Shown piece after piece: positions 1 to 64,000 of a stretch of 64,000 bases of DNA; the stretch's first letter is position 1, and each line of letters starts with the position of its first letter. The translations under genes were made by a program, and so were the position numbers. The DNA lies in contig JBJFCE010000050.1 of assembly GCA_051888775.1 (NCBI GenBank), positions 24,879 through 88,878 on the forward strand, written 5' to 3'. The notes beneath the pieces are model-generated. The model had not been told where the DNA came from and searched no databases. It saw nothing but the letters and a program-made list of their open reading frames with translations. The DNA is from Lachnospiraceae bacterium. Its GTDB lineage: Bacteria; Bacillota; Clostridia; Lachnospirales; Lachnospiraceae.

Positions 1-199
1 CCATAAGCGCATAAGACAACATGGCATGCGGCCAGAAAAAACGATCCATCGGTGCTGTTTTTTTGCCCATGCACTTTTTCAGCATATCCTTGAGCCTCAT
101 TTTCGCCGTATAGACAGGGTATGTCTGTATCTGACGCGTAACCGTGTCAAGCAGCTGCTCCCTTAACTGTATTCTGTTCTGATTTCTCATTTCATCCAT
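1..199 (-). CDS. unidentified protein, N-terminal 66 codons only (gene runs off the left edge)
   Basis: Not in the ORF track because it is truncated. Hand translation from ATG 199-197 gives MDEMRNQNRIQLREQLLDTVTRQIQTYPVYTAKMRLKDMLKKCMGKKTAPMDRFFWPHAMLSYALM and stays open to nt 1. AGGGTGA lies 6 nt upstream of the ATG. Co-directional with the locus. No family recognised. Confidence 0.4.
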   Translation of the reverse strand, partial: MDEMRNQNRIQLREQLLDTVTRQIQTYPVYTAKMRLKDMLKKCMGKKTAPMDRFFWPHAMLSYALM

Positions 200-265
200 T
201 TCAAATCACCCTGTTACATATCGATTCCATATAATGCTACATTGATCCAAGATAACAGTTTCCTG

Positions 266-1777
266 CTATCTGCGTCTGATAAGCTTCCACAAATACCGAA
301 ACTCCTCACAGTGTCCGAACACCGCCAGAAAGATCGCATTATACACTACGGTGATAATGACAACCATAACCGCAAAACCAAGGAACGTTACTTCCGGCAT
401 TACCACGCGGCTGATACCATAGATGCACGCCGCCGATATCACCAACGTGAGCAGATACTTGACCGAATCCGCAAAATAGCTCCATGCCGATCTGTCAAAG
501 CACGTCTTATAAATAATGATCGGCTTTGTGATATTGGCAATGAGTCCCGATACAATCGTTCCGATATAGACGCCGATCAGCCCGATCTTGCGCACCAATA
601 CGATCGAAACCACCAGATTCACTGCCCCTTGGATCAATGCCAGATATTTATCCTGTTCAAAAACACCTGCTGCCGTCTTATAATTTGACAGCACGATCCT
701 ATCTCCTTTGAAATAATAGTCAAACAGGATACAGCCGACGATTGCTCCCGACAAGAGCCAGCCTTTCCCAAGCCACAGCTCCACAAGCGGTGACAGCAGG
801 ATCCAGAAGCCGATTGCCGAAAATCCATAGATCCAGCAGGCAAAGAAACGGTATACCTTAAACATGGCAAACTGCTTTTCCTTATTCTCCGTTGCTATCA
901 GGTTCCCAAAGCTGGAAATGACCGAGTTGAAGATGATATTGACAAACCCGGATACAGAGTTGATGACATAGTTATAATTATCCACCACACCGACCAGCGC
1001 AACACTGACGAAGGAAGAAATAATGATACTGTCCGTCTGTAATCTTGCCACGTCACCGACCTTATGGAATACCAGTGCCTTGGTTTTATGAATAACCTCA
1101 TCGGTCTCTTCTTTTGCCAGCTTGACAACGTTCTTATCCTTTAAATACGGATAGCAATGGTTTAAGTATTGATTGACAAAAATCTTCTGCGCCAGCTCTA
1201 CGCCTGCTGCCGTCAGCAGATATACCATGAAATTTTCCGTTAAAACCAGCGCAATGATCTGTAATACTACCGTGACCAGCTTGGTAAGCGTCGCAATATT
1301 GGTCTGAATATAATTCTTCTGCTCGGCATTGACAAGACTGTATTTGTAAGATACAAAGTATGTACTTACCGTATTGAACAGAAAAATATAATAATAGATC
1401 GTCAATTCCTTCACGGAATATGTTCCGGGATTTTTTATAATATAGCGTAAAAAAGGAGAAATACAGATTCCGATAACCGCAACGACTACCGCAATACTGT
1501 AGTAAGCCTTTTTGTATAACTGCATATAGGATTTGATCTTTTCGGTGTCTTTTTCCGCCACCGGAGCATACAGGCTGTAATTGAGTGCCGTCCCGATCCC
1601 GAGTTCCGCAAGGGACAGAATGGACAAAACCCCTGTATACAACCCATTGACACCTAACAGTGTTTCGTCCAGTTTCATAATAAAAACACTGCGAAGGATA
1701 AATCCCAGTATCATGGATGCAATATTCCCGATGTAGCCAAAGGCGATATTCTTCGCCGCATGCCTTACTCTGCCCAT
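266..1777 (-). CDS. wzx: Wzx-type (MOP superfamily) oligosaccharide flippase
   Basis: 503-aa multi-span hydrophobic ORF. N-terminus AKNIAFGYIGNIASMILGFILRSVF...LLGVNGLYTGVLSILSLAELGIG is typical of polysaccharide biosynthesis/Wzx proteins. Overlaps the upstream ORF. Confidence 0.8.
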   Translation of the reverse strand: MGRVRHAAKNIAFGYIGNIASMILGFILRSVFIMKLDETLLGVNGLYTGVLSILSLAELGIGTALNYSLYAPVAEKDTEKIKSYMQLYKKAYYSIAVVVAVIGICISPFLRYIIKNPGTYSVKELTIYYYIFLFNTVSTYFVSYKYSLVNAEQKNYIQTNIATLTKLVTVVLQIIALVLTENFMVYLLTAAGVELAQKIFVNQYLNHCYPYLKDKNVVKLAKEETDEVIHKTKALVFHKVGDVARLQTDSIIISSFVSVALVGVVDNYNYVINSVSGFVNIIFNSVISSFGNLIATENKEKQFAMFKVYRFFACWIYGFSAIGFWILLSPLVELWLGKGWLLSGAIVGCILFDYYFKGDRIVLSNYKTAAGVFEQDKYLALIQGAVNLVVSIVLVRKIGLIGVYIGTIVSGLIANITKPIIIYKTCFDRSAWSYFADSVKYLLTLVISAACIYGISRVVMPEVTFLGFAVMVVIITVVYNAIFLAVFGHCEEFRYLWKLIRRR

Positions 1778-2949
1778 GTGTTGATCAGTTCTCCTGCTTC
1801 CTTTGCCCTCTTGATATAACCGGGCATGATTTTCGTTAAGTGATTTCTCTGCGTCTCCTCATTTTGCAACAGCCAGCGGAATGCCTGCAGCAGTTCTTCC
1901 GGCTCCTGCAGCTTCTGTACCGGAAGCACATATTGCTCTTCTGTGCCAAACAGATCTTTTGCAATCCCTCTTGCTTTCACGGAATATCCGACTACCAGAG
2001 TCGGAACACAGCAGGAATATGCTGCAATTGTTGCGTGTGTCCTTGCTCCGATGAACAATCGGCAGCTTGCAATATATCCTTTCAACTGTTGACAGTCGTG
2101 GTCTTCGATCATGCAGATTCGTTCCAGTTCTTCCTTTGTCATGGAAGATGCACATCTGTCATACAGCTCCCGGAGCGGCTTTCTGTCATCATCGTTTTTC
2201 CAGACGACATGCGGAATCAGCGCCACATTCATATCCGTTTCTGCAATGATGTAGCGGATCAGTCTTTCATAATTGCAAAGTGTGATGCCTTCCACCTGTT
2301 CATTTCGGATGATCATGGGACTGATATTGATCCCGACCGTATTTCCTTTGATGAAATTCTCGGGAAGCGCTGCCCGTACAGGCTCCAGACTGAATGCCGG
2401 ATCGGGATACAGCTTCACATTCTCCGTAATGCCTGCATCTGACAGTGCTTTTGCCGTCAGAGGCTCTCTTGCAACGATCAGGTCATAGCGCTTCATATCG
2501 TCGATCACATCCGCGCGTTTTAAAAGCTCCGGCTCAATGGAACAGCCCCACAGCACGGTCCGGCTGCCCTGCCTGTGAAACATCCGGTTACTCTGGATCA
2601 GCTCGTCCACGATTTCGGGATAGCAATAATTATCCCCGCCGATGGAAATATAAAGCGGCACCCGATGTTTTCCCCTGACATCCCGGAAACGGTATCGCAT
2701 AAAGGATTCCCGATCCTTTGTCAGTTTCCGCCATGCATAATATGCAATATGAGCAAGCTTGTGCTCTCTGATCTTTCGCTCCTCCAAGACATCACACAAG
2801 GCTCCGAGCGTGTATTTACGATCTTCTGCTTCGCTGTTTGTCACAAGCAGCACCTGTTTTTTTAACATATGGCAGGTACTATTTACGATCGCCTCGCAGC
2901 CATGATTCCCGCTCCCGCCATGCATATACATTACAATTTTTTCCTGCAT
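1765..2949 (-). CDS. polysaccharide pyruvyl transferase (CsaB/WcaK-like)
   Basis: Motifs MHGGSGNHGCEAI, ISIGGDNYCY and GARTHATIAAYSCCVPTLVVGYSVKARGI fit the PS_pyruv_trans family. The ORF-track start (TTG, 2970) lies inside hairpin E1. I prefer ATG 2949 (MQEKIVMYMHGG), preceded by GAAAGAGGA. Confidence 0.75.
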   Translation of the reverse strand: MQEKIVMYMHGGSGNHGCEAIVNSTCHMLKKQVLLVTNSEAEDRKYTLGALCDVLEERKIREHKLAHIAYYAWRKLTKDRESFMRYRFRDVRGKHRVPLYISIGGDNYCYPEIVDELIQSNRMFHRQGSRTVLWGCSIEPELLKRADVIDDMKRYDLIVAREPLTAKALSDAGITENVKLYPDPAFSLEPVRAALPENFIKGNTVGINISPMIIRNEQVEGITLCNYERLIRYIIAETDMNVALIPHVVWKNDDDRKPLRELYDRCASSMTKEELERICMIEDHDCQQLKGYIASCRLFIGARTHATIAAYSCCVPTLVVGYSVKARGIAKDLFGTEEQYVLPVQKLQEPEELLQAFRWLLQNEETQRNHLTKIMPGYIKRAKEAGELINTWAE

Positions 2950-2968
2950 AGGATATCCTCTTTCCCGC

Positions 2969-3146
2969 AACAGTTCAGCCTGAGAAGGAGCCGGAAGGGT
3001 ATGCTTGTGTATCCGGCGGCCCTTTGAAAACGCCGGTACTTAGCGAGGTATTATCGAGCTTAGTACCGCTACATTTGAAACGGAGCGGGAGCGTGCCGCA
3101 GGATACACAAGCATACCCTTCCGGCTCCTTCTCAGGCTGAACTGTT
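2969..3146. repeat. long-hairpin intergenic element E1 (B-type core)
   Basis: Left arm 2969-3014 is the exact reverse complement of right arm 3101-3146 (46/46). The 86-nt core 3015-3100 is related to the E4 and E6 cores. Sits between the GT2 stop (3155) and the pyruvyl transferase start (2949). Flanked by the 7-nt direct repeat ctctttc (2958-2964 and 3148-3154). Confidence 0.9.
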
Positions 3147-3154
3147 ACTCTTTC

Positions 3155-4204
3155 TCAGATTGCGTGGATTTTCTTTAATTGTTTCCACAAAAACAGATAA
3201 ACATCCGGCAGATGCCGAAAACATGAGACCTTGAGCTTATCGCTTCCCGATAGCAACCGGTATGCGCGCCAATAGCTTTCTTTTCCCATTCCTTCGATAG
3301 TCTGTCTGCATGTTTTTATATAACGCTTCTTTTCATCAGATGCGATTCCACGTGCCAATGCCAGTTTTCCTGCCACGAGCATGACCGATACCAGAATCAC
3401 ACGGTGTATGCGGTCGGAAAGCTCCGCTTCCGTGGAACCGATTCTCTTCTCAGCCTCCTGCCAGCAGGTGATCTGATCCATATAGCTTGGTCGAAATGCC
3501 GTCTCCATAGCGCCCTCCGGGTTGTGATAATAGTAATAACCCTGATAGGGCAGATGAACCGTCTTTACATTCTTCTGCATGATCTCCAGCACGAAAAGCA
3601 TATCCTCACCGATCGTTAATCCCTGCCGGAAACGTGTATCTCCGATACTGTCCCGGCTGTACAGCTTACTCCAACAGCGGCTGTCCCCGTCAAAAAGCCG
3701 GTGTTTGATAAATTCGCTGCCGTTTAAAAGCTCTGCCTCTTCATACAGTACACTTTCCTTTTGATTCTGACCGCTATCTGCCGTATTCCCAACAGCACCA
3801 TCTGTCCCCATTGGCTCTTTGAACACATCATAGGTGTCTGTCATAAAAAAATCGCAGCCGGCAACATCACAGCCATTGGTGTGCAGTGCCCGATACAATG
3901 TTTCAATCATCTTAGGACAAATCCGGTCGTCCGCATCTACAAACGTCAGATAGGCACCTGTCGCCTGTTCGATTCCTGCATTTCTTGCACCGGATACTCC
4001 CGTTTTTTCTTCATGGATCACTTTAATTCTGGAGTCCTCAGCTGCCAGTCTGTCAGCGATCTCCCCTGTCCGGTCAGTCGATCCGTTATCTATCACCAGT
4101 ATCTCCAGATCATCATAAGTCTGACAGCAAATGCTTTTCAGACAGCCCTCTAAAAAAGGCTCTGCATGATATGCCGGAACGATCACCGATATTTTTTCCT
4201 TCAA
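3155..4204 (-). CDS. glycosyltransferase family 2
   Basis: ISVIVPAYHAEPFLEGCLKSICCQTYDDLEILVIDNGSTDRT ... TFVDADD: canonical GT-A/GT2 N-terminal domain with a DxD motif. Confidence 0.85.
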   Translation of the reverse strand: MKEKISVIVPAYHAEPFLEGCLKSICCQTYDDLEILVIDNGSTDRTGEIADRLAAEDSRIKVIHEEKTGVSGARNAGIEQATGAYLTFVDADDRICPKMIETLYRALHTNGCDVAGCDFFMTDTYDVFKEPMGTDGAVGNTADSGQNQKESVLYEEAELLNGSEFIKHRLFDGDSRCWSKLYSRDSIGDTRFRQGLTIGEDMLFVLEIMQKNVKTVHLPYQGYYYYHNPEGAMETAFRPSYMDQITCWQEAEKRIGSTEAELSDRIHRVILVSVMLVAGKLALARGIASDEKKRYIKTCRQTIEGMGKESYWRAYRLLSGSDKLKVSCFRHLPDVYLFLWKQLKKIHAI

Positions 4205-4218
4205 TGCCTTTTCCTCCG

Positions 4219-5250
4219 TCAGCTTCTCCTGTCATTCAGATACAACATCCAACGGATCGGTGTGATCAGGATCCGTACCGGATGCTTCATGATCAGATAC
4301 ATCAATTTTCCGTCCATGGATACCGGATGCATTGGATATTCCCGTATCCATGCCTGATTTTCCGGTTCTGCACAGATACCGCGGATCGTTTTGGCACAGG
4401 CTTTCGTATTTCCCCGAAGCTCATTCTTAAATACCAGAAATAGCAGGGATAAATACTCCCTTCGTGCCATTTTTACAGCTTCCGGGATCTCAAATGCATT
4501 TAAAATTTCCAAAATCTTTCGATACAATAATCTGATATTCTCATACAGTCCTGCATTGTATTTATGCACCATGGAAGAACCCACATAGCGGTAGTGATAA
4601 TACAAGCCCTGTTCCACAATAACGATCCTTTCACTTTCAAGAATCGCGGGCAATACAATATTGACATCTTCCCCCATGACCAGCCGTTTATCACAGAACC
4701 TGATATTATCCCGGATCAGCTTCGCCGAAAAAAGCTTCATGCAGCGGGACAGGATCACAAGCCTTCCGTCTTCTCCCACAACATGACACTTGATATCGCG
4801 GTAGAGCTGCTCACCCTCATAGACTCCGGGCGGCATCCTCTGAATGACATTTTCACTGCCGCATTCTTTTTCGATAATATAGTTGCTGCTGATGATCTCC
4901 TTCTGACTGCCCGATACATGGCGCATCAATCCCTCGATCATATCCGGCTCCACCCAGTCATCACTGTCTACATAGCACAGATACTCACCCGCCGCCTCCA
5001 TGGTTCCGGCGATCCATGCACTCATCAGTCCGCCGTTTTCCTTATGGATCACCCGTACCGATTCATGCTCATTTGCATATTGGTCGCACATTGCGGCACT
5101 GCCGTCTTTTGATCCGTCATCCACAAGCAGGATCTCCAGATTCCGATAGGTCTGTGCAAGCAGACTATCCATACATTCCGGAAGATATTGCTCCATATTG
5201 TATACAGGTACGATGATCGTTACTTTCTGCATTCTAATCTCCATTCCCAC
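4219..5250 (-). CDS. glycosyltransferase family 2
   Basis: VTIIVPVYNMEQYLPECMDSLLAQTYRNLEILLVDDGSKDGS ... YVDSDDWV. The start may instead be the internal ATG at 5232 (MQKVTII), which has GGAG upstream. Confidence 0.85.
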   Translation of the reverse strand: MGMEIRMQKVTIIVPVYNMEQYLPECMDSLLAQTYRNLEILLVDDGSKDGSAAMCDQYANEHESVRVIHKENGGLMSAWIAGTMEAAGEYLCYVDSDDWVEPDMIEGLMRHVSGSQKEIISSNYIIEKECGSENVIQRMPPGVYEGEQLYRDIKCHVVGEDGRLVILSRCMKLFSAKLIRDNIRFCDKRLVMGEDVNIVLPAILESERIVIVEQGLYYHYRYVGSSMVHKYNAGLYENIRLLYRKILEILNAFEIPEAVKMARREYLSLLFLVFKNELRGNTKACAKTIRGICAEPENQAWIREYPMHPVSMDGKLMYLIMKHPVRILITPIRWMLYLNDRRS

Positions 5251-5278
5251 GGTAACTTGTCATAAAAATACAGCATCT

Positions 5279-6811
5279 CTATCTCTCATCCGCTTCCGGC
5301 TCACTGAATTTCACCACAATCGTATCTCCGACCTGACAGACGCTTCCCTGCGCCGGCCATTCCGGCATCGACACAATCTCTGCATTCTCACACAATGCTT
5401 CCAATTCTTCCTCCTCCACACCCTGCAGTTCAATATCATAATACATTGCAAGTGCGGCTACCATATGCTCCTGGTGCGTAACAAAATACCCATCCGTCAC
5501 GCCAACAATGGTCGGATTCAGCTCCAGCTGTGATGTATGGCTGTCTTTCACCTCTCCGATCACTGCAAGCTGACTCGCCTGTCCATATTTCGGAAGCTGT
5601 TCCATCCGGTCCACGACACGATTTAACATCGCCATCGTCTTTTCATAGCTGGTATTCATTTTTAAGTATGCCGTATTAGCTGCCAGTATACACGCATAGC
5701 CTGCAAGCAATGCCCCCATGATACAGCCCATGGAGATTTTTTTCTGAAATGCGCCTGTTCTTTCCAGTATCAGAAATACCAGCACATAACATAGCCAGAG
5801 TGTCCCCTGCATCAGGGCATGATACCAGACTTCCCCGGTCAGGAAATAAAACAGATGTGCCACGCACGGCAATGCTGCCATGCACAGGCAGGCAAGTATC
5901 AACCGCCCCCACTGTCTGTAGCATCTGCTGCGTATGATATAAGTGACTGCCGCTACTGCTGCGCACAGGAACAGTACCACATTTCCGACCTGATACAGAC
6001 TGAGCTTCCGTAATGAGCCGATAAAGAAATAAAGCGTATCGATATAGGACTGTAATACTCCGGTTATGATCTGCTGCAGATCCGGAATGCCCATACTTCC
6101 CATTCCCTGATGATTGCCGACCACAGCCCCCTCCACATGTATGAAGACCTGAAGTGACACAACGTATAAAAGGATCCCCCAGATGCCCATCAAAAGAAAG
6201 CGCACGATCTGGCGGACCGGTTTGTTTTTTGTGAAAATCAGCTGATCTGCCAGCCATACGATGATCAGACCGATTGCAAACGGGACATATGCCTGATAAA
6301 TACCGGTACTCATACACAGGCATACGCCGCCGATGATCCAGCCATGCCGATACCGCAGGCTCATCCAGACTGCCAGCACAGCAAACAGCAGGGCGCTGTG
6401 AAATGCATCCGCCATGTACATGAAAGCGAAGCTGCTGATCACCGTCGGAAAGACCGTCATCAGCAAAGAAATCATAACGATCCCGATCTTATCATGAAGC
6501 TGCAATATTTCTATGACCAGAATCACACTGACCGCCAGATACAGAAGTGAGAGCAGCCCCGTGATCCACGGAATATCATAAAAAGAACTGAACATACAAC
6601 CGATGATCTGTAAATGCCTGCCTTGATGGATCATATTATTGGTCGGATAATAATAGTCCATCAGTGTATCCCAGTTCGGCAGCATATTCAGGAAACGATA
6701 GGCATACGTAATAAGCCCCGACAAAAAGACCGTGACTAATACCAGCTTCCATTCTTTTTTTATGCACTTATATGCTGCTGTCAGCTTTTGTTCCGGCATA
6801 ATTTCCTCCAT
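5279..6811 (-). CDS. GtrII-like (glucosyltransferase-domain) polytopic membrane protein, paralog 1
   Basis: 510 aa, multi-span. N-terminal block LNMLPNWD...GRHLQIIGCMFSSFYDIPWITGLLSLLYL and C-terminal block MPEWPAQGSVCQVGDTIVVKFSE are shared with ORFs 8207-9844, 11351-12925 and 54117-55634. Family assignment is from memory of PF14264-type Firmicute proteins. The 5' end overlaps the upstream ORF by 32-44 nt. Confidence 0.55.
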   Translation of the reverse strand: MEEIMPEQKLTAAYKCIKKEWKLVLVTVFLSGLITYAYRFLNMLPNWDTLMDYYYPTNNMIHQGRHLQIIGCMFSSFYDIPWITGLLSLLYLAVSVILVIEILQLHDKIGIVMISLLMTVFPTVISSFAFMYMADAFHSALLFAVLAVWMSLRYRHGWIIGGVCLCMSTGIYQAYVPFAIGLIIVWLADQLIFTKNKPVRQIVRFLLMGIWGILLYVVSLQVFIHVEGAVVGNHQGMGSMGIPDLQQIITGVLQSYIDTLYFFIGSLRKLSLYQVGNVVLFLCAAVAAVTYIIRSRCYRQWGRLILACLCMAALPCVAHLFYFLTGEVWYHALMQGTLWLCYVLVFLILERTGAFQKKISMGCIMGALLAGYACILAANTAYLKMNTSYEKTMAMLNRVVDRMEQLPKYGQASQLAVIGEVKDSHTSQLELNPTIVGVTDGYFVTHQEHMVAALAMYYDIELQGVEEEELEALCENAEIVSMPEWPAQGSVCQVGDTIVVKFSEPEADER

Positions 6812-7958
6812 CCGGTCTTTTCTTCCTCTGCTCCGTTCTTTCAGGCCGCAGCACTCGGTACTCTGCCCAGCTTCCGAGCATTAACAGGATCACAAAATTA
6901 TATAAGATGCCGCTGTTGACCTGTACTGCTTCGAGTGCCGTATAACAGACCGTCATCATTAAAAGCACAAGATTCCACAGATTCTTTGTCTTATATGCAT
7001 GGAATAACAGATAGAAAATACATCCTACAAACAAAATTGTCGGTACTATTCCGAAAGTATATACAATCCTCACAAATCCCATATCGATCTGAATTTCATT
7101 CGCCGGATTTGAAAACAGGGATGTATACAGTATTCTGTCAAACCGTACTGCCGCTCTTGCCATCTCAATTCTGTTATTCAGCAGGATATTGATATATCGG
7201 AAGATATTATCCTTATATCCGAAGATAATCGGTATCGCAGAGCCTGTAAGTAGCAGCACCACCGCTCCTGCCGACAGGATATACGGCATACGATATGACT
7301 TTTGAGTCTTTGAAACGATCCAGAATAATATCACCGTGGCAAACATCAAGATTCCACCTGTTCTGGATCGCGTCAGAGCCGTAAGCACTATTGTAAAGAT
7401 CAAAAACAGCACATAATGGTAATGCTTCATTTTTTCATGCCAGAGATAGATGCCGACTGCCACTAACATCCATGCAGCATAATGAAACGTATTCGGATGG
7501 GAATAGCCAAAGCAATACCGGAGCTCATCTTCTCCTCGTCCAAACTGCTGCACCAGATAAAGCGGTCTGAGTCCCATAAAGCTCTGGATCCCCCAGCCGA
7601 GAAATACGATCAGCACCGATGTCCAGACTGCCAGAAATACCCGTTTGCAGGAAATCCCCTTGGATGCCAGAATCAGGACAGATGCACGAAGCAGCATATC
7701 AATTCCCCACCCGGATACAAAGTATGCTATGACGCCCAAAACGGTCATCGCAGCAATCAAAGCCCATTCCCGCTTCGTATATTCGGTCAGCAGGATCTTA
7801 CAAAACAGCAACACGGTAATTCCCCGAAGCATCCATGTCTGATGTTCAAAAACAACATCATACTTTTTCAGGGTATAAATTGCCAGTTCCAAAAAAACCG
7901 CGATCCAGAAGATCAGCTCACTATATTTCTGCAAATATTTTCTGCATTTTAATATCAT
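6768..7958 (-). CDS. Wzy-like O-antigen/repeat-unit polymerase family membrane protein
   Basis: 396-aa multi-span protein with a loop RGEDELRYCFGYSHPNTFHYAAW, typical of Gram-positive Wzy/O-antigen-polymerase-like proteins. GAGAGGA lies upstream of ATG 7958. Confidence 0.55.
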   Translation of the reverse strand: MILKCRKYLQKYSELIFWIAVFLELAIYTLKKYDVVFEHQTWMLRGITVLLFCKILLTEYTKREWALIAAMTVLGVIAYFVSGWGIDMLLRASVLILASKGISCKRVFLAVWTSVLIVFLGWGIQSFMGLRPLYLVQQFGRGEDELRYCFGYSHPNTFHYAAWMLVAVGIYLWHEKMKHYHYVLFLIFTIVLTALTRSRTGGILMFATVILFWIVSKTQKSYRMPYILSAGAVVLLLTGSAIPIIFGYKDNIFRYINILLNNRIEMARAAVRFDRILYTSLFSNPANEIQIDMGFVRIVYTFGIVPTILFVGCIFYLLFHAYKTKNLWNLVLLMMTVCYTALEAVQVNSGILYNFVILLMLGSWAEYRVLRPERTEQRKKRPDGGNYAGTKADSSI

Positions 7959-7993
7959 TTTCCGAATATCCTCTCAAAAACCGTGTGTCTGCC

Positions 7994-8196
7994 AGGCATT
8001 TGCAAAACTCTGCCCGTGAACCGGAGCCGGTGCTTACCAGCTTGTCGGTAGCGGGCACGCTTTCGCTACACTTCGCCCGTAGCGGTACATAAGGCACCAA
8101 AATACGGTGCCTAAGTACCGACGGACTCACAGTGCCCGCAACCGACAAGCTGGTAAGCACCGGCTCCGGTCCACGGGCAGAGTTTTGCAAATGCCT
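7994..8196. repeat. long-hairpin intergenic element E2 (A-type core)
   Basis: Arms 7994-8058 and 8132-8196 are complementary at 63 of 65 positions. 73-nt core 8059-8131: gctttcgctacacttcgcccgtagcggtacataaggcaccaaaatacggtgcctaagtaccgacggactcaca. Lies between ORF 8207-9844 (stop) and ORF 6768-7958 (start). Confidence 0.9.
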
Positions 8197-8206
8197 TATC
8201 GTACTA

Positions 8207-9844
8207 TTACGGTTCCGTCTTTTCAAAATCATAATACGGCTCAGACAGGCGAAGTACAACCGTGTCCCCTACGACCGCTACAGATTCTGCGGACGGCCAG
8301 TCTTCCATTCCTGCATAGGTATCAGTCTGTAAAACAGCAGACAGCTCCTCGGTAGTCGCATCTTCCAGCGAGATCCCCTCGTACCGGTCAAGCAGAATCA
8401 CATAATCCCTCTGAATCCGCATGATATAATTCGGAACCGTTCCGTCCAGATCGGGTGGAAAATTATGGATTGTATCATTGCTCCCCGGAAGCACACCCAC
8501 GACCGCCAGCTTCGTGACCTCTCCGTTTTCATACTCGGGCAGCTGCTCGATCCGATCCGCCATCCGGCTGATCACGGCAAGTGATCGTTCGTATGAGGTC
8601 TGCATCCTTGCATACACGATATTCGCAGTCAGGATAAAATTATATACCACCAGCACCAGCGCGATAAATACTGCCCAGCGATAACCCTTTTCACATTGCT
8701 TTCTTTTGGAGTTTTCTTCTGCCGCAACATCCTTCATATCCAAAAATACGCCCCGTTCAAACAGCACGATCAGGAATACATAAAATAATGCGATGCTTTC
8801 CAGCATAACCGTATGATACAGCATCGCCTTTGAAATAAAATAATAAAAATACGTACAAAGCGGAATAAAGCCCGCAAGCACTACCGATAATACGAGCTTT
8901 CCGGGCGTTTGATATAGTTTTCTGCGAAAAACAACCGCCAGAACACCCACGATCAGCAAACAGGTCACAATCACGTTCATAACAATATATAGAGTGATAC
9001 CTCTCTCACTATAAAACAGAAAGCTGAAATAATCATGAAATGACTGATATACTCCATCTATGAACTGCTGCAGATCCGGAAGTCCCATTCCGGTAATGCC
9101 CTGATAATCGGAAAGCGCCACATTTTCCAACCGAAGCAGGACGTTGTAGGAGATCACATACAGGATCGCTCCGCATGCCCCCGCAATCAACGGTCTGATA
9201 TACTCGCGCAACAGTCCGGACACCTTACAGTCATCCAGTAACATTCTCTGAAGCCCGTACACCAGCACCAGCACCATCGCATACAGGATATATGCCTGAT
9301 ACATCCCAAAAGAGAAACAGATCATCAATGCCGCTGCCACCAGGCTTCTTTTACTTTTTCTGCATAATGCAAGATGGATCGCAAGCGTTGCCAGCATCAT
9401 TGCAAAAAAATACCCGTCTGCCGTATACATAAATGCAAATGTACAGGTGACTGCCGGGAACGTTACCATGATCGCAGACACAAGAACAAGTGACAAGGGA
9501 TTACGCAGTCTCAAAATCTTCGTAATGCCGATCACGGAAACCGAAAGATACATGAGCGACAACAGACCGATCACCCACGGTATATCATAAAAAGAGCTGA
9601 TCCCGCAGCCGAGTATCAAAAAGCATCTTCCAAGATGAATCGTATTCTCTGCGCTGTAATAGCTCGGAATCGAATCATAGTTCGGAAGATAATTCGTAAA
9701 CTTAAACATATGCGCAAGGAATCCGAATACAAACACGGAAACAACGCAGATCACATATTCTTTTTTGATTTTCTGTTTCAGCATTCCGAAAAAACGATAC
9801 GGTTCCATGATAATCTCCATTCTTCCTGTGCGCATCTCTTTCAC
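8207..9844 (-). CDS. GtrII-like polytopic membrane protein, paralog 2
   Basis: 545 aa. Carries TNYLPNYD...GRCFLILGCGISSFYDIPWVIGLLSLMYL and a C-terminal MEDWPSAESVAVVGDTVVLRLSE. Several in-frame ATGs lie near the 5' end, so the start is uncertain. Confidence 0.55.
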   Translation of the reverse strand: MKEMRTGRMEIIMEPYRFFGMLKQKIKKEYVICVVSVFVFGFLAHMFKFTNYLPNYDSIPSYYSAENTIHLGRCFLILGCGISSFYDIPWVIGLLSLMYLSVSVIGITKILRLRNPLSLVLVSAIMVTFPAVTCTFAFMYTADGYFFAMMLATLAIHLALCRKSKRSLVAAALMICFSFGMYQAYILYAMVLVLVYGLQRMLLDDCKVSGLLREYIRPLIAGACGAILYVISYNVLLRLENVALSDYQGITGMGLPDLQQFIDGVYQSFHDYFSFLFYSERGITLYIVMNVIVTCLLIVGVLAVVFRRKLYQTPGKLVLSVVLAGFIPLCTYFYYFISKAMLYHTVMLESIALFYVFLIVLFERGVFLDMKDVAAEENSKRKQCEKGYRWAVFIALVLVVYNFILTANIVYARMQTSYERSLAVISRMADRIEQLPEYENGEVTKLAVVGVLPGSNDTIHNFPPDLDGTVPNYIMRIQRDYVILLDRYEGISLEDATTEELSAVLQTDTYAGMEDWPSAESVAVVGDTVVLRLSEPYYDFEKTEP

Positions 9845-9873
9845 ACTTTTTTACTTTCAGACGCTTCCTGCCG

Positions 9874-11298
9874 CTACTTTGCGCCTTTGGAAAACAACAC
9901 TACATAAACGGTCTTGAATAAAATCTTCAGATCCAGTTTCAGGGACCAGTTATCAATATAAGCGATATCAAGCTTCACAACATCATCAAAATCATCAATA
10001 TCACTGCGCCCGCTGACCTGCCACAGTCCCGTCAGCCCCGGCGTCATGGAAAGGCGCTTGCGGTAATAGGGCGTATACTGCTCAAACTCATCCACCGTCG
10101 GTGGTCTCGTACCAACCAGACTCATATCCCCGATCAGAATATTATAAAACTGCGGCAGCTCATCAATACTGGTCTTGCGGATAAATCTTCCGACACGGGT
10201 AATACGAGGGTCATCCTCCATTTTAAACATCAGCCCCTTGACCTGATTCTGGGCCATCAGTTCCTTCTTTCGCTCCTCCGCATCCACATACATGGACCGG
10301 AACTTATACACCTTGAAACGGCGCCCGTTTTTACCGATACGGGTCTGTGCAAAGGTGACCGGTCCCGGAGAATCCAGTTTGATCGCCAGTGCCACAAACG
10401 GGAACAAAATACCGGTAAACAACAGCCCGATCAGGCTCCCTACAATATCCATCAGACGCTTTGCAAACAGATGCTTGTCGTCAATATAATTTTCCTCATA
10501 GGTGATCACGGAATATCCTGCAAAATCCGCTACGGTATGAACATACGGGCTCATACCCGGAGTGTCGATACTGTAATGACAGGCAACACCCATGATCTCA
10601 AAATATTGAATGATCTCCTGAATTTCGCTTCTGCCGACCTCGGGAAGATACAAAAAGACCTCATCCAGAGGAATCTGCTTTGCAATTTCCTGATAATTGC
10701 TTTTATTTCCTACAACTTCCACGCCCTGTACCGACTCTGCCCCATGTGTCTGTTCATCCCACAACACCAGATATGAGAGCTCGATATTCAGATCCGCTTT
10801 CTCTTTCATTCTGGATAACAGCTTTTCCGCTTCGGCTGTTTCCGAAATCACCATGACCTTTTTCCGGTTCTTATCTTTGGACATATGCGTCCTGAGATAC
10901 TTTTTGATAAGCGCATGGATCAGATACGTCAGAGCCTGATTCACAACCAGAAAATAACCGAATACAAGACGGGAATAATTCTCTGCCTCCTTTACCAGGA
11001 ACAATAGAAAAATCGTCAGTATCCCAATCATGGCATTGCGCTTTAAGATAACAAAAAACTCCTCAAGATAGCCCCTGCGCACAAAATTCCGGTTCATCTC
11101 AAACATGCTGTTGTAGATTGCACAAAACAGTAATATCCCGATACAGACAAGCTTATGAAGATTCTCATAATCCACATAGGATGCATTATGAAATTTGATC
11201 CCGATTGCAATCAGATAAGAAAGAATCACGCAGAGCAGATCTACAAATAACATCAGAAAAGATTCTACTGCATCTGATTTCTTATGCGTATTTTTCAT
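9874..11298 (-). CDS. WbaP/CpsE-type polyprenyl-phosphate hexose-1-phosphate transferase (large initiating PGT)
   Basis: 474 aa with N-terminal membrane spans. C-terminal bacterial sugar-transferase domain: KRLMDIVGSL...FKVYKFRSM...IDELPQFYNILIGDMSLVGTRPP...PGLTGLWQVSGRS. Confidence 0.85.
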   Translation of the reverse strand: MKNTHKKSDAVESFLMLFVDLLCVILSYLIAIGIKFHNASYVDYENLHKLVCIGILLFCAIYNSMFEMNRNFVRRGYLEEFFVILKRNAMIGILTIFLLFLVKEAENYSRLVFGYFLVVNQALTYLIHALIKKYLRTHMSKDKNRKKVMVISETAEAEKLLSRMKEKADLNIELSYLVLWDEQTHGAESVQGVEVVGNKSNYQEIAKQIPLDEVFLYLPEVGRSEIQEIIQYFEIMGVACHYSIDTPGMSPYVHTVADFAGYSVITYEENYIDDKHLFAKRLMDIVGSLIGLLFTGILFPFVALAIKLDSPGPVTFAQTRIGKNGRRFKVYKFRSMYVDAEERKKELMAQNQVKGLMFKMEDDPRITRVGRFIRKTSIDELPQFYNILIGDMSLVGTRPPTVDEFEQYTPYYRKRLSMTPGLTGLWQVSGRSDIDDFDDVVKLDIAYIDNWSLKLDLKILFKTVYVVLFSKGAK

Positions 11299-11350
11299 AC
11301 TACTCTTGTATGCTGTTTATAGAAGCCAAAACACATACTTTCCCTTTCTG

Positions 11351-12925
11351 TTAATTTTCCGAAGATCCAATCTTCACAACGAGTACTCCGTCAATCTCGG
11401 CAATGGATCCCTCTGCCGGATAAACCGGCATTTTAGAAAGCTCTGCACTTCCCTCTATCATCTGTATCTGCTCCTTTGTCACTTCTCCAAGCGGAAAATG
11501 CAGATATTCCTTCATGTATTTATAAACCGCCTCATAGCTGTACCAAGGTTTAATCTCCGTTCCTGATACGTTTTTCAACTCTTCAAACTCAGGTATAGAT
11601 ACCTCATAATGATCATTAAAAATCTGACTGCTTCCGGCAAAATAGACCGGCATACCCTCTTGCCATTCCTGCGTTTCTTCAATCCGCACTGCAGTCCGGT
11701 TCAGAAATGTAGCCACTTCCTGCGTTGCTGCATCCAATCTGTGATATGCCATATTGCAAACGTAAAATCCGGAAACCACTGTTACTGCACATGTGATAAC
11801 AACTGTCCATTCTGCAGTATGCATCAAACAAACCTGATCCGACCATCTTTGCGCAACCGTCTCCATCACTGCGAGTAACAGCAGATAAGTCATGATCACG
11901 GAAAACAGCATATAATTATCTACACCGCTTCCGACACGGTCTCCCATTAAAAACGGAGCTGCATTTACGCCAAGCGGAAACAGGCAAAACAGCAGAATTA
12001 TCTGTGTCTTACCGGATTTTTCCCGCTGTCGAAATGCCCTGACAAGCAAAAGCAACAGTACTACCGCTGCCACATAATTTGCCACAGTCGGTATGAGTCC
12101 GTTATTGTATTCTGTTGTAAAAAAGTACCTTAAAAAGTAGATATACGCATATACAAAGCCTTTTACAAGCCCCTTCAGTGTAAAGGATGTCATCTCGTCC
12201 ACACCATGATAACTTCCCATGGTAATACCCGTAACCTTCAGTGCAATCTGCAAAAGGACATAGTACAGAATAAAACCGACTACCATCATTCCAAGATACT
12301 TCAGGCTCTTCAGCACAAGTTCCTTCCATGCCACATCCCGCCTAAGAACATCAAGCAACAGAATGGCAAATACGACTGCTATGGCAACAGACAGAAACGG
12401 CTGGTAGCATCCAAGCGATATGCACATACAAAGTGCACCGCCGATATATCCCCGCCTATACTTCTGTGTCAACCAGACTGCTCCGACTGCCAGACACATC
12501 GAGATACAGAAAATGTCACTGTTGACCCCGTAGGAAAGATAGCTTGCAATCCCCGGAAACGTAACCACAATACCGCCCGCCAATGCTGCAAACAGCATAG
12601 AACGGAGCTTCAGACAATCCACCAGCATATATACTGCTATCGCAATAACCGTCAATGCCAGCACACCGTTTATGGCAGCTGAGCTGAAATAACCGCTGAC
12701 TGCTGTCACGATCGGCAGAAATACCCTTCCCATTGCCAAAGTATCGCTTTTTTCATACGGCATCGTGGAAAAAATATTTCCCATCTCAAAGTAATTATAA
12801 AACTTATTCGTAATTATATACAGATGTGTTATCAGCCCGCATAAAAAGGCTGTAAGCGCACCTATGCAGGGAATTCTGTTCCTGCCGATAAATGCTTTGA
12901 TACTTTCTGTCGGTGAATCTTTCAT
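11351..12925 (-). CDS. GtrII-like polytopic membrane protein, paralog 3 (most divergent)
   Basis: 524 aa, multi-span. Carries GRVFLPIVTAVSGYFSSAAINGVLAL and the C-terminal MPVYPAEGSIAEIDGVLVVKIGS block shared with the other three paralogs. Confidence 0.45.
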   Translation of the reverse strand: MKDSPTESIKAFIGRNRIPCIGALTAFLCGLITHLYIITNKFYNYFEMGNIFSTMPYEKSDTLAMGRVFLPIVTAVSGYFSSAAINGVLALTVIAIAVYMLVDCLKLRSMLFAALAGGIVVTFPGIASYLSYGVNSDIFCISMCLAVGAVWLTQKYRRGYIGGALCMCISLGCYQPFLSVAIAVVFAILLLDVLRRDVAWKELVLKSLKYLGMMVVGFILYYVLLQIALKVTGITMGSYHGVDEMTSFTLKGLVKGFVYAYIYFLRYFFTTEYNNGLIPTVANYVAAVVLLLLLVRAFRQREKSGKTQIILLFCLFPLGVNAAPFLMGDRVGSGVDNYMLFSVIMTYLLLLAVMETVAQRWSDQVCLMHTAEWTVVITCAVTVVSGFYVCNMAYHRLDAATQEVATFLNRTAVRIEETQEWQEGMPVYFAGSSQIFNDHYEVSIPEFEELKNVSGTEIKPWYSYEAVYKYMKEYLHFPLGEVTKEQIQMIEGSAELSKMPVYPAEGSIAEIDGVLVVKIGSSEN

Positions 12926-14442
12926 TGCTTCTCCTGTTCCCTTAAATATCCGGCCACCCAGTCCGCGATATTCTGCTGACTCTGTTCAAAAGTCAATGCC
13001 TGATTGCTTTGTGCTTTTTTCGGATCAATATAGGCATATACACAATGATCCGAAAATGCTTTAAAATATCTTCGTACATCTGCCTGATCGATAGAAAAAC
13101 CGGGCTTTCTGATCTCATCCAGTGCTTTCTTACAATCCTCCTGACAGCCCACCTTATAAATACCGGGACCATACTCCGTTCCGCCATTTCCAAATACCAA
13201 AGCAGGCTTTCCGTTAATAATGGACTCAATGATAATTGTTCCCGTGCAGGTAGCAGATGCCAGACAATGCCGCAACAGTTCCTTGGAGTCTACTGTACTT
13301 TGGATCAAATGGACTCCTCTGATTTGTTTCAGGTTCTCATAGAAATCTCGGGAACGGTACGGCTGTACAAAGTGCTCCTTAACATATAAATTAATGCCGC
13401 TTCCTTCCAATGTTTTGGCAAGAATCTGCACTGCCAAATATTGCTCTACGAATACCCCTGCCTGCGGAAGTGTTGTCGCTTCCGGTTGCATATGCAGCAT
13501 AAATACAACAAACGGCTTTGTATAATCCGGCTGCTCTGCTATTTTATTGTAATAATTCAGATCCCGCATAGTACGAAGCTTGCGTTTCGTCATACGTATT
13601 AACCGCTTATCTTCTTTATTTCTACGGCAATATTCCGTAAATGGCGCACGATCATGCTCCTCCAGACTCAGTTTTAAGCCATGCTTCCATCTGGACCATA
13701 GTCTGTGGCGTACATTTTTTCCGTCAATATAGGACAACATATGCTTTTTATGAAACTGGTGATGCGATTTTTTGAATTTACCGCCATGTACCAGCCCATC
13801 ATCCATACCAATGTTTTTATACTGCACAGCCTGATAATAATGCTCCACATCAGGCGGCAACACCACTTCACCCTCCGGCATGTTCCGATAGCTTTCCGTT
13901 GTTTTCTTCCATAGATCATCCAGACTCGTTCCCGTAAATAAACGGTACGGAATCGACATGGGCGTCATAATGCACATTGGAATCTTCTTTACCAGCGCCA
14001 GACAATGAATCACATAATCATGCGTATGATGCGGCACTCCGGTCAGAACAACACAATTGATCTTTCTGGTTGTCAGCATATGGTTCCAGAAACGCAGATG
14101 CTTGATATACAGCCCCTTCGCTTCCTCAAAATCGAAAATATCAAATTCCGTGATGCGCATCAGCATTTTTAATGCCATAGGCTCATAGGGTGCCATTGCT
14201 TCGATAAGCTCCCTTGATAACGGAATACAGTCATTCAAATCATATGCTTCCTCATAACGGCAATTTGTGCAAAGATCATAATCAACCAATTCCACGCGAT
14301 CGTCAAAAACATCAATATTATCATGCTGCTTATTTGTCATCAGACAGGTCGCAAAAGGAACCTGCTCGTCCAGTTTACGAAGTATCCCGGATTGATATCC
14401 CTGATAAGAATCCAGTCCTTCAAAGAAAATATGCCACTCCAT
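12922..14442 (-). CDS. soluble GT-B-like protein of uncertain family (capsule-synthesis/KpsS-like candidate)
   Basis: 506 aa with no membrane spans. Block FMLHMQPEATTLP...LYVKEHFVQP...GTIIIESIINGKPALVFG resembles capsule polysaccharide biosynthesis (KpsS/KpsC-type) transferases. The family call is tentative; the CDS itself is solid (translationally coupled on both sides). Confidence 0.4.
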   Translation of the reverse strand: MEWHIFFEGLDSYQGYQSGILRKLDEQVPFATCLMTNKQHDNIDVFDDRVELVDYDLCTNCRYEEAYDLNDCIPLSRELIEAMAPYEPMALKMLMRITEFDIFDFEEAKGLYIKHLRFWNHMLTTRKINCVVLTGVPHHTHDYVIHCLALVKKIPMCIMTPMSIPYRLFTGTSLDDLWKKTTESYRNMPEGEVVLPPDVEHYYQAVQYKNIGMDDGLVHGGKFKKSHHQFHKKHMLSYIDGKNVRHRLWSRWKHGLKLSLEEHDRAPFTEYCRRNKEDKRLIRMTKRKLRTMRDLNYYNKIAEQPDYTKPFVVFMLHMQPEATTLPQAGVFVEQYLAVQILAKTLEGSGINLYVKEHFVQPYRSRDFYENLKQIRGVHLIQSTVDSKELLRHCLASATCTGTIIIESIINGKPALVFGNGGTEYGPGIYKVGCQEDCKKALDEIRKPGFSIDQADVRRYFKAFSDHCVYAYIDPKKAQSNQALTFEQSQQNIADWVAGYLREQEKQ

Positions 14443-14443
14443 C

Positions 14444-16210
14444 TTAATCCAGTGTCGCCTCCACTAATTTGCGGTTTTCAACCTTATAGATCAGATCACA
14501 GTTCTCGATCGTCTTTAATCTGTGTGCGATAATCAGCATGGTCTTTTTCCCATGAAAACGATTTATTGCATCCATAATTGCTGCCTCAGTATCATTGTCC
14601 AGTGCAGAGGTTGCCTCGTCCAGAATCAAAAACTCCGGATTATGGTAAAGTGCTCTTGCAATACCGATACGTTGCCGCTGTCCACCGGACAGGCGCACAC
14701 CGCGCTCTCCGATTTTCGTATGCAAACCTTCCGGTAAGCCTTCGACAAATTCCTTTAATTGTGCTTCGGCAAGTACTTCCCATACTCTGTTTTCATCAAT
14801 AGTATCCTCATCATAACCAAATGCAATATTTGCCGCAATCGTATCATCCATAAGTCCGATAAACTGTGGAATGTAGCCAATATTATGAAGCCATGCACTA
14901 TAATCCTCAAAAACATTCACGCCATCACAGGTAATCCTTCCGCTTTCCATTTTTAAAAGTCCCAGCAGGATATCCACAATTGTCGATTTTCCGGCACCTG
15001 ATGACCCGATGATGCCGACAGACTTACCGACCGGAATCTCCATCTGTGCTTCTTGAAATATATAGCACTCGGAATTTGGATAATGATACGTAATATCCTT
15101 CATTATAATCCTGTCTTTTATCTCCATTTTGTGGGGCGGGGCAGATTCACAACAACTGAAGTTCTGCCTTGCATCATCTTCCTTTACCTGCATATCTTCT
15201 GACATGTCCACATTATCATAGACAAAATCCAGCGTCGGCTTGTAATAGGAAATATTTGCAAGATACGTACTCATGCGGCTGGCACTCGGCATCAAACGCA
15301 TTGCTGCTACCGCAAATGCGGAAAGCTGTGGAACCAAAGTAGATACCTTCTGCCCTGCCATAACCGCAAACAACATATAAATCAGCACTCCACAAATACA
15401 TACTGTTTCGATCAGCAATTTCGGAACCGAACCGTACAAATTATTATCTCTAACCAACCTATAATATCTTCGTCCATGCTTTTTATAAGCTTCCAGAAAA
15501 GCATCTTCCTTATCATATACCTTAACGTCTTTGATATTGTTGATTGACTGAATAATACTCTTATACATCAGGCTCTGCTTAATACGTGATTCCTGCCCAA
15601 TACTGCTAATCTTGGGCTTTAATACCTTGTTAATCAAAAGCATAGTGCCCACCAAAAAAATGCTGATCACCAGCGTCATCTTGAAATCAATGCACATAAC
15701 CGTAATACCGAGACACAGTGCCACTACCAGCTCCGTCAAAAGCTGCATACACTGCAGCAACAGACTGAAAACACCTGTCGTATCGCTGTATACGGTACGC
15801 AGCACATCACTTGTGTTCGCATTCAAAAAATATTCATACGGCTTATGCAGATAGATCTGAAGCAAATCTCTGGAAATCCGGTACTGGCAGTTGGCAATAA
15901 AAGTATGCTGTACATAATACAGCACATACATATAGATATTTTTCCCCGCAAATATCAAAATCAGCCCCACCAACATCAGTTCCAGAAACTGCGTGGTATT
16001 CGTAATATGGAACAGGTCGCAGATCATACGGATATACCAAGTACTGTTCAGGGCATCTTCCGTCATGATGACCTCCACTACCGGCAGGATCAGGGATACA
16101 CTGGCGGTTTCCAGAATCGCACCGATAAAGATCATAACAACTAACAGTGCCACACGGCCCTTTTGCTTTTTATTTAAAACCTTTTGAAATTTCCTGATGA
16201 TTTCCTTCAT
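14444..16210 (-). CDS. fused TMD-NBD ABC exporter (MsbA/PglK-like), copy 1
   Basis: 588 aa. N-terminal membrane domain. Walker A GSSGAGKST, signature LSGGQRQRIGIARA, Walker B FLILDEATSALD. Paralogous to ORF 55653-57404. Confidence 0.85.
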   Translation of the reverse strand: MKEIIRKFQKVLNKKQKGRVALLVVMIFIGAILETASVSLILPVVEVIMTEDALNSTWYIRMICDLFHITNTTQFLELMLVGLILIFAGKNIYMYVLYYVQHTFIANCQYRISRDLLQIYLHKPYEYFLNANTSDVLRTVYSDTTGVFSLLLQCMQLLTELVVALCLGITVMCIDFKMTLVISIFLVGTMLLINKVLKPKISSIGQESRIKQSLMYKSIIQSINNIKDVKVYDKEDAFLEAYKKHGRRYYRLVRDNNLYGSVPKLLIETVCICGVLIYMLFAVMAGQKVSTLVPQLSAFAVAAMRLMPSASRMSTYLANISYYKPTLDFVYDNVDMSEDMQVKEDDARQNFSCCESAPPHKMEIKDRIIMKDITYHYPNSECYIFQEAQMEIPVGKSVGIIGSSGAGKSTIVDILLGLLKMESGRITCDGVNVFEDYSAWLHNIGYIPQFIGLMDDTIAANIAFGYDEDTIDENRVWEVLAEAQLKEFVEGLPEGLHTKIGERGVRLSGGQRQRIGIARALYHNPEFLILDEATSALDNDTEAAIMDAINRFHGKKTMLIIAHRLKTIENCDLIYKVENRKLVEATLD

Positions 16211-16226
16211 AAATCTCCTTCAGCAT

Positions 16227-17078
16227 TTACCGATACTTTCTGTGAAACAGCAGATGAATCAAAAGTCCCGGCAAACCCAGTATACGCTTTCTTCTTTTTA
16301 CAGACGTATTCTGATCGTCTGTACGTGCAAAATACTGCTGTATGATTTCATTATCTGCCAAAAAGCCCTTCGTTTTCCGCATCAGCAGATTTTTACGTTC
16401 TTCCAGCCATATGGCAGCATTTTTATTCTTTATATGATAATCAGACGCTTTGACATCGCATAATAGTTCAGGACACTTTGATAAAAAGTGATCCAATTCT
16501 TCAAATTCCCGCTTTTTCATTGCGTTGATATGCAGACAAAGCGTGTCCACCCGCTTTGGCATTTTAGGCTTTGACAAAGTACACGGTATGAATACCAGCC
16601 CATTTGACCGATACGGACAGCTGCCGTAACCATCGGTAATTGCCGTAAATCCAAGTTCCCGCAGTGCTTTTAATGTTTTCCGGTCATATGTATGACCGGG
16701 CGCCATAAACATTTTAACACAAATACCCTGTTTATGCAAAATTTCCTGCCCTTTTGCAAGCTTCTCATACTGTACCTCATAAGGTAGTCCCGCAAACTCA
16801 CTGAACGGGTTGATGCCGAGCATTCCGGACTTCTTTGTCTCATAGACATGGCGGTATCCGTGCTGTGCGATGATCCAGCCCTGTTCCTGCAATTGCCTGA
16901 TACAATCCCAAAAGTCTGCCCGGACCGGATTTACCGATAATTTCTCATCCCGGTTTTCAGGTACAACACCGATGATCGGCTTGATATGATATTTTTCAAA
17001 AATAGTCCGGATCAGTTCAAAGTTCTCCCAGTTCATATCCGGGGTGATATCATCCAGACGGATCAGTAATTGTTTCAA
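16227..17078 (-). CDS. DUF2334 / polysaccharide-deacetylase-like protein
   Basis: N-terminus LLIRLDDITPDMNWENFELIRTIFEKYHIKPIIGVVPEN and HGYRH are typical of the DUF2334 predicted deacetylase family. Confidence 0.55.
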   Translation of the reverse strand: MKQLLIRLDDITPDMNWENFELIRTIFEKYHIKPIIGVVPENRDEKLSVNPVRADFWDCIRQLQEQGWIIAQHGYRHVYETKKSGMLGINPFSEFAGLPYEVQYEKLAKGQEILHKQGICVKMFMAPGHTYDRKTLKALRELGFTAITDGYGSCPYRSNGLVFIPCTLSKPKMPKRVDTLCLHINAMKKREFEELDHFLSKCPELLCDVKASDYHIKNKNAAIWLEERKNLLMRKTKGFLADNEIIQQYFARTDDQNTSVKRRKRILGLPGLLIHLLFHRKYR

Positions 17079-18256
17079 TGTTCTCTCTCCAAAACTGTAG
17101 TATAGATTTCCATTAATCGCTGATAGCTTTGTCCCTGCGAATATAATCTTTGATATTGTTCCGTGACACAGGAAACCCTGTCTGAAACCTTTCCGATGGC
17201 TGTTATCAGGCTTTCCGCAGAGTCATGCTGAAATTTCCACCCGGTTCTGTCTTCTTCAATAATGCTCCCGGTATTTCCGAGATTCGAACCGATCACGGGA
17301 GTCCCGACCGAATAGGCTTCCAACACACTCATCGGAAATCCTTCATATAACTGCGTTGGTAAAATCAAAGCCAGAGAATCTGCCAAAATTTCCTTTACTT
17401 CCCGATTGGTAATCTTCCCAACCATTTCTATCGTATGCAGATGATTTTCATGTATATATATTTTGCACCATTCTTCCAGCGGTCCTGTACCACATAAAAT
17501 CAACTGTGGTGCTTTATCTTCCATCCGCTTCCATGCTTCTAACAGTAGCGGAATTCCTTTCAATTCATCCAAGCGTCCAGCATACACAAAACGTTTTCTA
17601 CGCTTTTCATATGGAATAATACTCTCAGAACCTGTCGTAAAATTAGGACGTACAAATACATGCTCAGGCTTAATTTGTTGTAAACTTAATAACTTTTCTT
17701 TATTAAACTCAGTCAGGCATATATAATTTAATTTTCCATATGTTCTAAGAAGTCTATGAATGTTTGTCATAATGACGCATGCCAGAGTCTGTATCCGGCT
17801 GTTTCTGTAACACCTATGTTTTACTGCACATTTCAGTCCGCGTGTTACACAATCCTCACAAACATGCCCATCACGATAAAACATAGCACCCGGGCACAAA
17901 AAGCGGTAATTATGAACAGTCTGCACCACAGGTACATCACAATGAAATGCCGCATAATATACCGACGGGCTGACCAAATTCAAAGTGTTATGAACATGTA
18001 CCAGATCTATTTTTTGTTCCAAAAGAATCTTTTTTATTTCTTTGTAAGTTCTGAAATTAAAGATAGTAGTAATTGGCAACCACAATTTCTGCCATTTTGA
18101 AAATTGTGGCAGTTCTGCATTACTCCTTGTATACAAGGTGACCTCATGCCCATGCTCTTCCAGCATATCCTTTTCATTAACTACTACCGTATCTTCGCCG
18201 CCTGCTATTTGATAATAATTATGCACAATCAGAATTTTCAATTTTCTTTCTGTCAT
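17075..18256 (-). CDS. glycosyltransferase family 4
   Basis: LKILIVHNYYQIAGGED...EGFPMSVLEAYSVGTPVIGSNLGNTGSII. I prefer ATG 18256 (MTERKLK, GGGAGAAG 8 nt upstream) over the ORF-track start 18274. Confidence 0.8.
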   Translation of the reverse strand: MTERKLKILIVHNYYQIAGGEDTVVVNEKDMLEEHGHEVTLYTRSNAELPQFSKWQKLWLPITTIFNFRTYKEIKKILLEQKIDLVHVHNTLNLVSPSVYYAAFHCDVPVVQTVHNYRFLCPGAMFYRDGHVCEDCVTRGLKCAVKHRCYRNSRIQTLACVIMTNIHRLLRTYGKLNYICLTEFNKEKLLSLQQIKPEHVFVRPNFTTGSESIIPYEKRRKRFVYAGRLDELKGIPLLLEAWKRMEDKAPQLILCGTGPLEEWCKIYIHENHLHTIEMVGKITNREVKEILADSLALILPTQLYEGFPMSVLEAYSVGTPVIGSNLGNTGSIIEEDRTGWKFQHDSAESLITAIGKVSDRVSCVTEQYQRLYSQGQSYQRLMEIYTTVLEREH

Positions 18257-18339
18257 AACTGTTTCTTCTCCCATATTTGATACTTAAACAGTGCAAGGAA
18301 TCTATCATTCAGAGTATCTGAAATTACAGAAAACCGATA

Positions 18340-18368
18340 TTTACAAACTTTTTCTTTTCATGTAACAT
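18340..18368 (+). promoter_or_regulatory. candidate sigma-70-type promoter for the only plus-strand gene
   Basis: TTTACA (18340-18345), 17-nt spacer, TAACAT (18363-18368). GGAGG at 18392-18396 lies upstream of ATG 18408. Located in the divergent gap between ORFs 17075-18256 and 18408-19532. Confidence 0.3.
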
Positions 18369-18407
18369 AATATTAATGCAACAATATTCACGGAGGCACC
18401 TTCAATC

Positions 18408-19532
18408 ATGGCATCCAGACTGATCTTATATGATACATCCAACTATATTGATTTCCCGATTGGCGGACAGATTACCAGTATCTCTAATTTTCTGCTTTTT
18501 TTAACGCAAAAACATGCTTCTGAATGTCAAAATGTAATCCTTGTAGGCGTAACCACCAATCCCGACGAACTCGGGATCTGGCAACAAATTCAAATAAACG
18601 GCATTACCTTTTCCATGCTACCGGTTGCAGTTGCCAATACAGATTTAAGCCATATTCAAAAATCCCTCCGCTTGCAATTTGCCAAAGGACTGTTAAAATA
18701 CGGCAGACAACTCCATATCACCAAAAGAGACTGCTGTTATATTCACACACCGGAAGCATACGGAGTCGTAAAGCTTTTAAATCCGTTTGCCACCTGCGTC
18801 ATTTTCTCTCACGGCAGCTATTTTAACATGGAACAGTCCTTCCGTTTCTTTCAGAAAAATGTACTGATTAAAAAAGGCTTTATGCTCTATATCAAATGGA
18901 TCATCAGAAATGCAAAGCTGATCTTCGTTCTGGATGATGACAGCTATCATGCTTATTATAAATATAATCACCGCCTGATAAAAGCATTAAATTCCATTGT
19001 TTGCCCATCCGAAAATGAGATTCACGATCCTACCGGAAATCTGATCTTTGTAGGACGTCTGTCAAAAGGAAAAAATATCGGACCCATTATAGATGCAGTA
19101 CGGGATATGGATAACCGCCGCCTGTTAATCGTCGGAGACGGTGAAGAATACGATTTCCTCTCCTCAATTGCGTCAGACAATGTTCAATTCGCAGGTGCCG
19201 TCCCGCCTTCTCAGGTAAAAGAATACATGAAACAATCCGATATTTTGATCATGAATTCACTTTTTGAAGGAATCCCCATGACGATTCTGGAAGCACTCAG
19301 CTTCGGACTGCCCGTTATCACAACTCCTGTAGGAGGAATCCCTTCCGTACTGCACTTTGGTCAGGACTCTGAGAAAACAGACGGAACTGACGGACAGATC
19401 CAGGAAAAGATTGAAAAAATCTATGCTTCCTATACTGCTTATTCCGAATGTGCTTACCAAAACTCCAAGCGCTTTGACTATTTAGAGGTCAACCGTACTA
19501 TTTATCATGAATTAAAAAAGTTCTGGAAATAA
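18408..19532 (+). CDS. glycosyltransferase family 4 (only plus-strand gene)
   Basis: FVGRLSKGKNIGPIIDAV...LIMNSLFEGIPMTILEALSFGLPVITTPVGGIPSVL. Confidence 0.8.
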   Translation: MASRLILYDTSNYIDFPIGGQITSISNFLLFLTQKHASECQNVILVGVTTNPDELGIWQQIQINGITFSMLPVAVANTDLSHIQKSLRLQFAKGLLKYGRQLHITKRDCCYIHTPEAYGVVKLLNPFATCVIFSHGSYFNMEQSFRFFQKNVLIKKGFMLYIKWIIRNAKLIFVLDDDSYHAYYKYNHRLIKALNSIVCPSENEIHDPTGNLIFVGRLSKGKNIGPIIDAVRDMDNRRLLIVGDGEEYDFLSSIASDNVQFAGAVPPSQVKEYMKQSDILIMNSLFEGIPMTILEALSFGLPVITTPVGGIPSVLHFGQDSEKTDGTDGQIQEKIEKIYASYTAYSECAYQNSKRFDYLEVNRTIYHELKKFWK

Positions 19533-19547
19533 CTCCGTTATTTGTCC

Positions 19548-21431
19548 TTATCCATTTTCCAGTAACCACTGCTCTATGATCAAAATATACCAGATCTTCT
19601 CCGTCCAGACACCGTGCTCTGTATAATCCTTCCAATACGATCCCACCATGCTCTGGTCGATCAGTTCGCTCAGGTACTTCTTACCGTCGCTTATGATATC
19701 CTCTGCCCAGCTTCGCATGGATCCCTGCCTGAGCCACTCATGAAGCGGGATACTGAAGCCTTTCTTCGGTCGTTCCATCATTTCCTTTGGGACATGACGG
19801 TAAAGTACATCACGCATCACACGCTTCGTGACACCCTCGCTGTATTTATATTGTTCCGGCAGCGTCCAAGCAAATTCCACAACGTCTTTATCTAAAAGTG
19901 GTATCCTCGTTTCCAAAGAATAGAACATTCCCGCCCGGTCCACTTTTACAAGAATATCATCGGGATGATATTGTACCAGATCCATCAGCATCAGATTGTT
20001 CAGTGTTCCGGGCAAAAATCCCGGTGCATATTCATGATAAGCATCCGGCAGTCTTGTCCTGTCTTTGGGCAGGTACAGCATCCGCACATCTTCCAGCCCG
20101 ATCCATCTGTGCGCATCCTCCGCAGTCTCCATCGTCAGATAATTTCCGACCTTATAAAGCATCTCCTGTTTTCCTGCCATGCCAAGGCACGCTTTACCGA
20201 TGACGCGGCGCGCTCCCTTCGGCAGTCTGTGATAGCGCTTCTTTAACGCTTCCATTTCCTGCTCGGCAACCCGGTACGTATTGTAGCCGCCAAACAGCTC
20301 ATCACCCGCATCACCGCTCAATGAAACCGTCACATGCTCTCTGGTCATCTTGCTGACAAGCATCGTCGGGATCTGGGACGAATCCGCAAACGGCTCAGAA
20401 AAGCACTCCGCCATCTGCTTCATGACCTCACAGGCATCATTTCTGTCAATATACAGCTCCGTATGCTTCGTACCCAGATGTCTTGCAATCGCGGCAGCAT
20501 ACTCCGCTTCGTTATATTTCTCCACATCAAATCCGATCGTAAATGTCCTTACCGGTCTCTCACTGACAGACTGCATCATACTGACTACCAGTGCAGAATC
20601 GATACCGCCGGACAGAAAAGCCCCAAGCGGTACATCCGCGATCATCTGGCCCCGTACAGCATCCTGTAACAGCTCCTCCAGTCTGTCGGCAGCCTCTGTC
20701 TCACTGCCTTTAAACAGGTGGGACTGCCCATAAGAAGCCACCTGTGCCATATCCCAATAAGTATGGCTCTCATACTCCATGCTGGCAAGCGAAAGTGTCA
20801 GCCAGGTACCGGGTTTTAACTTCCGGATCCCCCGGTAAATGGAATACGGTGTGGGAATATACCCATACTGAAAATATAGGCTGAATACTTCCGTATTGAT
20901 CTCATTATCAAATCCACTGACCGCCTTTATCGATGCCAGATCCGAAGCAAATACAAAACGGTCTCCCACAAAACCGAAATAGAGCGGTTTTTCTCCCACT
21001 CTGTCCCTTGTCAGATAGATCTTTTTCTCCTGCCTGTCATATAAGGCGAGCGCGAACATCCCTTTCATCTTCTGAAGTGTCCGCTCCACGCCGTAAAAGG
21101 CAAATGCCTCCAAAATCACTTCCGTATCGGAGGTTCCGCGAAGCACTCTGTTAAATCCGTCCATGCGCATCTGCTGCTCAATCTCACGATAATTATAGAT
21201 CTCACCGTTATAGACCATGACATAGCGCCCATCCGCAGACACCATCGGCTGAGCACCGTTCGGCGACAGATCTACAATGGAAAGGCGCCGGTGTCCGAAT
21301 ACGACACGATTCTCCGTATCCAGCCAATAATCTCCGGCATCCGGTCCGCGGCGGTACATTGCCCGATTCATATTCAAGATATCATCTGTTCCGTTTCCGG
21401 TAAAACGCACGATTCCAGCGATTCCGCACAT
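19548..21431 (-). CDS. AsnB-type glutamine-dependent amidotransferase, copy 1
   Basis: N-terminal nucleophile MCGIAG, HRRLSIVD, and PP-loop AFLSGGIDSALV. 627 aa. GGAGGAA upstream of the ATG. Confidence 0.85.
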   Translation of the reverse strand: MCGIAGIVRFTGNGTDDILNMNRAMYRRGPDAGDYWLDTENRVVFGHRRLSIVDLSPNGAQPMVSADGRYVMVYNGEIYNYREIEQQMRMDGFNRVLRGTSDTEVILEAFAFYGVERTLQKMKGMFALALYDRQEKKIYLTRDRVGEKPLYFGFVGDRFVFASDLASIKAVSGFDNEINTEVFSLYFQYGYIPTPYSIYRGIRKLKPGTWLTLSLASMEYESHTYWDMAQVASYGQSHLFKGSETEAADRLEELLQDAVRGQMIADVPLGAFLSGGIDSALVVSMMQSVSERPVRTFTIGFDVEKYNEAEYAAAIARHLGTKHTELYIDRNDACEVMKQMAECFSEPFADSSQIPTMLVSKMTREHVTVSLSGDAGDELFGGYNTYRVAEQEMEALKKRYHRLPKGARRVIGKACLGMAGKQEMLYKVGNYLTMETAEDAHRWIGLEDVRMLYLPKDRTRLPDAYHEYAPGFLPGTLNNLMLMDLVQYHPDDILVKVDRAGMFYSLETRIPLLDKDVVEFAWTLPEQYKYSEGVTKRVMRDVLYRHVPKEMMERPKKGFSIPLHEWLRQGSMRSWAEDIISDGKKYLSELIDQSMVGSYWKDYTEHGVWTEKIWYILIIEQWLLENG

Positions 21432-21488
21432 AGTTCCTCCAAGTCATTTCTATTTTAGTCATTTGTAAAGTTCTGTCAGAAGGTGGAT

Positions 21489-21625
21489 CGGTTGCCCACA
21501 GACCTGTCAGCGGTGGGCACGCTTTCGCTACACCTCGTCCGTAACGGTACATAAGGTGCCAAAATACGGCACCTAAGTACCGACGGACTCACAGTACCCA
21601 CCGCTGACAGGTCTGTGGGCAACCG
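21489..21625. repeat. long-hairpin intergenic element E3 (A-type core)
   Basis: Arms 21489-21520 and 21594-21625 are complementary at 31 of 32 positions. Core 21521-21593 differs from the E2 core at 7 of 73 positions. Weak outer pairing (catttg/caaatg, tgtcag/ctgaca) extends to about 21460 and 21654. Confidence 0.85.
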
Positions 21626-21669
21626 CTTGTACTGCTGACAAAATTGCTCAAATGTCCGATTTCCGATAG

Positions 21670-21856
21670 CAGTTCATCCGATGAGGCTTTTGCACGGTAC
21701 GTAAGGATATGTTGTATCCGGCGGTCCTTGAAAAACGCCGGCACTTGGCGAGGTCTTTCCGAGCCTAGTGTCCGCTGCGCTTTTCACGGAGCGAGAGCGT
21801 ACCGCAGGATACAACATATCCTTTCGTACCGTACAAAAGCCTCACCGGATGAACTG
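21670..21856. repeat. long-hairpin intergenic element E4 (B-type core)
   Basis: Arms 21670-21719 and 21807-21856 are complementary at 47 of 50 positions. Core 21720-21806 is related to E1 and E6. The arm tip cagttcatcc resembles the E1 tip cagttcagcc. Confidence 0.9.
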
Positions 21857-21864
21857 TTTCAATT

Positions 21865-22650
21865 CTATTTTATGAATTTCCCGACAAATCCGGTCAGTCC
21901 CTTATACATGCCGGGCAAAATCCCCTTTGTCTCTTCTGCGTTATAATAGGTCACAGGCGTTCCGCCGAAGGATTCCTTAAACTTCGTGATGCTTTCCACA
22001 TCCTCATTTGTTCCGGCGCCGCCCCAGTCATACTGTTTCTTCCCCTGTTCTTTAAACCACAGCATATCCTGATAATGCAGATAGCGGTTTGCAAAGCCGA
22101 TCACATTGGAAGAAATCGTATCATCCGTGCGAAATTGTGAAGCAGACTGATACAGACGCGCCCGCTCTTCCTCGACAATATAGGTATGATAAACCAGGAT
22201 TCTGTCCTCTACGGATGCCCTTGTCATAGCAAAAGCTCCCACCTGCGCATACTGTGAGATGAGTGCGAAACATTTTTCTTTCTCTGTATAACGGACACCC
22301 TTACTATGCCAGAAATCCGCAAAGAAGTCCACAAACTGTGTAATATCATCCACAGTGATCTCTTTTCCGGACAGATAGGTGCATTTAACCTGTTCACGCT
22401 GCGCGCGACGCACCTCATAGCGGCAGTTTTTGGAATAGTGAGACAGGATCGTATCCGCATCCTCGGTCAGGTCAGATAACAGTGTCTGAAATTCTACCGG
22501 ATGCTTGCCGAGCGGTCTGAGTGCTTCCTGATATCGGATCAGCCCATTCTGCTTCAGTTCATGCTCTGCATACCAACAATCAATGACATTGATTCCATTA
22601 TGTTTTTTTGATACTATACGCATATCCTTCCTGCCTTTCCGACTATGCAT
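21865..22650 (-). CDS. FemAB-like / GNAT-fold (aminoacyl)transferase, copy 1
   Basis: 261 aa. YSKNCRYEVRRAQRE...RILVYHTYIVEE...ANRYLHYQDMLWFKEQGKKQYDWGG resembles the C-terminal catalytic half of FemX/FemAB-family proteins. The start is uncertain (ATG 22650 or 22623). Confidence 0.5.
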   Translation of the reverse strand: MHSRKGRKDMRIVSKKHNGINVIDCWYAEHELKQNGLIRYQEALRPLGKHPVEFQTLLSDLTEDADTILSHYSKNCRYEVRRAQREQVKCTYLSGKEITVDDITQFVDFFADFWHSKGVRYTEKEKCFALISQYAQVGAFAMTRASVEDRILVYHTYIVEEERARLYQSASQFRTDDTISSNVIGFANRYLHYQDMLWFKEQGKKQYDWGGAGTNEDVESITKFKESFGGTPVTYYNAEETKGILPGMYKGLTGFVGKFIK

Positions 22651-22667
22651 TACACGTGCAAAGATGA

Positions 22668-23780
22668 TTACATTCCCTGCTCAATATATTCTCTCCACAT
22701 TTGATTCACTTTTTCCGGTGCAAGCTCCATGCCAAGTTTTGACGCATTTCTTCCGATCGTTTCCTCCAGCTGCGGATTTTCCAAAATACGCCTAAGCGCC
22801 TGTTCCAACGCATCGATATCATCTACAGGAACCAGTAATCCATTCTCGCCGTCCCGAATTACAGTCCTCGGTCCGCCGCACGGACAATCCGTTGAAATTA
22901 CTGCAAGTCCCAGAGACATTGCTTCCAATAGAGCATTTGGCATTCCTTCATATTGGGACGTGAGTACGAAAATTCTGGAACGGTAGATACAATCCGGAAT
23001 GTCACTTCTGCGCCCCATCCACATCACCTTATCGGAAATTCCAAGTTCTTCTGCCAGTTTCTTTAACATCGGAGTCGTATCGGATTCTTCAAAGCCGCCT
23101 CCGTAGATCACAAGCTTTAATTCAGGATATTCCTCATGAACATGCGCAAATGCGCGAAAAAGCATCTGATGATTCTTGTTGGCATCCAGTCTGCCAACTG
23201 TCACGATTTCCTGCGTTCTTGTACCCTCATACCGCGGTTGGATAAATCTGCGATCCAGAGAGTTTGGCAGAATCCGTACTTTCTTTTGCATTCCTTTTGG
23301 AAAATATGCCTTGGCATCCTCTGTCTGTACGATAATTCCTTTTGCCTTACGAAACAGAGTTTTCGATACCAGCCGCATCATCTTGGATGCATACTCCCTG
23401 TTCGGATCGCTTCTGACCGACACAAATACCGGAATTCTAAGACCGATTGAAGTCAACAATGCCATCATATTGGTCTTTCCCAAAAACGAAATAATGACAT
23501 CCGGACGCTCCGCCTTCCAAATCTTTCTGATATTTTTACATCTGGTTATAAAATATTTTACACGACTTCCGGATACCACTCTGTTCAGATCTTCCAATAC
23601 ATATCTTTTAACCTGCTCCGGCTCATCATATTCCGATTTCTGACGAAAGGTTGTGACAATCACAACTTCATAGCCCGCATCACGAAAATCAGCAGCGAGA
23701 TTCACAACCACCCGCTCCGCTCCGCCTTTTCCAAAACTACTGATGTAAAATACAATTTTTCTTTTCATCATCTGCTCCAT
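22668..23780 (-). CDS. glycosyltransferase family 4
   Basis: KIVFYISSFGKGGAERVVVNLA...SQYEGMPNALLEAMSLGLAVISTDCPCGGPRTVI. I prefer ATG 23780 (MEQMMKRK, AAGGAAAAT upstream), which removes the overlap with ORF 23801-25765. Paralog of ORF 25825-27018. Confidence 0.8.
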   Translation of the reverse strand: MEQMMKRKIVFYISSFGKGGAERVVVNLAADFRDAGYEVVIVTTFRQKSEYDEPEQVKRYVLEDLNRVVSGSRVKYFITRCKNIRKIWKAERPDVIISFLGKTNMMALLTSIGLRIPVFVSVRSDPNREYASKMMRLVSKTLFRKAKGIIVQTEDAKAYFPKGMQKKVRILPNSLDRRFIQPRYEGTRTQEIVTVGRLDANKNHQMLFRAFAHVHEEYPELKLVIYGGGFEESDTTPMLKKLAEELGISDKVMWMGRRSDIPDCIYRSRIFVLTSQYEGMPNALLEAMSLGLAVISTDCPCGGPRTVIRDGENGLLVPVDDIDALEQALRRILENPQLEETIGRNASKLGMELAPEKVNQMWREYIEQGM

Positions 23781-23800
23781 ATTTTCCTTGGTGCCATTGC

Positions 23801-25765
23801 CTACTGTGCATGAATTCTTCGATACCACTGTTCCGCCATCAGTACTTCCCATACAATCTGCACATTCTTTTGATTTTTACAAAATTTCTTCCATATATCG
23901 GACAGCACCTTTCCATCCAGATAACCGTCCCTTACCAGCCTGCTGTCAGTGATATATTCCTTTGCCCACTGAGCAGTCTCTCCTATCGTCAGCCATCTGA
24001 CAAGCGGTACGGAAAATCCTTTCTTCGGTCTGTCCAGCATTTCCTTAGGTACATATCGATATAGGATATCCTTCAAAATTTTCTTAGAAACACCATCCCT
24101 GCCGTATTTCATATCCATCGGCAAACGATAGGAAAATTCGATCACATCCCTGTCGAGCATCGGCACACGATTTTCCAGTGAGACCGCCATTCCCGCACGA
24201 TCCACTTTCACCAAAATATCATCCGGATGATAAGTGACCATGTCCTTATACATCATGCTCCCTTTTCCATCTGTCAGTCCGGCATCCATATACCGTCCCG
24301 TAATCAATTCCTCTATATTACGTACATCACACGAATATCCGACATCTGCCGGTCCCTTCCTTCTGTCTGCACAGCTTCCGTCCGTAAGTACCAGATGCTC
24401 TGCAAGGTAATCGGTATGATAGCAGACCGCTTCGTGTAACTGCCTGATATTGTCCGCCTTTAAGCACATTGACATCCGGTACCAATCACTGCCCGTTCTT
24501 ACCCCCGGCATTCCAAGCACCGAAGCCCCTGTTTTTCTCAGCCATTTGGGCAGCTTTTCCAACTTCTGCCACAAAGCTTCGCATTTCGGATAGGTGTTGT
24601 AGCCGCAGAAAAGCTCATCCCCGGCATCTCCGGACAGGGATACCGTCACCCTGCTTTTGGCCAGTCTGCTCACCAGATAAGTCGGAATCTGTGAGGAATC
24701 CGCAAACGGCTCCGTAAAGATCTCAGACAGCCTTGGGATAACCTCTAGCAGCTCCTTTTCCGATACATACAACTCTGTATGATCGGTGTTAAGATGTGCC
24801 GCAATATCCTTTGCATATTCTGCCTCATTATATTGTTTTTCTTCAAAACCGATCGTAAAAGTCTTCACCGGTGTACTGCTGATCTTCTGCATCAGCGATA
24901 CGATGAGCGGACTGTCAATACCTCCTGACAAAAATGCACCGATCGGCACATCCGATATCATCTGTCCGCGGACAGCATCCGTTAAAAGTGCCTCCAAACA
25001 ATCCGCTGCCTCTTTTGCATCCCCCTTAAAAGGATCCCTTTGTCCGTTTTCGGCCGCCTGTGCCATCGACCAATAGCGCTCATATCGAATATCCGATTCT
25101 CCGAATGGCTCCCTGATCGTCAGAATGCTTCCTGCCTCCAGCTTATAAATACCTTCATAAACAGAAAAAGGTGCCGGAATAAATCCATAGCGCAGATACA
25201 GCTGTAACGCCTCTCTGTCTACAGCCGCTTCAAAACCCGGATATCCACGTAATACCTCCGGATCGGAGCAAAATACAAATGCCCCCTTTACAAATCCATA
25301 ATAAAGCGGTTTTTCCCCTGCGCGATCCCGGATCAGCGTAAGAGTCCGCTCCTTTCTGTTATATAAAGCAATTGCAAACATGCCTTTCATCATCGAAAGT
25401 GTCTGCCTGATTCCCAGCATACCGAAGGCTTCCAATATCACCTCCGTATCCGAAGTCCCACGCAGCAAAAGTCTGCTGCCCTGATTCAAACAGGCAGATT
25501 CCAACGCTGTTCTGATTTCTCCGGCATTATAAATCTCTCCGTTATAGGAAATGACAAATCTTCCGTCTGCGGACTGCATCGGCTGTGCACCGTTTGGAGT
25601 CAGATCCACGATCGCCAGTCTGCGGTGTCCCAAGGTTACACCCGTCGTGTTTTCTGTCCATTCACCATGACTGTCCGGTCCCCGGTAAATCATCCGCTCC
25701 GTCATGTGCCGGATCACTTCTTTTGCATCGATTCTGTTATTGATAAAGCCCGCGATTCCGCACAT
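23801..25765 (-). CDS. AsnB-type glutamine-dependent amidotransferase, copy 2
   Basis: MCGIAG, HRRLAIVD, AFLSGGIDSPLIV. 654 aa. Clear paralog of ORF 19548-21431. Confidence 0.85.
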   Translation of the reverse strand: MCGIAGFINNRIDAKEVIRHMTERMIYRGPDSHGEWTENTTGVTLGHRRLAIVDLTPNGAQPMQSADGRFVISYNGEIYNAGEIRTALESACLNQGSRLLLRGTSDTEVILEAFGMLGIRQTLSMMKGMFAIALYNRKERTLTLIRDRAGEKPLYYGFVKGAFVFCSDPEVLRGYPGFEAAVDREALQLYLRYGFIPAPFSVYEGIYKLEAGSILTIREPFGESDIRYERYWSMAQAAENGQRDPFKGDAKEAADCLEALLTDAVRGQMISDVPIGAFLSGGIDSPLIVSLMQKISSTPVKTFTIGFEEKQYNEAEYAKDIAAHLNTDHTELYVSEKELLEVIPRLSEIFTEPFADSSQIPTYLVSRLAKSRVTVSLSGDAGDELFCGYNTYPKCEALWQKLEKLPKWLRKTGASVLGMPGVRTGSDWYRMSMCLKADNIRQLHEAVCYHTDYLAEHLVLTDGSCADRRKGPADVGYSCDVRNIEELITGRYMDAGLTDGKGSMMYKDMVTYHPDDILVKVDRAGMAVSLENRVPMLDRDVIEFSYRLPMDMKYGRDGVSKKILKDILYRYVPKEMLDRPKKGFSVPLVRWLTIGETAQWAKEYITDSRLVRDGYLDGKVLSDIWKKFCKNQKNVQIVWEVLMAEQWYRRIHAQ

Positions 25766-25824
25766 GCCAAACTCCTTTCCACGGTTTTGTACCGTTCTGT
25801 CTATCCTGATAAAACGTAGCCTTC

Positions 25825-27018
25825 TTACTCTTTTTCATGCATTTGCATTTTTTCTATATAGCTTTCCCACTTGGCATAGATCACATCCGGTGCCTGAGTA
25901 ACGGTAATTTCCCGTGCCGTTTCTGCAATCGTCTCTGCAAGCTCTGCATCCTCATACAGACGCCCCATCTTCTCCGCAAAACATTCCTTTGCACCATCTC
26001 CCAAAGGGACCAAAAATCCATTCCTGCCGTTTTCTATCAAATATGCCGGACCACCGCACGGACAATCCGTCGAAATGACCGGAAGTCCCATTGCCATTGC
26101 TTCCATCAGTGCATTCGGCATTCCCTCATAAACAGAGCTCATTAAAAATAAATCTGCCTGCTCCATGCATTCACGGATGTGATCGGAAATCCCCGGCAAA
26201 CATATGCATTTCTCAAGACCTCTCTCACAAATCCATGCTTCCAGTTCTTTACGCTCCGCACCTTCCCCGTAAATTGTCAGGCTGCTGTCCGGATATTTTT
26301 CATGAAAGTCTGCAAATGCCTCCAGCATCAGCGGATAATTTTTTTGTTTTTCAAGTCTCCCAACAGCCAGCACGCGATATGTCTTTTCGTGATCTTTAAC
26401 CTCTGATGTCCTTGCCTCACAATGATTTTCGGTTTCTCTGCTCTCCGCTGTCTCAGCCTCTTTTGAAGCCTCAACGAATTCCTTTGCAAGCGGATTCGGA
26501 ATGATGACGCTTTGCTTTATGATGTGCTGTGAAAATCCAAAATAATCCTTTGCCTGCTCCGTCTGAAATACATAACCGTCACTTCTGGGATAGAGCAAAC
26601 GCATCATGGCATATTTTACCTTTGATGCATACTCCACCTTGGGATCGTTACGGACACTGATGATCAGCGGCGCTCGCAGGCATTTCTTCAGGCTGCATAA
26701 GAGCATATTCGGCTCCGGTAAAAAACTGATCACACAGTCTGGCACGCCCACTTCCTGATAAAGGCTACGCAACAGACGCTTGCATCTTCCTCTTCTGGTC
26801 AGGAACCGCACAGGCATACTTTTCCGATAATCCTGTTCCCGCTCATCCAGTGTGATAAAGCGAATGCGTTCATCCAGCGCATATTCCGGCTCCGCCTTCA
26901 TAAGACTGATGATCGTAACCTTTGCCTTCTCTATAAAAAAATCATTGCACATGTTAGATATAACGCGTTCCGCACCACCTTTGGTCAGGGAAAGCGTTAC
27001 AAACAGCAAATGTTTCAT
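25825..27018 (-). CDS. glycosyltransferase family 4
   Basis: LLFVTLSLTKGGAERVISNM...SVYEGMPNALMEAMAMGLPVISTDCPCGGPAYLI. Confidence 0.8.
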   Translation of the reverse strand: MKHLLFVTLSLTKGGAERVISNMCNDFFIEKAKVTIISLMKAEPEYALDERIRFITLDEREQDYRKSMPVRFLTRRGRCKRLLRSLYQEVGVPDCVISFLPEPNMLLCSLKKCLRAPLIISVRNDPKVEYASKVKYAMMRLLYPRSDGYVFQTEQAKDYFGFSQHIIKQSVIIPNPLAKEFVEASKEAETAESRETENHCEARTSEVKDHEKTYRVLAVGRLEKQKNYPLMLEAFADFHEKYPDSSLTIYGEGAERKELEAWICERGLEKCICLPGISDHIRECMEQADLFLMSSVYEGMPNALMEAMAMGLPVISTDCPCGGPAYLIENGRNGFLVPLGDGAKECFAEKMGRLYEDAELAETIAETAREITVTQAPDVIYAKWESYIEKMQMHEKE

Positions 27019-28097
27019 GTATGCTCCTCCGCCAGCCGTACATATACCTCGCCCAGTCTTCGTACATCAAAGCCTGCTGCCTCAATCTGCTTTCCGCAGT
27101 CGGTACGACCGCTGCCTGTTGCTGCGGCAAGCACCGCTTTGGCCCAACCGTCCGCACCTTCCGCAAGTGAAAGCTTTGTAATCTTATCCGTCACGCAGAC
27201 ATCCTGTGTGACTACATCCGAGATCACACACGCAAGTCCGGCAGTCTGTGCTTCTACCAACGCAATCGGCATGCCTTCATAAAATGACGGAAACACAAAA
27301 ACATCCATCGCCTGCAGCAATTCCGGTATATCATGACGGACACCTGTCAGAAACACCCTGTCACGCAGACCAAGCGTTTCTATCTGCTGTTCCATTTGTT
27401 CCCGTAGTGCACCGTCTCCGACTAACATCAGGATACTATCCGGATGCTTCTCCACGACCTTTGCAAACAATTCTATCATAAATGCATGGTTTTTGACCGG
27501 CATATAGTTTCCCACATGTCCGATTACCAGTGTATTGCTTCCGATTCCAAGTTCTCCCCGCATTTTCTCCCGCACCTTTGGCTGATACACAAACTGCGGG
27601 ATATCAATACCGTTCATGATGACACGAAATTTCTTTCGGCTTCCGTACATCCACCTTCCGGCATCCTGTGAGCATGCAAACCGCTCCGTACAAACTGCAT
27701 TTAGAAACGGTCGGAATAACTTATGAAGCCAGATTTTCTTGGCGCTTGTAGAATGTGAATGAGCAATCCGCCTCTTTGCGCCGCCCAGTTTTGCCGCAAA
27801 TAAATCCAGCGCAACCGTCGCAACATCCGTATGCCGAAATACATATTCATACTTTTCTTTTTTGACAATTGCACGAATCTCACTGAAATTCTTCCAAGGA
27901 CTGACGGATTTTCTCGTTACATAAAACACCTGACCGCCAAGCTGCCTGATCTCCTCATCAAAGCTTACCGCTCTGTGTTCACAGACAATAAAATCAAACT
28001 GCACCTTGCTACGGTCCACGCTGCGGTACGCATTCATGATAAAATTTCCGATTCCGCTCGGTGACATGGAACCGACAATGTGTAACATCCGAATCAT
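27015..28097 (-). CDS. glycosyltransferase family 4
   Basis: MLHIVGSMSPSGIGNFIMN...PSFYEGMPIALVEAQTAGLACVISDVV. Has 4-nt overlaps with both neighbours. Confidence 0.8.
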   Translation of the reverse strand: MIRMLHIVGSMSPSGIGNFIMNAYRSVDRSKVQFDFIVCEHRAVSFDEEIRQLGGQVFYVTRKSVSPWKNFSEIRAIVKKEKYEYVFRHTDVATVALDLFAAKLGGAKRRIAHSHSTSAKKIWLHKLFRPFLNAVCTERFACSQDAGRWMYGSRKKFRVIMNGIDIPQFVYQPKVREKMRGELGIGSNTLVIGHVGNYMPVKNHAFMIELFAKVVEKHPDSILMLVGDGALREQMEQQIETLGLRDRVFLTGVRHDIPELLQAMDVFVFPSFYEGMPIALVEAQTAGLACVISDVVTQDVCVTDKITKLSLAEGADGWAKAVLAAATGSGRTDCGKQIEAAGFDVRRLGEVYVRLAEEHT

Positions 28098-29074
28098 TTC
28101 AGATTCTCCTTATACCATTCGATCGCAAGTGCAATACCCTTTGCAAAATCATACTCCGGATCATAGCCGAGAAGCTTTCTCGCCTTGCTGATATCCGCGT
28201 TGGAATGCTTGATGTCTCCGGCGCGATCCGGTCCGAAATTCGGCTCAACGTTTTTCCCAAGCGCCTTGCACAGATCATAGTAAATATCGATCAGATACTC
28301 TCTGCCGCCGTAAGCAATGTTAAATGCATTGCCCGCTGCCTCGGAAGGTGCCAGACAAGCCTTTAAATTTGCTTCAATTACATTGTCAATATAGGTAAAA
28401 TCTCTGGACTGCCTGCCGTCCCCGTTGATCGTCGGTACTTCATCATGCAGAAGCTGTCTGATAAACTTCGGGATCACAGCCGCATAGGCACCGTCCGGAT
28501 CCTGTCTGCGCCCAAATACATTAAAATATCTCATGGCATAGGTATCCAGCCCGTATAACTTTTTATAAAGCTTACCGTATTCCTCATCCACACGCTTAGT
28601 CAGCGCATACGGTGACAGAAGATTTCCTTCCTGTCCTTCCACCTTCGGTAACACCGGATGATCCCCGTATACCGAGGAGCTGGAGGCAAATACGAATTTC
28701 TTTACACCGCATTGTCTGGCAGCTTCCATCATATTCAAAGTGCCCCTGATATTGATCTCTTCATATAAAAGCGGCATTTCGATACTGCGCGGTACACTCC
28801 CCCATGCTGCCTGATTCAACACATAGGTCACACCCTTACATGCTTCCATGCATGTGTCCAGATCCCGGATATCGCCTTTTATAAATGTATAATTCGGTCT
28901 GTCTGCCAGAAAATCCACATTTTCCTGTTTCCCGGTAGATAAGTTGTCCAGACAGCGCACGGTATAGCCCATATCCGTCAATGCTTCACACAGATTCGAA
29001 CCGATAAAGCCCGCACCGCCGGTAACCAGAAATACACTTTCTTGATCAAATTTCAGATTTTTATAGCTCATCAC
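28094..29074 (-). CDS. NAD-dependent nucleotide-sugar 4-epimerase (WbpP/TviC-like)
   Basis: VTGGAGFIGSNLCEAL Rossmann motif, SPYALTK (YxxxK), about 326 aa. Found near a WbpO/TviB-like dehydrogenase. Confidence 0.75.
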   Translation of the reverse strand: MMSYKNLKFDQESVFLVTGGAGFIGSNLCEALTDMGYTVRCLDNLSTGKQENVDFLADRPNYTFIKGDIRDLDTCMEACKGVTYVLNQAAWGSVPRSIEMPLLYEEINIRGTLNMMEAARQCGVKKFVFASSSSVYGDHPVLPKVEGQEGNLLSPYALTKRVDEEYGKLYKKLYGLDTYAMRYFNVFGRRQDPDGAYAAVIPKFIRQLLHDEVPTINGDGRQSRDFTYIDNVIEANLKACLAPSEAAGNAFNIAYGGREYLIDIYYDLCKALGKNVEPNFGPDRAGDIKHSNADISKARKLLGYDPEYDFAKGIALAIEWYKENLK

Positions 29075-30486
29075 TCACAGCTCCTTTTCCAAACTTTCTG
29101 CAGCAATACAAGCCCTGCTACATAAAAGATTGACATATTATAAATCATATACCGCGGCAAACACATGATCGTCAGCCCCGTTGCACAGACATTGGCAGCA
29201 ATCATCACAAGCACCAGTGCCATCATGACGGAAGCGTCCGCATGTCTGCTTCTCTTAAAAAGATACCACATCAAACCGATCGCCACAATATAAATCAGCA
29301 GGGCATACACGGCAAATACCGGATTCAGAACCGCAACCGTCCGGATAAAGCCTCCGCAGATTACATACAGATAAGTCATCAGGAAGTTCCCGACATTCTC
29401 TTTTAACAGACTGATCATATACTGACCTGCCTGCTCATCCATGCAAACCCTGATCTGATCTGCGGTAAGCTCCGAATTCCGCGCCCTCACAGATGCTTCC
29501 AGCTCCGGATACAGAATCTCGAATTTGATCCTGTCATGGCTGTCTTCGTGATACCTGATATTGGCAAGTATCCCTGTCCCTGCATCGGCACTTGTCAGCT
29601 TCTGTTCCTGCATCTGTGCATGGATCTTTAACAGCAGCGCGCCATCTTCCTCCGGCAGACTTTCTGCTGCCTTCCGGATATCTTCTTCGCTTGCGGAATA
29701 GATCACATTGGTCAGAATCGTCATATTGCCGCCTGTATTGCCGCAGCACACACCATACATGACCTCATTGTATTGTTCGATCAGCAGTGACCGGGCACCA
29801 AATGCGCCGAATGTCACCAGTATCACCACAACCACTCCTGCACATTTTTTCCGCCACCCGGATGTATGTCGGCATAATACAATCACGGTAAACAGCATCC
29901 ACAAAAGCAGCATTGGCATCATCTGCCCTCTGGCAAGCGTTGTAAGGAACGCAACAAACAGAGAACACACGGCATAGCGGATCTTTTTTTCCTCCAGACA
30001 CATGTTCAGTATCAGTACAAAAAACAGCTGATACAGCGTCAGTGTAATCCCCTCGCTTAAAATCGCATCTGTCAAGATAATTCCCGAAGGAGTCAGCAAT
30101 CTCGACAGGATATGTGGCACCAATAGTACTGCGATCATTCCCCATTGAAACAGCATATTCAGACGAAACCGTTTACAGATATAATGATACAGATACCATG
30201 TCACGAGAAAAGCAAACAGATTCTGCGTTATGATAACCGCCCACAAATAACCGCTCCCGAACACTGCACGAAACGCCTTTAAGAGAAGCGGATACAGCGG
30301 CTCCCTGTCTATGCTGCCTTCTATATAAGTAACGGAGTCCGGATATTCCCCGACTCCGAAACAGATGCATAAAAAGCAGAAAAAGGCACCAATGACAATA
30401 GGTGCCAAAATCTTCCCATATGAAGTTTTTTTATGGGGACGCATTCCCCGGTTTTCCAAGCTTTGATTCATTCTTTTTTCCCGCAA
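29071..30486 (-). CDS. polytopic membrane protein of unknown function (candidate polymerase or GT-C)
   Basis: 471 aa with many hydrophobic spans. First loop is VGEYPDSVTYIEGSIDREPLYPLL. No family recognised with confidence. Confidence 0.4.
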   Translation of the reverse strand: MREKRMNQSLENRGMRPHKKTSYGKILAPIVIGAFFCFLCICFGVGEYPDSVTYIEGSIDREPLYPLLLKAFRAVFGSGYLWAVIITQNLFAFLVTWYLYHYICKRFRLNMLFQWGMIAVLLVPHILSRLLTPSGIILTDAILSEGITLTLYQLFFVLILNMCLEEKKIRYAVCSLFVAFLTTLARGQMMPMLLLWMLFTVIVLCRHTSGWRKKCAGVVVVILVTFGAFGARSLLIEQYNEVMYGVCCGNTGGNMTILTNVIYSASEEDIRKAAESLPEEDGALLLKIHAQMQEQKLTSADAGTGILANIRYHEDSHDRIKFEILYPELEASVRARNSELTADQIRVCMDEQAGQYMISLLKENVGNFLMTYLYVICGGFIRTVAVLNPVFAVYALLIYIVAIGLMWYLFKRSRHADASVMMALVLVMIAANVCATGLTIMCLPRYMIYNMSIFYVAGLVLLQKVWKRSCE

Positions 30487-30494
30487 ATGCCTCT

Positions 30495-31811
30495 TTATAA
30501 TCTCCAGTACAAATATCCCGCCTGTTCATATGCTTTTCTGTCAAACAGACCCTTGATATCGGACAATACCTTTACCTTATGCTCGGGTGCATACATCTGT
30601 GTGATCTGCTCCATCGTCAGGGCACGGTATGCCTCATGTGCTACTGCCAGAATAACCGCATCCATATTTCGGACGTCGGATAATCCGAACAACCGGATAC
30701 CGTACTCACGCTCTGTTTCCGCACTCTCCGCAACAGGATCCGTGACCACGGGCTCTATTCCGTACTCACGCAGCTCCTTTACAATATCGATCACCTTGCT
30801 GTTTCTCGTATCCGGACAATTCTCTTTAAAGGTAAATCCTAAAATTGCAACCTTTGCATTCTTGACCGAAATATCTGCCTTGATCAGATTTTTGACAAGA
30901 CTCTCCGCAACATATTTCCCCATATCATCATTGATGCGTCTGCCCGATAAGATGATCTGGGAATGATAACCGAGCTGCTCTGCCTTATAGGTCAGATAAT
31001 AGGGATCCACACCGATACAGTGTCCGCCTACCAGACCCGGTTCAAATTTCAAGAAATTCCACTTCGTTCCTGCTGCCTTTAATACCGATTTGGTATCAAT
31101 ACCCATTTTATTAAAGATAATGGACAGCTCATTCATAAACGCAATATTGATATCCCGCTGGCTGTTCTCGATGACCTTGGCTGCCTCGGCTACCTTGATA
31201 GACTCCGCGCGATGCACGCCGGCATCCACCACAAGCTCGTACACCTTTGCAACCTCTTCCAATGTTTCTTCATCCATACCGGATACAATCTTCGTGATCG
31301 TCTCCAGTCTGTGTACCTTATCTCCCGGATTGATACGTTCCGGAGAATAACCGATCTTAAAATCCACACCGCAGGTCAGTCCGGATTCTTTTTCCAGAAT
31401 CGGCACTGCTACTTCCTCTGTCACACCGGGATATACCGTGGATTCAAATACGACAATTGAGCCCTTCGGCAGATTGCGTCCAAGGATCGTACTTGCCCCC
31501 TCAATCGGGGAAAGATCCGGAGTATGATCGGGATTGACCGGAGTCGGTACTGCCACGATAAAGAATTTTGCTTCCCGAAGCTTGCTTTCATCTGCAGTAA
31601 ATTCTACGCTGCAAGATTTGATCGCTTCATCTCCGACCTCACAGGTCGGGTCAATTCCGCTTTGATATTTCTCGATTTTTGCCTTATTCAAGTCAAATCC
31701 GATCACCTTGACTTTTTTTGAAAAAGCAACCGCAATCGGCATCCCGACATAGCCGAGCCCTACCAATGCGATCTTTTCTTCTCCGTTTACAATCTTCTCG
31801 TACAGACTCAT
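30495..31811 (-). CDS. UDP-N-acetyl-hexosamine 6-dehydrogenase (WbpO/TviB/Cap5O-like)
   Basis: KIALVGLGYVGMPIAVAF Rossmann motif and catalytic-Cys block LVGGHCIGVDPYYL. 438 aa. Confidence 0.8.
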   Translation of the reverse strand: MSLYEKIVNGEEKIALVGLGYVGMPIAVAFSKKVKVIGFDLNKAKIEKYQSGIDPTCEVGDEAIKSCSVEFTADESKLREAKFFIVAVPTPVNPDHTPDLSPIEGASTILGRNLPKGSIVVFESTVYPGVTEEVAVPILEKESGLTCGVDFKIGYSPERINPGDKVHRLETITKIVSGMDEETLEEVAKVYELVVDAGVHRAESIKVAEAAKVIENSQRDINIAFMNELSIIFNKMGIDTKSVLKAAGTKWNFLKFEPGLVGGHCIGVDPYYLTYKAEQLGYHSQIILSGRRINDDMGKYVAESLVKNLIKADISVKNAKVAILGFTFKENCPDTRNSKVIDIVKELREYGIEPVVTDPVAESAETEREYGIRLFGLSDVRNMDAVILAVAHEAYRALTMEQITQMYAPEHKVKVLSDIKGLFDRKAYEQAGYLYWRL

Positions 31812-31829
31812 TTCTATTCCTCCCGTATT

Positions 31830-32963
31830 TTACTCTGCCAGAATCCTCTCAAGCTCCGCCAGATATGTGTCTACAACAATCTTTCTGTCAAATTCCCGTT
31901 CCATTTTCTCTCTTGCCGCAAGCCCCATCTGCTTACGCTGTTCATAGGGCATTGCCAGAAACTGCCGAACCGCCCGAATCAGATCCGCACTGTCCTGCTC
32001 TTTTATCAAAAGTCCGGTCTTACCGTCCTCAATAGTATCCCGGCATCCGGGTCTGTCCGTGGTGATCACGGGACGACCGCTTGCCGCACTTTCCAGACAT
32101 ACATTAGACATTCCCTCCGGGTAAAAAGACGGATGCACCGTGCACTGGCTTTTCTGCAAAAACGGCTTAATATCCTCAAGCATTCCTTCAAAGGTAAGAA
32201 CACCTTTTTCCTCCAGCCCGCGGATCCTGTTTCGATAGGAATCCGGTTCACTGTCATCATCCTCGCAAAAGCCAAGGATATGGAACTCTGTCTCCGGATA
32301 CTCTTTCTTGATCACTTCTGCCATTTCCATGAACTGGTCAATCCCCTTTTCCTTCATGACACGGGAAATAAACAGCATGGAAATCGGAGCATCCTCTGGG
32401 GGATATTCCAGATACCGAAACCGTTCCAGATTGACACCGGAGCCGGGGATCCTTTTATGCCTGCCCGGTGCGATCTTCTGTTCGGTAAAAAACGCTTCAT
32501 TCGTCTCGTTTTGGAAAAACAGGCATGAGACACCGCGCATTGCATGTCGGTACATCCGAACCGTCAGTTTTTGCAAAAGCCCGTCTCCTTCCACCGCAGT
32601 CCCAAGCCCGGTAATATTCGTAATGTATGGGATCTTTTTTGAAGCCAGTATGGAGCCTGCATAAATATTGGGCTTGATCGTATAGGTCAGCGCTACATCA
32701 GGCTGCACCTCTTTGATAATCTCACGATAGCGACGGATCAACTGTAACTCATGAAATGGGTTCATCCCACGCCGCTCCAGTCTGGTTTCATGGAAAATAC
32801 AGCCCATTTCTACAAGCTTTGGTATGAATTCTCCGTCCGGCAGTGCGATATGCACCTCATACGGCACCTTTAACAGCGCTTCTAACAGCTCCCGTCTGAA
32901 ATTGTAAAGTCCTACATCCAGATTGGCAAGGATCAATAGCTTCTTCATAACTCCTATCCTCAC
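31830..32963 (-). CDS. glycosyltransferase family 4 (PglA/WbuB-like)
   Basis: KKLLILANLDVGLYNFRRELLEALL...PSFYPEGMSNVCLESAASGRPVITTDRPGCRDTI. The start may be ATG 32948. Confidence 0.8.
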   Translation of the reverse strand: MRIGVMKKLLILANLDVGLYNFRRELLEALLKVPYEVHIALPDGEFIPKLVEMGCIFHETRLERRGMNPFHELQLIRRYREIIKEVQPDVALTYTIKPNIYAGSILASKKIPYITNITGLGTAVEGDGLLQKLTVRMYRHAMRGVSCLFFQNETNEAFFTEQKIAPGRHKRIPGSGVNLERFRYLEYPPEDAPISMLFISRVMKEKGIDQFMEMAEVIKKEYPETEFHILGFCEDDDSEPDSYRNRIRGLEEKGVLTFEGMLEDIKPFLQKSQCTVHPSFYPEGMSNVCLESAASGRPVITTDRPGCRDTIEDGKTGLLIKEQDSADLIRAVRQFLAMPYEQRKQMGLAAREKMEREFDRKIVVDTYLAELERILAE

Positions 32964-34036
32964 GCATCCCCGGCAGGTGCCAGATCTCGGTATGCCGGGA
33001 AAAATCCTGTCTCTTTCCTGCCGTTATTTAACTCCCACAGGCGGTTGTAGACCGGCTCATTGACGATCATTCTGCCGATGGAAAACCGACAGTCCTCCTG
33101 TCTGTTAAACTGTTTCTTAAAACTGTATAAATGATCCATACGGCTTCCGAGGCCACCGCCGAGATGGAATGTCTTCATTCCGATATTGCAGCCAAAGCAT
33201 GCCGCTTCATAAAGGATCAGATTGGTCGGCGCATAGCTCTGATACTCCCGTTTGGATGCCGACAGATGATAATGCATCGCACCATTTCCGAACATGACGA
33301 TCGACATGGCAATGATCTCGTCATGAAGCTTTGCATAAAAAACAAGCGCCTGCTCCTTTAAGTCGTTTAAAATACTGTCATAGAATTCTTTTTTAAAATA
33401 ATAATAGCTATCCGCACCGACTTTATCCATCGTTGCGTTATAAATCTTCTCAAACTCCGCAAACAGCGACGGCTCCCTGCCCCAATAGACAGCCACACCG
33501 GATTTTTGTGCCTTGCGGATCATATTGCGGTTTTTGCTCGACAGATTCGCCCAGATCGTCTCTTTGGACGAAACATCCATACACACGGTATTCCCGAGAT
33601 CAATCACTTCATACAGGCATTCCATATCATGTGCATTGTCGATCACCGGATGATAGCGGTTAAACTCCGCTACGATTTTATGATCCCTGCAAAAATCACG
33701 GTATGCATGTGCCAACGCTTCCTTCTCAGCCTCAGAAGTGTCTCCCTGCAGCAAAAAACCGCCGTAGCCGTAGGGCGTAACAAAATCGCTGTATCCCTTA
33801 AGCTCTTCATCCTCCGGGCGCTCAACGGTAAGTACGGGTACCGGACGCTTCATCACGATGTTCATCGCCTGCATCCGCTCACCCGGATAGTATAACAATA
33901 GCGGCTCTCCGTCTCCGTTTACCTGAAATGCTTTCACATAGCCCGGAGTAAAATAGACATCATGCTGCGGGAACTGCGCAAGTACCCGGTTCCACTCTTC
34001 TTCCTTTGTCAGATCGATGATCCTGATTCCAGTCAT
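32960..34036 (-). CDS. FemAB-family (peptidoglycan-bridge-type) transferase homolog, copy 2
   Basis: 358 aa. DVYFTPGYVKAF...SSKNRNMIRKAQKSGV...HYHLSASKREYQSYAPTNLILYEAACFG...FHLGGGLG...LYSFKKQFN: full-length FemX/FemAB-like architecture. Confidence 0.6.
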   Translation of the reverse strand: MTGIRIIDLTKEEEWNRVLAQFPQHDVYFTPGYVKAFQVNGDGEPLLLYYPGERMQAMNIVMKRPVPVLTVERPEDEELKGYSDFVTPYGYGGFLLQGDTSEAEKEALAHAYRDFCRDHKIVAEFNRYHPVIDNAHDMECLYEVIDLGNTVCMDVSSKETIWANLSSKNRNMIRKAQKSGVAVYWGREPSLFAEFEKIYNATMDKVGADSYYYFKKEFYDSILNDLKEQALVFYAKLHDEIIAMSIVMFGNGAMHYHLSASKREYQSYAPTNLILYEAACFGCNIGMKTFHLGGGLGSRMDHLYSFKKQFNRQEDCRFSIGRMIVNEPVYNRLWELNNGRKETGFFPAYRDLAPAGDA

Positions 34037-34066
34037 AAGGCTTCCTTCCCTACTTTTCCATGTGAG

Positions 34067-34140
34067 TTTCTGCTTTATCTGCCCTGCTTTGCCGCATGGA
34101 TTTCTGGTTTATCTTCCCTGCTTTGCCGCACGGATTTCTG
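34067..34140. repeat. 34-bp tandem direct repeat (2 copies plus 6 nt) spanning a gene's 3' end
   Basis: 34067-34100 (tttctgctttatctgccctgctttgccgcatgga) and 34101-34134 (tttctggtttatcttccctgctttgccgcacgga) are identical at 31 of 34 positions. 34135-34140 repeats tttctg. Copy 2 contains the last codons and the stop of ORF 34109-34735. Confidence 0.9.
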
Positions 34141-34735
34141 CCAGATTTCCTTCAATATCATCCGTGACCTCCGCCACTTCATCGCTTTTTCCGAATACGA
34201 CTTTTACGGTCATCCAAAGCACCTTAACATCCATGGCAAAGCTCAAATGCTCCACATATTCCACGTCCTTTTCCAGACGTTTATCCCATTCAATGTAATT
34301 CCTGCCGCTCACCTGTGCAAGTCCGGTCAGTCCCGGACGCACTGTATGGCGCAGCTTCTCACGCTCCGTATACCACGGCAGATAACTGACTAACAGAGGG
34401 CGCGGTCCGATCAGACTCATATCGCCTTTAAAAATGTTCCAAAGCTCCGGCAGTTCATCCAGACTGGTCTTTCTGAGAAACAGACCAAACTTCGTCAGAC
34501 GCTCACTGTCCGGCAAAAGCTCCCCGTTCTCATCCCTTGCATCCGTCATGGTACGGAACTTGCAAAGCGTAAAGATCTTCTCATGATAGCCCGGTCTCTT
34601 CTGATGAAAGATCACCGGACTTCCAAGTTTCACGCGCACCAGTACCGCTACAATCAGATAGACGGGGCTTAAAATCAGCATGCCGAAAAGTGATATGAAA
34701 ATGTCAAGCAGGCGTTTGATACAATGTTGGTACAT
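34109..34735 (-). CDS. PglC/WcfS-type small monotopic phosphoglycosyl transferase
   Basis: 208 aa. KRLLDIFISLFGMLILSPVYLIVAVLV...KFRTM...LDELPELWNIFKGDMSLIGPRP...PGLTGLAQVSGRN. Confidence 0.85.
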   Translation of the reverse strand: MYQHCIKRLLDIFISLFGMLILSPVYLIVAVLVRVKLGSPVIFHQKRPGYHEKIFTLCKFRTMTDARDENGELLPDSERLTKFGLFLRKTSLDELPELWNIFKGDMSLIGPRPLLVSYLPWYTEREKLRHTVRPGLTGLAQVSGRNYIEWDKRLEKDVEYVEHLSFAMDVKVLWMTVKVVFGKSDEVAEVTDDIEGNLAEIRAAKQGR

Positions 34736-34765
34736 GGTAGATCCTTTCGTGTTGGTTTACGGAAC

Positions 34766-34918
34766 GGGATGGCCGGCAGGGCAGATGGTTTTAGGTGTAA
34801 GACACGCTCTCGCTCAGTTTCAAACGCAGCGGTACATAAGGCAGTAAAATACACTGCCTAAGTACCGGCGTTTTCAAATGGTCTTACACCCAAAACCATC
34901 TGTCCTGCCGGCCATCCC
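34766..34918. repeat. long-hairpin intergenic element E5 (A-like core)
   Basis: Arms 34766-34803 and 34881-34918 are complementary at 36 of 38 positions. Core 34804-34880 contains ...cgctcagtttcaaacgcagcggtacataaggcagtaaaatacactgcctaagtaccggcgttttcaaatg. Confidence 0.9.
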
Positions 34919-35019
34919 TGCTCGTTCTGATCCTGCATGCGAAATGCCATGTGTTTACAAATAATATTTCTGCACATGATGTTTCACTGTCTGCAATATG
35001 GTTGTTGGCAGTTTGCCCC

Positions 35020-35274
35020 GTGTCCGGTCAAGGCGGGTTCACAGCGGATGCGATCATTCGTTCTATAGGGCTTACGGATGGTATGCGATGGTATCTTGTG
35101 TCTGGAGGTCCTTGAAAAACGCCGGCACTTAGCGAGGTATTTTCGAGCTTAGTGTCCGTTGCGTTTTTCACGGAGTGAGAACGTGCCGACAGACACATGA
35201 TACCATCACATACCATCCGCAAGCTCTATAGAACGAATGATCGCATCTGCTGCGAACCTGTCTTGACCGGACAC
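35020..35274. repeat. long-hairpin intergenic element E6 (B-type core, longest arms)
   Basis: Arms 35020-35104 and 35190-35274 are complementary at about 77 of 85 positions. Core 35105-35189 is related to E1 and E4. Confidence 0.9.
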
Positions 35275-35295
35275 ACCTGAGACAGCCTCATTTTC

Positions 35296-36438
35296 CTACT
35301 GAAACATCTCCCGGATCAGTCCGATGATCAGCTCCATATCCTCCGGTGTATTCTTGATATCGCTGGGTAAGCACACACCACGCCGGAAGATCTCCTCAGA
35401 AACGCTTTCCTTCCCTCCGTCATGTGTGAAGAAATCGTAACCTTCAAACACCGGCTGCAGATGCATCGGTTTCCAGATCGGTCTGCTTTCAATATTGTAT
35501 TCTGCCAGACAATCCATAAGTGCATCGGGTGTCACATTGCTTTTTTCATCAATCGTAATACAGGACAGCCAGTTATTGGCAACACCGTCCGGATTCATCG
35601 GATTCATCCGAATCTGCGGGATATCTGCAAAAGCTTCCTCATACTGCCTATAAATCGCCTGTTTTTTTGCAATATGCTCATCCAGATGCAACAACTGTCC
35701 TCTGCCGATTCCGGCTGTAATGTTGCTCATACGATAATTATACCCGATTTGGGAATGCTGATAATATCTTGCCGGATCTCTTGCCTGCGTGGACAGGAAT
35801 CTTGCCTTTTTAATTGCTTCTTCATCATCGGATACCAGCATGCCGCCACCCGAAGTCGTAATGATCTTATTTCCGTTAAAGGAATAAATGCCGAATCTGC
35901 CAAAGGTTCCCGTCTGTCTTCCCTTATACGTCGCACCGAGTGCCTCTGCCGCATCTTCGATATAAGGAACTCCATGTTCCGCACAGATTGCTCTCAGTTC
36001 ATCGATCTTTCCCGGCGTTCCGTATAAATACACAGAAACCACTGCTTTGGCCTGCGGATATTTTTCAAATGCACGTCTGAGCGCCTCCGGAGACATGTTC
36101 CAGGTATCCGGTTCACAATCAATAAAGACCGGAACTGCCTTTTCATAGACAATCGGATTACAGGTCGCCGAAAAGGTCAGACTTGATGCAAATACAATAT
36201 CTCCTTCTTTGATCCCTGCAAGCTTTAACGCCAGGTGGATCGCTGCCGTTCCGGCACTCAGGGCTGCTCCGTATCCAGCTCCCGTATACGCACACATTTC
36301 TTTTTCCAGCGCATCTACGTTCGGTCCGAGAGGAGCCACCCAGTTGGTATCAAATGCCTCCTGCACAAACCTCTGCTCGTCACCATGCATCGTAGGACTG
36401 GATAAATAAATTCTCTTTCTGTCCATATTCGTCTCCAT
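35296..36438 (-). CDS. DegT/DnrJ/EryC1-family sugar aminotransferase (PglE/WcfR/EpsN-like)
   Basis: IYLSSPTMHGDEQRFVQEAFDTNWVAPLGPNV... and the PLP-lysine block YSFNGNKIITTSGGGMLV. The start may be ATG 36426. Confidence 0.8.
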   Translation of the reverse strand: METNMDRKRIYLSSPTMHGDEQRFVQEAFDTNWVAPLGPNVDALEKEMCAYTGAGYGAALSAGTAAIHLALKLAGIKEGDIVFASSLTFSATCNPIVYEKAVPVFIDCEPDTWNMSPEALRRAFEKYPQAKAVVSVYLYGTPGKIDELRAICAEHGVPYIEDAAEALGATYKGRQTGTFGRFGIYSFNGNKIITTSGGGMLVSDDEEAIKKARFLSTQARDPARYYQHSQIGYNYRMSNITAGIGRGQLLHLDEHIAKKQAIYRQYEEAFADIPQIRMNPMNPDGVANNWLSCITIDEKSNVTPDALMDCLAEYNIESRPIWKPMHLQPVFEGYDFFTHDGGKESVSEEIFRRGVCLPSDIKNTPEDMELIIGLIREMFQ

Positions 36439-36462
36439 TCCGATCAGCGTGATTTCTCACGA

Positions 36463-38352
36463 CTACATCTCCTGCTCATGCTTTGCCAATGCTTCTTTCG
36501 GATTATAAGTCGGTACGATTTCCCGTACAATCTCCTTAATACGGGCATCCTCATGGTTCGCAGCCGACTTTAGATCCCGAAGCTGTCTGAAGAAGGTCAT
36601 TTCATCGATATCGATCGGTCTTCCGATATGGATCAGCTTATTGGCCGTATCCGTCATGCCCTCCTCATTCATCAAAAGCTCTTCATATAATTTTTCACCG
36701 GGACGAAGCCCCGTAAACACGATCTTGATATCTTCATCCACTTTATAGCCGGACAGACGGATCAGATTCTTTGCCAGATCCAGAATCTTGACCGGTTCTC
36801 CCATATCCAGAATAAAGATCTCGCCGCCCTTGGCATAGGCCCCCGCCTGAAGAACCAGTGACACCGCTTCCTGAATCGTCATAAAATAGCGGATAATATC
36901 GGGATGCGTGACCGTAACGGGACCGCCCGCCTCGATCTGCTTACGAAACAGCGGAATCACACTTCCGTTGCTTCCGAGAACATTTCCGAAACGCACTGCA
37001 ACAAATTCCGTATCATAATGACGGTTAAAGGTCTGGATGATCATTTCACAGATTCTCTTTGTTGCACCCATAATATTGGTCGGATTGACTGCTTTATCCG
37101 TAGAAATCATAACGAACTTCTTAACACCGTTCATTGCCGCTGCCTGCGCAGTCTTCCATGTACCGAACACATTATTCTTGACTGCCTCGTTCGGACTTTC
37201 CTCCATGAGCGGTACATGCTTATGGGCTGCCGCATGGTAAACAATATCCGGATGATACGTTTCAAAAATACTGTTCATACGGCTCGTATTACGTATCGAA
37301 CCGATCAGCACGACCAGATTCAGCCTCGGATACTTTGCCAAAAGCTCCTGCTGGATATCATAGGCGCTATTTTCATAGATATCAAAAATGATCAGCTGTG
37401 CCGGCTGATGCGTGGCAATCTGACGACACAACTCGCTGCCGATGGAACCGCCGCCGCCCGTGACCAGTACGACTTTGCCCTTCACATAGTTTAAGATAGA
37501 GTCCAGATCAACCTTGATCGGTTCTCTGCCGAGCAGATCTTCCACGTCCACATCACGGATCTTGCTGACATTGACTTCTCCGTTGACAAGCTGATACATA
37601 CCGGGAAGCGTGCGGAGCTTACAGTCCGTCTCTTTGCAGATATTAATCAGATCACGGATGATGTATTTCGGTACGGAAGGAAGGGCAATGATAATCTCAT
37701 CAATCTGATATTTTTTTGCCGCTTCAATGATCCGGTCACGTCCTCCGACTACCTTGATACCCTGCACATATCTGCCCCATTTATTCTTATCATCATCAAT
37801 GACACATTTGATGCTCATCGTAGAATAATGGCTGCCGATGATTTCCTTCATGATGACGTTTCCTGCATCACCGGCACCAATGATCATCACCGCAGTTCCA
37901 TTTTTACTGTTGCTTCTTCTGTGCTTTGCTTCCCTCAAAAAACGATAGGAAAAACGGCTCAATAATGTCAACGCGAATAACACGAGCAGGAAAATAAAAT
38001 AATAACTCCTCGGTACATAGCGCCCCGTAAAATGCAGTCCGACACACTGGATCAGTGCACTGACGCAGCAGGCTGCCGCCATATTCTGCATCTCCGTCAC
38101 ACCTGCATAGGCCCAAAGGCTGTGATACAGCCGAAACAGATAAAATACCAGAATCGTCAAAAGAATTCCAAACGGCAGAAACCATTTGACATTATCGACA
38201 AATAATTGCGGAATCGCATCAATCCGAAATTCATATCGCATGATAAGCGGAATATAACTTGCCAATACAACCGCAATCATATCATATACGATCAAAAACG
38301 CTCTCCGTATAATCAGCTTTGTATTTAAAATCTTTTTCTCTACCTGATTCAT
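36463..38352 (-). CDS. membrane-anchored UDP-HexNAc 4,6-dehydratase (CapD/PglF/WbpM family)
   Basis: 629 aa. N-terminal hydrophobic spans, then IIGAGDAGNVI and VLVTGGGGSIGSELCRQI Rossmann motifs. Confidence 0.8.
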   Translation of the reverse strand: MNQVEKKILNTKLIIRRAFLIVYDMIAVVLASYIPLIMRYEFRIDAIPQLFVDNVKWFLPFGILLTILVFYLFRLYHSLWAYAGVTEMQNMAAACCVSALIQCVGLHFTGRYVPRSYYFIFLLVLFALTLLSRFSYRFLREAKHRRSNSKNGTAVMIIGAGDAGNVIMKEIIGSHYSTMSIKCVIDDDKNKWGRYVQGIKVVGGRDRIIEAAKKYQIDEIIIALPSVPKYIIRDLINICKETDCKLRTLPGMYQLVNGEVNVSKIRDVDVEDLLGREPIKVDLDSILNYVKGKVVLVTGGGGSIGSELCRQIATHQPAQLIIFDIYENSAYDIQQELLAKYPRLNLVVLIGSIRNTSRMNSIFETYHPDIVYHAAAHKHVPLMEESPNEAVKNNVFGTWKTAQAAAMNGVKKFVMISTDKAVNPTNIMGATKRICEMIIQTFNRHYDTEFVAVRFGNVLGSNGSVIPLFRKQIEAGGPVTVTHPDIIRYFMTIQEAVSLVLQAGAYAKGGEIFILDMGEPVKILDLAKNLIRLSGYKVDEDIKIVFTGLRPGEKLYEELLMNEEGMTDTANKLIHIGRPIDIDEMTFFRQLRDLKSAANHEDARIKEIVREIVPTYNPKEALAKHEQEM

Positions 38353-38424
38353 ATTTACACCTGTTTTAGTCCATTTATTACAACTGTCCGTATTCCGCTT
38401 TCTTTTTCCGAAATACCCGACTTA

Positions 38425-41115
38425 TTATTTTACCACATTTTTATCCATTCGCATAGTAATTAGTAAAAACAGATATGCAAATCCAAGCGGCATATTCGGA
38501 TTTCCCGTGTATTCCGAAATACTCGTAATGAGATATGCCGCAGAGATCATTAAAGAAAGATACATGGCTTCACTCCTGTCCTGCCCCTTCCATATCAGGA
38601 TCACCGAGCGCATGATCACAAGCAGGCACAGCCCCAGTGACAACATTCCCGTCAGGATACCGAAATCGTATGCCATCTGGATAAAGGTATTATGCGAATG
38701 TGCGATCTGCGTCCCGTCCTCATGTATCAGAACCATACTGTCATGTCCCGTCCAGTTCAAATCTTTCAGGTACATTTTAAAAATGCCGATTCTGCCATTT
38801 GACATTTCATTAATCTTGGAAGGCTGTACTGCCTGCTCCTGCACATCAACCTGATCGGCTGATGTAAGCAGCTGTACTTCTTCCTGCACCAGCCCGATCT
38901 CCGAACCGTCCGTACTGCCGGATGCCAGATCCCCCAATGGCTGCATATCCATCTGCTGCGGTTTGGCAAGTGCATCATCCGCAAACGGTCTTACCATAAA
39001 CTCAGGCAGTCCGAATCTGTCTCCCAAAAGGCGCATCAATGCCTTAAAATTCATATATTTATAAGAATCCGGCGCATCTCCCTTTTTAACAGCTTCCTTG
39101 AAATCCTCCAATTCGGCAACCATATAACGCGGTTCATTGACAACCGCAGGGATACAGCGTGTTGCCGTATAGCACACCGGAACACTTAAGACTACCATCA
39201 ATATCAGGCTCCCAAATACACGGATATACTGTTTCCAGGACAAATGCTCCGTAACAATTGCCGCAATCAACAGAATTGCCAAAATTCCGCATACTCCCAT
39301 CAAGGTTGTTCTGGCAGCCGTAAATATAATATAAGCAGTCACCACGCCGTAACAGACCCACTCCTTCATACAACCGCAAAAGACGCTTCTCATCTTACGC
39401 ATCCGCATATACAGCCGGACAATAGCAACCGTTTCGACAAGTATCAGATACATTCCCGTACTTGCCACAGTATGAAACCACATCGGATAGCGATTAAACT
39501 GATAATACTCATACGGTCTGTATAAGAGACACAATATCAGAATCAATCCGAAATTCACCAACACGGCATTTTCGAAATTTCTGATCACTCTGCGGCATCC
39601 CTGATCAGAATCATACTGCAAAAAGAATAACGTAAATGTTACTGCCATCATAAACGGCCAGCGCTTTCCGTGAGATGCCAGAATCATCCCGATACACATC
39701 AAAAGCCAGATAACAGCAACCGGAAGATTGACCTTACGAAGCTTCTTATCATTCCATGTACGGATCGTTTTTGCCAGAATCACACCCCAAACAAATACCG
39801 CCACCATAAAAACTGCTCCGACCTGTATTCCATGATCCTCCCCTGCATGCAGATAGCAATAAACCATGCCCGCAGGAATCATAAAAAGTCCCCACACCAG
39901 CGTAACTATGTTAAACAAATCACGCGCACGGTAAGATACTGCAATAGCCAAACCGAACAGCAGCAATACCCAGTTTCCGTTCAGGTCCTGTTTCCACTGC
40001 ACAGAAGAATTCACATACATAATTCCCGCATAAAGTAACAGCACAAGAGACAAGGTCTGCAGATAATTCTGCCACATCAAAACATCGGTATACTTATCCA
40101 GTTCCTCACGCATTGCGGATACTTTCCTCTTGCGTACTTTATTTTTTCCGGATACAGATATCCGCACCGTATCATTTTGCTTCCACGCCCTTTGCACGAA
40201 TAAAGCGCCGCCTGCTCCCAGAATCAGACATGACACCGCATACACACCGATATCCAGTGCCATTCCTCCAAACATGCGAGTAATGCACAACTGATAGAAT
40301 GCAAAAATGAGCCCCAGCCCATAAATTGCCGCACCCAAGATCAGCAGGCACCTTTTCAGTACACGCTTTTTCTCAGAGGAAAGCGCAGCAATCAGATGCA
40401 TGATCCATACTGCTGCCACATATCCGGCAACTCCGGCTATCAGAATCCCGATCGTACAAAGCACACGCAGACCATCGGAAAACGGCTCGCTATAGCGAAA
40501 TTCCATCAAAACAGCCTGTCCCTGTGTTAATATCCCCGCATACGTAAAGGACTCAAGTTCCGGAACTTTCAGTTCCTCCAGATTACCGTAAACAGCCGTC
40601 AAAACTCCTTCGCTGTCAAAATGAGTGTTAACGCCGACATAATAGATCTGTCCCGGTACCACATCCAACTGCGGACTGACCGAAATACAGCCCATCGCTT
40701 CAATATCGCTGAAGTAGACAACCTCCTGCCAGATCATATCAAATGCATCATTATAAATTGTTACAAATACCCGGTCCTGCTCATGCACTCCGTCAACACG
40801 CACTGCCATTACCATATCTGCAATATGGTAATCTGCCGGAACAAAAGGCTGAAGCACGATCTCATCCATCGTCACAGCTCCTGTTTCTGCCGTAACAATA
40901 CCTTCCCGGTATGTCGAAGTATGGGAATGTTCAAAAACACGAAAAGGCCATACCATCAAAAGAAGGATGACCACCATCGTAACAATACAGATCTGTGCAA
41001 TTGTATTTCGTTTTAATGCGCCTTTCGCGGACACATGACTATGCGTCTTTCTTTGGCTGGAATGTTGAATCTCCATAGATACCCCGTTCTGATTCCGAAG
41101 CGTTCTCTCCGACAC
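38425..41115 (-). CDS. 896-aa O-antigen-ligase-family (WaaL/PglL motif) polytopic membrane protein
   Basis: Many membrane spans. Near the C-terminus, HSHNTFIQMAYDFGILTG fits the ligase motif H[NSQ]x9Gxx[GTY]. An acidic, Q-rich, low-complexity loop precedes it. The ORF-track start overlaps the upstream gene by 77 nt; the real start is probably an internal ATG. Confidence 0.6.
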   Translation of the reverse strand: MSERTLRNQNGVSMEIQHSSQRKTHSHVSAKGALKRNTIAQICIVTMVVILLLMVWPFRVFEHSHTSTYREGIVTAETGAVTMDEIVLQPFVPADYHIADMVMAVRVDGVHEQDRVFVTIYNDAFDMIWQEVVYFSDIEAMGCISVSPQLDVVPGQIYYVGVNTHFDSEGVLTAVYGNLEELKVPELESFTYAGILTQGQAVLMEFRYSEPFSDGLRVLCTIGILIAGVAGYVAAVWIMHLIAALSSEKKRVLKRCLLILGAAIYGLGLIFAFYQLCITRMFGGMALDIGVYAVSCLILGAGGALFVQRAWKQNDTVRISVSGKNKVRKRKVSAMREELDKYTDVLMWQNYLQTLSLVLLLYAGIMYVNSSVQWKQDLNGNWVLLLFGLAIAVSYRARDLFNIVTLVWGLFMIPAGMVYCYLHAGEDHGIQVGAVFMVAVFVWGVILAKTIRTWNDKKLRKVNLPVAVIWLLMCIGMILASHGKRWPFMMAVTFTLFFLQYDSDQGCRRVIRNFENAVLVNFGLILILCLLYRPYEYYQFNRYPMWFHTVASTGMYLILVETVAIVRLYMRMRKMRSVFCGCMKEWVCYGVVTAYIIFTAARTTLMGVCGILAILLIAAIVTEHLSWKQYIRVFGSLILMVVLSVPVCYTATRCIPAVVNEPRYMVAELEDFKEAVKKGDAPDSYKYMNFKALMRLLGDRFGLPEFMVRPFADDALAKPQQMDMQPLGDLASGSTDGSEIGLVQEEVQLLTSADQVDVQEQAVQPSKINEMSNGRIGIFKMYLKDLNWTGHDSMVLIHEDGTQIAHSHNTFIQMAYDFGILTGMLSLGLCLLVIMRSVILIWKGQDRSEAMYLSLMISAAYLITSISEYTGNPNMPLGFAYLFLLITMRMDKNVVK

Positions 41116-42025
41116 GCTCCCTTACTACAAATTGCGGAGAACGATTCATACTGATATACATTCTGCCGATATATTCTCCGATCATGCCAAGCATAAGCAT
41201 GATCATGCCGCCGATAAATACCAGTGCGGACATCATGGCACTAAATCCGATCGGCACATCGGGATTGACAAATTTCTTGATCACGGTATAGATTCCGTAT
41301 AGAAAACCGCATGCTGCGGTGATACAGCCCAATACCGTTGCAATTCTGAGCGGCTTGATCGAAAATGCCGTGAAACCGTTAAACCAAAGCGCCAGAAGCT
41401 TCTTCATCGTATATCCGGATGTTCCGATCTCTCTTTCCCGGTGTGTGACATCCACATTGATAATGTTTTTGGTTGCCCGCAGTACCAGCCCTATCACATA
41501 GGGATAGGAATGCTCGTACTGAAGCATGTTATCCACGACAAAACGCCTTGCCGCAAAATAACTCGAAACATACAGATCCTTCGGTTTTCCAAGCATTACC
41601 CTCGTCATCCAGTCATTTACCCTGCTTCCGAAATTACGGAATGCAGAATGCTTTTTATTAGTATAGCGGGCATACACAACATCACTGCCCCCACGAATCC
41701 CGTCAAGCAATTTCCCGACTTCATTTGCCGGTGTCTGTCCGTCGTCATCCAGACATACTATAACATCGCCGCTCACTTCATGAAATCCCGCCATCAGTGC
41801 CGCATGCTGCCCAAAATTTCTGGCCAGATTGACTCCTGTCACATTGGGATTCTCCGAAGCAATCCTGCGGATTGTCTCAAAAGTATCATCCGTTGAACAG
41901 TCATTGACCAGAATCAGCTCATAACTGTATTCCGGCATAGTTGCCATGGTCTCCTTGATCTCCGCTACCACCCCGGGCAGCGTCTGTGCCGAACGATAGC
42001 ACGGTATCACAAAACTTACTTTCAT
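41039..42025 (-). CDS. polyprenyl-phosphate glycosyltransferase (ArnC/GtrB/CsbB-like GT2)
   Basis: VSFVIPCYRSAQTL...LILVNDCSTDDT...VCLDDDGQTP, plus two C-terminal hydrophobic helices: the architecture of Und-P-sugar synthases. Confidence 0.75.
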   Translation of the reverse strand: MKVSFVIPCYRSAQTLPGVVAEIKETMATMPEYSYELILVNDCSTDDTFETIRRIASENPNVTGVNLARNFGQHAALMAGFHEVSGDVIVCLDDDGQTPANEVGKLLDGIRGGSDVVYARYTNKKHSAFRNFGSRVNDWMTRVMLGKPKDLYVSSYFAARRFVVDNMLQYEHSYPYVIGLVLRATKNIINVDVTHREREIGTSGYTMKKLLALWFNGFTAFSIKPLRIATVLGCITAACGFLYGIYTVIKKFVNPDVPIGFSAMMSALVFIGGMIMLMLGMIGEYIGRMYISMNRSPQFVVRERVGENASESERGIYGDSTFQPKKDA

Positions 42026-42567
42026 ATGTTCCTCCGTTCCTTTGGATTGATCATTCCCATAAAGATCACATCCTGAAACTGTCCATCCAAATATACATCA
42101 TCACAAAATCTGCCTTCCTCGACAAATCCTGCTTTTTCATAGCTTCTTTTTGCTCTCGGATTATTGGCAAGTACCCGCAGCATGATCCGGTGAAGCTTTA
42201 ACTCCTCAAAGGCATACTGCACGGCAAGATGCGCCGCCTCCGTGCCGATCCCAATCCCGAGCGCCTCCTTCACACCGATGAAAATGCCATATTCCGCCTT
42301 CCGGTGCTCTCTGTCGATATCCCGAAAATAAACGCTTCCGACCGGTGTATCATCTTTTTTCAGACAAATCACAAACTGCACAACGTGCCCCGGCACGATC
42401 TGTGTCCGAATCCACTCCAAATGCCCCTCTCCGGTAAATGGTCTGCGGTAAATAAAATTCTCCCTGACAAAATCTTCATTACGCCATGACACAATAAGAT
42501 CTGTATCTTCCTGTGTCATCAGCCTTAAATAGACTTTTTCGCCTTCCAATTTATCTTTTTGCTCCAT
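42022..42567 (-). CDS. GNAT N-acetyltransferase (RimJ/RimL-like)
   Basis: 181 aa. LRLMTQEDTDLIVSWRNEDFVRENF...GIGIGTEAAHLAVQYAFEELKLHRIMLRVLANNPRAKRSYEKAGF. AAGGAG upstream of the ATG. Confidence 0.75.
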   Translation of the reverse strand: MEQKDKLEGEKVYLRLMTQEDTDLIVSWRNEDFVRENFIYRRPFTGEGHLEWIRTQIVPGHVVQFVICLKKDDTPVGSVYFRDIDREHRKAEYGIFIGVKEALGIGIGTEAAHLAVQYAFEELKLHRIMLRVLANNPRAKRSYEKAGFVEEGRFCDDVYLDGQFQDVIFMGMINPKERRNI

Positions 42568-42597
42568 ATTATCTCCTTAATTTAACCAGCCGCCATA

Positions 42598-42796
42598 GGT
42601 GCTTGTGAAGCTTTGCCGGCAGGGCGGTACGGGAATCCAACACCTGTCAGCTGCGGGCACTGTGAGTCCGTCGGTACTTAGGCACCGTATTTTGGTGCCT
42701 TATGTACCGCTACGGACGAAGTGTAGCGAAAGCGTGCCCGCAGCTGACAGGTATTGGATTCCCGTACCGCCCTGCCGGCAAAGTTTCGCAAGCACC
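42598..42796. repeat. long-hairpin intergenic element E7 (A-type core, inverted relative to E2/E3)
   Basis: Arms 42598-42660 and 42734-42796 are complementary at 60 of 63 positions. The reverse complement of core 42661-42733 differs from the E2 core at 1 of 73 positions. Confidence 0.9.
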
Positions 42797-42809
42797 CAAA
42801 TCTTTTCCG

Positions 42810-44648
42810 TTATCCGAGCAGCTGATACAGCCGCACACGGTAAATCATAAACCTGATCTTTCCGTCAACGCGAAATACTGCCTCCGTATCGAGCCGTACC
42901 TCATAGCCCTTACTCTTATAATAAGCAACAAACCAATCCATATCGCGATCGATTCTCGTTACAAAATAAACATTATTCATATTTATAAGATCGGACTCGA
43001 TATTTCCGATCCCCCGCTTTGACAGCTTTTCCATATAAACCGGGCTGCCTGCTGCCCAGCCGCCGCAGATATCATAGTTCCGGTAGCTGTTATCCACATC
43101 CACAAACATTTTCTCGGAATACTGTACCGTAGAATATACGTCCAAAAGATAATAGTTATCGGGATTGTCCATAAAATATTGTCTTAGCAGATTCCACTCG
43201 CGATTCACATCTGCCCTGTATTCCTGCTTTTCCTCCACTGTACGCACATTCCGAACGATCGGTATCACACACAGCGTCACAAGCAGCAGCACCATTGTAT
43301 ACGGCCAGTATTTCCGGTATTGCGGAATATACGGAGGTCTGGTTTCTCCATGCTGCGTTAGGACTGCCGCTTTATTACGGTATTCCTCAAACATCTGATA
43401 AGTCTCTGTCAAAAGCATTGCTGCCAGGATCAGCACTTCCGTCAGATACAGGGATACCGTAACCCTGTCAACAATCCGCCCCCGCATGATCAGAAACATC
43501 CAACTGATCGATCGCATGCCAAACAGTAACGGCAGCTTCCATAAGACGCTCGGCGCCTTTCGCATCAGTCCGGTCAGAAACACCAGACCATATAACATCC
43601 ATACAAGATAGATCCACGGTGCATCGTCCGTATGTGTCAGGCGGTAGAGGTACTGTTTCAAGCCTTCATAAAAATCATATCGAAAATAATGTTTCCCCAA
43701 ATAGACACGATTATAATCTATGATGTCACTCAACATTTGCGCATCGATCTTTTCATCCAACGCAAAATTGTAATTCGTCAGCAAATATTCCTCTGCACTT
43801 GACAGACCGATTGACTGATAAAAAGCAGCATTTTCTTCATAAGCAGGAGGTGTCTGCTGAAAATCATAAAGTTCTGTCCGATAATCAAAAAATGCCTGAA
43901 ATTCTTTCCACTCCCCGCTTCTGTATGCAATCTCGTTGGCAATCATGCCAATCCCCATACCGATCATCACTACAATCACAGTACTCAGATATTTCACAAC
44001 ATTTTGAATCTGAAGCGGTCTGCTTCCTGTTTTTCTTGCCCCAAGCATCCACTTTGCAAAACCTGCCGCCCCCACAAGCGGGCAAAGTAACAACATCATT
44101 TCCGTTCTGATATAGAATGCCAGTATCACAAGGCACATACTGACAATATTCTTGCGGATAAATGCGCCTGTTTCCAATCTGTCATCCGTGGTATAAAACA
44201 AAAAGATACCTGTTGCCGTCAGAAGCGCACAGGTAACGGTATACTGTACAAACACAAGCTCATACAGCAAAAGTCCCCCTAGAAGTAACATTTCGCTCAT
44301 CAAAAGCAGGCACTTTTTCAATATTCTGGAAAGGAATGAGACCGTCCGTTTTGCGATCAGAAATGCACACAGGAAATGGCATGCACACAAAAAAATGCCA
44401 TACCACGGCAATGACGGCACCAACCTGTAAGCCATACTGATCAAAAGTCCCGCCGGATACAGCATTTGTATATTCATGGCGTTTGGCGCACCTGTGTATG
44501 TTCCGGACAGGATATCCTTGATCAACACATCATCATTCAGATCATAATAACAATCAAAGAAATACCCGGTTAAAATACAGCAGACCGTTACTGCAACCAG
44601 TGCAAGCAGGGCATCCCGTATTGTTTTTGATCTCTGCTCTTCTCTCAT
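42810..44648 (-). CDS. 612-aa polytopic membrane protein with a C-terminal soluble domain (candidate GT-C type transferase)
   Basis: The N-terminal two thirds are multi-span, with a first loop YYDLNDDVLIKDILSGTY. The C-terminal ~150 aa are hydrophilic. Translationally coupled to the upstream aminotransferase. No family recognised. Confidence 0.4.
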   Translation of the reverse strand: MREEQRSKTIRDALLALVAVTVCCILTGYFFDCYYDLNDDVLIKDILSGTYTGAPNAMNIQMLYPAGLLISMAYRLVPSLPWYGIFLCACHFLCAFLIAKRTVSFLSRILKKCLLLMSEMLLLGGLLLYELVFVQYTVTCALLTATGIFLFYTTDDRLETGAFIRKNIVSMCLVILAFYIRTEMMLLLCPLVGAAGFAKWMLGARKTGSRPLQIQNVVKYLSTVIVVMIGMGIGMIANEIAYRSGEWKEFQAFFDYRTELYDFQQTPPAYEENAAFYQSIGLSSAEEYLLTNYNFALDEKIDAQMLSDIIDYNRVYLGKHYFRYDFYEGLKQYLYRLTHTDDAPWIYLVWMLYGLVFLTGLMRKAPSVLWKLPLLFGMRSISWMFLIMRGRIVDRVTVSLYLTEVLILAAMLLTETYQMFEEYRNKAAVLTQHGETRPPYIPQYRKYWPYTMVLLLVTLCVIPIVRNVRTVEEKQEYRADVNREWNLLRQYFMDNPDNYYLLDVYSTVQYSEKMFVDVDNSYRNYDICGGWAAGSPVYMEKLSKRGIGNIESDLINMNNVYFVTRIDRDMDWFVAYYKSKGYEVRLDTEAVFRVDGKIRFMIYRVRLYQLLG

Positions 44649-45775
44649 ACGTGATAGAACTCCTTCACCTTGCCTGCAATGTAATCTACCTGATCCATGC
44701 TCAGTGTATAGAACATCGGCAGACGTAACAGCCGCTCACTTTCCCTCGTCGTATAACGATCCTCACCATGGAAGCGTCCGAATTTCTGACCGGCCGGTGC
44801 AGAATGAAGCGGAATATAATGGAATACCGATAAAATCTCATTCTCCTTTAAGAAATTGATCAGCCTCGTACGCTCTTCAATGTCCCTTGCCTTAATATAA
44901 TACATATGGGCATTGTGTACGCAGCCGTCCGGAATGGTCGGACACTGAATCAATTCCTGTGCCTCTAACGGACGTAACAGTTCGTCATACCGGTTCCAAA
45001 GCGCCAGACGTTTCTCATTGATCTCATCCGCCATGCTTAACTGCGCCCAGAGATAGGCTGCATTCATATCACTTGGCAGATAGGAAGAACCATGATTTAC
45101 CCATGTATATTTATCGATCTGCCCACGGTAGAATTTGGAACGGTTGGTTCCCTTTTCACGGATGATCTCCGCATCCTCGATATACTTTTCGTCACGGATC
45201 AGGAGCGCTCCGCCCTCACCCATGCTATAATTTTTGGTCTCATGGAAACTGAAGCAGCCGAAATCTCCGATCGTTCCGAGTGCCTGTCCTTTATAAGACG
45301 ACATGATCCCCTGTGCCGCATCCTCAATAACCATCAGATTGTGGCGTTTTGCAATATCCATAATCGTATCCATTTCGCAGGCAACTCCGGCATAATGCAC
45401 CGGTACAATCGCACGGGTATGCTCCGTAACCGCATCCTCAATAAGTGTTTCATCAATATTCATCGTATCCGGACGGATATCCACAAACACCACCTTGGCT
45501 CCGCGCAGAACAAACGCATCTGCCGTAGACACAAAGGTATAGGAGGGCATGATCACTTCATCTCCCTCTTTGATATCCGCAAGCAGTGCCGCAAGCTCGG
45601 TCGCATGTGTGCAGGAGGTTGTTAAAAGGCATTTCTTTGTCCCTGTTTTTGCCTCAATCCATTCGTTACACTGTTTTGTAAACGGACCGTCACCGCAGAT
45701 TTTCTGGTTCTTTACTGCCTGTCCGATATATTCAATTTCTTTTCCCGTATAGGGCGGAATATTAAAAGGAATCAT
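44645..45775 (-). CDS. DegT-family aminotransferase (WecE-like, dTDP-4-keto-6-deoxyhexose type)
   Basis: IPFNIPPYTGKEIEYIGQAV...TSCTHATELAALL... and the PLP-lysine block FSFHETKNYSMGEGGALLI. I prefer ATG 45775 (GAGGGAG 5 nt upstream) over ORF-track start 45847. Confidence 0.75.
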   Translation of the reverse strand: MIPFNIPPYTGKEIEYIGQAVKNQKICGDGPFTKQCNEWIEAKTGTKKCLLTTSCTHATELAALLADIKEGDEVIMPSYTFVSTADAFVLRGAKVVFVDIRPDTMNIDETLIEDAVTEHTRAIVPVHYAGVACEMDTIMDIAKRHNLMVIEDAAQGIMSSYKGQALGTIGDFGCFSFHETKNYSMGEGGALLIRDEKYIEDAEIIREKGTNRSKFYRGQIDKYTWVNHGSSYLPSDMNAAYLWAQLSMADEINEKRLALWNRYDELLRPLEAQELIQCPTIPDGCVHNAHMYYIKARDIEERTRLINFLKENEILSVFHYIPLHSAPAGQKFGRFHGEDRYTTRESERLLRLPMFYTLSMDQVDYIAGKVKEFYHV

Positions 45776-45872
45776 ATTGGCTCCCTCATCCTCTCTTGTA
45801 TCTGTCAGACATTTGCTCCGGCAGAGACTTGAATCTGTTTTTATCATGCACCATTCAGATGCCTACGCGCAC

Positions 45873-45901
45873 ATTATACCACTTTTCCGACCATATAGCT
45901 A
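45873..45901 (-). promoter_or_regulatory. candidate extended -10 promoter upstream of the WecE-like gene
   Basis: The minus strand reads TGgTATAAT (45881-45873), a perfect extended -10. The -35 at 17-nt spacing is poor (TAGCTA, 45901-45896). Lies in the 168-nt gap after the acyltransferase stop. Confidence 0.5.
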
Positions 45902-45943
45902 TACTAATAAATTTCATAAAACAGCTCCGTACAACATGGTAAA

Positions 45944-47068
45944 TTATCTTCTACACCATATACATTGTAGGATCCGTTTTCGGATACTTTCCACTGCTGT
46001 ACATACAAGGAATACGCACACCACCGTCACCAGCATATGCGGTAAAAACATAAAACTTCCTGCCTGCTTCTGTACACCGAACCACTTCGGCCACAGATAA
46101 CGCAGATAAAGCTGCTCATGGATCAGATAGACCGCCATCGTGCAGGATGCCGCATAACAAATACAGCCGGACAGCTTTTGTTTCTTAATATGCAGCCGTG
46201 TAAACATACCGAACAGACCGATCGAAGCAGTCAGACACAGGATGTGATTGTAGGTATAGAAATAGTTGGTCAGTGCAAAATCCGCTAACATCCCTTTTGT
46301 CAGATACAGGTAACGCGCTCCAAATGCCAGACCGACAATCCCAAGCGCTGATAACAGATATAATAATACCGAGCTCCACAACCTCTCAAAGACTTTACAG
46401 CCGTAACGTCCAAAATATCCCCCGAGCAGATACAGGCACACAAACCAAAGAACATCATACCCTTTGTGATCGGTCGGAAGCTGCATCGGCAGTACTGATT
46501 TTGCCACCGAAAAGAAGATCAATAAAGCGATCAGAATCCGCTGGAAATCCTTTTGTGATAATTTTTCCATTCCGGCATTTAAAAACGGCATGAACAGATA
46601 CAGGATCAGATATGCAGTCAGAAACCAGTATTCCTCAGTCACGACCGGAAATACCACATTCATCCAGTCATAGATCGTCAGCTCCGATATCGCCACCGTT
46701 CCCTGCGCAGTCGTCAGATTTCCGGTCATGCCCAGTATCAGTGTGATTCCTACGGAATAAAAAATTGCCGTTCCCCATAACCGTACCACTTTAGACATAC
46801 GAAAGCTTCCCGACCGCCCAAAATATCCGCTGATCAGCACGTATACATTGACTGCCGGAAGGCACAATGCTTCCACAACCCACCCTGCTACTTCGGCCGC
46901 ATTCATCTTTCCGCTGTCCGCAAGCGAAGTCAGAACATTTCCCTTTGACAGATAATGCAGGGAAAGGATCATGCACATAGCAAGAATCCGCAGAAGCTCA
47001 TAGGACGCTTCTCTCGATGGCCCTTGTTCATTATGCAGTTGTCCGTTTTCCGCTTTCTGCTTCATCAT
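45944..47068 (-). CDS. acyltransferase-3 family membrane O-acyltransferase (OafA/WecH-like)
   Basis: 374 aa, multi-span. N-terminal SYELLRILAMCMILSLHYL is typical of the family. ATGA overlap with the upstream gene. Confidence 0.75.
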   Translation of the reverse strand: MMKQKAENGQLHNEQGPSREASYELLRILAMCMILSLHYLSKGNVLTSLADSGKMNAAEVAGWVVEALCLPAVNVYVLISGYFGRSGSFRMSKVVRLWGTAIFYSVGITLILGMTGNLTTAQGTVAISELTIYDWMNVVFPVVTEEYWFLTAYLILYLFMPFLNAGMEKLSQKDFQRILIALLIFFSVAKSVLPMQLPTDHKGYDVLWFVCLYLLGGYFGRYGCKVFERLWSSVLLYLLSALGIVGLAFGARYLYLTKGMLADFALTNYFYTYNHILCLTASIGLFGMFTRLHIKKQKLSGCICYAASCTMAVYLIHEQLYLRYLWPKWFGVQKQAGSFMFLPHMLVTVVCVFLVCTAVESIRKRILQCIWCRR

Positions 47069-48696
47069 ACCCGTTTTATCTCCGTTTGATACCGTACTAA
47101 CAGTTCCAGCTCTTCTGCGATCCTTTCCGCACCATGTCCGTCGGAAAGCCGTTTCATCTGTTCGCTGATGCGCTGCCGTTCCTCAGGCTCGGCAAGCCGC
47201 CTTACTTCCTTGCATGCCGTCTGTGCCGCCTGCGCTGCCTGTGTCCTAAGATCGCCGAGTCTCACGCTTCCGACTTTTTTCGCAAATGCTTCCGCTCCCG
47301 GGTGTTGGTTATCCGCAAATTCATACACAAGCGTCGGCACACCGACCGCACATAGCTCATACAGAGTACTGCCTGCTGCCGCAATCGCAAGATCACTTGC
47401 AGACATGACATCGGACAAATCGGTCAGATTCCGCATGATCCGCAGCCTGCCCTCCGATGCCTGCGCCAGTTTTTCCAAAGCTTCGACATCGTTATGATAA
47501 GCACCGCAGATCACCGTTACTTCCCAATCCGGATCTTCTTTTAACAAAGCGTCGGCAAATAAATATCCTGCATGATAGGGATCTCCCGCTCCCGTCGTAA
47601 TCAGGATCTGCCGTAACTGCTTACTTACCCGATATTCCTTCTTCCGAAATACAGGACGTACCGGCGCATATGCCGCACCGAGCAGATAGGTGATCCCGGG
47701 TTTCTTCCGCTTGGAATAATCCAGTTCCTCCGCATAGAGATTATAATTGATCAGACATGTGACCGGATATTCCTGCGTTCCGAGATCATCCAGCCACACC
47801 AGCCGATATCCCATGTCATGTAAATGCTGCATATATGCTGCAGTCAGAAAATAGCTGTCCGCTACCATAACCGCTCCCGGACAGACCACTTGTGCATAAT
47901 CAGGCAGTTCTGTTTCCGGCTCTCTATAGTCCGTTCCGAACACATGCGCCAGATATCCGCGTTTCAGGATCATATGCTGCGCTTTTTCATCTGCAAGCAA
48001 AAATACCGGATACATTCCTATCTTCCGGCAGGCATCCGCGATAGTCAGACAGCGCATCACATGCCCGTTTCCGACAGACTCATTTGCATCCGCGCGAAAA
48101 TAAATGCAGCGTGACCTGTCAATTGTCTTCGTAAAACAAAATTCCTGTGAATCTTTGGCATCTTCCTGCCCAAACAAATTTCTTTGATCCTTAACATATC
48201 CCAAAGCCTCAAAGCAGCATGCAGATGCGATATTTTCTTTTTTTACCTCGCCTGCAAGGATACCGCAATCGGGAATTTCCAAAGCTGCATGATATTCCGC
48301 AAGCTGTAACAGTTTTTTTCCATAGCCTAAGCCCCGCTTTCCCGGAGCTACGCTATAACTGATCCGATAGCAGGTCTTTGGTTCGACTGTCTTGTTTTTT
48401 TCTGTCATATCCGGTTGACCCGCATCATATCCCGCTGTTGTCTCTTCACAGCGTTCCAGCCGGATGACACCGACAGGCTCCCCGGCCGCTTCTAACAGAT
48501 AGTGATGGCAGCCCGGATCGTGGATTTTTTTTTCAAACCATGCACAATGTTCTTCCCATTTGACCGGTTCCTGCGAAAAAGACTGCCTTCTGGTAACCGG
48601 ATCATTGGTCCAGGCAAACAGCAATTCTTTATCCGATTCCGTTACGCTTCTTAATCTTTCCTGTCCCATCGTAAGCTCCGTTTCTGTCTCCGCCAT
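47065..48696 (-). CDS. pseH-pseG: fused PseH-like GNAT N-acetyltransferase (N-terminal) and PseG-like UDP-sugar hydrolase (C-terminal)
   Basis: N-terminal domain: LRSVTESDKELLFAWTNDPVTRRQSF...VAPGKRGLGYGKKLL. C-terminal domain begins CIYFRADANESVGNGHVMRCLTIADA, the PseG signature. 543 aa. Confidence 0.7.
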   Translation of the reverse strand: MAETETELTMGQERLRSVTESDKELLFAWTNDPVTRRQSFSQEPVKWEEHCAWFEKKIHDPGCHHYLLEAAGEPVGVIRLERCEETTAGYDAGQPDMTEKNKTVEPKTCYRISYSVAPGKRGLGYGKKLLQLAEYHAALEIPDCGILAGEVKKENIASACCFEALGYVKDQRNLFGQEDAKDSQEFCFTKTIDRSRCIYFRADANESVGNGHVMRCLTIADACRKIGMYPVFLLADEKAQHMILKRGYLAHVFGTDYREPETELPDYAQVVCPGAVMVADSYFLTAAYMQHLHDMGYRLVWLDDLGTQEYPVTCLINYNLYAEELDYSKRKKPGITYLLGAAYAPVRPVFRKKEYRVSKQLRQILITTGAGDPYHAGYLFADALLKEDPDWEVTVICGAYHNDVEALEKLAQASEGRLRIMRNLTDLSDVMSASDLAIAAAGSTLYELCAVGVPTLVYEFADNQHPGAEAFAKKVGSVRLGDLRTQAAQAAQTACKEVRRLAEPEERQRISEQMKRLSDGHGAERIAEELELLVRYQTEIKRV

Positions 48697-48746
48697 ACCT
48701 ATCCATGATCACGGATATTCTCTGTTCTCCGTCTTCCTTGTATCTG

Positions 48747-49817
48747 TTATTCCTTACGGATATCTTTCCAATCAAGCGGCGTTCCTCTTTTCAGATCATG
48801 TGCCGCACACTTTCCGAGTACTTCTTCATAATATTTCGGCTTTAATCCCGCAGACGGCCGGATGACTCTGATATTCTCCGCCGTAAAAGGCTCACCTGCT
48901 TTCATATCCTTTACAACAAAGATACTTCTGCGGAATGCCAGATTGGTCATCTCCTGCTCCATCGGTCCGTAAAAGGCCTTTCCCATAGCCGCTTCCACAT
49001 TCCGTACATCCTGTACCATGCTTTTGAATTCTTCCGGCGTCATCGAAAACGAAGCATCCGGATTTTCAATCTCCCTGCCCAGGCAGAAATGCTTTTCCAG
49101 AATACAGCCTCCGAGCGCAACAGCAGTCATCGCGCTCAAAGAACCCATGGAATGATCGGACAGTCCGACCGGAAGCCGGAAGCGTTCCCGTATATCCGCA
49201 ATGGTCCTCAAATTCATCTGAGCCGGTTTTGCAGGATAAGCACTGGAACATTTCATCAATGCCAGTTTCCGGTTTCCCGTCTGATAGATTGCCTGTACCG
49301 CTTCCTCAATTTCCTCAAGCGTCGCCATGCCGGTGGACATGATGATCGGCTTGCCCTTGGATGCAATATATTTTAACAAAGGCAGATCCACCAGTTCAAA
49401 GGATGCTACCTTGTAAAACTCCATGCCCATTTCTTCCAGAAAATCCACTGCCGTATTGTCAAACGGTGTCGAAAGGAAGTCAATGCCTGCCTTATCTGCC
49501 TCTTCTTTCAACAACGGCTGCCATTCCCACGGCGTATATGCTTTTCCGTACAGGCCGTAAAGATTTTCTCCTGCCCATGTGCCGTCATCTATGCGGAAAT
49601 ATTCATTGTCACAATCAATCGTAATGGTATCGGGTGTATAGGTCTGAATCTTTAAGCAATCTGCACCGGCTTCCTTCGCCGCATGGATGATCTCCTTTGC
49701 ACGCGTAAGACTCCCGGCATGATTTGCGGACATCTCGGCAATGATATATGCAGGATGTCCTTCACCGATGATGCGGTTCTTGACTGTGATTGTCGAAGTT
49801 TTTTCGTTCTCTGTCAT
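48747..49817 (-). CDS. pseI: pseudaminic acid (nonulosonate) synthase, NeuB/PseI family
   Basis: IIGEGHPAYIIAEMSANHAGSLTRAKEIIHAAKEAGADCLKIQTY. I prefer ATG 49817 (AGAGGAGAAAAT upstream) over ORF-track start 49907. Confidence 0.8.
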   Translation of the reverse strand: MTENEKTSTITVKNRIIGEGHPAYIIAEMSANHAGSLTRAKEIIHAAKEAGADCLKIQTYTPDTITIDCDNEYFRIDDGTWAGENLYGLYGKAYTPWEWQPLLKEEADKAGIDFLSTPFDNTAVDFLEEMGMEFYKVASFELVDLPLLKYIASKGKPIIMSTGMATLEEIEEAVQAIYQTGNRKLALMKCSSAYPAKPAQMNLRTIADIRERFRLPVGLSDHSMGSLSAMTAVALGGCILEKHFCLGREIENPDASFSMTPEEFKSMVQDVRNVEAAMGKAFYGPMEQEMTNLAFRRSIFVVKDMKAGEPFTAENIRVIRPSAGLKPKYYEEVLGKCAAHDLKRGTPLDWKDIRKE

Positions 49818-49899
49818 ATTTTCTCCTCTATTGCGATGCCGCGTTCCGGTTTGCAGGATTCCCTGCGGATCACGGTTTTTGGCGGAATGTTCCCACGCC

Positions 49900-50595
49900 C
49901 TATTCACTGTCCGGGTGCAGAATCCGGTATTTCATTTCTGCGATCTTCCAATCCTCTAAGGTGTCGATATCCTGTACGTTACTTTCATCCTGAATATAAG
50001 GTGCGGTATGCGGCATGATCAGTGTCTTTTCTTCCATAAAACGATCCGTGCGGATACAGTAAAACTGACCGCAGTCATGATAATACGGTTCCAAATCCTG
50101 AGAGCGCATCGGCATATATTCCGGCCATTTCGGCACCAGTCTGCCTTCCTTTAAGACCACACAGCGCTGCGGCGGAAAGGAAAACCGCACAACCGGAAGG
50201 ACGCTGTCCGCCTGTTCCTTTTCCAAAATCTCCATTGCCTCATGAAGTGCCTCCGGCGTTAAGAAAGGTGCCGTCGGATATATAATGCAGGCTTCTCCAA
50301 AATGCTGACCGCGTGCTTCATAGGCAGCGAGTACTTCCGTTACCACATCCGCAGTTGTTGCATAGTCATTGGCAGTCTTTTCACTGCGTAAAAAAGGGAC
50401 CTCCGCACCTGCTTCTCTTGCAATGCGCACGATTTCCTCATCGTCCGTAGACACCATGACCGTATCGAATATACCGCTTTTTAATGCAGCCTCAATGGAG
50501 TAGCAGAGAATGGGCTTTCCTAAAAACGGCTTGATATTCTTATGCGGAATACGTTTGCTGCCGCCCCGCGCCGTGATAATCGCAATTCTTGTCAT
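49900..50595 (-). CDS. pseF: CMP-nonulosonate (pseudaminic acid) cytidylyltransferase
   Basis: RIAIITARGGSKRIPHKNIKPFLGKPIL. I prefer ATG 50595 (AAGAGGAAAG upstream); the ORF-track start is a TTG at 50613. Confidence 0.8.
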   Translation of the reverse strand: MTRIAIITARGGSKRIPHKNIKPFLGKPILCYSIEAALKSGIFDTVMVSTDDEEIVRIAREAGAEVPFLRSEKTANDYATTADVVTEVLAAYEARGQHFGEACIIYPTAPFLTPEALHEAMEILEKEQADSVLPVVRFSFPPQRCVVLKEGRLVPKWPEYMPMRSQDLEPYYHDCGQFYCIRTDRFMEEKTLIMPHTAPYIQDESNVQDIDTLEDWKIAEMKYRILHPDSE

Positions 50596-50651
50596 ATGCT
50601 TTCCTCTTTTCAACCGGACTGTCCACTACTTATCAGACAATCAGGTATGTC

Positions 50652-51863
50652 CTATTTTCTGTAATAATCCACGATTTTTTTAACCGCATGGATAACATCA
50701 TCCACATCTTGATCCGTCAATCCGTAATAAAGCGGCAGACTCAGGATCTCATCATACAGCTTCTCGGCATTCGGGCAAAGTCCGCGCCGGTAGCCCAAAT
50801 GCTCATAATACGGATGATAATAGACCGGAATATAATGCACATTGCAATTGATATTCTCCGCTCCCATTGCCGCGAAAAAGCCGGCACGGTCAATATTGAG
50901 CTTTTCAGGGCAAATCCGCAGGATATACAGATGTCTGGTCGTATCGGATTCCGGGATCTCCTGCTGTACAAACAACTCCGGAATCTTGGAAAATGCCTCA
51001 TTATAACGCGCTACGATCTCTTTTCGTCTCTTTGAAAACATCGGCAGCTTGTCTAACTGACTGAGGATTAGTGCCGCCTGAATATCGGTCATACGATAGT
51101 TGGTACTCAGAGCGACCTGCTCATAATACCACGGACCATCCGGCGTATGCTCCATAAACTCCGGTACACGGGTAATCCCATGAGCACGATAAAGCACAAG
51201 TTTATCATATAATTCTTTGGAATTGGTAAGAACCGCACCGCCTTCCCCTCCGGTCACCGTCTTGACCGGATGAAAACTGAAGGTCGTCATGTCGGCAATG
51301 CTTCCGACTCCTTTTCCTTTATATAAAGTGCCGATGGAATGAGCCCCGTCTTCAATCAGATACACTTTCTTTCCTGTCTGTACACTCTGTTTTTCACAAA
51401 GCGCAAGCAGCGGATCCAGTTCTACAGCCTGTCCTGTATAATCAACCGCAACCACAGCTTTCGTGGCATCCGTCATATGCTCCTGAACGCTTGCGGGATC
51501 AATATTATATGTTTTGGGATTGATATCGGCAAACACAGGCTTAGCCCCGCAGTATAAAGCACAGTTTGCAGACGCGGCAAACGTGATCGGTGTGGTAATG
51601 ACCTCATCTCCGTCACCTACTCCCGCCGCTTTACAGGCAATATGAAGCGCCGCGGTTCCGTTACTGCATACAACCGCATAACGTGCTCCTGTCAGTTTAC
51701 ACAGTCGCTCCTCCAGCTCCGTGATCTTCGGTCCGCAGGTCAGATAATCGCTGCGAAGTACTGCCGCAACAGCAGCAACATCCGCATCATCCACATATTG
51801 ATGTCCGTAATACAGCTTGGTCTCCCGGACAGGCGTTCCTCCGTTGATCGCTAACTCTTCCAT
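50652..51863 (-). CDS. pseC: UDP-4-amino-4,6-dideoxy-HexNAc transaminase (PseC-like, DegT family)
   Basis: YYGHQYVDDADVAAVAAVLRSDYLTCGPKITELEE and FSFHPVKTVTGGEGGAVL. I prefer ATG 51863 (AGAGGAG upstream). Confidence 0.75.
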   Translation of the reverse strand: MEELAINGGTPVRETKLYYGHQYVDDADVAAVAAVLRSDYLTCGPKITELEERLCKLTGARYAVVCSNGTAALHIACKAAGVGDGDEVITTPITFAASANCALYCGAKPVFADINPKTYNIDPASVQEHMTDATKAVVAVDYTGQAVELDPLLALCEKQSVQTGKKVYLIEDGAHSIGTLYKGKGVGSIADMTTFSFHPVKTVTGGEGGAVLTNSKELYDKLVLYRAHGITRVPEFMEHTPDGPWYYEQVALSTNYRMTDIQAALILSQLDKLPMFSKRRKEIVARYNEAFSKIPELFVQQEIPESDTTRHLYILRICPEKLNIDRAGFFAAMGAENINCNVHYIPVYYHPYYEHLGYRRGLCPNAEKLYDEILSLPLYYGLTDQDVDDVIHAVKKIVDYYRK

Positions 51864-51892
51864 GTCTATCACTCCTCTGATTTTGATATTTG

Positions 51893-51935
51893 ATAAAAGC
51901 CGCAGGGATATCCCGATAAGAACACCGCTGCGGCT
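51893..51935 (-). terminator. weak terminator/attenuator-like hairpin between pseB and pseC
   Basis: The minus strand reads AGCCGCAG-(22 nt)-CTGCGGCT followed by TTTTAT. The 8-bp stem is 51928-51935 / 51898-51905. The loop contains the palindrome gggatatccc. The large loop and short U tract make it weak. Confidence 0.25.
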
Positions 51936-51971
51936 CATGTTATCCCGCTCACGGCGGGTATCCGGCTCATA

Positions 51972-52985
51972 TTATTTTTCTAATTCAACATTCTTTAAAA
52001 GTTCTTTGATCTGCTCCACACTCAGCCACTCGGTATTATTACCGGAGCTGTAGGAAAAGCCTTCCGGAACCTTCTTTCCTGTCGGTTCAAACATCTGACG
52101 TTCATTAAATCTGGTCTGCGGATATACGATAAAATGCTTATCGTATTCATAGGTGGTAAAGGAGTCCTCCACCGTCACCATGATCTCATGCAGTTTTTCT
52201 CCCGGACGGATACCGACCTCCGGCATTTTGCAGCCCGGCAGCATCGCTTCCGCAAGATCCGTGATCTTGAAAGACGGAATCTTACTGATAAAGGTTTCAC
52301 CGCCCTTTGCTTCCTCCAATGCCTTAATCACAAGTTCTACGCCCTGTGTCAGACTGATCCAGAAACGGGTCATGCGATAATCCGTGATCGGCAACTCAGT
52401 TCCGCCGTTTTGAATGATCTTATGAAAAAACGGAATGACAGAACCGCGGCTTCCGGCCACATTTCCGTAACGCACGATGGAAAACGCCATATCTTTGCTT
52501 CCGGCATATGCATTTGCAGCGATAAACAATTTGTCGGATACCAGCTTGGTGCCACCGTACAGATTGACGGGATTTACCGCCTTATCCGTAGAAAGTGCAA
52601 CCACCTTGCTGACATTCGTATTCAGTGCCGCCTCGATAATATTCATGGCACCGTTGATATTTGTCTTGATCGCTTCATTCGGATTGTATTCACAAGCCGG
52701 TACCTGCTTGAGTGCCGCTGCATGAATGACATAATCAACACCCTGAAAAGCTCTTTCCATACGTTCTTTATCACGCACATCTCCGATGAAGAAACGGATC
52801 TTTTCTTTGTATTCGCGGAATTCATTCTCCATCATCCACTGTTTGAATTCATCTCGGGAATAAATGATGATCTTCTTTGGATTGTAATGTGTCAGTACAT
52901 ATTTGGTAAAACATTTTCCGAAAGAACCGGTTCCTCCGGTAATCAGTATTGTCTTTCCGTCAATAATATTGGTATTGCCTGCCAT
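51972..52985 (-). CDS. pseB: UDP-GlcNAc 4,6-dehydratase (inverting), PseB/FlaA1-like
   Basis: ILITGGTGSFGKCF...IIIYSRDEFKQ...IHAAALKQVPACEYNP...YGGTKLVSDK. 337 aa. TAGGAGG upstream of the ATG. Confidence 0.85.
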   Translation of the reverse strand: MAGNTNIIDGKTILITGGTGSFGKCFTKYVLTHYNPKKIIIYSRDEFKQWMMENEFREYKEKIRFFIGDVRDKERMERAFQGVDYVIHAAALKQVPACEYNPNEAIKTNINGAMNIIEAALNTNVSKVVALSTDKAVNPVNLYGGTKLVSDKLFIAANAYAGSKDMAFSIVRYGNVAGSRGSVIPFFHKIIQNGGTELPITDYRMTRFWISLTQGVELVIKALEEAKGGETFISKIPSFKITDLAEAMLPGCKMPEVGIRPGEKLHEIMVTVEDSFTTYEYDKHFIVYPQTRFNERQMFEPTGKKVPEGFSYSSGNNTEWLSVEQIKELLKNVELEK

Positions 52986-53062
52986 CTCCAGCCTCCTATT
53001 CTTAGAAAATAACCTGTCAAAAGTATTTTCTCATCTTCTTTTCTTCATTCAATCAATGATAT

Positions 53063-53091
53063 ATTTTATCACAGCGTCTTATGAAACGCAA
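53063..53091 (-). promoter_or_regulatory. candidate promoter for the pse operon
   Basis: The minus strand reads TTGCGT (53091-53086), 17-nt spacer, TGaTAAAAT (53071-53063), i.e. an extended -10. It overlaps the stop codon of the upstream GT2 gene and lies about 70 nt upstream of the pseB ATG. Confidence 0.45.
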
Positions 53092-54113
53092 GTTTTCCCA
53101 TAGCGTATCCTGCGGTATAGACGAAGTGCCTTATCATAAATCGCATAAAGAAGCGGATGTGCCATGTGAAGATCGATCATTTTTCGCTGCTCATCATCAT
53201 ACATCCCCTGATAATATGGATTTTCCCGAAAATTCGGGAAGTAAGAAAGCATCCCGTTTCGTAATTCCTTCAAAAATGCGCTTTTAGGAAAACATATACC
53301 CGCCATATAGGTAAACAGGGTGTTCACGTAATAAAGCTGCGTAAAGCGCGCTTCCAGCTCCGGACGGTACTTTTCATAAAAACCCTGTTCCCTGCTCTGT
53401 GCGATCAGAAGCTCTGCCGTCTCCATACGATTGCGGCACCGTTCTTCGCTGATTCTGTGAACCGTGGAATTTTCATGCTGGTAATAATAATACAGCGGTT
53501 CGTCCACAAGTTCAAAATGGCGGAAGTGCAGCATCCACATTGGTCCTGCGGCATTATCCTCATAGAAAACCTTTTCCGGGAAACGCAGTTCGTATTGATC
53601 AATAATGCTTTTTTTGTAGATCTTGATCACCATACTGCCCGGCTTTAATATCAGCTTCCGGCAGCGTTCTTCATCCAACACGCCTGTCTGATCTGGTGTA
53701 TTATTGATGATCAGTTTCCCCGGATTCATGGAATGCTCCTCAGTCAACTGATACTGGCAGCCGACCATATCCGCTCCGGTTTCTTCCGCTTTTTGTATCA
53801 GTTTGCGGTACATATCCGGATCGATCCAGTCATCGGAATCGATAAAGCCGACCCACTCTCCCCGCGCATGGGACAGTCCGATATTTCTGGCACCTCCCTG
53901 TCTGCGGTTCTCCGGTGAGCGGATTGCTTTCACCCGGTCCGGATCATGTGCTTCATATTCTTTCAGAACGGAAAAGGATGCATCCGAAGATGCATCATCC
54001 ACTGCAATGATCTCAAAATCTGTCAGATTCTGCGAAAGCAGTGAATCCATGCAAAACTTTAGTTTTCCGTCCCCTGCCATATTGTAGACAGGCACAATGA
54101 TACTTAACTTCAT
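53079..54113 (-). CDS. glycosyltransferase family 2
   Basis: LSIIVPVYNMAGDGKLKFCMDSLLSQNLTDFEIIAVDDASSDAS...GFIDSDDWI. Confidence 0.85.
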   Translation of the reverse strand: MKLSIIVPVYNMAGDGKLKFCMDSLLSQNLTDFEIIAVDDASSDASFSVLKEYEAHDPDRVKAIRSPENRRQGGARNIGLSHARGEWVGFIDSDDWIDPDMYRKLIQKAEETGADMVGCQYQLTEEHSMNPGKLIINNTPDQTGVLDEERCRKLILKPGSMVIKIYKKSIIDQYELRFPEKVFYEDNAAGPMWMLHFRHFELVDEPLYYYYQHENSTVHRISEERCRNRMETAELLIAQSREQGFYEKYRPELEARFTQLYYVNTLFTYMAGICFPKSAFLKELRNGMLSYFPNFRENPYYQGMYDDEQRKMIDLHMAHPLLYAIYDKALRLYRRIRYGKTCVS

Positions 54114-54116
54114 TTT

Positions 54117-55634
54117 TTATTCCTCAGACAGCTTAATTACTATGACATCTTCTATCATCCGAACAGAATCTCCTGCCGGCCAACAGGGCATATCCGAATA
54201 TACCTCAGAAGATATAATCTTATCCCGCTCCTCACAATTTGCTCCATCCAGATTCATCCCAAGATCTACATTCAGGATTGTAATAATAAAGGCCTGATTT
54301 CGCATCAGATTGATATCATCCGTTCCGATAAGATACGGAATCCGGCTTTGAAGCCACTCCCGGTCATTGGTCTGAATCGTTCCTGTGACCAATATTCTGT
54401 TATCTGATATATCATAATCAAGTGATGTAATGCGTTCCTGCATCTGGACCGCCGTTGCATAAGTCTGCTCCCAGCATAGATTAAGATTATAATATGCAAT
54501 ATTATCAATCAAACCAAAATTCAAAATCACTGCGGCAATCAGCACCAGCACTGTTTCGGAAAACCAGCCACAGAGCCATGCATCCGCAAGCTTTACAAGC
54601 AGCAGATACAAAAGTACCAGGCAGTATAACATTAAAAAGCGATAAATAACATCCCGGGAAATAAAATCAAAGATATATGCCGCAGGAATAAATAACAGAC
54701 TTGCAACAACCAAAAGCACCGTTTGAAGTTTTCTTTTGTATAATTTTGTTTTTACAATAATGATGCCATATGCCGCAAGCAATGCGATGATAAAAACCAT
54801 ATTGAAAAGTTCGTATGCCGTAAAATCGGAGTTTCCTCCAATGAACATCTCGATAAACGCGATTGTATCGCGAAACAGTGTACTGAATATCTGTGTTATA
54901 CTGGGAACTGCAGTGTCATTAATCCCCATATAATCTGCAAAGGAAACACTATAATACTTCATCATGATAAGCAAGCCGACATAGTACAACAGCATTCCCA
55001 GCACACCACTTCCCAAAGCTCTTCCTGCCTTTTTCAACAATTCCCGATTGCTGTACTTTTGCTCAAAAACATCCAGAATGAGACGAATTAAGATCAGATA
55101 AATTGTAAAAGACAGATATGCCTGATAAATCCCAACCGCAAGGGAAAGGCTGATTGCGCAACCTAAGATCCCATAAACGCCTCTCTTTTTATGCCAGAAC
55201 CATGCTGCCATTGAACAAAGCAGCATAGCAAACAAATAGCCGTCAACCGTAAACATATATCCCATAGTATCTGCAAGAGCCGGATACGTTGCAAGCAACC
55301 CGCAACATAACAGAATCGGAACCGGTCTTGTAAGTTCCAAAACGGCAATAATAAATACTGAAGCCCATGCCAGATAAAGGATTGCTAACAGCCCATTCAC
55401 CCATGGCAGGCTAAAATAAGAGCTGATACCCGTTACCACGTTCAGAAACCACCTTCCAAGAGACAGAGGCCATAACAGCTGATCCCCATAAATATTATAG
55501 ACATAGTCATGATTAGGCAGTTTATTGGTCAGCATATACATGTGTGTGAGAAGTCCGATACAAAATGTTGCAATAAATGCAAGTTTATATTGTTTATTCA
55601 GTTGATTCCATTTTTTTACAAGCTCATTCCCCAT
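54117..55634 (-). CDS. GtrII-like polytopic membrane protein, paralog 4
   Basis: 505 aa. TNKLPNHD...GRWFLNVVTGISSYFSLPWVNGLLAILYL and C-terminal MPCWPAGDSVRMIEDVIVIKLSE. Confidence 0.55.
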   Translation of the reverse strand: MGNELVKKWNQLNKQYKLAFIATFCIGLLTHMYMLTNKLPNHDYVYNIYGDQLLWPLSLGRWFLNVVTGISSYFSLPWVNGLLAILYLAWASVFIIAVLELTRPVPILLCCGLLATYPALADTMGYMFTVDGYLFAMLLCSMAAWFWHKKRGVYGILGCAISLSLAVGIYQAYLSFTIYLILIRLILDVFEQKYSNRELLKKAGRALGSGVLGMLLYYVGLLIMMKYYSVSFADYMGINDTAVPSITQIFSTLFRDTIAFIEMFIGGNSDFTAYELFNMVFIIALLAAYGIIIVKTKLYKRKLQTVLLVVASLLFIPAAYIFDFISRDVIYRFLMLYCLVLLYLLLVKLADAWLCGWFSETVLVLIAAVILNFGLIDNIAYYNLNLCWEQTYATAVQMQERITSLDYDISDNRILVTGTIQTNDREWLQSRIPYLIGTDDINLMRNQAFIITILNVDLGMNLDGANCEERDKIISSEVYSDMPCWPAGDSVRMIEDVIVIKLSEE

Positions 55635-55652
55635 AACAGGATCCTCTCTGCT

Positions 55653-57404
55653 TTAGCGTTCCCGCTGTATCTTCCCATTCTCCACACGGAATACCATATC
55701 ACACTTTTCGATCGTCTGCAGTCTGTGTGCAATGATGATCAAAGTCTTCTTTCCGTGCAGTCTGTTAATGGATTCCATAATCGCAGCCTCGGTATCGTTA
55801 TCCAGTGCCGAGGTTGCTTCGTCCAATATCAGGACCTCAGGATCCTCATAAAGCGCTCTCGCAATACCGATTCTCTGTCTCTGCCCTCCGGAAATCCGGA
55901 TACCGCGCTCTCCGATGCTTGTTTTATCCTTATCCGACAGACTGTCCACAAACTGATCCAGCTGTGCTTCTTCCAGTGCATGACGAAGTTTCTCTTCATC
56001 GATCTGCTCCTCCGGCACGCCGTATGCCACATTTCTGCGGATATCCGCATTGAGCAGTGCGATCATCTGCGGAATGTAACCGATATTTTTCAGCCATTCC
56101 CTGTAATGTTCTTTGATATTCACACCATCTGCCGTAATCTCGCCCTCCTCCAGTTGTAAGAGTCCGAGAATGATATCAACGATCGTAGTCTTGCCCGCAC
56201 CGGAACCTCCCACGATACCGATCGCAGAACCGACCGGAATCGTCAGATCGGCATGGTCAAAAATGTATTTATCCGAATTCGGGTATTTATACGTAATATT
56301 TTTCAGACAGATTTCCTTTGTTACGGGAAGTTTTTCTTTTGCCTCCACCGCATAGGACAGATCAATCTTATCGGCACTGATATCATCCAGCAGATTGTCA
56401 CTGACATTTAAAAAGAACGGCTCACAGAAGGAGATCTGTGTCAACTGATTGTTGATACGGCTTGCGGAAGGCATCAGTCTGACCGCTGCCATGGCAAATG
56501 CCGAAATCACCGGCAGCATATTGCCGACATCCGCACCGCTTAATACCAGTACCAGCATATATGCGATCATACCGGTAATACAAACCGCCTCGATCAACAG
56601 CTTCGGTGTATTGGCAAACATGCTGTAGGTCTGCATCGCGTTGATATAGCCCTTGCCCTGTTTTAAGTACTCACCGATAAAGTACTGCTCCTTGGCATTG
56701 ACCTTAACCTCTTTGATTCCCGTTACCGTCTGCGTGATCCATTCATACATTGCCGCACCGTAATCCTGATTGGCTTTTCCCGTACGGTTCATGATCGGTT
56801 TGATGATCTGCTTGATCACCACAAGTGTCACGATCAGCAGGACGCATAATGTGAGCGTCATCTTCGGGTCCATGATAAACAGAGTCACTCCGAGCGCAAT
56901 AAATACAATGATCTCAGACGCAAGCTGTAGCATTGCCAAAATCAAGGCATACATATTATTGATATCCGCCGTAATACTGCGCTGGATAACGGAAGTCTCT
57001 GCATTCAGGAAATATTCGTAATCCTTATTTACATAGCTTCGCAGCAACCGTTCTGCCGTCTGGAACTGATTGGTATATACAAAACGATACATCATCCTGT
57101 ACTGCCAGAACAAAAACAAGTCCTTTGCAATAAAAACAAGGATCAGTGCCACCATGGCAACAATCGTGAACTGCAGGGTTGTTTTGATATGGAACATGTC
57201 ACAGATTGACTGCACAAACGCATACTTATTCAGGATATCCGGCTGAATGACCGCCGTAACCACGGGAATGACAAGCGAAATACTCATCGTCTCCAGCAAC
57301 GCACCTATAAACATCATAAGTACAAGCAATGCCATCTGCCGTTTCTGTTTTTTATCCATCAGCAACCGTAACTTTTTTAAATCTCTTAACATCCTGTCCT
57401 CCAC
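55653..57404 (-). CDS. fused TMD-NBD ABC exporter (MsbA/PglK-like), copy 2
   Basis: 583 aa. Walker A GGSGAGKTT, signature ISGGQRQRIGIARA, Walker B VLILDEATSALD. The N-terminus is alignable with ORF 14444-16210. Confidence 0.85.
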   Translation of the reverse strand: MEDRMLRDLKKLRLLMDKKQKRQMALLVLMMFIGALLETMSISLVIPVVTAVIQPDILNKYAFVQSICDMFHIKTTLQFTIVAMVALILVFIAKDLFLFWQYRMMYRFVYTNQFQTAERLLRSYVNKDYEYFLNAETSVIQRSITADINNMYALILAMLQLASEIIVFIALGVTLFIMDPKMTLTLCVLLIVTLVVIKQIIKPIMNRTGKANQDYGAAMYEWITQTVTGIKEVKVNAKEQYFIGEYLKQGKGYINAMQTYSMFANTPKLLIEAVCITGMIAYMLVLVLSGADVGNMLPVISAFAMAAVRLMPSASRINNQLTQISFCEPFFLNVSDNLLDDISADKIDLSYAVEAKEKLPVTKEICLKNITYKYPNSDKYIFDHADLTIPVGSAIGIVGGSGAGKTTIVDIILGLLQLEEGEITADGVNIKEHYREWLKNIGYIPQMIALLNADIRRNVAYGVPEEQIDEEKLRHALEEAQLDQFVDSLSDKDKTSIGERGIRISGGQRQRIGIARALYEDPEVLILDEATSALDNDTEAAIMESINRLHGKKTLIIIAHRLQTIEKCDMVFRVENGKIQRER

Positions 57405-58522
57405 GCTTCCTTCATAAACGCATGTACCTCTTCGGGTTCATAAGCATCCCAGATCTGCGGTCCGATATTGATCTTCTCGTCCGAAAACTCAATGGCATCA
57501 AGTGCCGACGTGATAATCGAGATCATTTTCTTAAAATGAATTCCCTCAATAAAATTCAGTACCTCTATCGGAAACTTTCCTTGAATGACCGTGCACTGCG
57601 GATACAGCGCTGCATAATCAAGATCATCCCGCGGATGCGGCTTGATCACAACATGTGCATCCCCACAGTAATCACGCAGAATTTCGTCACAAACCGCTTT
57701 ACGTACCTTTGCATCATTCGGAAAAGCTTCGGTTAAGAATAACACGCAGTCCTCGCAGCCTGCAAGCTGTTTTGTAATTTCTTCGGCATCCGGTAAAAAG
57801 ACTTGCAGCATCAGCCTCTTCTGCTGTGCCGTCAGTGCCCGTTCCATCGGTTTTCTGGGAACTTCCTTGTACTTTGCAAAAGTATAAGGAAGTACGGACT
57901 TATCATTAATCTCCATATCAAGACAGTACTTTCCGTAACCGTTTTGAATAAAAATGATGTTCCTTGCCGCCAGCGCCGCCTTCAGTTTAAAATGACCACG
58001 ATTGTCCACATGCGCGGCATCAAAATTTTTCAGACAGTCAAGCCCGTCCTCTACCGCATGATAATAAATGTGGTGATAGCTTAAATAATATCCGATCGGA
58101 TCAGAATCACAGAATACATAAATATCCTGATATTTTCTAAAATCAATCGTAATATACTGATCCTGAATCTTACCGTATTTTTTCGTATAAACGATACGGT
58201 TGAACATGTGCTTTACGATATTATGATGATTTTTCTTATACTTCATAAGCTCGGGAAAATTCTCGTCCCGTTTTTCATGAAGTGCATAGATCTCCCGAAA
58301 GATGCCTGCTTTCTCAAGTCTGTCCGGAAGATCCTCAAAATCCATGAACATACTGCTCAATGCAATATCCGCCATGCCCTTTTGCTTTTCTGTTTCAGGC
58401 AGATTCATTTCCTTCAGAATCGAAACATATACATGATATAAGGTATGGCACACATAAATCCGTGGATATGGCTTTTTCTCTTTCTTTCCGCTCATTACTC
58501 TTTCTCTGCTCCTGTCTGTCAT
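57386..58522 (-). CDS. GT52-like (sialyl/nonulosonate-transferase-type) glycosyltransferase candidate
   Basis: RIYVCHTLYHVYVSILKE near the N-terminus, VVIKPHPRDD, and FPIEVLNFI parallel the IFCYTILQ..., APHPRQ and PYVIEDYI blocks that I recall from Neisseria Lst (GT52). The start is uncertain (58522 or 58495). Confidence 0.5.
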   Translation of the reverse strand: MTDRSRERVMSGKKEKKPYPRIYVCHTLYHVYVSILKEMNLPETEKQKGMADIALSSMFMDFEDLPDRLEKAGIFREIYALHEKRDENFPELMKYKKNHHNIVKHMFNRIVYTKKYGKIQDQYITIDFRKYQDIYVFCDSDPIGYYLSYHHIYYHAVEDGLDCLKNFDAAHVDNRGHFKLKAALAARNIIFIQNGYGKYCLDMEINDKSVLPYTFAKYKEVPRKPMERALTAQQKRLMLQVFLPDAEEITKQLAGCEDCVLFLTEAFPNDAKVRKAVCDEILRDYCGDAHVVIKPHPRDDLDYAALYPQCTVIQGKFPIEVLNFIEGIHFKKMISIITSALDAIEFSDEKINIGPQIWDAYEPEEVHAFMKEAWRTGC

Positions 58523-58580
58523 GCCGACAGCGCTTCCTGTTGTCTGTATCTTACCACTGCCGCATTTCGCATTCTGCTCA

Positions 58581-59798
58581 TCAGTGCCAAAATCCCGGCG
58601 ACTGAATCGGTGCCCTGCTCATCGGTCCCTGCTCCGGCAGTTGCAGATCAGAGCTTATGAATGCTCTGCCTTTTTGACCGCTATCTGACAATAACTGTCG
58701 ACAGACACCCAGCAAACGTTCTGCCGCTGTCTGTGGATTCCATTCATTCCGAATCGTTTCGTATGCGCTCTGTCCCATTTGAAGCCGCAGGCTGCGGTCT
58801 TTCAGTAAAGCACATACCCGTTTTTTCATCATTTCCAGATCCCCGTTTGGATACACATATCCGTTGACACCGTCCTGAATCAGATACGGCACGGCTCCGA
58901 TCGCCTGATTGGCAACAACCGCACAGCCGCTGTTCATGGCTTCGTTTAATACCGCGCCCCAACCCTCTTTATAGTCACTCGTAAAAAGATGAATATCCGC
59001 TTCTTCCATGGACGCACGCACCTGATCCGGTTTCTGAAATCCGCAAAATTCCACGCTGTCTGCAATACCCATGCGCTCGACCTGCTGTTTTAAATCTGCC
59101 TCCAACGGTCCGCCGCCGATCATGCGAAGCCGGCAGGCATAGTCCGCTTCTTTCAGCTCCTTCATTAGCCACAACGCAGCTTCGGGATGCTTTAATGTTA
59201 TAAAACGCCCCGCCCATAAAATGACCGGAACAGCATTCCGTTTTCTTTTTTCGTGGCAATCATCATCCGGATATGTTTTTAATACCGGAAAATATCCCCA
59301 CCGGAACATTTTGTCCGGATAGGCATGGATCAAGCGAAAATCCGACGCTACATATCCGCCTGCGCACAACAGATATACCGGAGCCTTCCGAAACCGGATA
59401 TGATCATGATACTTTTGCTTCAGTCCGCGCGGAGAGACAAACTTCCACTGTCCCTCCCTATAGATACGTTCACTGTATCGAAATGTCAGCTTTTTTAAGA
59501 GGAGTCTTGGCTGAATCATCTCCTGATCCTCACACCCGCCGAAGATCACAACGTCGCTTTCCAGCAAAAGTCTGTTCACCAGCTCCGGCTGTTCATAAGC
59601 ACAGACCAGATACGGCAACGCATGCAAATCGGTCTGCCAGCCCATTTCTTTCCGTTCCTCGTCCATCGGTTCCGTCTGGACAAAATGATAGCCGTCCCCA
59701 AGCGCTGCATACAGGCAGTCCGAAAAAGGAATCTGATGATGATTGATATAATTACTGATAAACGTCAATGTCATGGTATATCTCCAATAATCTGCCAA
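58581..59798 (-). CDS. glycosyltransferase family 4
   Basis: LFTSDYKEGWGAVLNEAMNSGCAVVANQAIGAVPYLIQDGVNG. The 5' end overlaps the upstream ORF, so the start is uncertain. Confidence 0.75.
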   Translation of the reverse strand: MADYWRYTMTLTFISNYINHHQIPFSDCLYAALGDGYHFVQTEPMDEERKEMGWQTDLHALPYLVCAYEQPELVNRLLLESDVVIFGGCEDQEMIQPRLLLKKLTFRYSERIYREGQWKFVSPRGLKQKYHDHIRFRKAPVYLLCAGGYVASDFRLIHAYPDKMFRWGYFPVLKTYPDDDCHEKRKRNAVPVILWAGRFITLKHPEAALWLMKELKEADYACRLRMIGGGPLEADLKQQVERMGIADSVEFCGFQKPDQVRASMEEADIHLFTSDYKEGWGAVLNEAMNSGCAVVANQAIGAVPYLIQDGVNGYVYPNGDLEMMKKRVCALLKDRSLRLQMGQSAYETIRNEWNPQTAAERLLGVCRQLLSDSGQKGRAFISSDLQLPEQGPMSRAPIQSPGFWH

Positions 59799-61023
59799 AA
59801 TTTACATCCGCATCATGTGTTCTTCGTGCATGTATTCTTGCTGCGGCAGACAGTTGTTGTGTAAGCGCATCATCCTCAAAGATCCGGCTGATTGCACGAA
59901 CCAGTGCATCTGTATTCTCCGTCTCATAGAGAAGTCCTTCTTCTCCCTCTGTAAGCATATCCGGAACTCCGCCGACACGGGAGCTTACAACCGGCACTCC
60001 GAGAAGCATCGCTTCTCCGACAGAATTGGGCGAATTCTCGATCGTAGACACGGACGCAAATACATGGGATTTCAGAAAACGTTCACACATCGAATCCGCA
60101 TCCAACGGTCCGAGGAATGTTACTTGCTCACGGATATTTCCTGCATTTATTAAATCACGAATATATTTTCCATAGGATGAGATCTTCATTCTGCCAATCA
60201 GCGTATTTTCTCTTACAATGTTATCACCCGCCACATACAGATGCACATCCGGATAGCGTTCTTTTAATAGCGGCAACGCACGGAGCATAAAATGCAGCCC
60301 CTTGATCGGATAGTTGCCCTGACTGACAAAAATCGAATATTTTTCACAGTCTGCAAGGCTCCATTCCGATCCATAGAAATTGCTCCGCATGGTCTCATTC
60401 ATAAAATGATAAACCGCTCCCGGATTTACCTGACTGACTGCTTTTTGATCAAATTCCGTTCGCCCGGTCACATGACCTGTCAGTTTCAATGCTCTGATCT
60501 CTCGTTCGCCACGCTTTGCCATCTTCTGCTTCTGCATAAGCAGATTATCTTTTTTTATAAAATCACGAAATGTTGTCCGTTTTGCCACATTTTCCGGAAT
60601 CCCGTCCAGATAATGCTGCGCACAGGCATGGCAGATCCCCTGCAGTCCGATCAGGGTCCTGTCGGGGCGTCCAAATGCCTTTACCGCTGCATAGGTGTGC
60701 CCGTATTCCGTACCGAAACAGTGCACAATATCCGGTTTAAACTGCTCCATAATGGATGCCATGCTTGTTTCCAATGACGGATCGTAGCATTCTTCATGAA
60801 CCGTATCCTCACAAAAGCTGTAATAGTACAGCTCTTTGCCTGTCAATTTTCCGGATACCGGTGTATCCGACGGAAAGCATACTCCGAGCGTAATCCCGTT
60901 CTCTTCTTCCGACAAAATACGCTGCGATAGACCGGTCAGCCAGCCTTCCTTGTTGCTATATGAAATTCCCAGCTGCTTTGCAATGACCGGCAGCATGATA
61001 TTACATACCCACAGTACACGCAT
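59752..61023 (-). CDS. glycosyltransferase family 4
   Basis: MRVLWVCNIMLPVIAKQLG...ASVSTIENSPNSVGEAMLLGVPVVSSRVGGVPDML. Confidence 0.75.
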   Translation of the reverse strand: MRVLWVCNIMLPVIAKQLGISYSNKEGWLTGLSQRILSEEENGITLGVCFPSDTPVSGKLTGKELYYYSFCEDTVHEECYDPSLETSMASIMEQFKPDIVHCFGTEYGHTYAAVKAFGRPDRTLIGLQGICHACAQHYLDGIPENVAKRTTFRDFIKKDNLLMQKQKMAKRGEREIRALKLTGHVTGRTEFDQKAVSQVNPGAVYHFMNETMRSNFYGSEWSLADCEKYSIFVSQGNYPIKGLHFMLRALPLLKERYPDVHLYVAGDNIVRENTLIGRMKISSYGKYIRDLINAGNIREQVTFLGPLDADSMCERFLKSHVFASVSTIENSPNSVGEAMLLGVPVVSSRVGGVPDMLTEGEEGLLYETENTDALVRAISRIFEDDALTQQLSAAARIHARRTHDADVNFGRLLEIYHDIDVYQ

Positions 61024-61045
61024 ACTGTTCCTCCCGTTTGAGACG

Positions 61046-61870
61046 TTATCCGCGATAAAATCGTTTTTTTAAGCTTTGATACATTGCCGAAAAATGCCTG
61101 CTCTGTGCCATTCTCGTACGAAGCGGCGCCAATGTCAAAATCAAAACTGCCCGATACCGGAAGCGCATTGATGCACTCATGTATTGCTTCGTAATCTGCT
61201 TATGCTCCTTGGCAGAACGTTTCCGATTCTCCTGCGTCTCAGAAAATCCTCCGCCTTCATAGGAACATACCGTTATCGGAACATACACCGTATTGACCTT
61301 CTGTGCAAAAAAGCACCACAAAAAATGCTCATAATCGGCACGTACCCGGTATTGTACAGAAAACGGATATTCCCTTCCTCTGACCGACAATTCCCCCGGC
61401 TTTATCCATTCCTTCGGATAAAAACAGCACTGATGGCACGGCACATTGCGATAGCATCCGAACGCATCCATCTTCGGATTACTCTGTACGAGGTTTCCGG
61501 TTTTCCGTTCAAAGATATTGCCGTAACAAATAGAATGTCCCTCGGATCCGACTATCGCCCGGTGCATTTTTTCAAGTACCTGCGTATCGTAAAAATAATC
61601 GCCGCAGTTTAAGAAAAGTACATAGTCTCCCTCTACATAAGAAGCAGCCTGATTCATCGCATCATAGATTCCCGTATCCGGCGTGCAGAACATCCGGATC
61701 CGATCATCCCCGCTGAGTCTGTCTGTAGATCCGTCCGTCGAGCCCGCATCTTTTACAATGATCTCATAAGAAGGAAACGTCTGTTCCAGAATACTTTCGA
61801 TTGTCTTATGAAGTTCTTTTCCTGCATTATAGCAGACAACAATGATACTGAAAAATGGTGTTTCCGTCAT
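61046..61870 (-). CDS. glycosyltransferase family 2
   Basis: FFSIIVVCYNAGKELHKTIESILEQTFPSYEIIVKDAGSTDGS...LFLNCGDYF. Confidence 0.8.
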   Translation of the reverse strand: MTETPFFSIIVVCYNAGKELHKTIESILEQTFPSYEIIVKDAGSTDGSTDRLSGDDRIRMFCTPDTGIYDAMNQAASYVEGDYVLFLNCGDYFYDTQVLEKMHRAIVGSEGHSICYGNIFERKTGNLVQSNPKMDAFGCYRNVPCHQCCFYPKEWIKPGELSVRGREYPFSVQYRVRADYEHFLWCFFAQKVNTVYVPITVCSYEGGGFSETQENRKRSAKEHKQITKQYMSASMRFRYRAVLILTLAPLRTRMAQSRHFSAMYQSLKKRFYRG

Positions 61871-61916
61871 GACACAGACTCCTTTGGATGTTTATCCCAA
61901 TCGCTATTTACGGCAG

Positions 61917-62990
61917 CTAAAACAGCCACGTCTGATATGGCAGAAGCTTTACCAGCTCCCCATATGCCTTATATAAAAACGCCACGAAATAGATCACGCC
62001 GAATACCGTAACAGCAAGCCCTGCCCATTTTTTCTTCCGTCTGTCTGTAATACTGCCGACCACACCCGGAAGTAAAAAAACCTGCATAACCGTCATATAA
62101 GTACCGATCCGGGACACCTCCGGCAAGAAAGAACCGCAAATATAAAGCAACAATGCACCGATATTTAATCTAAAGTAAAATAACATCTGTTTGTTTTCTT
62201 TCCAATCTTCCTTCCAAAGGCAGATGCAGAATACCAGTACCAACAAACACCGAAGAATATTGATATAGGAGGTTCCACCCTCCAAATACATTGTATCCCG
62301 ATAGGTCGGATACAAATATAAAATCGCCTTTAAATAAACGTCTCCAAAGAAAAATCCGCTGACTGCAAAAACAGCAAGCACGATTCCCTGCCAGAGCTTC
62401 CATCTGCAGTTTGCCAGCAAATAAACAGGAATGACCAATAATACGGATTTATGGAACGTAGCTGCAATAAGTATAATCAGTAAAAACTTCATATATTGCC
62501 TGCGAAACAAAAAAGTCACTGCATACATTGCCGCTGCCAGAGCCAAATAATAACGGACGGTATTTAATGATTGAAAATAATATCCGAACGCCAGAAACAA
62601 AAACAGGCTGAATGCGAAATTCTGTCCGAGTGCATACAGCGCCTTTAACATCAGAAAAACCGTTACAAAAGAGAAAAATGCAAAGATTAAAAGATAGCAT
62701 TCTCTGCCAAAGAGATACTCCAATGCTTTTACGGTCAGATTAAAGCCGCCTTCCGTCGGCACAATATAGCCATACCAGATATTATAAAAATATTCCTCAT
62801 ATTTCCCGTAATCGTTTCCTACCTGATATCGAAACGCAGACACGCAAAAGAGCAACAGAAAAATCCCGCACAGGCATACACGGTTGATCCACTGTTGCTT
62901 CGTCATTCCCCGTACCGGCAAAGCCTCCGGCTTATGCACAAGATACGCAGCTGCAGTTGTCATAATCAGTACCAGGATATATAAGATCAC
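61917..62990 (-). CDS. EpsG-family putative polysaccharide polymerase
   Basis: 357 aa, multi-span. FRYQVGNDYGKYEEYF after the second helix is the EpsG-family hallmark. GTG start, with a GTGA overlap with the upstream gene. Confidence 0.65.
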   Translation of the reverse strand: MILYILVLIMTTAAAYLVHKPEALPVRGMTKQQWINRVCLCGIFLLLFCVSAFRYQVGNDYGKYEEYFYNIWYGYIVPTEGGFNLTVKALEYLFGRECYLLIFAFFSFVTVFLMLKALYALGQNFAFSLFLFLAFGYYFQSLNTVRYYLALAAAMYAVTFLFRRQYMKFLLIILIAATFHKSVLLVIPVYLLANCRWKLWQGIVLAVFAVSGFFFGDVYLKAILYLYPTYRDTMYLEGGTSYINILRCLLVLVFCICLWKEDWKENKQMLFYFRLNIGALLLYICGSFLPEVSRIGTYMTVMQVFLLPGVVGSITDRRKKKWAGLAVTVFGVIYFVAFLYKAYGELVKLLPYQTWLF

Positions 62991-63766
62991 TTTGCAGCCT
63001 CCCGCATACCGTCCTTCATCAGCGCATATGCTTTACGCACCGGAATCTCCCGGCACATCTGCGCCTTATGCTTGACCAAAAAACGCATTGCAAGCGGTTT
63101 TGCCATACATCCGTATAGATGATAGTACAGCACACCCCTGTCAAAAAAGAACTTTTCATGATATCCGGAAAACCATGTAGATGGTCTTGGCACCTCCGTT
63201 CCGATCGTTATCGGAACGCGAAATACCTTCAGCCGTTTAGTGATGCATTCTTTGATAAACAGGCTGTCCTCACCGTTGCTATACTTTGCGCCGCCGCCAA
63301 ACAATAACGAAAATGTAATATTCTTCTGATGCATTTTCTCTGTGCGGATCGCAAAGCTGTAAGTCGGATATCTGCCGCAATTATATTGCTTTACCCTGCC
63401 AAATTCCTCAATATGATAAGTTCTGCGCTCCTGTGAAACCTCCATATTAAACAGCAGCATATCTGCCTCCGGATGTTCCTCAAAGGCACGGAGCACTTTT
63501 TCGGCATATCCGTCCATATAGACAATATCCTCATCGGCAAACAGACTGATATCATGGTCTGCCCGAAGCAGCGCATTATTTCTGCTCAGCCCTACACCTT
63601 TTTCCGCAAAAGAATATGCCCGGATAGCATGTCCGCGATAGTTCCATTCATCATAATTATTTTCATCACATTGATTGATAATGATCGCATCGGAGTCAAT
63701 ATTCATTTTTTCTGCCAGCTGCCTCGGATCCTGCTTGACAGCCGAAACCAATAATTGTAATGTCAC
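62987..63766 (-). CDS. GT-A fold glycosyltransferase (GT2-like, short form)
   Basis: 259 aa. IIINQCDENNY...GVGLSRNNALLRADHDISLFADEDIVY (DxD-like). GTG start. Confidence 0.6.
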   Translation of the reverse strand: MTLQLLVSAVKQDPRQLAEKMNIDSDAIIINQCDENNYDEWNYRGHAIRAYSFAEKGVGLSRNNALLRADHDISLFADEDIVYMDGYAEKVLRAFEEHPEADMLLFNMEVSQERRTYHIEEFGRVKQYNCGRYPTYSFAIRTEKMHQKNITFSLLFGGGAKYSNGEDSLFIKECITKRLKVFRVPITIGTEVPRPSTWFSGYHEKFFFDRGVLYYHLYGCMAKPLAMRFLVKHKAQMCREIPVRKAYALMKDGMREAAK

Positions 63767-63839
63767 CTGCTACCTCTTTATCTGCGCTGTTTTCAACATC
63801 ATTCTCCACAAATTGCTCTGTCATCCACAATCACTTTGT

Positions 63840-64000
63840 CTAATACCCGTAATATTGTCTGATCACAAACGGATCTGCATCTGTCATGACCGCACACAGA
63901 ACAACACATTTCTGAATTTCCAAAGTTTTTATTACATGGGACAGCTTTTTACTGTTTGCACTTCCCTGTGGGAATTGCAACAAGATACCATCGCAGCTTC
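63840..64000 (-). CDS. 3' end (52 codons) of a gene running off the right edge; possibly a CpsD-like tyrosine-kinase/ATPase C-terminus
   Basis: Hand translation: ...SCDGILLQFPQGSANSKKLSHVIKTLEIQKCVVLCAVMTDADPFVIRQYYGY, stop TAG at 63842-63840. The pattern (K..L..I..L......VLGAV...D) loosely recalls BY-kinase C-termini. Very tentative. Confidence 0.3.
   Translation of the reverse strand, partial: SCDGILLQFPQGSANSKKLSHVIKTLEIQKCVVLCAVMTDADPFVIRQYYGY

Follow-up and report, generated by a model that had tools for sequence, protein, structure and literature searches.

A 182-nt hairpin between two polysaccharide genes of a Lachnospiraceae bacterium, very probably a MITE insertion with an 8-bp target-site duplication

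The DNA analysed here (the window, 64,000 nt of a Lachnospiraceae bacterium in its whole length) is a 64-kb array of polysaccharide genes nearly all on the minus strand, and between two of them, encoding a family 2 glycosyltransferase (GT2) and a polysaccharide pyruvyl transferase, stands a long hairpin, E1, which raises the question whether it was inserted there and by what kind of event. On the minus strand the junction reads TGA (3157–3155), GAAAGAG (3154–3148), t, the hairpin, gcgg, GAAAGAG (2964–2958), GATATCCT and ATG (2949–2947). An earlier note on this DNA, which had described the GAAAGAG pair at these positions exactly as it stands, took it for an exact 7-bp target-site duplication around a recent insert of 183 bp (2965–3147) that regenerated the Shine-Dalgarno sequence of the downstream gene. 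By itself the 7-mer is weak evidence, as an exact direct repeat of at least 7 nt within 8 nt of the hairpin ends is expected in about 1.2% of cases per element (shuffled flank pairs), and the window holds seven elements each with a chance of about 1%. The pair becomes decisive only in combination with an empty orthologous site and a family-wide 8-bp duplication. E1 is very probably a MITE insertion with an 8-bp target-site duplication.

The E1 junction and its empty counterpart

The features of the junction and of the other copies in the window are collected in Table 1. The two arms of E1 are 52 nt long and 98% complementary, with the outer 46 nt perfectly paired, and the predicted RNA fold has a free energy of -136.6 kcal/mol (z = -15 against shuffles) on either strand.

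Table 1. Coordinates of E1, its flanks and its sister copies in the window.
Feature	Position	Strand	Remarks
E1, complete type-A MITE	2967..3148	-	182 nt; GTAACAGTTCAGCC...GGCTGAACTGTTGC on minus strand; ends set by 120 family copies
Upstream 8-bp duplication copy GAGAAAGA	3149..3156	-	covers GA of the GT2 stop codon TGA (3155–3157)
Downstream duplication copy GGGAAAGA	2959..2966	-	7/8 identical to upstream copy
Left terminal inverted repeat GTAACAGTTCAGCC	3135..3148	-	11/14 bases as in ISDge4 repeat GTAACTGCTCAGCA
Right terminal inverted repeat GGCTGAACTGTTGC	2967..2980	-	family consensus ends ...TTAC
Long-stem arm 1	2969..3020	.	pairs with 3095–3146
Long-stem arm 2	3095..3146	.	pairs with 2969–3020
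Structured core in E1	3008..3109	-	covariance model R1: 71.8 bits, E 5.5e-15; canonical strand is the mRNA strand
Downstream gene, polysaccharide pyruvyl transferase (PF04230)	1765..2949	-	L117 ortholog 82% identical
Upstream gene, family 2 glycosyltransferase (GT2)	3155..4204	-	L117 ortholog 56% identical, full length, same C-terminus
Sister core, type-B shell (CAGGCATTTGCAAAAC...)	7993..8197	+	no flanking repeat; arms 97% complementary (7994–8196)
Sister core, degenerate type-B shell	21460..21654	+	arms 80% complementary
Sister core, degenerate type-A shell (CAGTTCATCC...)	21670..21856	-	no 8-bp duplication of its own
E5, shell-less sister core	34766..34918	+	antisense to genes
E6, sister core	35020..35274	-	85-nt arms
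Sister core, type-B shell	42596..42798	-	no flanking repeat

The earlier note had suggested searching relatives for an empty junction with a single GAAAGAG, and such a junction is found in L117 (metagenome contig Ga0129311_1000006), whose gene order matches the window across the GT2, the pyruvyl transferase and the same 503-aa gene downstream. It reads ...GTAATC TGA GAAAGAG GGATTTTC ATG CAG GAG..., where the repeat stands once and the hairpin is missing. This junction, the one orthologous empty site available for E1, belongs to a rather remote relative: the pyruvyl transferase is 82% and the GT2 56% identical in protein sequence. The empty site is cTGAGAAAGAggg, in which the target GAGAAAGA is present once, and the E1 junction rebuilt as empty is TGAGAAAGAGGATATCCTATG. 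The filled state recurs in an independent Logan assembly, the contig of which ends within the left arm, and an exact-protein look-up with the GT2 matched only the same filled site. Exact-protein look-ups with the pyruvyl transferase returned no record for either possible start, and the genome collection searched with this protein, in which the species is not represented, yielded only an unrelated alphaproteobacterial match.

The pyruvyl transferase gene has the Shine-Dalgarno sequence GAAAGAGG, made up of the downstream duplication copy together with G2958 and G2957, with GG 7 nt before the ATG, and the same sequence in the same spacing class is present at the empty L117 junction. The right-hand GAAAGAG and the next G do supply it, and its regeneration, as claimed earlier, is a fair description.

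Ends, target duplication and distribution of the type-A family

A scan of genome representatives with the pattern AACAGTTCAG-N(145-175)-CTGAACTGTT yielded at least 120 complete elements of the type-A family, with the termini GTAACAGTTCAGCC...GGCTGAACTGTTAC. The ends reach two bases further (GTAACAG...CTGTTAC), with GT in 102 and AC in 96 of the 120 matches listed. Among the same 120 matches, the 8-mers immediately outside these ends are identical in 43 and agree at seven of eight positions in 24, against null frequencies of 0.0002 and 0.005 in shuffled pairs; 67 of 120 thus match at seven or more positions, where about 0.5% are expected. Flank identity per position stays at 78–91 of 120 from base 1 to base 8 and collapses to the background (18 of 120) at base 9, and the type-A duplication is therefore exactly 8 bp.

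E1 obeys this rule with 7/8 identity. The insertion reading of the earlier note holds, supported by the empty L117 site and the family-wide duplication, but the details shift: the element spans 182 nt with GT...GC ends (the family norm for the right terminus being AC), and the duplication is 8 bp long with one mismatch and takes in the GA of the stop codon. The GAAAGAG 7-mer is this 8-bp duplication seen one base out of frame, consisting of six duplication bases plus a G; in the left copy this G is the first base of the element, in the right copy it belongs to the flank. The further expectation of 6–7-bp purine-rich duplications at other genomic copies is borne out for the presence of duplications but not for the base preference, as the type-A targets are A+T-rich (73% A+T).

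The matches listed come almost all from Lachnospiraceae, and the isolate Butyribacter intestini TF01-11 alone carries at least 11 type-A copies. Copies are 165–196 nt long; E1 is hairpin throughout and has no coding capacity. Conserved inverted termini, a fixed and abutting duplication, small non-coding size and dispersed copies with filled and empty sites are the marks of a MITE, and all of them are seen in E1 and its family. Only about 13% of type-A shells contain the structured core described below, the others having unrelated interiors, and E1 is atypical among type-A elements in carrying it.

Several further observations were made. A few type-A two-arm matches (L161, L174, L181, L185 and L193) lie in MAGs labelled Nitrospinae, Chlamydiae, Chloroflexi or Armatimonadota, some of them (e.g. 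L161 and L174) with family-like ends and partial duplications; these off-phylum matches could be chance, binning contamination or real spread. Stubs of about 30 nt comprising just the two type-A terminal repeats occur at L189 1100–1130 (e.g. GTAACAGTTCAGCCTTTGGCTGAACTGTTAC) and in L160, L144, L165, L206, L222, L248, L249 and L251, and are probably elements with interiors removed by palindrome deletion. Contigs often begin or stop inside elements, as at the end of L115 (3511–3548) and in L008, L012, L017, L044, L066, L074 and L079, and one element copy is shared by several contig ends of the MAG fecal_MAG_249; short-read assemblies are broken because of these repeats.

The following sequence of events is proposed for E1. 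The element is very probably a non-autonomous DNA transposon of a family spread across the Lachnospiraceae, with 14-nt terminal inverted repeats GTAACAGTTCAGCC that would be recognised by a transposase acting in trans. This enzyme would cut the target with an 8-bp stagger, and gap repair would double those 8 bases. The target GAGAAAGA, inside ...AATCTGAGAAAGAGG..., comprised the GA that ends the GT2 stop codon and the greater part of the pyruvyl transferase Shine-Dalgarno sequence. In the filled site the left copy completes the stop codon, and the right copy plus GG supplies the Shine-Dalgarno sequence at 7 nt from the ATG. The insertion was probably tolerated in the operon because both frames and signals survived. 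The survival of stop codon and Shine-Dalgarno sequence is a passive outcome of duplication plus a survival filter and not a designed one; regeneration of the latter follows automatically from the duplication. E1 is an example of an operon tolerating a transposon hit, in which the 8-bp duplication spanned both a stop codon and a ribosome-binding site, and a very stable hairpin (about -136 kcal/mol) now parts two genes that are tightly coupled in the L117 relative. As a by-product, the 182-nt hairpin in the polycistronic mRNA could uncouple the two genes and serve as a possible substrate for a double-strand-specific RNase. The E1 event itself is ordinary, while its folded core is unusually conserved.

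As to the enzyme, IS66-family terminal repeats start with GTAAGCG and are accompanied by 8-bp direct repeats (PMC11946415), and ISDge4, a single-ORF member of the ISBst12 group, has the repeats GTGACTACTCAGCA and GTAACTGCTCAGCA and an 8-bp direct repeat (PMC12898284). Because of the GTAA ends, the 8-bp repeats and the identity of 11 of 14 bases between GTAACTGCTCAGCA of ISDge4 (PMC12898284) and GTAACAGTTCAGCC of type A, the trans-acting transposase may, with about an even chance, belong to the ISBst12 group of the IS66 family. The search for a parent IS covered terminal-repeat pairs 0.6–4.5 kb apart and the surroundings of orphan terminal repeats; neither the roughly 2 Mb of loci retrieved nor the window contained a transposase with type-A ends or a DDE_Tnp_IS66 gene, and candidate ORFs between or beside the repeats proved to be host genes (PfkB, NagB-like, Pth, NrdD, PheS, HydF, MFS, DegT and others).

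The structured core and the other copies in the window

The core of E1, about 100 nt long, comprises an ACGCTYTCGCT mini-hairpin, P2, CGGTAC/GTACCG, TAAG/CTAAG, P4 and an AAAATAC loop. A core pattern search returned more than 114 loci, nearly all in Lachnospiraceae. Over 76 non-redundant cores and 23 predicted pairs, pairing holds in 94.8% of cells, the figure for shuffles being 77.6% (none of 500 shuffles reaching the observed value), with 327 double-sided changes against 95, whereas slid controls are only 22–38% paired. The G-U pairs are confined to a single strand, in E1 that of the mRNA, and the core fold is therefore strand-specific. The covariance model of the core has exactly seven matches in the window (E 4e-22 to 6e-13). 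Rfam (15) gave no match for the whole window at gathering thresholds, and at E <= 10 only a chance RydC match (13.8 bits) for E1.

Core copies are intergenic in 96 of 99 cases and take every position relative to the neighbouring genes (36 sense, 23 antisense, 11 convergent and 11 divergent). The neighbours are unrelated housekeeping genes, with 180 Pfam families in 120 neighbours and none recurrent; this survey revealed no enrichment near polysaccharide genes or any partner gene. The core pattern had no match in viral contigs, where the bare 14-mer terminal repeat gave single chance matches only, and blastn with E1 had no match in the PLSDB plasmids. Two functional readings of the core were tried and rejected: a promoter, the sole match being 9/12 and partly in variable positions, and a terminator, as there is no T-tract.

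The core is housed in two unrelated MITE shells, type A and type B, and is also found alone. The type-B shell (TAGGTAATTGCGAAAC...CCTA) has abutting repeats of 8–13 nt (mostly 9–13) in 15 of 30 copies, above the null, and occurs without the core as mini-elements of 56–81 nt, several with their own duplications. The core behaves as a passenger or nested module. A tentative guess at its role, the best that can be offered, is a single-strand fold serving the propagation or maintenance of the element. It is rather unlikely, if worth stating, that the core hairpin (about 100–140 nt) is a separate mobile or selfish structured module of a previously undescribed kind, folded as ssDNA or RNA, which would enter type-A shells (with their 8-bp duplications), type-B shells (9–13 bp) or none, and the stem of which would stay paired, and even lengthen, by inverted copying of one arm or of the adjacent flank. 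This reading is entertained because of the mirrored 11-nt hypervariable blocks described below and an inverted 12-nt flank copy in L038; if true, it would mean a new route by which structured nucleic acids propagate in bacterial genomes, riding on MITEs.

Some individual copies deserve description. In L038, a type-B shell without core (3550–3632, 81 nt) and one with core (7237–7446, 210 nt) lie on the same contig, the long form being the short form plus the hairpin module and an inverted copy (ATATTGTTCAAC) of 12 nt at the left (GTTGTACAATAT), which either asymmetric deletion or an insertion copying its flank in inverted orientation could produce. Two type-A copies (L149 5638–5815 and L198 5223–5403) carry an extra small hairpin that extends the apical helix and replaces the AAAATAC loop, and the core apex therefore tolerates insertions. 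Shell-less copies of about 137–142 nt in L007, L034, L040, L042 and L081 (MAG CBFFYP01), and further ones in L003, L030, L047 and L108 ([Clostridium] symbiosum-like MAGs), have neither terminal repeats nor duplication and are conserved outside the hairpin, which is preceded by RGGAC (5') and followed by TGTGTACTCCAGAC.GAAAATAGT or TGNNTNAGGTGNTNAC (3'); the shell-less unit is therefore asymmetric and may move or function differently.

The window contains seven hairpins, the boundaries of which were set by arm alignment, with the core in sense orientation to the genes in four and antisense in three; this is a density of seven in 64 kb next to polysaccharide genes for which other genomes show no such enrichment. 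None of the six copies other than E1 has a clean duplication of its own. The tandem elements 21460–21654 and 21670–21856, 15 nt apart, are together enclosed by a direct repeat identical at 13 of 14 positions (TCATTTCTATTTTA at 21444–21457 and TCAATTCTATTTTA at 21859–21872), its length being near that of the 9–13-nt type-B repeats. The window has one large gene on the plus strand (18408–19532, GT1), all others being on the minus strand, and contains two priming sugar transferases (9874–11298 and 34109–34735) and two DegT aminotransferases, which suggests several polysaccharide loci in tandem.

A weaker analogue of the E1 duplication had been proposed at E5, where AGGATC (gatcct on the plus strand, 34740–34745 and 34929–34934) was thought to bracket a second 183-bp insert. 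The pair is present, 20 nt and 10 nt outside the E5 hairpin, and is best regarded as chance: it lies off the hairpin, it is unconserved in strains with 99%-identical PglC, which have the same filled gap with the pair reading AAGATC...AGGACC, and shell-less copies, the class of E5, are generally without flanking repeats. Comparison of the DegT-to-PglC junction (34736–35295) between the window and L118, L121, L128 and L132 revealed 560 nt with two hairpins here and in the 99%-identical strains; at 94% identity the junction measures about 150 nt and has no hairpin, and at 91% it is empty and 17 nt long. The E5/E6 site is empty in L132–L135, but the junctions of the relatives diverge too far for the insertion points to be located, and they yielded no target-site duplication for E5/E6. 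In L121, one arm of E6 has a 10-nt deletion.

The claim that E1 is recent, and the youngest copy on account of its perfect arms, is not established. E1 has a duplication mismatch and an altered terminal base, while 43 of 120 family duplications are perfect. Its arms are indeed the best in the window, but marginally so (98% against 97% at 7994–8196), and this fails as a sign of youth. Perfect arms are unusable as a clock because a change in one arm is mirrored by a compensating change in the other; E5, compared with its counterpart in a 99%-identical strain, shows a T-A to G-C change made on both arms. A 196-nt subfamily (type A with core; L172 4450–4641, L201 5575–5766, L229 2837–3028, L230 3318–3509 and L240 7358–7549) has in its left arm a hypervariable 11-nt block between two CAGAG (CAGGTTTTATG, GAAGGACCCCA, CGGGGTTCTCA, GAAGGATCATA and GAAGGACCATA), with the exact reverse complement in the right arm in four of the five copies and two bases off in L230. 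The remaining 185 nt or so are far more conserved, whole-element identity is 80–87%, and the 8-bp duplication is perfect in three of the five.

Alternative origins and comparison with known systems

The alternatives to insertion of a MITE differ in what they ask of the same data. If E1 were a native RNA signal of the operon, acting in processing, stability or attenuation, with the GAAAGAG pair as chance purine runs, then its extremely stable fold, the strong covariation of the core, the G-U pairs confined to the mRNA strand and the seven copies between co-directional genes of a single locus would all be natural; this origin is nevertheless very improbable, as it is contradicted by the orthologous junction from which the whole element is missing, and the family has defined ends and 8-bp duplications, lies in both orientations and also between convergent and divergent genes, neighbours unrelated housekeeping rather than polysaccharide genes, and matches no Rfam family. 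The empty L117 site could also be read as a secondary, precise loss by recombination between the repeats rather than as the ancestral state. Precise deletion between short direct repeats around a palindrome is a known event, and the stubs of terminal repeats show that interiors do get deleted; such a loss, decidedly unlikely here, would still need a prior insertion with duplication and so change the timing only, and the relative is distant and its junction otherwise without footprint.

Two recombination-based readings fare worse. Polysaccharide loci are classic sites of phase variation, and the core is found in both orientations in the window, which is what would be seen if the elements were invertons, their long inverted repeats recombining to flip the core and switch polysaccharide genes on and off. 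Yet what lies between the arms folds into a hairpin of its own and has no conserved promoter, no recombinase or invertase gene is nearby in the window or the retrieved loci, the arm sequences vary between copies, every strain retrieved has the same site in the same orientation, and the 8-bp direct duplications point to transposition, leaving little credence for inversion. It is hardly conceivable that the hairpins are structure-specific recombination sites like attC bordering exchangeable polysaccharide cassettes: variable sequence with a conserved fold, asymmetric unpaired bases and a position between co-directional genes would fit, but neither the window nor the loci contain an integrase, the copies are dispersed beside housekeeping genes in every gene arrangement, the apex is conserved here whereas attC has a variable apex and conserved ends, and terminal repeats with fixed-length duplications fit transposition. 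The E1 ends GTTGCGG and GTTACTC also do not fit the attC GTTRRRY (core sites RYYYAAC / GTTRRRY). MITE insertion thus remains the preferred reading, with insertion, ends, 8-bp duplication, copy number and dispersal as observed features.

Among known systems, E1 shares with IS66 (ISBst12-group) MITEs a short sequence with no reading frame, GTAA ends, an 8-bp duplication and dispersed intergenic copies. It differs in that its interior is not a deleted IS remnant, its long stem and covarying core are common to other shells, and no cognate full-length IS was found here. Correia elements of Neisseria, ERIC, RUP and BOX are likewise small palindromic repeats, some of them modular, which lie between operon genes and are transcribed as mRNA hairpins, some of them undergoing RNase III processing or changing the stability of the mRNA. 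They differ from E1 in host, ends and duplication (TA in Correia), with no sequence relation, and have conserved ends and a centre that is not a covarying module shared across families, as the E1 core is. The bcr repeats of the Bacillus cereus group are MITE-like elements of Firmicutes with folds showing compensatory changes; the likeness is one of features, and the bcr1 duplication is TTTAT against the 8 bp of E1. REPINs and REP sequences resemble the E1 family as dispersed intergenic hairpins with arms changing in a correlated way, but depend on RAYT (Y1/HUH) transposases for movement and lack a target duplication, whereas here terminal repeats and fixed 8-bp duplications are present and no RAYT was seen. 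With attC the core shares a fold more conserved than its sequence, one strand with asymmetric unpaired bases and a place between co-directional genes, and differs in the missing integrase and R'/R'' consensus, the conserved apex and the dispersal with target duplications.

A literature search on the terminal-repeat sequences and on Lachnospiraceae MITEs retrieved nothing relevant, and the two abundant MITE families of gut Lachnospiraceae defined here are apparently undescribed. They cause breaks in metagenome assemblies, serve as markers of differences between strains in capsule and exopolysaccharide loci, and can pass for regulatory RNAs. The strong covariation of the core and the mirrored stems are the sole unusual parts of these elements, and could repay study.

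Follow-up and report, generated by a model that had tools for sequence, protein, structure and literature searches.

What are the long hairpins in the intergenic gaps of a surface-glycan locus from a Lachnospiraceae bacterium, and why does a single locus hold seven of them (E1–E7; Table 1)? The initial annotation had picked out these elements in the window, by which we mean the whole 64,000-nt stretch of DNA that was analyzed. An inverted-repeat scan of the window returned the same seven at the same coordinates and, apart from them, just one weak match (a 26-nt pair, 59394-59588). When recomputed from those coordinates, the arm lengths and mismatches of E1–E7 were identical to those first reported. 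So were the three near-identical cores of 73 nt each in E2, E3, and the reverse complement of E7: E2 differs at 1 position from the latter and at 7 from E3. An nhmmer search with a model of all seven recovered 7/7 (E = 1e-37 to 8e-48) and found no eighth copy in the window. The gap sizes also agree with the earlier description: the five gaps that contain elements are the largest intergenic gaps of the locus (560, 433, 248, 242, and 205 nt; the next is 133 nt). The elements fit between a stop codon and the following ribosome-binding site and disrupt neither. E3 with E4 and E5 with E6 form convergent pairs.

Table 1. Elements and target-site duplications in the window (positions count from its first nucleotide)
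Feature	Position	Strand	Description
E1 downstream target-site duplication	2959..2966	-	GGGAAAGA
E1	2967..3148	-	type-B copy, probable MITE; ends GTAACAGTTCAGCC...GGCTGAACTGTTGC; core 3021-3094; arms 46 bp, 0 mismatches
E1 upstream target-site duplication	3149..3156	-	GAGAAAGA on the minus strand
E2	7994..8196	+	type-A; ends (C)AGGCATTTGCAAAAC; core 8059-8131; arms 65 bp, 2 mismatches, fully symmetrised
E3	21460..21654	+	type-A-like; core 21521-21593; inner arms 32 bp, 1 mismatch
E4	21666..21860	-	type-B; degenerate ends GAAACAGTTCATCC...GGATGAACTGCTAT; core 21726-21800; arms 50 bp, 3 mismatches
E5	34766..34918	+	core 34804-34880; arms 38 bp, 2 mismatches; terminal repeat of neither main type
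E6	35020..35274	-	core 35105-35189; arms 85 bp, 8 mismatches
E7	42598..42796	-	type-A; ends GGTGCTTGCGAAAC; core 42661-42733; arms 63 bp, 3 mismatches

Each copy is an imperfect palindrome of 150-255 nt. Terminal inverted repeats form its outside and come in at least two kinds, type B (GTAACAGTTCAGCC) and type A (YAGGnnATTGCGAAAC); of 136 copies, about half end in some other sequence or in a degenerate one. Internal to the terminal repeats are subterminal arms, and at the center is a conserved core of ~75 nt that prolongs the hairpin and is under real constraint. The core bulges by 11 nt on one side only (ACGCTYYCGCT), and its apical stem-loop is conserved. Typical family members combine inner stems of ~25 bp with a bubble that is asymmetric and with the internal loop ACGC/GCTTA. 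In the window, E3 retains the bubble, while E2 and E7 are fully paired. The weaker pairing of E3 reaches 21460/21654 (61 nt at 80%), and its outer arms keep an unpaired, asymmetric stretch when the left arm is compared with the reverse complement of the right. Arms of different copies had been described as alignable only beside the core and at the tips. The tips are indeed alike, and not by accident: they are terminal inverted repeats, conserved and of two kinds. The arms had also been called copy-specific, which is true of this genome but not generally, as copies within other genomes have arms in common.

To see how far the family extends, we looked beyond the window. The core pattern matched at least 114 genome contigs, which were nearly all from Lachnospiraceae among the matches listed, and nhmmer identified 123 cores in 115 loci. 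This family is widespread in gut Lachnospiraceae and was previously unrecorded. Its members are flanked by diverse genes, with no tie to any gene class; they are mostly outside glycan loci, and most adjoin unrelated housekeeping genes. The elements are thus not specific to the glycan locus. The orientation of the core relative to the flanking genes is the same in 41 cases, opposite in 31, and mixed in 32, and close pairs of elements are convergent in 8/9 cases.

The copies were inserted with target-site duplications, and they have been gained and lost between related genomes. For type B, the duplications are exactly 8 bp in nine copies, including E1 from the window, whose flanks (GAGAAAGA, then the element, then GGGAAAGA) match at 7/8 positions. 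The upstream duplication of E1 overlaps the stop codon of a GT2 gene, and the downstream one is part of the ribosome-binding region of a pyruvyl-transferase gene (ATG at 2949). One assembly family contains seven near-identical copies of a whole element (L125, L129-L133, and L135). The copy in L132 ends at a contig end; the other six are full-length, with 8-bp duplications that match at 8, 8, 8, 7, 7, and 6 of 8 positions. Elsewhere, we found matches of 8/8 (L003) and 6/8 (L059). Mini-elements that lack the core but have the same ends are also flanked by 8-bp duplications. Type-A copies have direct repeats of 9-11 bp (7 copies). Within the window, the duplication is recognizable in E1 alone: the six other copies have none left, including E2, where none can be recognized, and E4, where just 3/8 positions still match.

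Filled and empty sites are found as well. A related species, with a DegT of 88% identity, has a 10-nt gap at the E7 site, which is empty in L122 and in L119. At the E5/E6 site, L122 has a gap of 26 nt (empty) and L119 one of 130 nt, with ~100 extra nt that do not include a core. Conversely, the window has 24 nt between CapD and DegT, and the related species has an element there. These comparisons are between species, at a distance where the exact borders of excision or insertion are not readable. The initial annotation had proposed a search for further copies and empty sites, and both exist.

Because of the target-site duplications, we consider the copies to be products of transposition. Along with the terminal inverted repeats, the near-identical multi-copy sets, and the filled and empty sites, they bear out the earlier suggestion of a non-autonomous, hairpin-type mobile element. 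It is quite likely that the seven elements are copies of a MITE family that has spread through the Lachnospiraceae. With lengths of 153-255 nt and no real gene inside any of them, all seven fit the definition of a MITE that we used (non-coding and shorter than about 600 bp).

A MITE would be mobilized in trans, in this case by DDE transposases that are encoded elsewhere. As first reported, the window encodes no transposase, recombinase, or reverse transcriptase (Pfam, 48 main ORFs). We also found no transposase in 140 loci, in 120 viral loci, or beside any terminal repeat that we examined. Based on the end sequence and the duplication length only, type-B copies are probably moved by an IS66-family enzyme of the ISBst12 group. 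Ends in the IS66 family start with GTAA, and the repeats are 8 bp (PMC11946415). For ISDge4, of the same family and group, the end is GTAACTGCTCAGCA and the duplication is 8 bp (PMC12898284); the type-B end is identical to the ISDge4 end at 11/14 positions. Type-B copies share the GTAA start and the 8-bp duplication, but unlike IS66-family members, the window elements encode nothing, and no transposase with such ends was present in any sequence examined. For type A, the same two features hint at an ISAs1-like enzyme: ISAs1-family ends are 14-22 bp and begin with CAGGG, with a 10-bp duplication (PMC11946415). Type-A ends begin with YAGGN (CAGGC, CAGGA, TAGGC, and others) and the duplications are 9-11 bp, which is a mere resemblance.

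Well-known MITEs that form long RNA hairpins inside operons include Correia/NEMIS (Neisseria), ERIC (enterobacteria), YPAL (Yersinia), and RUP (pneumococcus). Like our family, these are non-coding palindromes of 100-250 nt with terminal inverted repeats and target duplications; they too are intergenic, often inside transcription units, and occur in both orientations and in many copies, with presence/absence polymorphism. Our family differs in its host clade (Lachnospiraceae) and in being most conserved at the center instead of the ends. Also, one center is combined with at least two unrelated types of ends and with two duplication lengths, and the arms vary, both from copy to copy in this genome and from strain to strain at a single site.

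The site that varies between strains is E6. In a second strain (L123), E5 differs at 3 of 153 nt (98% identity), but the outer ~60 nt of both E6 arms share only ~60% identity across the two strains. These outer stretches align with no indels, and in either strain they are self-complementary. The surroundings of these variable stretches are 97-100% identical. From arms that differ and yet stay self-complementary at one orthologous site, we infer arm-to-arm copying, a step deduced from its end states. Repeated copying of one arm onto the other, by template switching within the element or by gene conversion between arms, would explain why the arms in this genome are unusually long, nearly perfect, and copy-specific. 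It would also erase the asymmetric bubble and the internal loop of typical members, and this arm-to-arm recombination would flip the core as well. Alternatively, the arms may have been replaced by gene conversion from other copies.

Could these elements primarily be structured RNAs, with mobility being secondary? They might act in cis in polycistronic glycan mRNAs, where the long duplex could be cut by RNase III or could stabilize or terminate transcripts, or they might be small RNA genes. An RNA would fit the intact stop codons and ribosome-binding sites around the elements, as well as the folding. Every fold that we tested was far more stable than shuffles (z = -6.6 to -9.3). On one strand, the bulge reads as a GNRA tetraloop in 120/121 copies (GAAA 60, GAGA 44, GGGA 11, GGAA 4, GCAA 1), and two copies have U-A instead of C-G as the closing pair. 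Paired cells make up 77.9%, versus 59.5% in shuffles and at most 43% with the partners slid, and 32/37 pairs have changes on both sides. This covariation can, however, be produced mechanically by arm-to-arm copying within a palindrome. The stems have as many A-C as G-U combinations (220 G-U vs. 215 A-C, so no strand asymmetry), and neither strand is consistently better-folding. Against an RNA are also the lack of a preferred orientation relative to flanking genes, the lack of a tie to any gene class, and the target-site duplications, which mark the copies as transposition products. Scans with consensus sequences found no conserved promoter or terminator. The core, which the initial annotation did not recognize as a named RNA family, has no Rfam counterpart: Rfam 15 gave no matches in the 64 kb at the gathering thresholds, no matches in five other loci at E up to 1, and, with E relaxed to 10, a single match that was due to chance and lay outside the cores. 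The GNRA signature and the base-pair covariation thus favor the earlier proposal of a structured RNA, but the seemingly random orientation relative to genes and the absence of wobble asymmetry speak against a primarily cis-acting RNA, and we consider it unlikely that RNA function is primary. Under the MITE explanation, each copy within a long glycan operon would still give a 46-85-bp RNA duplex, with possible side effects on processing or stability.

The core, together with about 10 nt of each arm, can invert in place. At one locus in the related species, the core of L119 is the exact reverse complement of the core of L122, while the flanks are colinear. The inverted segment comprises the 79-nt core and about 10 nt of each arm, and the junction asymmetries move together with the core. 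Relative to L122, the flipped state is present in four independent assemblies (L119, L118, L120, and L127); these opposite orientations are seen between genomes, not within one population. Such flipping raises the possibility of programmed invertons, in which a recombinase encoded elsewhere would flip the core and switch downstream glycan modules on or off. In invertons, a promoter segment that lies between inverted repeats can flip; examples are known from Bacteroides capsule loci and from the cwpV and flgB switches of Clostridioides difficile, and surface-glycan loci are classic targets of phase variation. Our elements share with them the inverted repeats around an asymmetric segment, both orientations at one locus (and within the window), and the surface-glycan setting; the fixed mutual orientation of adjacent pairs (8/9) also speaks for a switch. 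However, the invertible segment is only about 75-100 nt, and the arms, which would be the recombination sites, differ among copies. The family transposes, most members are beside housekeeping genes, and no recombinase is encoded in the 64 kb. Consensus scans of the invertible part found no consistent orientation-dependent promoter or terminator; these scans covered sigma-70 promoters. Relative to the asymmetric outer parts, the core has a constant orientation among 12 canonical type-A copies, which come from several genomes, and the second strain has E5 and E6 oriented as in the window. Close inverted repeats also recombine passively. Of the invertible switch that was suggested earlier, then, the exact inversion at one locus remains, while no dedicated recombinase and no orientation-dependent promoter or terminator was found, and we find programmed switching improbable.

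Another type of mobile hairpin relies on an HUH (Y1) transposase, which moves it in single-stranded form, as with REP/REPIN sequences and RAYT or the palindrome-associated elements of IS200/IS605. REPINs are paired REP sequences moved by RAYT transposases, and like our family they are long hairpins, with halves that are kept complementary, dispersed in intergenic DNA. The conserved bulged stem-loop, the occurrence in both orientations, and GCGAAAGC, which is a very stable DNA mini-hairpin, would also fit. But to our knowledge, HUH-mobilized elements, REPINs included, make neither target-site duplications nor terminal inverted repeats bounded by them. Our elements have true terminal inverted repeats and duplications of 8 bp and 9-11 bp, which contradict an HUH mechanism; there is no GTAG-type REP motif, no Y1 transposase was found nearby, and we view this origin as very improbable. 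Finally, although the elements do sit at module boundaries (e.g., before the initiating sugar transferase), the proposal that they are recombination joints from the exchange of glycan gene cassettes is hardly credible, because a relative without E5, E6, and E7 has the identical gene order across those sites, and most of the family resides elsewhere than in glycan loci.

Transposition as MITEs does not explain everything about this family. Ordinary MITEs are not expected to have one core across genera with two types of ends and two duplication lengths, so this combination points to a further function. Also, the convergence of 8/9 close pairs is expected under neither random insertion nor free flipping. 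We give a small probability to the idea that the core is a functional single-stranded module, a GNRA-capped three-way junction that acts as RNA or as extruded DNA. The two types of ends could then have arisen in two ways. The core might have been captured by two different transposition systems. Or, the core might itself build new MITEs by palindromizing the adjacent sequence: if the end of an insertion sequence lay beside the core and were copied to the far side, this would yield matched terminal repeats. If the core is such a module, then core flipping and convergent pairs might provide orientation-dependent control of the modules of glycan operons.

The initial annotation had suggested that the seven long-hairpin intergenic elements of the window (E1–E7) might be mobile, and this is supported by full-length copies that are shared between sites, by direct duplications at their borders, and by gain and loss at orthologous sites. 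In a scan of metagenomes, we found seven copies within one assembly family (L125, L129–L133, and L135). These have a whole element in common, GTAACAGTTCAGCC...core...GGCTGAACTGTTAC, where the core is the conserved ~75-nt centre. The copy in L132 is truncated by the end of its contig, so we compared the six full-length copies. They lie in six different contexts, and each is bordered by an 8-bp direct duplication (for instance, CGAAACAT/CGAAACAT, GAATACAT/GAATACAT, or GTATGATA/GTATGATA). Elsewhere, the duplications are identical at 8/8 positions (L003), at 7/8 positions (E1, GAGAAAGA / GTAACAG...CTGTTGC / GGGAAAGA), or at 6/8 positions (L059).

The same GTAACAGTTCAGCC ends and 8-bp duplications are found in mini-elements of 48–484 nt that have no core, some of them in viral loci (see table); the smallest has the two ends, a 13-nt loop, and nothing more. 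Other elements have YAGGnnATTGCGAAAC ends and direct repeats of 9–11 bp. We will refer to these as type A and to elements with GTAACAGTTCAGCC ends as type B. Because the two types of ends come with different duplication lengths, two transposition systems appear to move elements with one core. The end of the insertion sequence ISDge4 (IS66 family, ISBst12 group) is GTAACTGCTCAGCA, and its duplication is 8 bp long (PMC12898284); the type-B end is identical to the ISDge4 end at 11/14 positions. More generally, IS66 ends begin with GTAA, while ISAs1 ends begin with CAGGG and have 10-bp repeats (PMC11946415). Since we did not find a transposase with either type of end in the sequences we examined, the assignment to IS66 and ISAs1 is a lead and not a demonstration. 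We also looked for an autonomous partner at terminal repeats that lack a nearby mate (L047 and L097), in a 4.5-kb interval of L139, and in 120 viral loci that contain the 14-mer, and found only housekeeping or phage genes.

A degenerate pattern for the core matched at least 114 stretches in a collection with one genome per species. Among the matches listed, nearly all were from Lachnospiraceae (including Blautia, Butyrivibrio, Acetatifactor, Eisenbergiella, Kineothrix, Lacrimispora, and Mediterraneibacter), one viral contig also contained the core, and nhmmer identified 123 cores in 115 loci. The flanking genes are mutually unrelated (they include histidine kinases, ABC transporters, and purine-biosynthesis genes), and a search for a recurrent neighbor turned up generic families alone. 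The orientation of the core relative to the flanking genes is nearly random (41 same/same, 31 opposite/opposite, and 32 mixed). This is a large family, with no tie to glycan genes. The elements have no match in Rfam, either at the gathering thresholds or in sensitive mode, and blastn did not find the core in plasmid or phage records. Searching the literature for the motif strings gave listings of 16S rRNA and primers with no relation to the elements and nothing else, and we did not find any description of such repeats in Lachnospiraceae.

Within the window, an inverted-repeat scan found the seven elements where they had been reported, and beyond them just one weak 26-nt pair. A profile built from the seven copies recovers all of them and no eighth. 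Recomputing the arms, which are the self-complementary halves that flank the core, gave the lengths and mismatches originally described: 46 bp with 0 mismatches for E1, then 65/2, 32/1, 50/3, 38/2, 85/8, and 63/3 for E2 through E7. Over 73 nt, the core of E2 differs at 1 position from the reverse complement of E7 and at 7 positions from E3, also as described. It had been noted that the elements occupy the five largest gaps of the locus, and these are 560, 433, 248, 242, and 205 nt, while the next is 133 nt. Among the proteins encoded in the 64 kb, there is indeed no transposase, recombinase, or reverse transcriptase. The elements lie between a stop codon and the following ribosome-binding site and leave both intact.

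The window is a single large polysaccharide-biosynthesis locus, nearly all on the minus strand. It has genes for GT2, GT4, and GtrII-like transferases, two initiating sugar transferases, a pair of asparagine-synthase paralogues, a NeuB/CMP-sugar module, and two ABC exporters. The NeuB module also includes a cytidylyltransferase, an aminotransferase, and a dehydratase, which suggests synthesis of a nonulosonic (sialic-acid-like) sugar. Given this module, four GtrII-like proteins, and the paired asparagine synthases and ABC exporters, the locus looks like several glycan pathways placed end to end. A lone GT4 gene is on the plus strand, and the 133-nt divergent gap upstream of it could hold promoters. 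The true start of the window's DegT protein is 4 codons into the 380-amino-acid open reading frame. Logan short-read contigs of the same strain, from sample SRR30616799 (L116 and L117), are 100% identical to the window and terminate within E4, E6, and E7, which implies that the elements break short-read assemblies.

Coordinates of features in the window and in other loci (L-numbers)
Feature	Locus	Position
Elements E1–E7	window	2969-42796
Example of AGCGAAAGCGTG	window	8060-8071
Plus-strand GT4 gene	window	18408-19532
Spacer between E6 and E5	window	34919-35019
NeuB module	window	48747-52985
Extent of L116	window	24109-35135
Extent of L117	window	35159-42609
Close pair of cores	window	21460-21860
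Close pair of cores	window	34766-35274
Close pairs of cores	L008, L065, L110, L071, L017, L088	
Core-less mini-element	L139	317-395
Core-less mini-element	L139	4745-4793
Core-less mini-element	L047	2743-2815
Core-less mini-elements	L004, L090	
Core-less mini-elements (viral)	L201, L202, L242, L255	
Nested mini-core	L139	about 8039-8200
Nested mini-core	L140	about 4647-4778
Type-B element with off-centre mini-core	L128	3971-4212
DegT-transferase gap	L119	11129-11257
DegT-transferase gap	L122	11129-11154

We used homologs of the window's DegT aminotransferase (88% protein identity) to reach syntenic loci of a related species (L118–L122). In that species, the genes on either side of E7 are 10 nt apart. 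The DegT-transferase pair around E5 and E6 is separated by 26 nt in L122 and by 130 nt in L119, and the extra ~100 nt does not include a core. This extra DNA contains the end-like GTTTCGCAT and is similar to the spacer that separates E6 from E5 in the window; it may be the remnant of an element. The gap between CapD and DegT contains a single element in the related species and is only 24 nt in the window. That synteny is maintained without the elements contradicts the proposal that they are joints between glycan cassettes.

The CapD-DegT element has also inverted. Its 79-nt core, along with ~10 nt of each inner arm, is exactly reverse-complemented in L119, L118, L120, and L127 relative to L122, while its outer parts and the flanking genes are colinear across these genomes. 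The crossover must have been somewhere in the symmetric stretch of the arms. The inversion is a genuine one at the level of DNA, and it is seen between genomes and not within one population. Of the invertible switch that had been proposed, the inversion is shown in one case, between genomes, and a programmed switch is an unlikely reading of it.

With the CACGCT strand as the reference, cores that are less than 500 nt apart are convergent in 8/9 independent pairs; if each pair had a 1-in-4 chance of this, the probability of at least 8 such pairs would be about 1e-4. The exception is a partial match in L093. In L065 and L017, the members of the pair are near-identical inverted copies.

Outside of the core, a typical element has a 16-nt terminal repeat, a ~20-nt asymmetric bubble, a ~25-bp inner stem, and an ACGC/GCTTA internal loop. 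Gapless arms have a median length of ~25 bp and reach 48 bp or more in only 9/123 copies outside the window. The window copies are at the extreme of the family in arm pairing: E2 and E7 are paired over their whole length, although the middle of E3 is still unpaired. The arms had been described as specific to each copy. This is true in the genome of the window, but in most genomes, the copies have arms in common.

A second strain (L123, whose DegT is 98% identical) is informative about the arms of E6. The flanks, all of E5, the core of E6, and the inner 22 nt of its arms are 97–100% identical between L123 and the window. In contrast, the outer ~60 nt of both arms are just ~60% identical, with no indels, and yet the arms pair with each other in each strain. 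The ancestral element was probably an imperfect palindrome that became symmetric separately in each lineage, with one arm as the template for the other, either by template switching within the element or by gene conversion from arm to arm. The same recombination between arms would also explain the flipping of the core. Alternatively, the arms of E6 might have been replaced by gene conversion from other copies in the genome. Adenine-specific mutagenesis, as by a diversity-generating retroelement, is ruled out for the E6 arms, as every type of substitution is found between the strains.

We define the forward strand of the core as the one reading CACGCTYYCGCT, which is the plus strand for E2, E3, and E5 and the minus strand for E1, E4, E6, and E7. 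The core is a continuation of the hairpin and not a loop. It has three asymmetries: an 11-nt bulge on one side (ACGCTYYCGCT), a two-base bulge, and a conserved apical stem-loop (GGTAC-A-TAAGG...AAAATAC...CCTAAGTACC, or a variant with TC/TC internal loops). Pairing is found in 77.9% of cells, as compared to 59.5% for shuffles and at most 43% for slid partners. The covariation score is 0.455 versus 0.169, and 32/37 pairs have changes on both sides.

This strong base-pair covariation would seem to favor a structured RNA, as had been proposed, but in a repeatedly symmetrised palindrome, it can arise without selection on structure. Also, G-U and A-C are equally common (220 vs. 215), and neither strand consistently folds better (one is favored 46 times and the other 66 times), which argues against the folding of one particular strand. 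One observation is difficult to dismiss: the opposite strand of the bulge reads AGC-GNRA-GCG in 120/121 copies (GAAA in 60, GAGA in 44, GGGA in 11, GGAA in 4, and GCAA in 1), and two copies have U-A in place of C-G as the closing pair. This pattern is the signature of a tetraloop under constraint in single-stranded RNA or DNA. Combined with the invariant bases of the loop and the bulge, it shows that purifying selection maintains something in the core, which could be a site for a transposition cofactor, a site for a host factor, or an RNA activity. A structured RNA is a weak candidate for the primary identity of the elements; it may be a secondary role.

Scans of E3–E6 did not identify a consistent sigma-70 promoter or intrinsic terminator. 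The A- and T-runs around the upper stem of type-B cores look like a two-way terminator, but they are absent from type-A cores. CUGUGAG resembles the CUGANGA of hammerhead ribozymes; we dismissed this by eye, and there was no match in Rfam. The other strand of the bulge, AGCGAAAGCGTG, which is present in the cores of all seven window elements, is also a 12-mer in published bacterial 16S rRNA sequences, which is probably a coincidence of the GC-GAAA-GC mini-hairpin. A 59-nt mini-core, with the bulge motif and the apical hairpin only, is nested in the apical hairpin of another core (L139 and L140), and a similar mini-core is off-centre in a 242-nt type-B element with the 8-bp duplication AATAATTT.

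Long-hairpin MITEs within operons, such as Correia, ERIC, YPAL, and RUP, are already known, and this family is of the same kind. The family is absent from Rfam, and we found no description of it. The case for it is solid, it is widespread, and some of its features are odd, but its basic nature is ordinary. Unlike in the usual MITEs, the conserved and constrained part is the centre; one centre is common to two types of ends and two duplication lengths; the centre inverts in place; and the arms are symmetrised and differ between strains at one site. This combination of a constrained centre over two end types, an in-place flip, and strain-specific arms should be of interest for the study of mobile DNA and genome stability. 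In particular, arms that differ at one site yet remain self-complementary offer a natural system in which to study how bacterial palindromes become perfect and stay so.

The mobile DNA of Lachnospiraceae, which are dominant in the gut, is poorly catalogued. In the window, the elements put duplexes of 46–85 bp within surface-glycan operons, and they mark places of fast change between strains. If the core acts on transcripts, then glycan variation in gut commensals would gain a portable regulator.

Follow-up and report, generated by a model that had tools for sequence, protein, structure and literature searches.

The window analyzed here, a stretch of 64,000 nucleotides from a Lachnospiraceae genome contig, contains seven copies (E1 to E7) of a palindromic, non-coding repeat of approximately 200 nt. 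The genes neighboring these elements are all on the minus strand, and the copies that lie in operons fit tightly between the stop codon of one gene and the ribosome-binding site of the next. In E2, two long arms flank a conserved core that carries an apical hairpin at its tip, and the predicted folding energy of the whole is far below that of shuffled sequences (z = −18 to −20). The features of E2 and the cores of its sister copies are listed below; strands are those predicted to fold, minus for E2, E3 and E5 and plus for E1, E4, E6 and E7.

E2 whole element, 7993–8197: ends CAGGCATTTGCAAAACTC...GAGTTTTGCAAATGCCTT; 65-nt arms, 97% complementary, flank the core
E2 conserved core of ~99 nt, 8050–8148, minus strand: match to covariance model R1 at 100.4 bits
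E2 side mini-hairpin GC-GAAA-GC, 8059–8066, minus strand: GNRA loop on a 2-bp stem that co-varies across the family
E2 apical hairpin, 8084–8119, minus strand (the strand inferred to fold): GGTAC/GTACC clamp, internal loop, 7-bp stem and 7-nt loop
E2 apical stem, 5′ arm, 8092–8098: AGGCACC on the plus strand, co-varying
E2 loop, 8099–8105: AAAATAC on the plus strand, GUAUUUU on the folded strand; family consensus AAARNAC / GUNYUUU
E2 apical stem, 3′ arm, 8106–8112: GGTGCCT on the plus strand, co-varying
E1 core (B-type), 3006–3101, plus strand: apical stem with tandem G·A
E3 core (A-type), 21512–21610, minus strand: apical hairpin at 21546–21581
E4 core (B-type), 21711–21807, plus strand
E5 core (A-type), 34797–34895, minus strand: apical hairpin at 34831–34866
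E6 core (B-type), 35095–35191, plus strand: loop GTATTTT
E7 core (A-type, inverted), 42644–42742, plus strand: apical hairpin at 42673–42708

On the plus strand the letters of the E2 apical hairpin are GGTAC ATA AGGCACC AAAATAC GGTGCCT AA GTACC, and its internal loop carries a conserved U·U mismatch (A·A on the plus strand). The pattern GGTAC-N10-AAAATAC-N9-GTACC has four matches in the window compared with 0.07 expected from shuffles, at 8084, 21546 and 34831 on the plus strand and at 42673–42708 on the minus strand. An initial annotation of the window had drawn attention to this hairpin, and the coordinates that it gave for the stems and loops of E2, E3, E5 and E7 are all exact. The three different A-type stems that it described (AGGCACC/GGTGCCT, AGGTGCC/GGCACCT and AGGCAGT/ACTGCCT) are fully paired, and the B-type stems are as it wrote them, agcGAgg/tcGAgct in E1 and E6 and ggcGAgg/ccGAgcc in E4. 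The hairpin observation is confirmed, and is statistically robust.

Other points require qualification. The AAAATAC loop, which had been called invariant, is indeed so among the four A-type copies of the window, but in the source genome as a whole it is found in 84 of 118 parsed A-type copies (the remainder being AAAGTAC, AAAACAC, ACAATAC and others) and the family consensus is AAARNAC. Likewise, the GGTAC/GTACC clamp is present at the base of all of the window's A-type hairpins, but across the family the clamp pair itself co-varies (U-A 64, C-G 44, C·A 20). Finally, the A- and B-type stems had been recognized as equivalent, though not that they are one motif on opposite strands; in an alignment of the seven window cores the E6 loop, GTATTTT, is the reverse complement of AAAATAC, and the two types are one family read on opposite strands.

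Two pairs of elements, E3+E4 (21460–21856) and E5+E6 (34766–35274), consist of an A- and a B-type copy side by side with their folding strands opposite, and adjacent insertions are also seen at 9110–9529 of contig C103 of the source genome and in locus L036 of another genome. The window also contains, at 34045–34146, three tandem 34-nt units (CTTCCCTACTTTTCCATGTGAGTTTCTGCTTTAT and variants, 68–74% alike) that are unrelated to the hairpin elements.

Fold and covariation of the core

When the complement of the A-type strand is folded, the core becomes a nearly continuous helix from the arms to the loop, interrupted by several conserved features. First, at a three-way junction there is a side hairpin, a tetraloop on 2 bp of stem; both of its stem pairs co-vary, and its loop belongs to the GNRA class in 122 of 131 distinct sequences (GAAA 41, GAGA 37, GCAA 26, GGAA 7, GGGA 6, GCGA 3 and GUAA 2). 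Second, there is a conserved 2-nt YU bulge. Third, the U·U mismatch lies within the motif UUAG/CUUA, its two positions being U in 127 and 126 of the 131 sequences. Fourth, the apical stem of B-type and related variants contains tandem G·A pairs set in C-GA-G. The helix ends in an apical stem of 5–7 bp, free in sequence, with GUNYUUU as its closing loop.

Pairing was evaluated with a covariance model of the core (R1; 99 positions, 30 pairs) and an alignment of its 138 matches, of which 131 are distinct. Standard pairs occupy 93.7% of the pair cells in the distinct sequences, and 71.3% when the 3′ partners are shuffled, in an alignment that was fitted to the model and so favors structure. Changes on both sides are present in 25 of the 30 pairs, and the covariation score of 0.577 falls to 0.177 upon shuffling (none of 500 shuffles reaches the observed value) and to 0.09 or less when the partners are slid by 1–3 columns. 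An independent MAFFT/RNAalifold analysis of 61 sequences finds compensatory changes in 20 of 25 predicted pairs.

The five variable pairs of the apical stem are among those that co-vary most strongly, and all of them show double changes. Their compositions are G-C 78, A-U 33, C-G 12; C-G 70, U-A 37, G-C 17; G-C 45, A-U 23, C-G 19, U-A 18; C-G 64, G-C 40; and C-G 56, U-A 46, G-C 21. The initial annotation had proposed, from the few stems in the window, that selection acts on a folded nucleic acid, a reading that independent variation of the stem positions with frequent mismatches would have contradicted. The larger samples show no such pattern: 112 of 118 parsed A-type apical stems in the source genome are fully Watson-Crick, with nine different stems represented, as are 87 of 106 apical stems from other species, with 35 different stems. 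Together with the covariation and the retention of asymmetric features, this supports the proposal that the fold is under selection. The main argument lies in the bulge, the mismatches and the GNRA hairpin, whose conservation argues against simple copying of one arm from the other and for selection of the fold itself.

Which strand folds is a matter of prediction. With RNA parameters the complement of the A-type strand is the more stable in 123 of 147 non-redundant cores, and with DNA parameters it is favored by 88 to 50. On this strand purine·purine oppositions outnumber pyrimidine·pyrimidine ones by 109 to 47 in a hand tally, and single-transition defects in the apical stem are G·U there in nine cases as opposed to one. 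Counts of G·U and A·C in the core pairs give no polarity (100 and 87), and the assignment therefore rests on the GNRA loop, the G·A pairs and the folding energies, from which we infer that the folding strand is the complement of the A-type strand as written. Tetraloops of the GNRA class, tandem G·A pairs and U·U pairs are well known from RNA. On the DNA side, d(GCGAAAGC), a mini-hairpin noted for its unusual stability, has exactly the sequence of the A-type side hairpin. The core may fold either as RNA or as single-stranded DNA.

The loop is conserved in a different manner from the stem. Counted on the folded strand in the 131 distinct sequences, three of which have gaps through the loop, position 1 is G in 128 and positions 2 and 5 are U in 128, with position 6 U in 122 and position 7 U in 121; position 3 varies (A 72, C 37, G 10, U 9), as does position 4 (U 94, C 33, A 1). 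Five of the seven positions are thus 97–100% fixed among sequences that have a base at the column, over dozens of genera, while the stem below varies freely. The initial annotation had suggested a loop-specific ligand, which is plausible, conservation of this kind being the pattern that a sequence-specific reader of the loop would leave. The loop is not, however, indispensable for persistence, since solitary copies in single-copy genomes (loci L146, L147 and L148) retain long arms and most of the core with a tip that is lengthened or replaced, and have lost GUAUUUU. Two other identities for the hairpin were considered and rejected: mimicry of a tRNA anticodon loop, which G32 and U37 do not fit on sequence grounds, and descent from an ancestral single-copy RNA gene, as the solitary copies are at unrelated loci and have long arms, and three of five have altered tips.

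Copy number, mobility and distribution

The source genome is a metagenome-assembled genome of 2.35 Mb in 106 contigs (45% G+C, 95.8% complete). A hidden Markov model of the core has 273 matches in it, 176 of them full length, and the repeat makes up about 2% of the genome; the 175 full copies whose flanks are complete divide into 127 of A-type and 48 of B-type. A large number of the 106 contigs start or stop within a copy, and the repeat is a main cause of the fragmentation of this assembly.

The ends of the A-type copies are YAGGnGATTGCGAAACTC and its complement, both in the source genome and at about 25 loci of other species. B and C classes of ends are also present, and most copies in other genomes have none of the three recognized classes of terminal repeat, but other, unclassified ends. 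Well-preserved copies in the source genome are flanked by AT-rich direct repeats of 9–12 bp (for example ATGTCTTTTAT, ACTAAAGTATA and ATGAAAGTAT), and A-type ends with duplications of 11–13 bp also occur in Blautia, in Lachnobacterium and in another Lachnospiraceae metagenome-assembled genome, these being read by eye at three loci. The genome of a congener, G001, provides an empty site, with 35 nt (contig C48, 2822–2856) in the position at which the source genome has 448 nt comprising two adjacent A-type elements (contig C103, 9102–9549), the two contigs being collinear. Orientation relative to flanking co-directional genes is unbiased (32 and 41 for A-type copies, 12 and 15 for B-type copies).

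[quoted passage not shown] The element probably requires its core in order to spread. At the C103 site the stop codon of the upstream gene lies inside the element end (GATTGA), and the last residues of its product differ from those in G001. A second position in G001 (contig C48, ~12330–12355), orthologous to the site of the source-genome element at C103:21610–21818, has the sequence GAGTTTCGCAATTGCAAAACT, which resembles two A-type ends joined facing outward and could be a footprint or remnant.

There are six A-type hairpin derivatives in the source genome that lack the core (C56:22174–22277, C8:3184–3295, C100:15276–15348, C18:3183–3253, C76:485–596 and C10:1692–1808). Each has its own deletion junction and some keep their target duplications, but none has been amplified.

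The R1 model matches 61 of 151 sampled Lachnospiraceae genomes, corresponding to 60 of 150 genera (about 40%), and none of 146 genomes from approximately 61 other families of Clostridia; among the sampled genomes the family is confined to the Lachnospiraceae. A pattern scan of genome contigs for the apical hairpin and its 3′ flank returns at least 116 loci, and nearly all of those listed are titled Lachnospiraceae, with Mediterraneibacter, Acetatifactor, Hungatella, [Clostridium] symbiosum, Blautia, Dorea, Butyrivibrio and Otoolea muris among the carriers in the matches listed. No match was found in plasmids or phages (by BLAST of the core) or in IMG/VR (by pattern scan). The window contains no match to any Rfam 15 family at gathering thresholds; at a permissive E-value it returns MIR1437, at 86 bits where 168 are needed (a generic long-hairpin match), and GlsR9 at the chance level of E = 3.8. 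A full-text search of the open literature gave no description of the element family, and we regard the object as the structured core of an undescribed, family-wide group of MITEs.

The closest described analogues in kind come from the Bacillus cereus group: bcr1 and the other bcr repeats of group A (Okstad 2004; Klevan 2007; Kristoffersen 2011, as summarized in PMC3184786). These are mobile-looking, interspersed non-coding repeats of about 155 bp that are flanked by short direct repeats, have a non-conserved genomic distribution, are transcribed, and have a fold that is maintained by compensatory base changes. The likeness is in being a small non-coding repeat of a Firmicute clade with flanking direct repeats and a compensated fold. 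The two are unrelated in sequence, and bcr1 has 5-bp duplications and a two-hairpin, cruciform-like fold, in contrast to the single long hairpin, three-way-junction core and 9–13 bp duplications of the elements described here, which also have several kinds of ends and extend across a whole family, in about 40% of the genera sampled.

Other repeat classes share some of these properties. Correia/NEMIS elements of Neisseria, ERIC, RUP and YPAL are similarly high in copy number and intergenic or within operons, with long hairpins, terminal inverted repeats and target duplications (for the class, PMC3184786), but in those families what is conserved is the terminal repeat, which encloses a spacer or an IHF site, whereas in the present family conservation is highest in the interior core and it is the ends that vary. 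The REPIN/RAYT system resembles the present family in having hundreds of hairpin copies, pairing between halves and long residence in a clade. Its single-copy Y1 gene is usually flanked by repeats and no target duplication is made; membership is rejected, as the source genome has no PF01797 gene and target duplications are present, and the element is moreover larger, with a complex asymmetric core. In integron attC sites, too, the recombination site is a folded single strand of one polarity with covarying arms and conserved extrahelical features. However, attC sites have conserved outer ends and a variable center and are arranged in arrays with cassettes beside an integrase, none of which applies here.

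Search for a mobilizing enzyme

No autonomous element with the same ends was found in the source genome, 95.8% complete and with repeats often unassembled, or in the loci fetched from other genomes. Orphan ends in the source genome are contig ends or copies without a core, and the sole pair of ends spaced as far apart as 1.5 kb encloses a histidine kinase gene rather than a transposase gene. Small contigs of the source genome encode no transposase. A Pfam search of the same genome found no Y1_Tnp (PF01797), DDE_Tnp_1 (PF01609), IS66 (PF03050) or UPF0236 (PF06782) genes; it does have a single rve gene, which is broken, and three PDDEXK_2 genes, and no element lies near any of these. Clustering of the proteins encoded near 124 foreign loci revealed no recurrent neighbor. 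PDDEXK_2, an Rpn-like putative transposase family, is encoded by 44 of the 61 genomes with the element and by 39 of the 90 without it (odds ratio 3.4). The co-occurrence is weak, and because the family is missing from high-copy genomes (G161, G118 and G013) it is rejected as the required enzyme.

Explanations for the conserved core

Within the same copies in the source genome the mean minor-allele frequency is 0.08 in the core and 0.31 in the arms, and rare variants in the core amount to about 0.7% per site. The arms, highly polymorphic as they are, remain about 90% paired. Their mismatches have no wobble bias, either on the element strand (260 and 237 in A-type copies) or on the mRNA strand (201 and 186), and so give no sign of RNA-level host selection on the arms. 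At least three classes of ends are found on this one core, and most foreign copies have ends of other, unclassified kinds. This uniformity of the core among variable ends, with no amplified copies that lack it, fits selection on element lineages that keep the core; and as the hairpin is part of the core of a mobile element, selection is probably for the spread of the element rather than for a function at each locus.

The explanation that we favor, and think somewhat better than even, is that the hairpin is the tip of a folded core in Lachnospiraceae MITEs, and that its fold and loop are selected for propagation of the element. The element consists of variable ends, long and variable paired arms, and the conserved core of about 99 nt, which would fold as a single strand of one polarity, either RNA or single-stranded DNA. 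A trans-acting factor would read the loop and the conserved internal loops and would be needed for propagation, so that selection would act on self-copying element lineages and not on host function at the sites of insertion. Classical MITEs need only their terminal repeats, and the need for an internal core is not explained by that model, which requires terminal repeats alone; a MITE in which an internal folded core is the most conserved part contradicts the usual ends-only view. We also raise, as a speculative suggestion that has perhaps one chance in several of being correct, that a mobilization system specific to Lachnospiraceae, one that reads a folded strand of one polarity, recognizes the element by its three-way-junction core instead of by the terminal repeats. 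This would explain why one core is found on many unrelated arms and ends, why it is more conserved than they are, and why core-less derivatives are not amplified, and if true it would represent structure-guided transposition that still makes target duplications of 9–13 bp.

The core could instead have been domesticated by its hosts as a structured RNA, a cis-acting module of operon transcripts selected for a host function where it has inserted, such as a site for RNase III or other processing, a stabilizer, or a site for an RNA-binding protein. The GNRA tetraloop and the tandem G·A, U·U and G·U pairs are typical of RNA, the copies are tightly placed in operons between stop codon and ribosome-binding site, and comparable MITEs, of which bcr1 is an example (PMC3184786), are transcribed and act at the RNA level. 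However, given the unbiased orientation about half of the copies would be transcribed on the strand that does not fold, and among the mismatches of the arms wobble is not favored on the mRNA strand. There is no terminator-like tail in or beside E2, promoter-like matches there are at chance level, solitary copies are at non-syntenic loci, and insertion sites differ between congeneric genomes. We consider this explanation unlikely.

It is improbable, too, that the fold is under no selection and that the two halves of the palindrome are merely kept alike by copying, through hairpin-templated repair or fold-back synthesis. Such a process would account for outer arms that are polymorphic (0.31) and yet about 90% paired without strand bias, and for the many pair flips that are transversions (for example, C-G 64 and G-C 40 at one apical pair). 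But copying would erase asymmetric features, and those of the core have been kept across dozens of genera: the side hairpin and the 7-nt loop, the bulge of 2 nt, and the U·U and tandem G·A oppositions. Within one and the same set of copies, moreover, the core is much better conserved than the arms. Arm copying may well contribute to the outer arms without explaining the core.

A role in trans is more doubtful still. By analogy with the bridge RNA of IS110 and the TnpB ωRNA of IS200/IS605, a few copies might give rise to a core transcript that serves the mobilizing enzyme as RNA cofactor or guide, in keeping with the strand-specific, RNA-like features of the core and its conservation while ends and arms vary; that no mobilizing enzyme was identified also counts for it. 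Against it, no linked protein gene was found at the 124 loci, there is no variable guide-like segment next to the flanking DNA, duplications of 9–13 bp suggest ordinary staggered cuts, and the proposal is purely inferential. HUH enzymes typically read a fixed loop on a stem of free sequence that is extruded from a palindrome, and the apical hairpin could by its layout, a variable stem and a largely fixed loop on a long palindrome that would favor extrusion, be a cleavage or initiation site for such an enzyme (a Rep protein, relaxase or Y1 transposase). We think this very improbable, as the loop positions analogous to the T/A nick are the most variable ones, so that an HUH nick motif in the loop is rejected, and as the source genome has no Y1_Tnp gene (the HUH search being for the Y1 family), the elements are flanked by target duplications, whereas HUH transposition leaves none, and plasmids, phages and IMG/VR gave no matches.

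The 36-nt hairpin, with its free stem and fixed loop, offers a bait for its putative reader, which could be a transposase, a host nucleic-acid-binding protein or an RNase. The Lachnospiraceae are among the principal families of gut bacteria, and roughly 40% of their sampled genera carry the element, in many cases within operons. Masking, assembly and strain typing of Lachnospiraceae genomes can also make practical use of the covariance model. One further arrangement of the core is seen in another genome (G009), in which a non-coding locus beside an ftsH-like gene (L005, 1494–2547) consists of 4.5 tandem units of 235 bp with one core in each.
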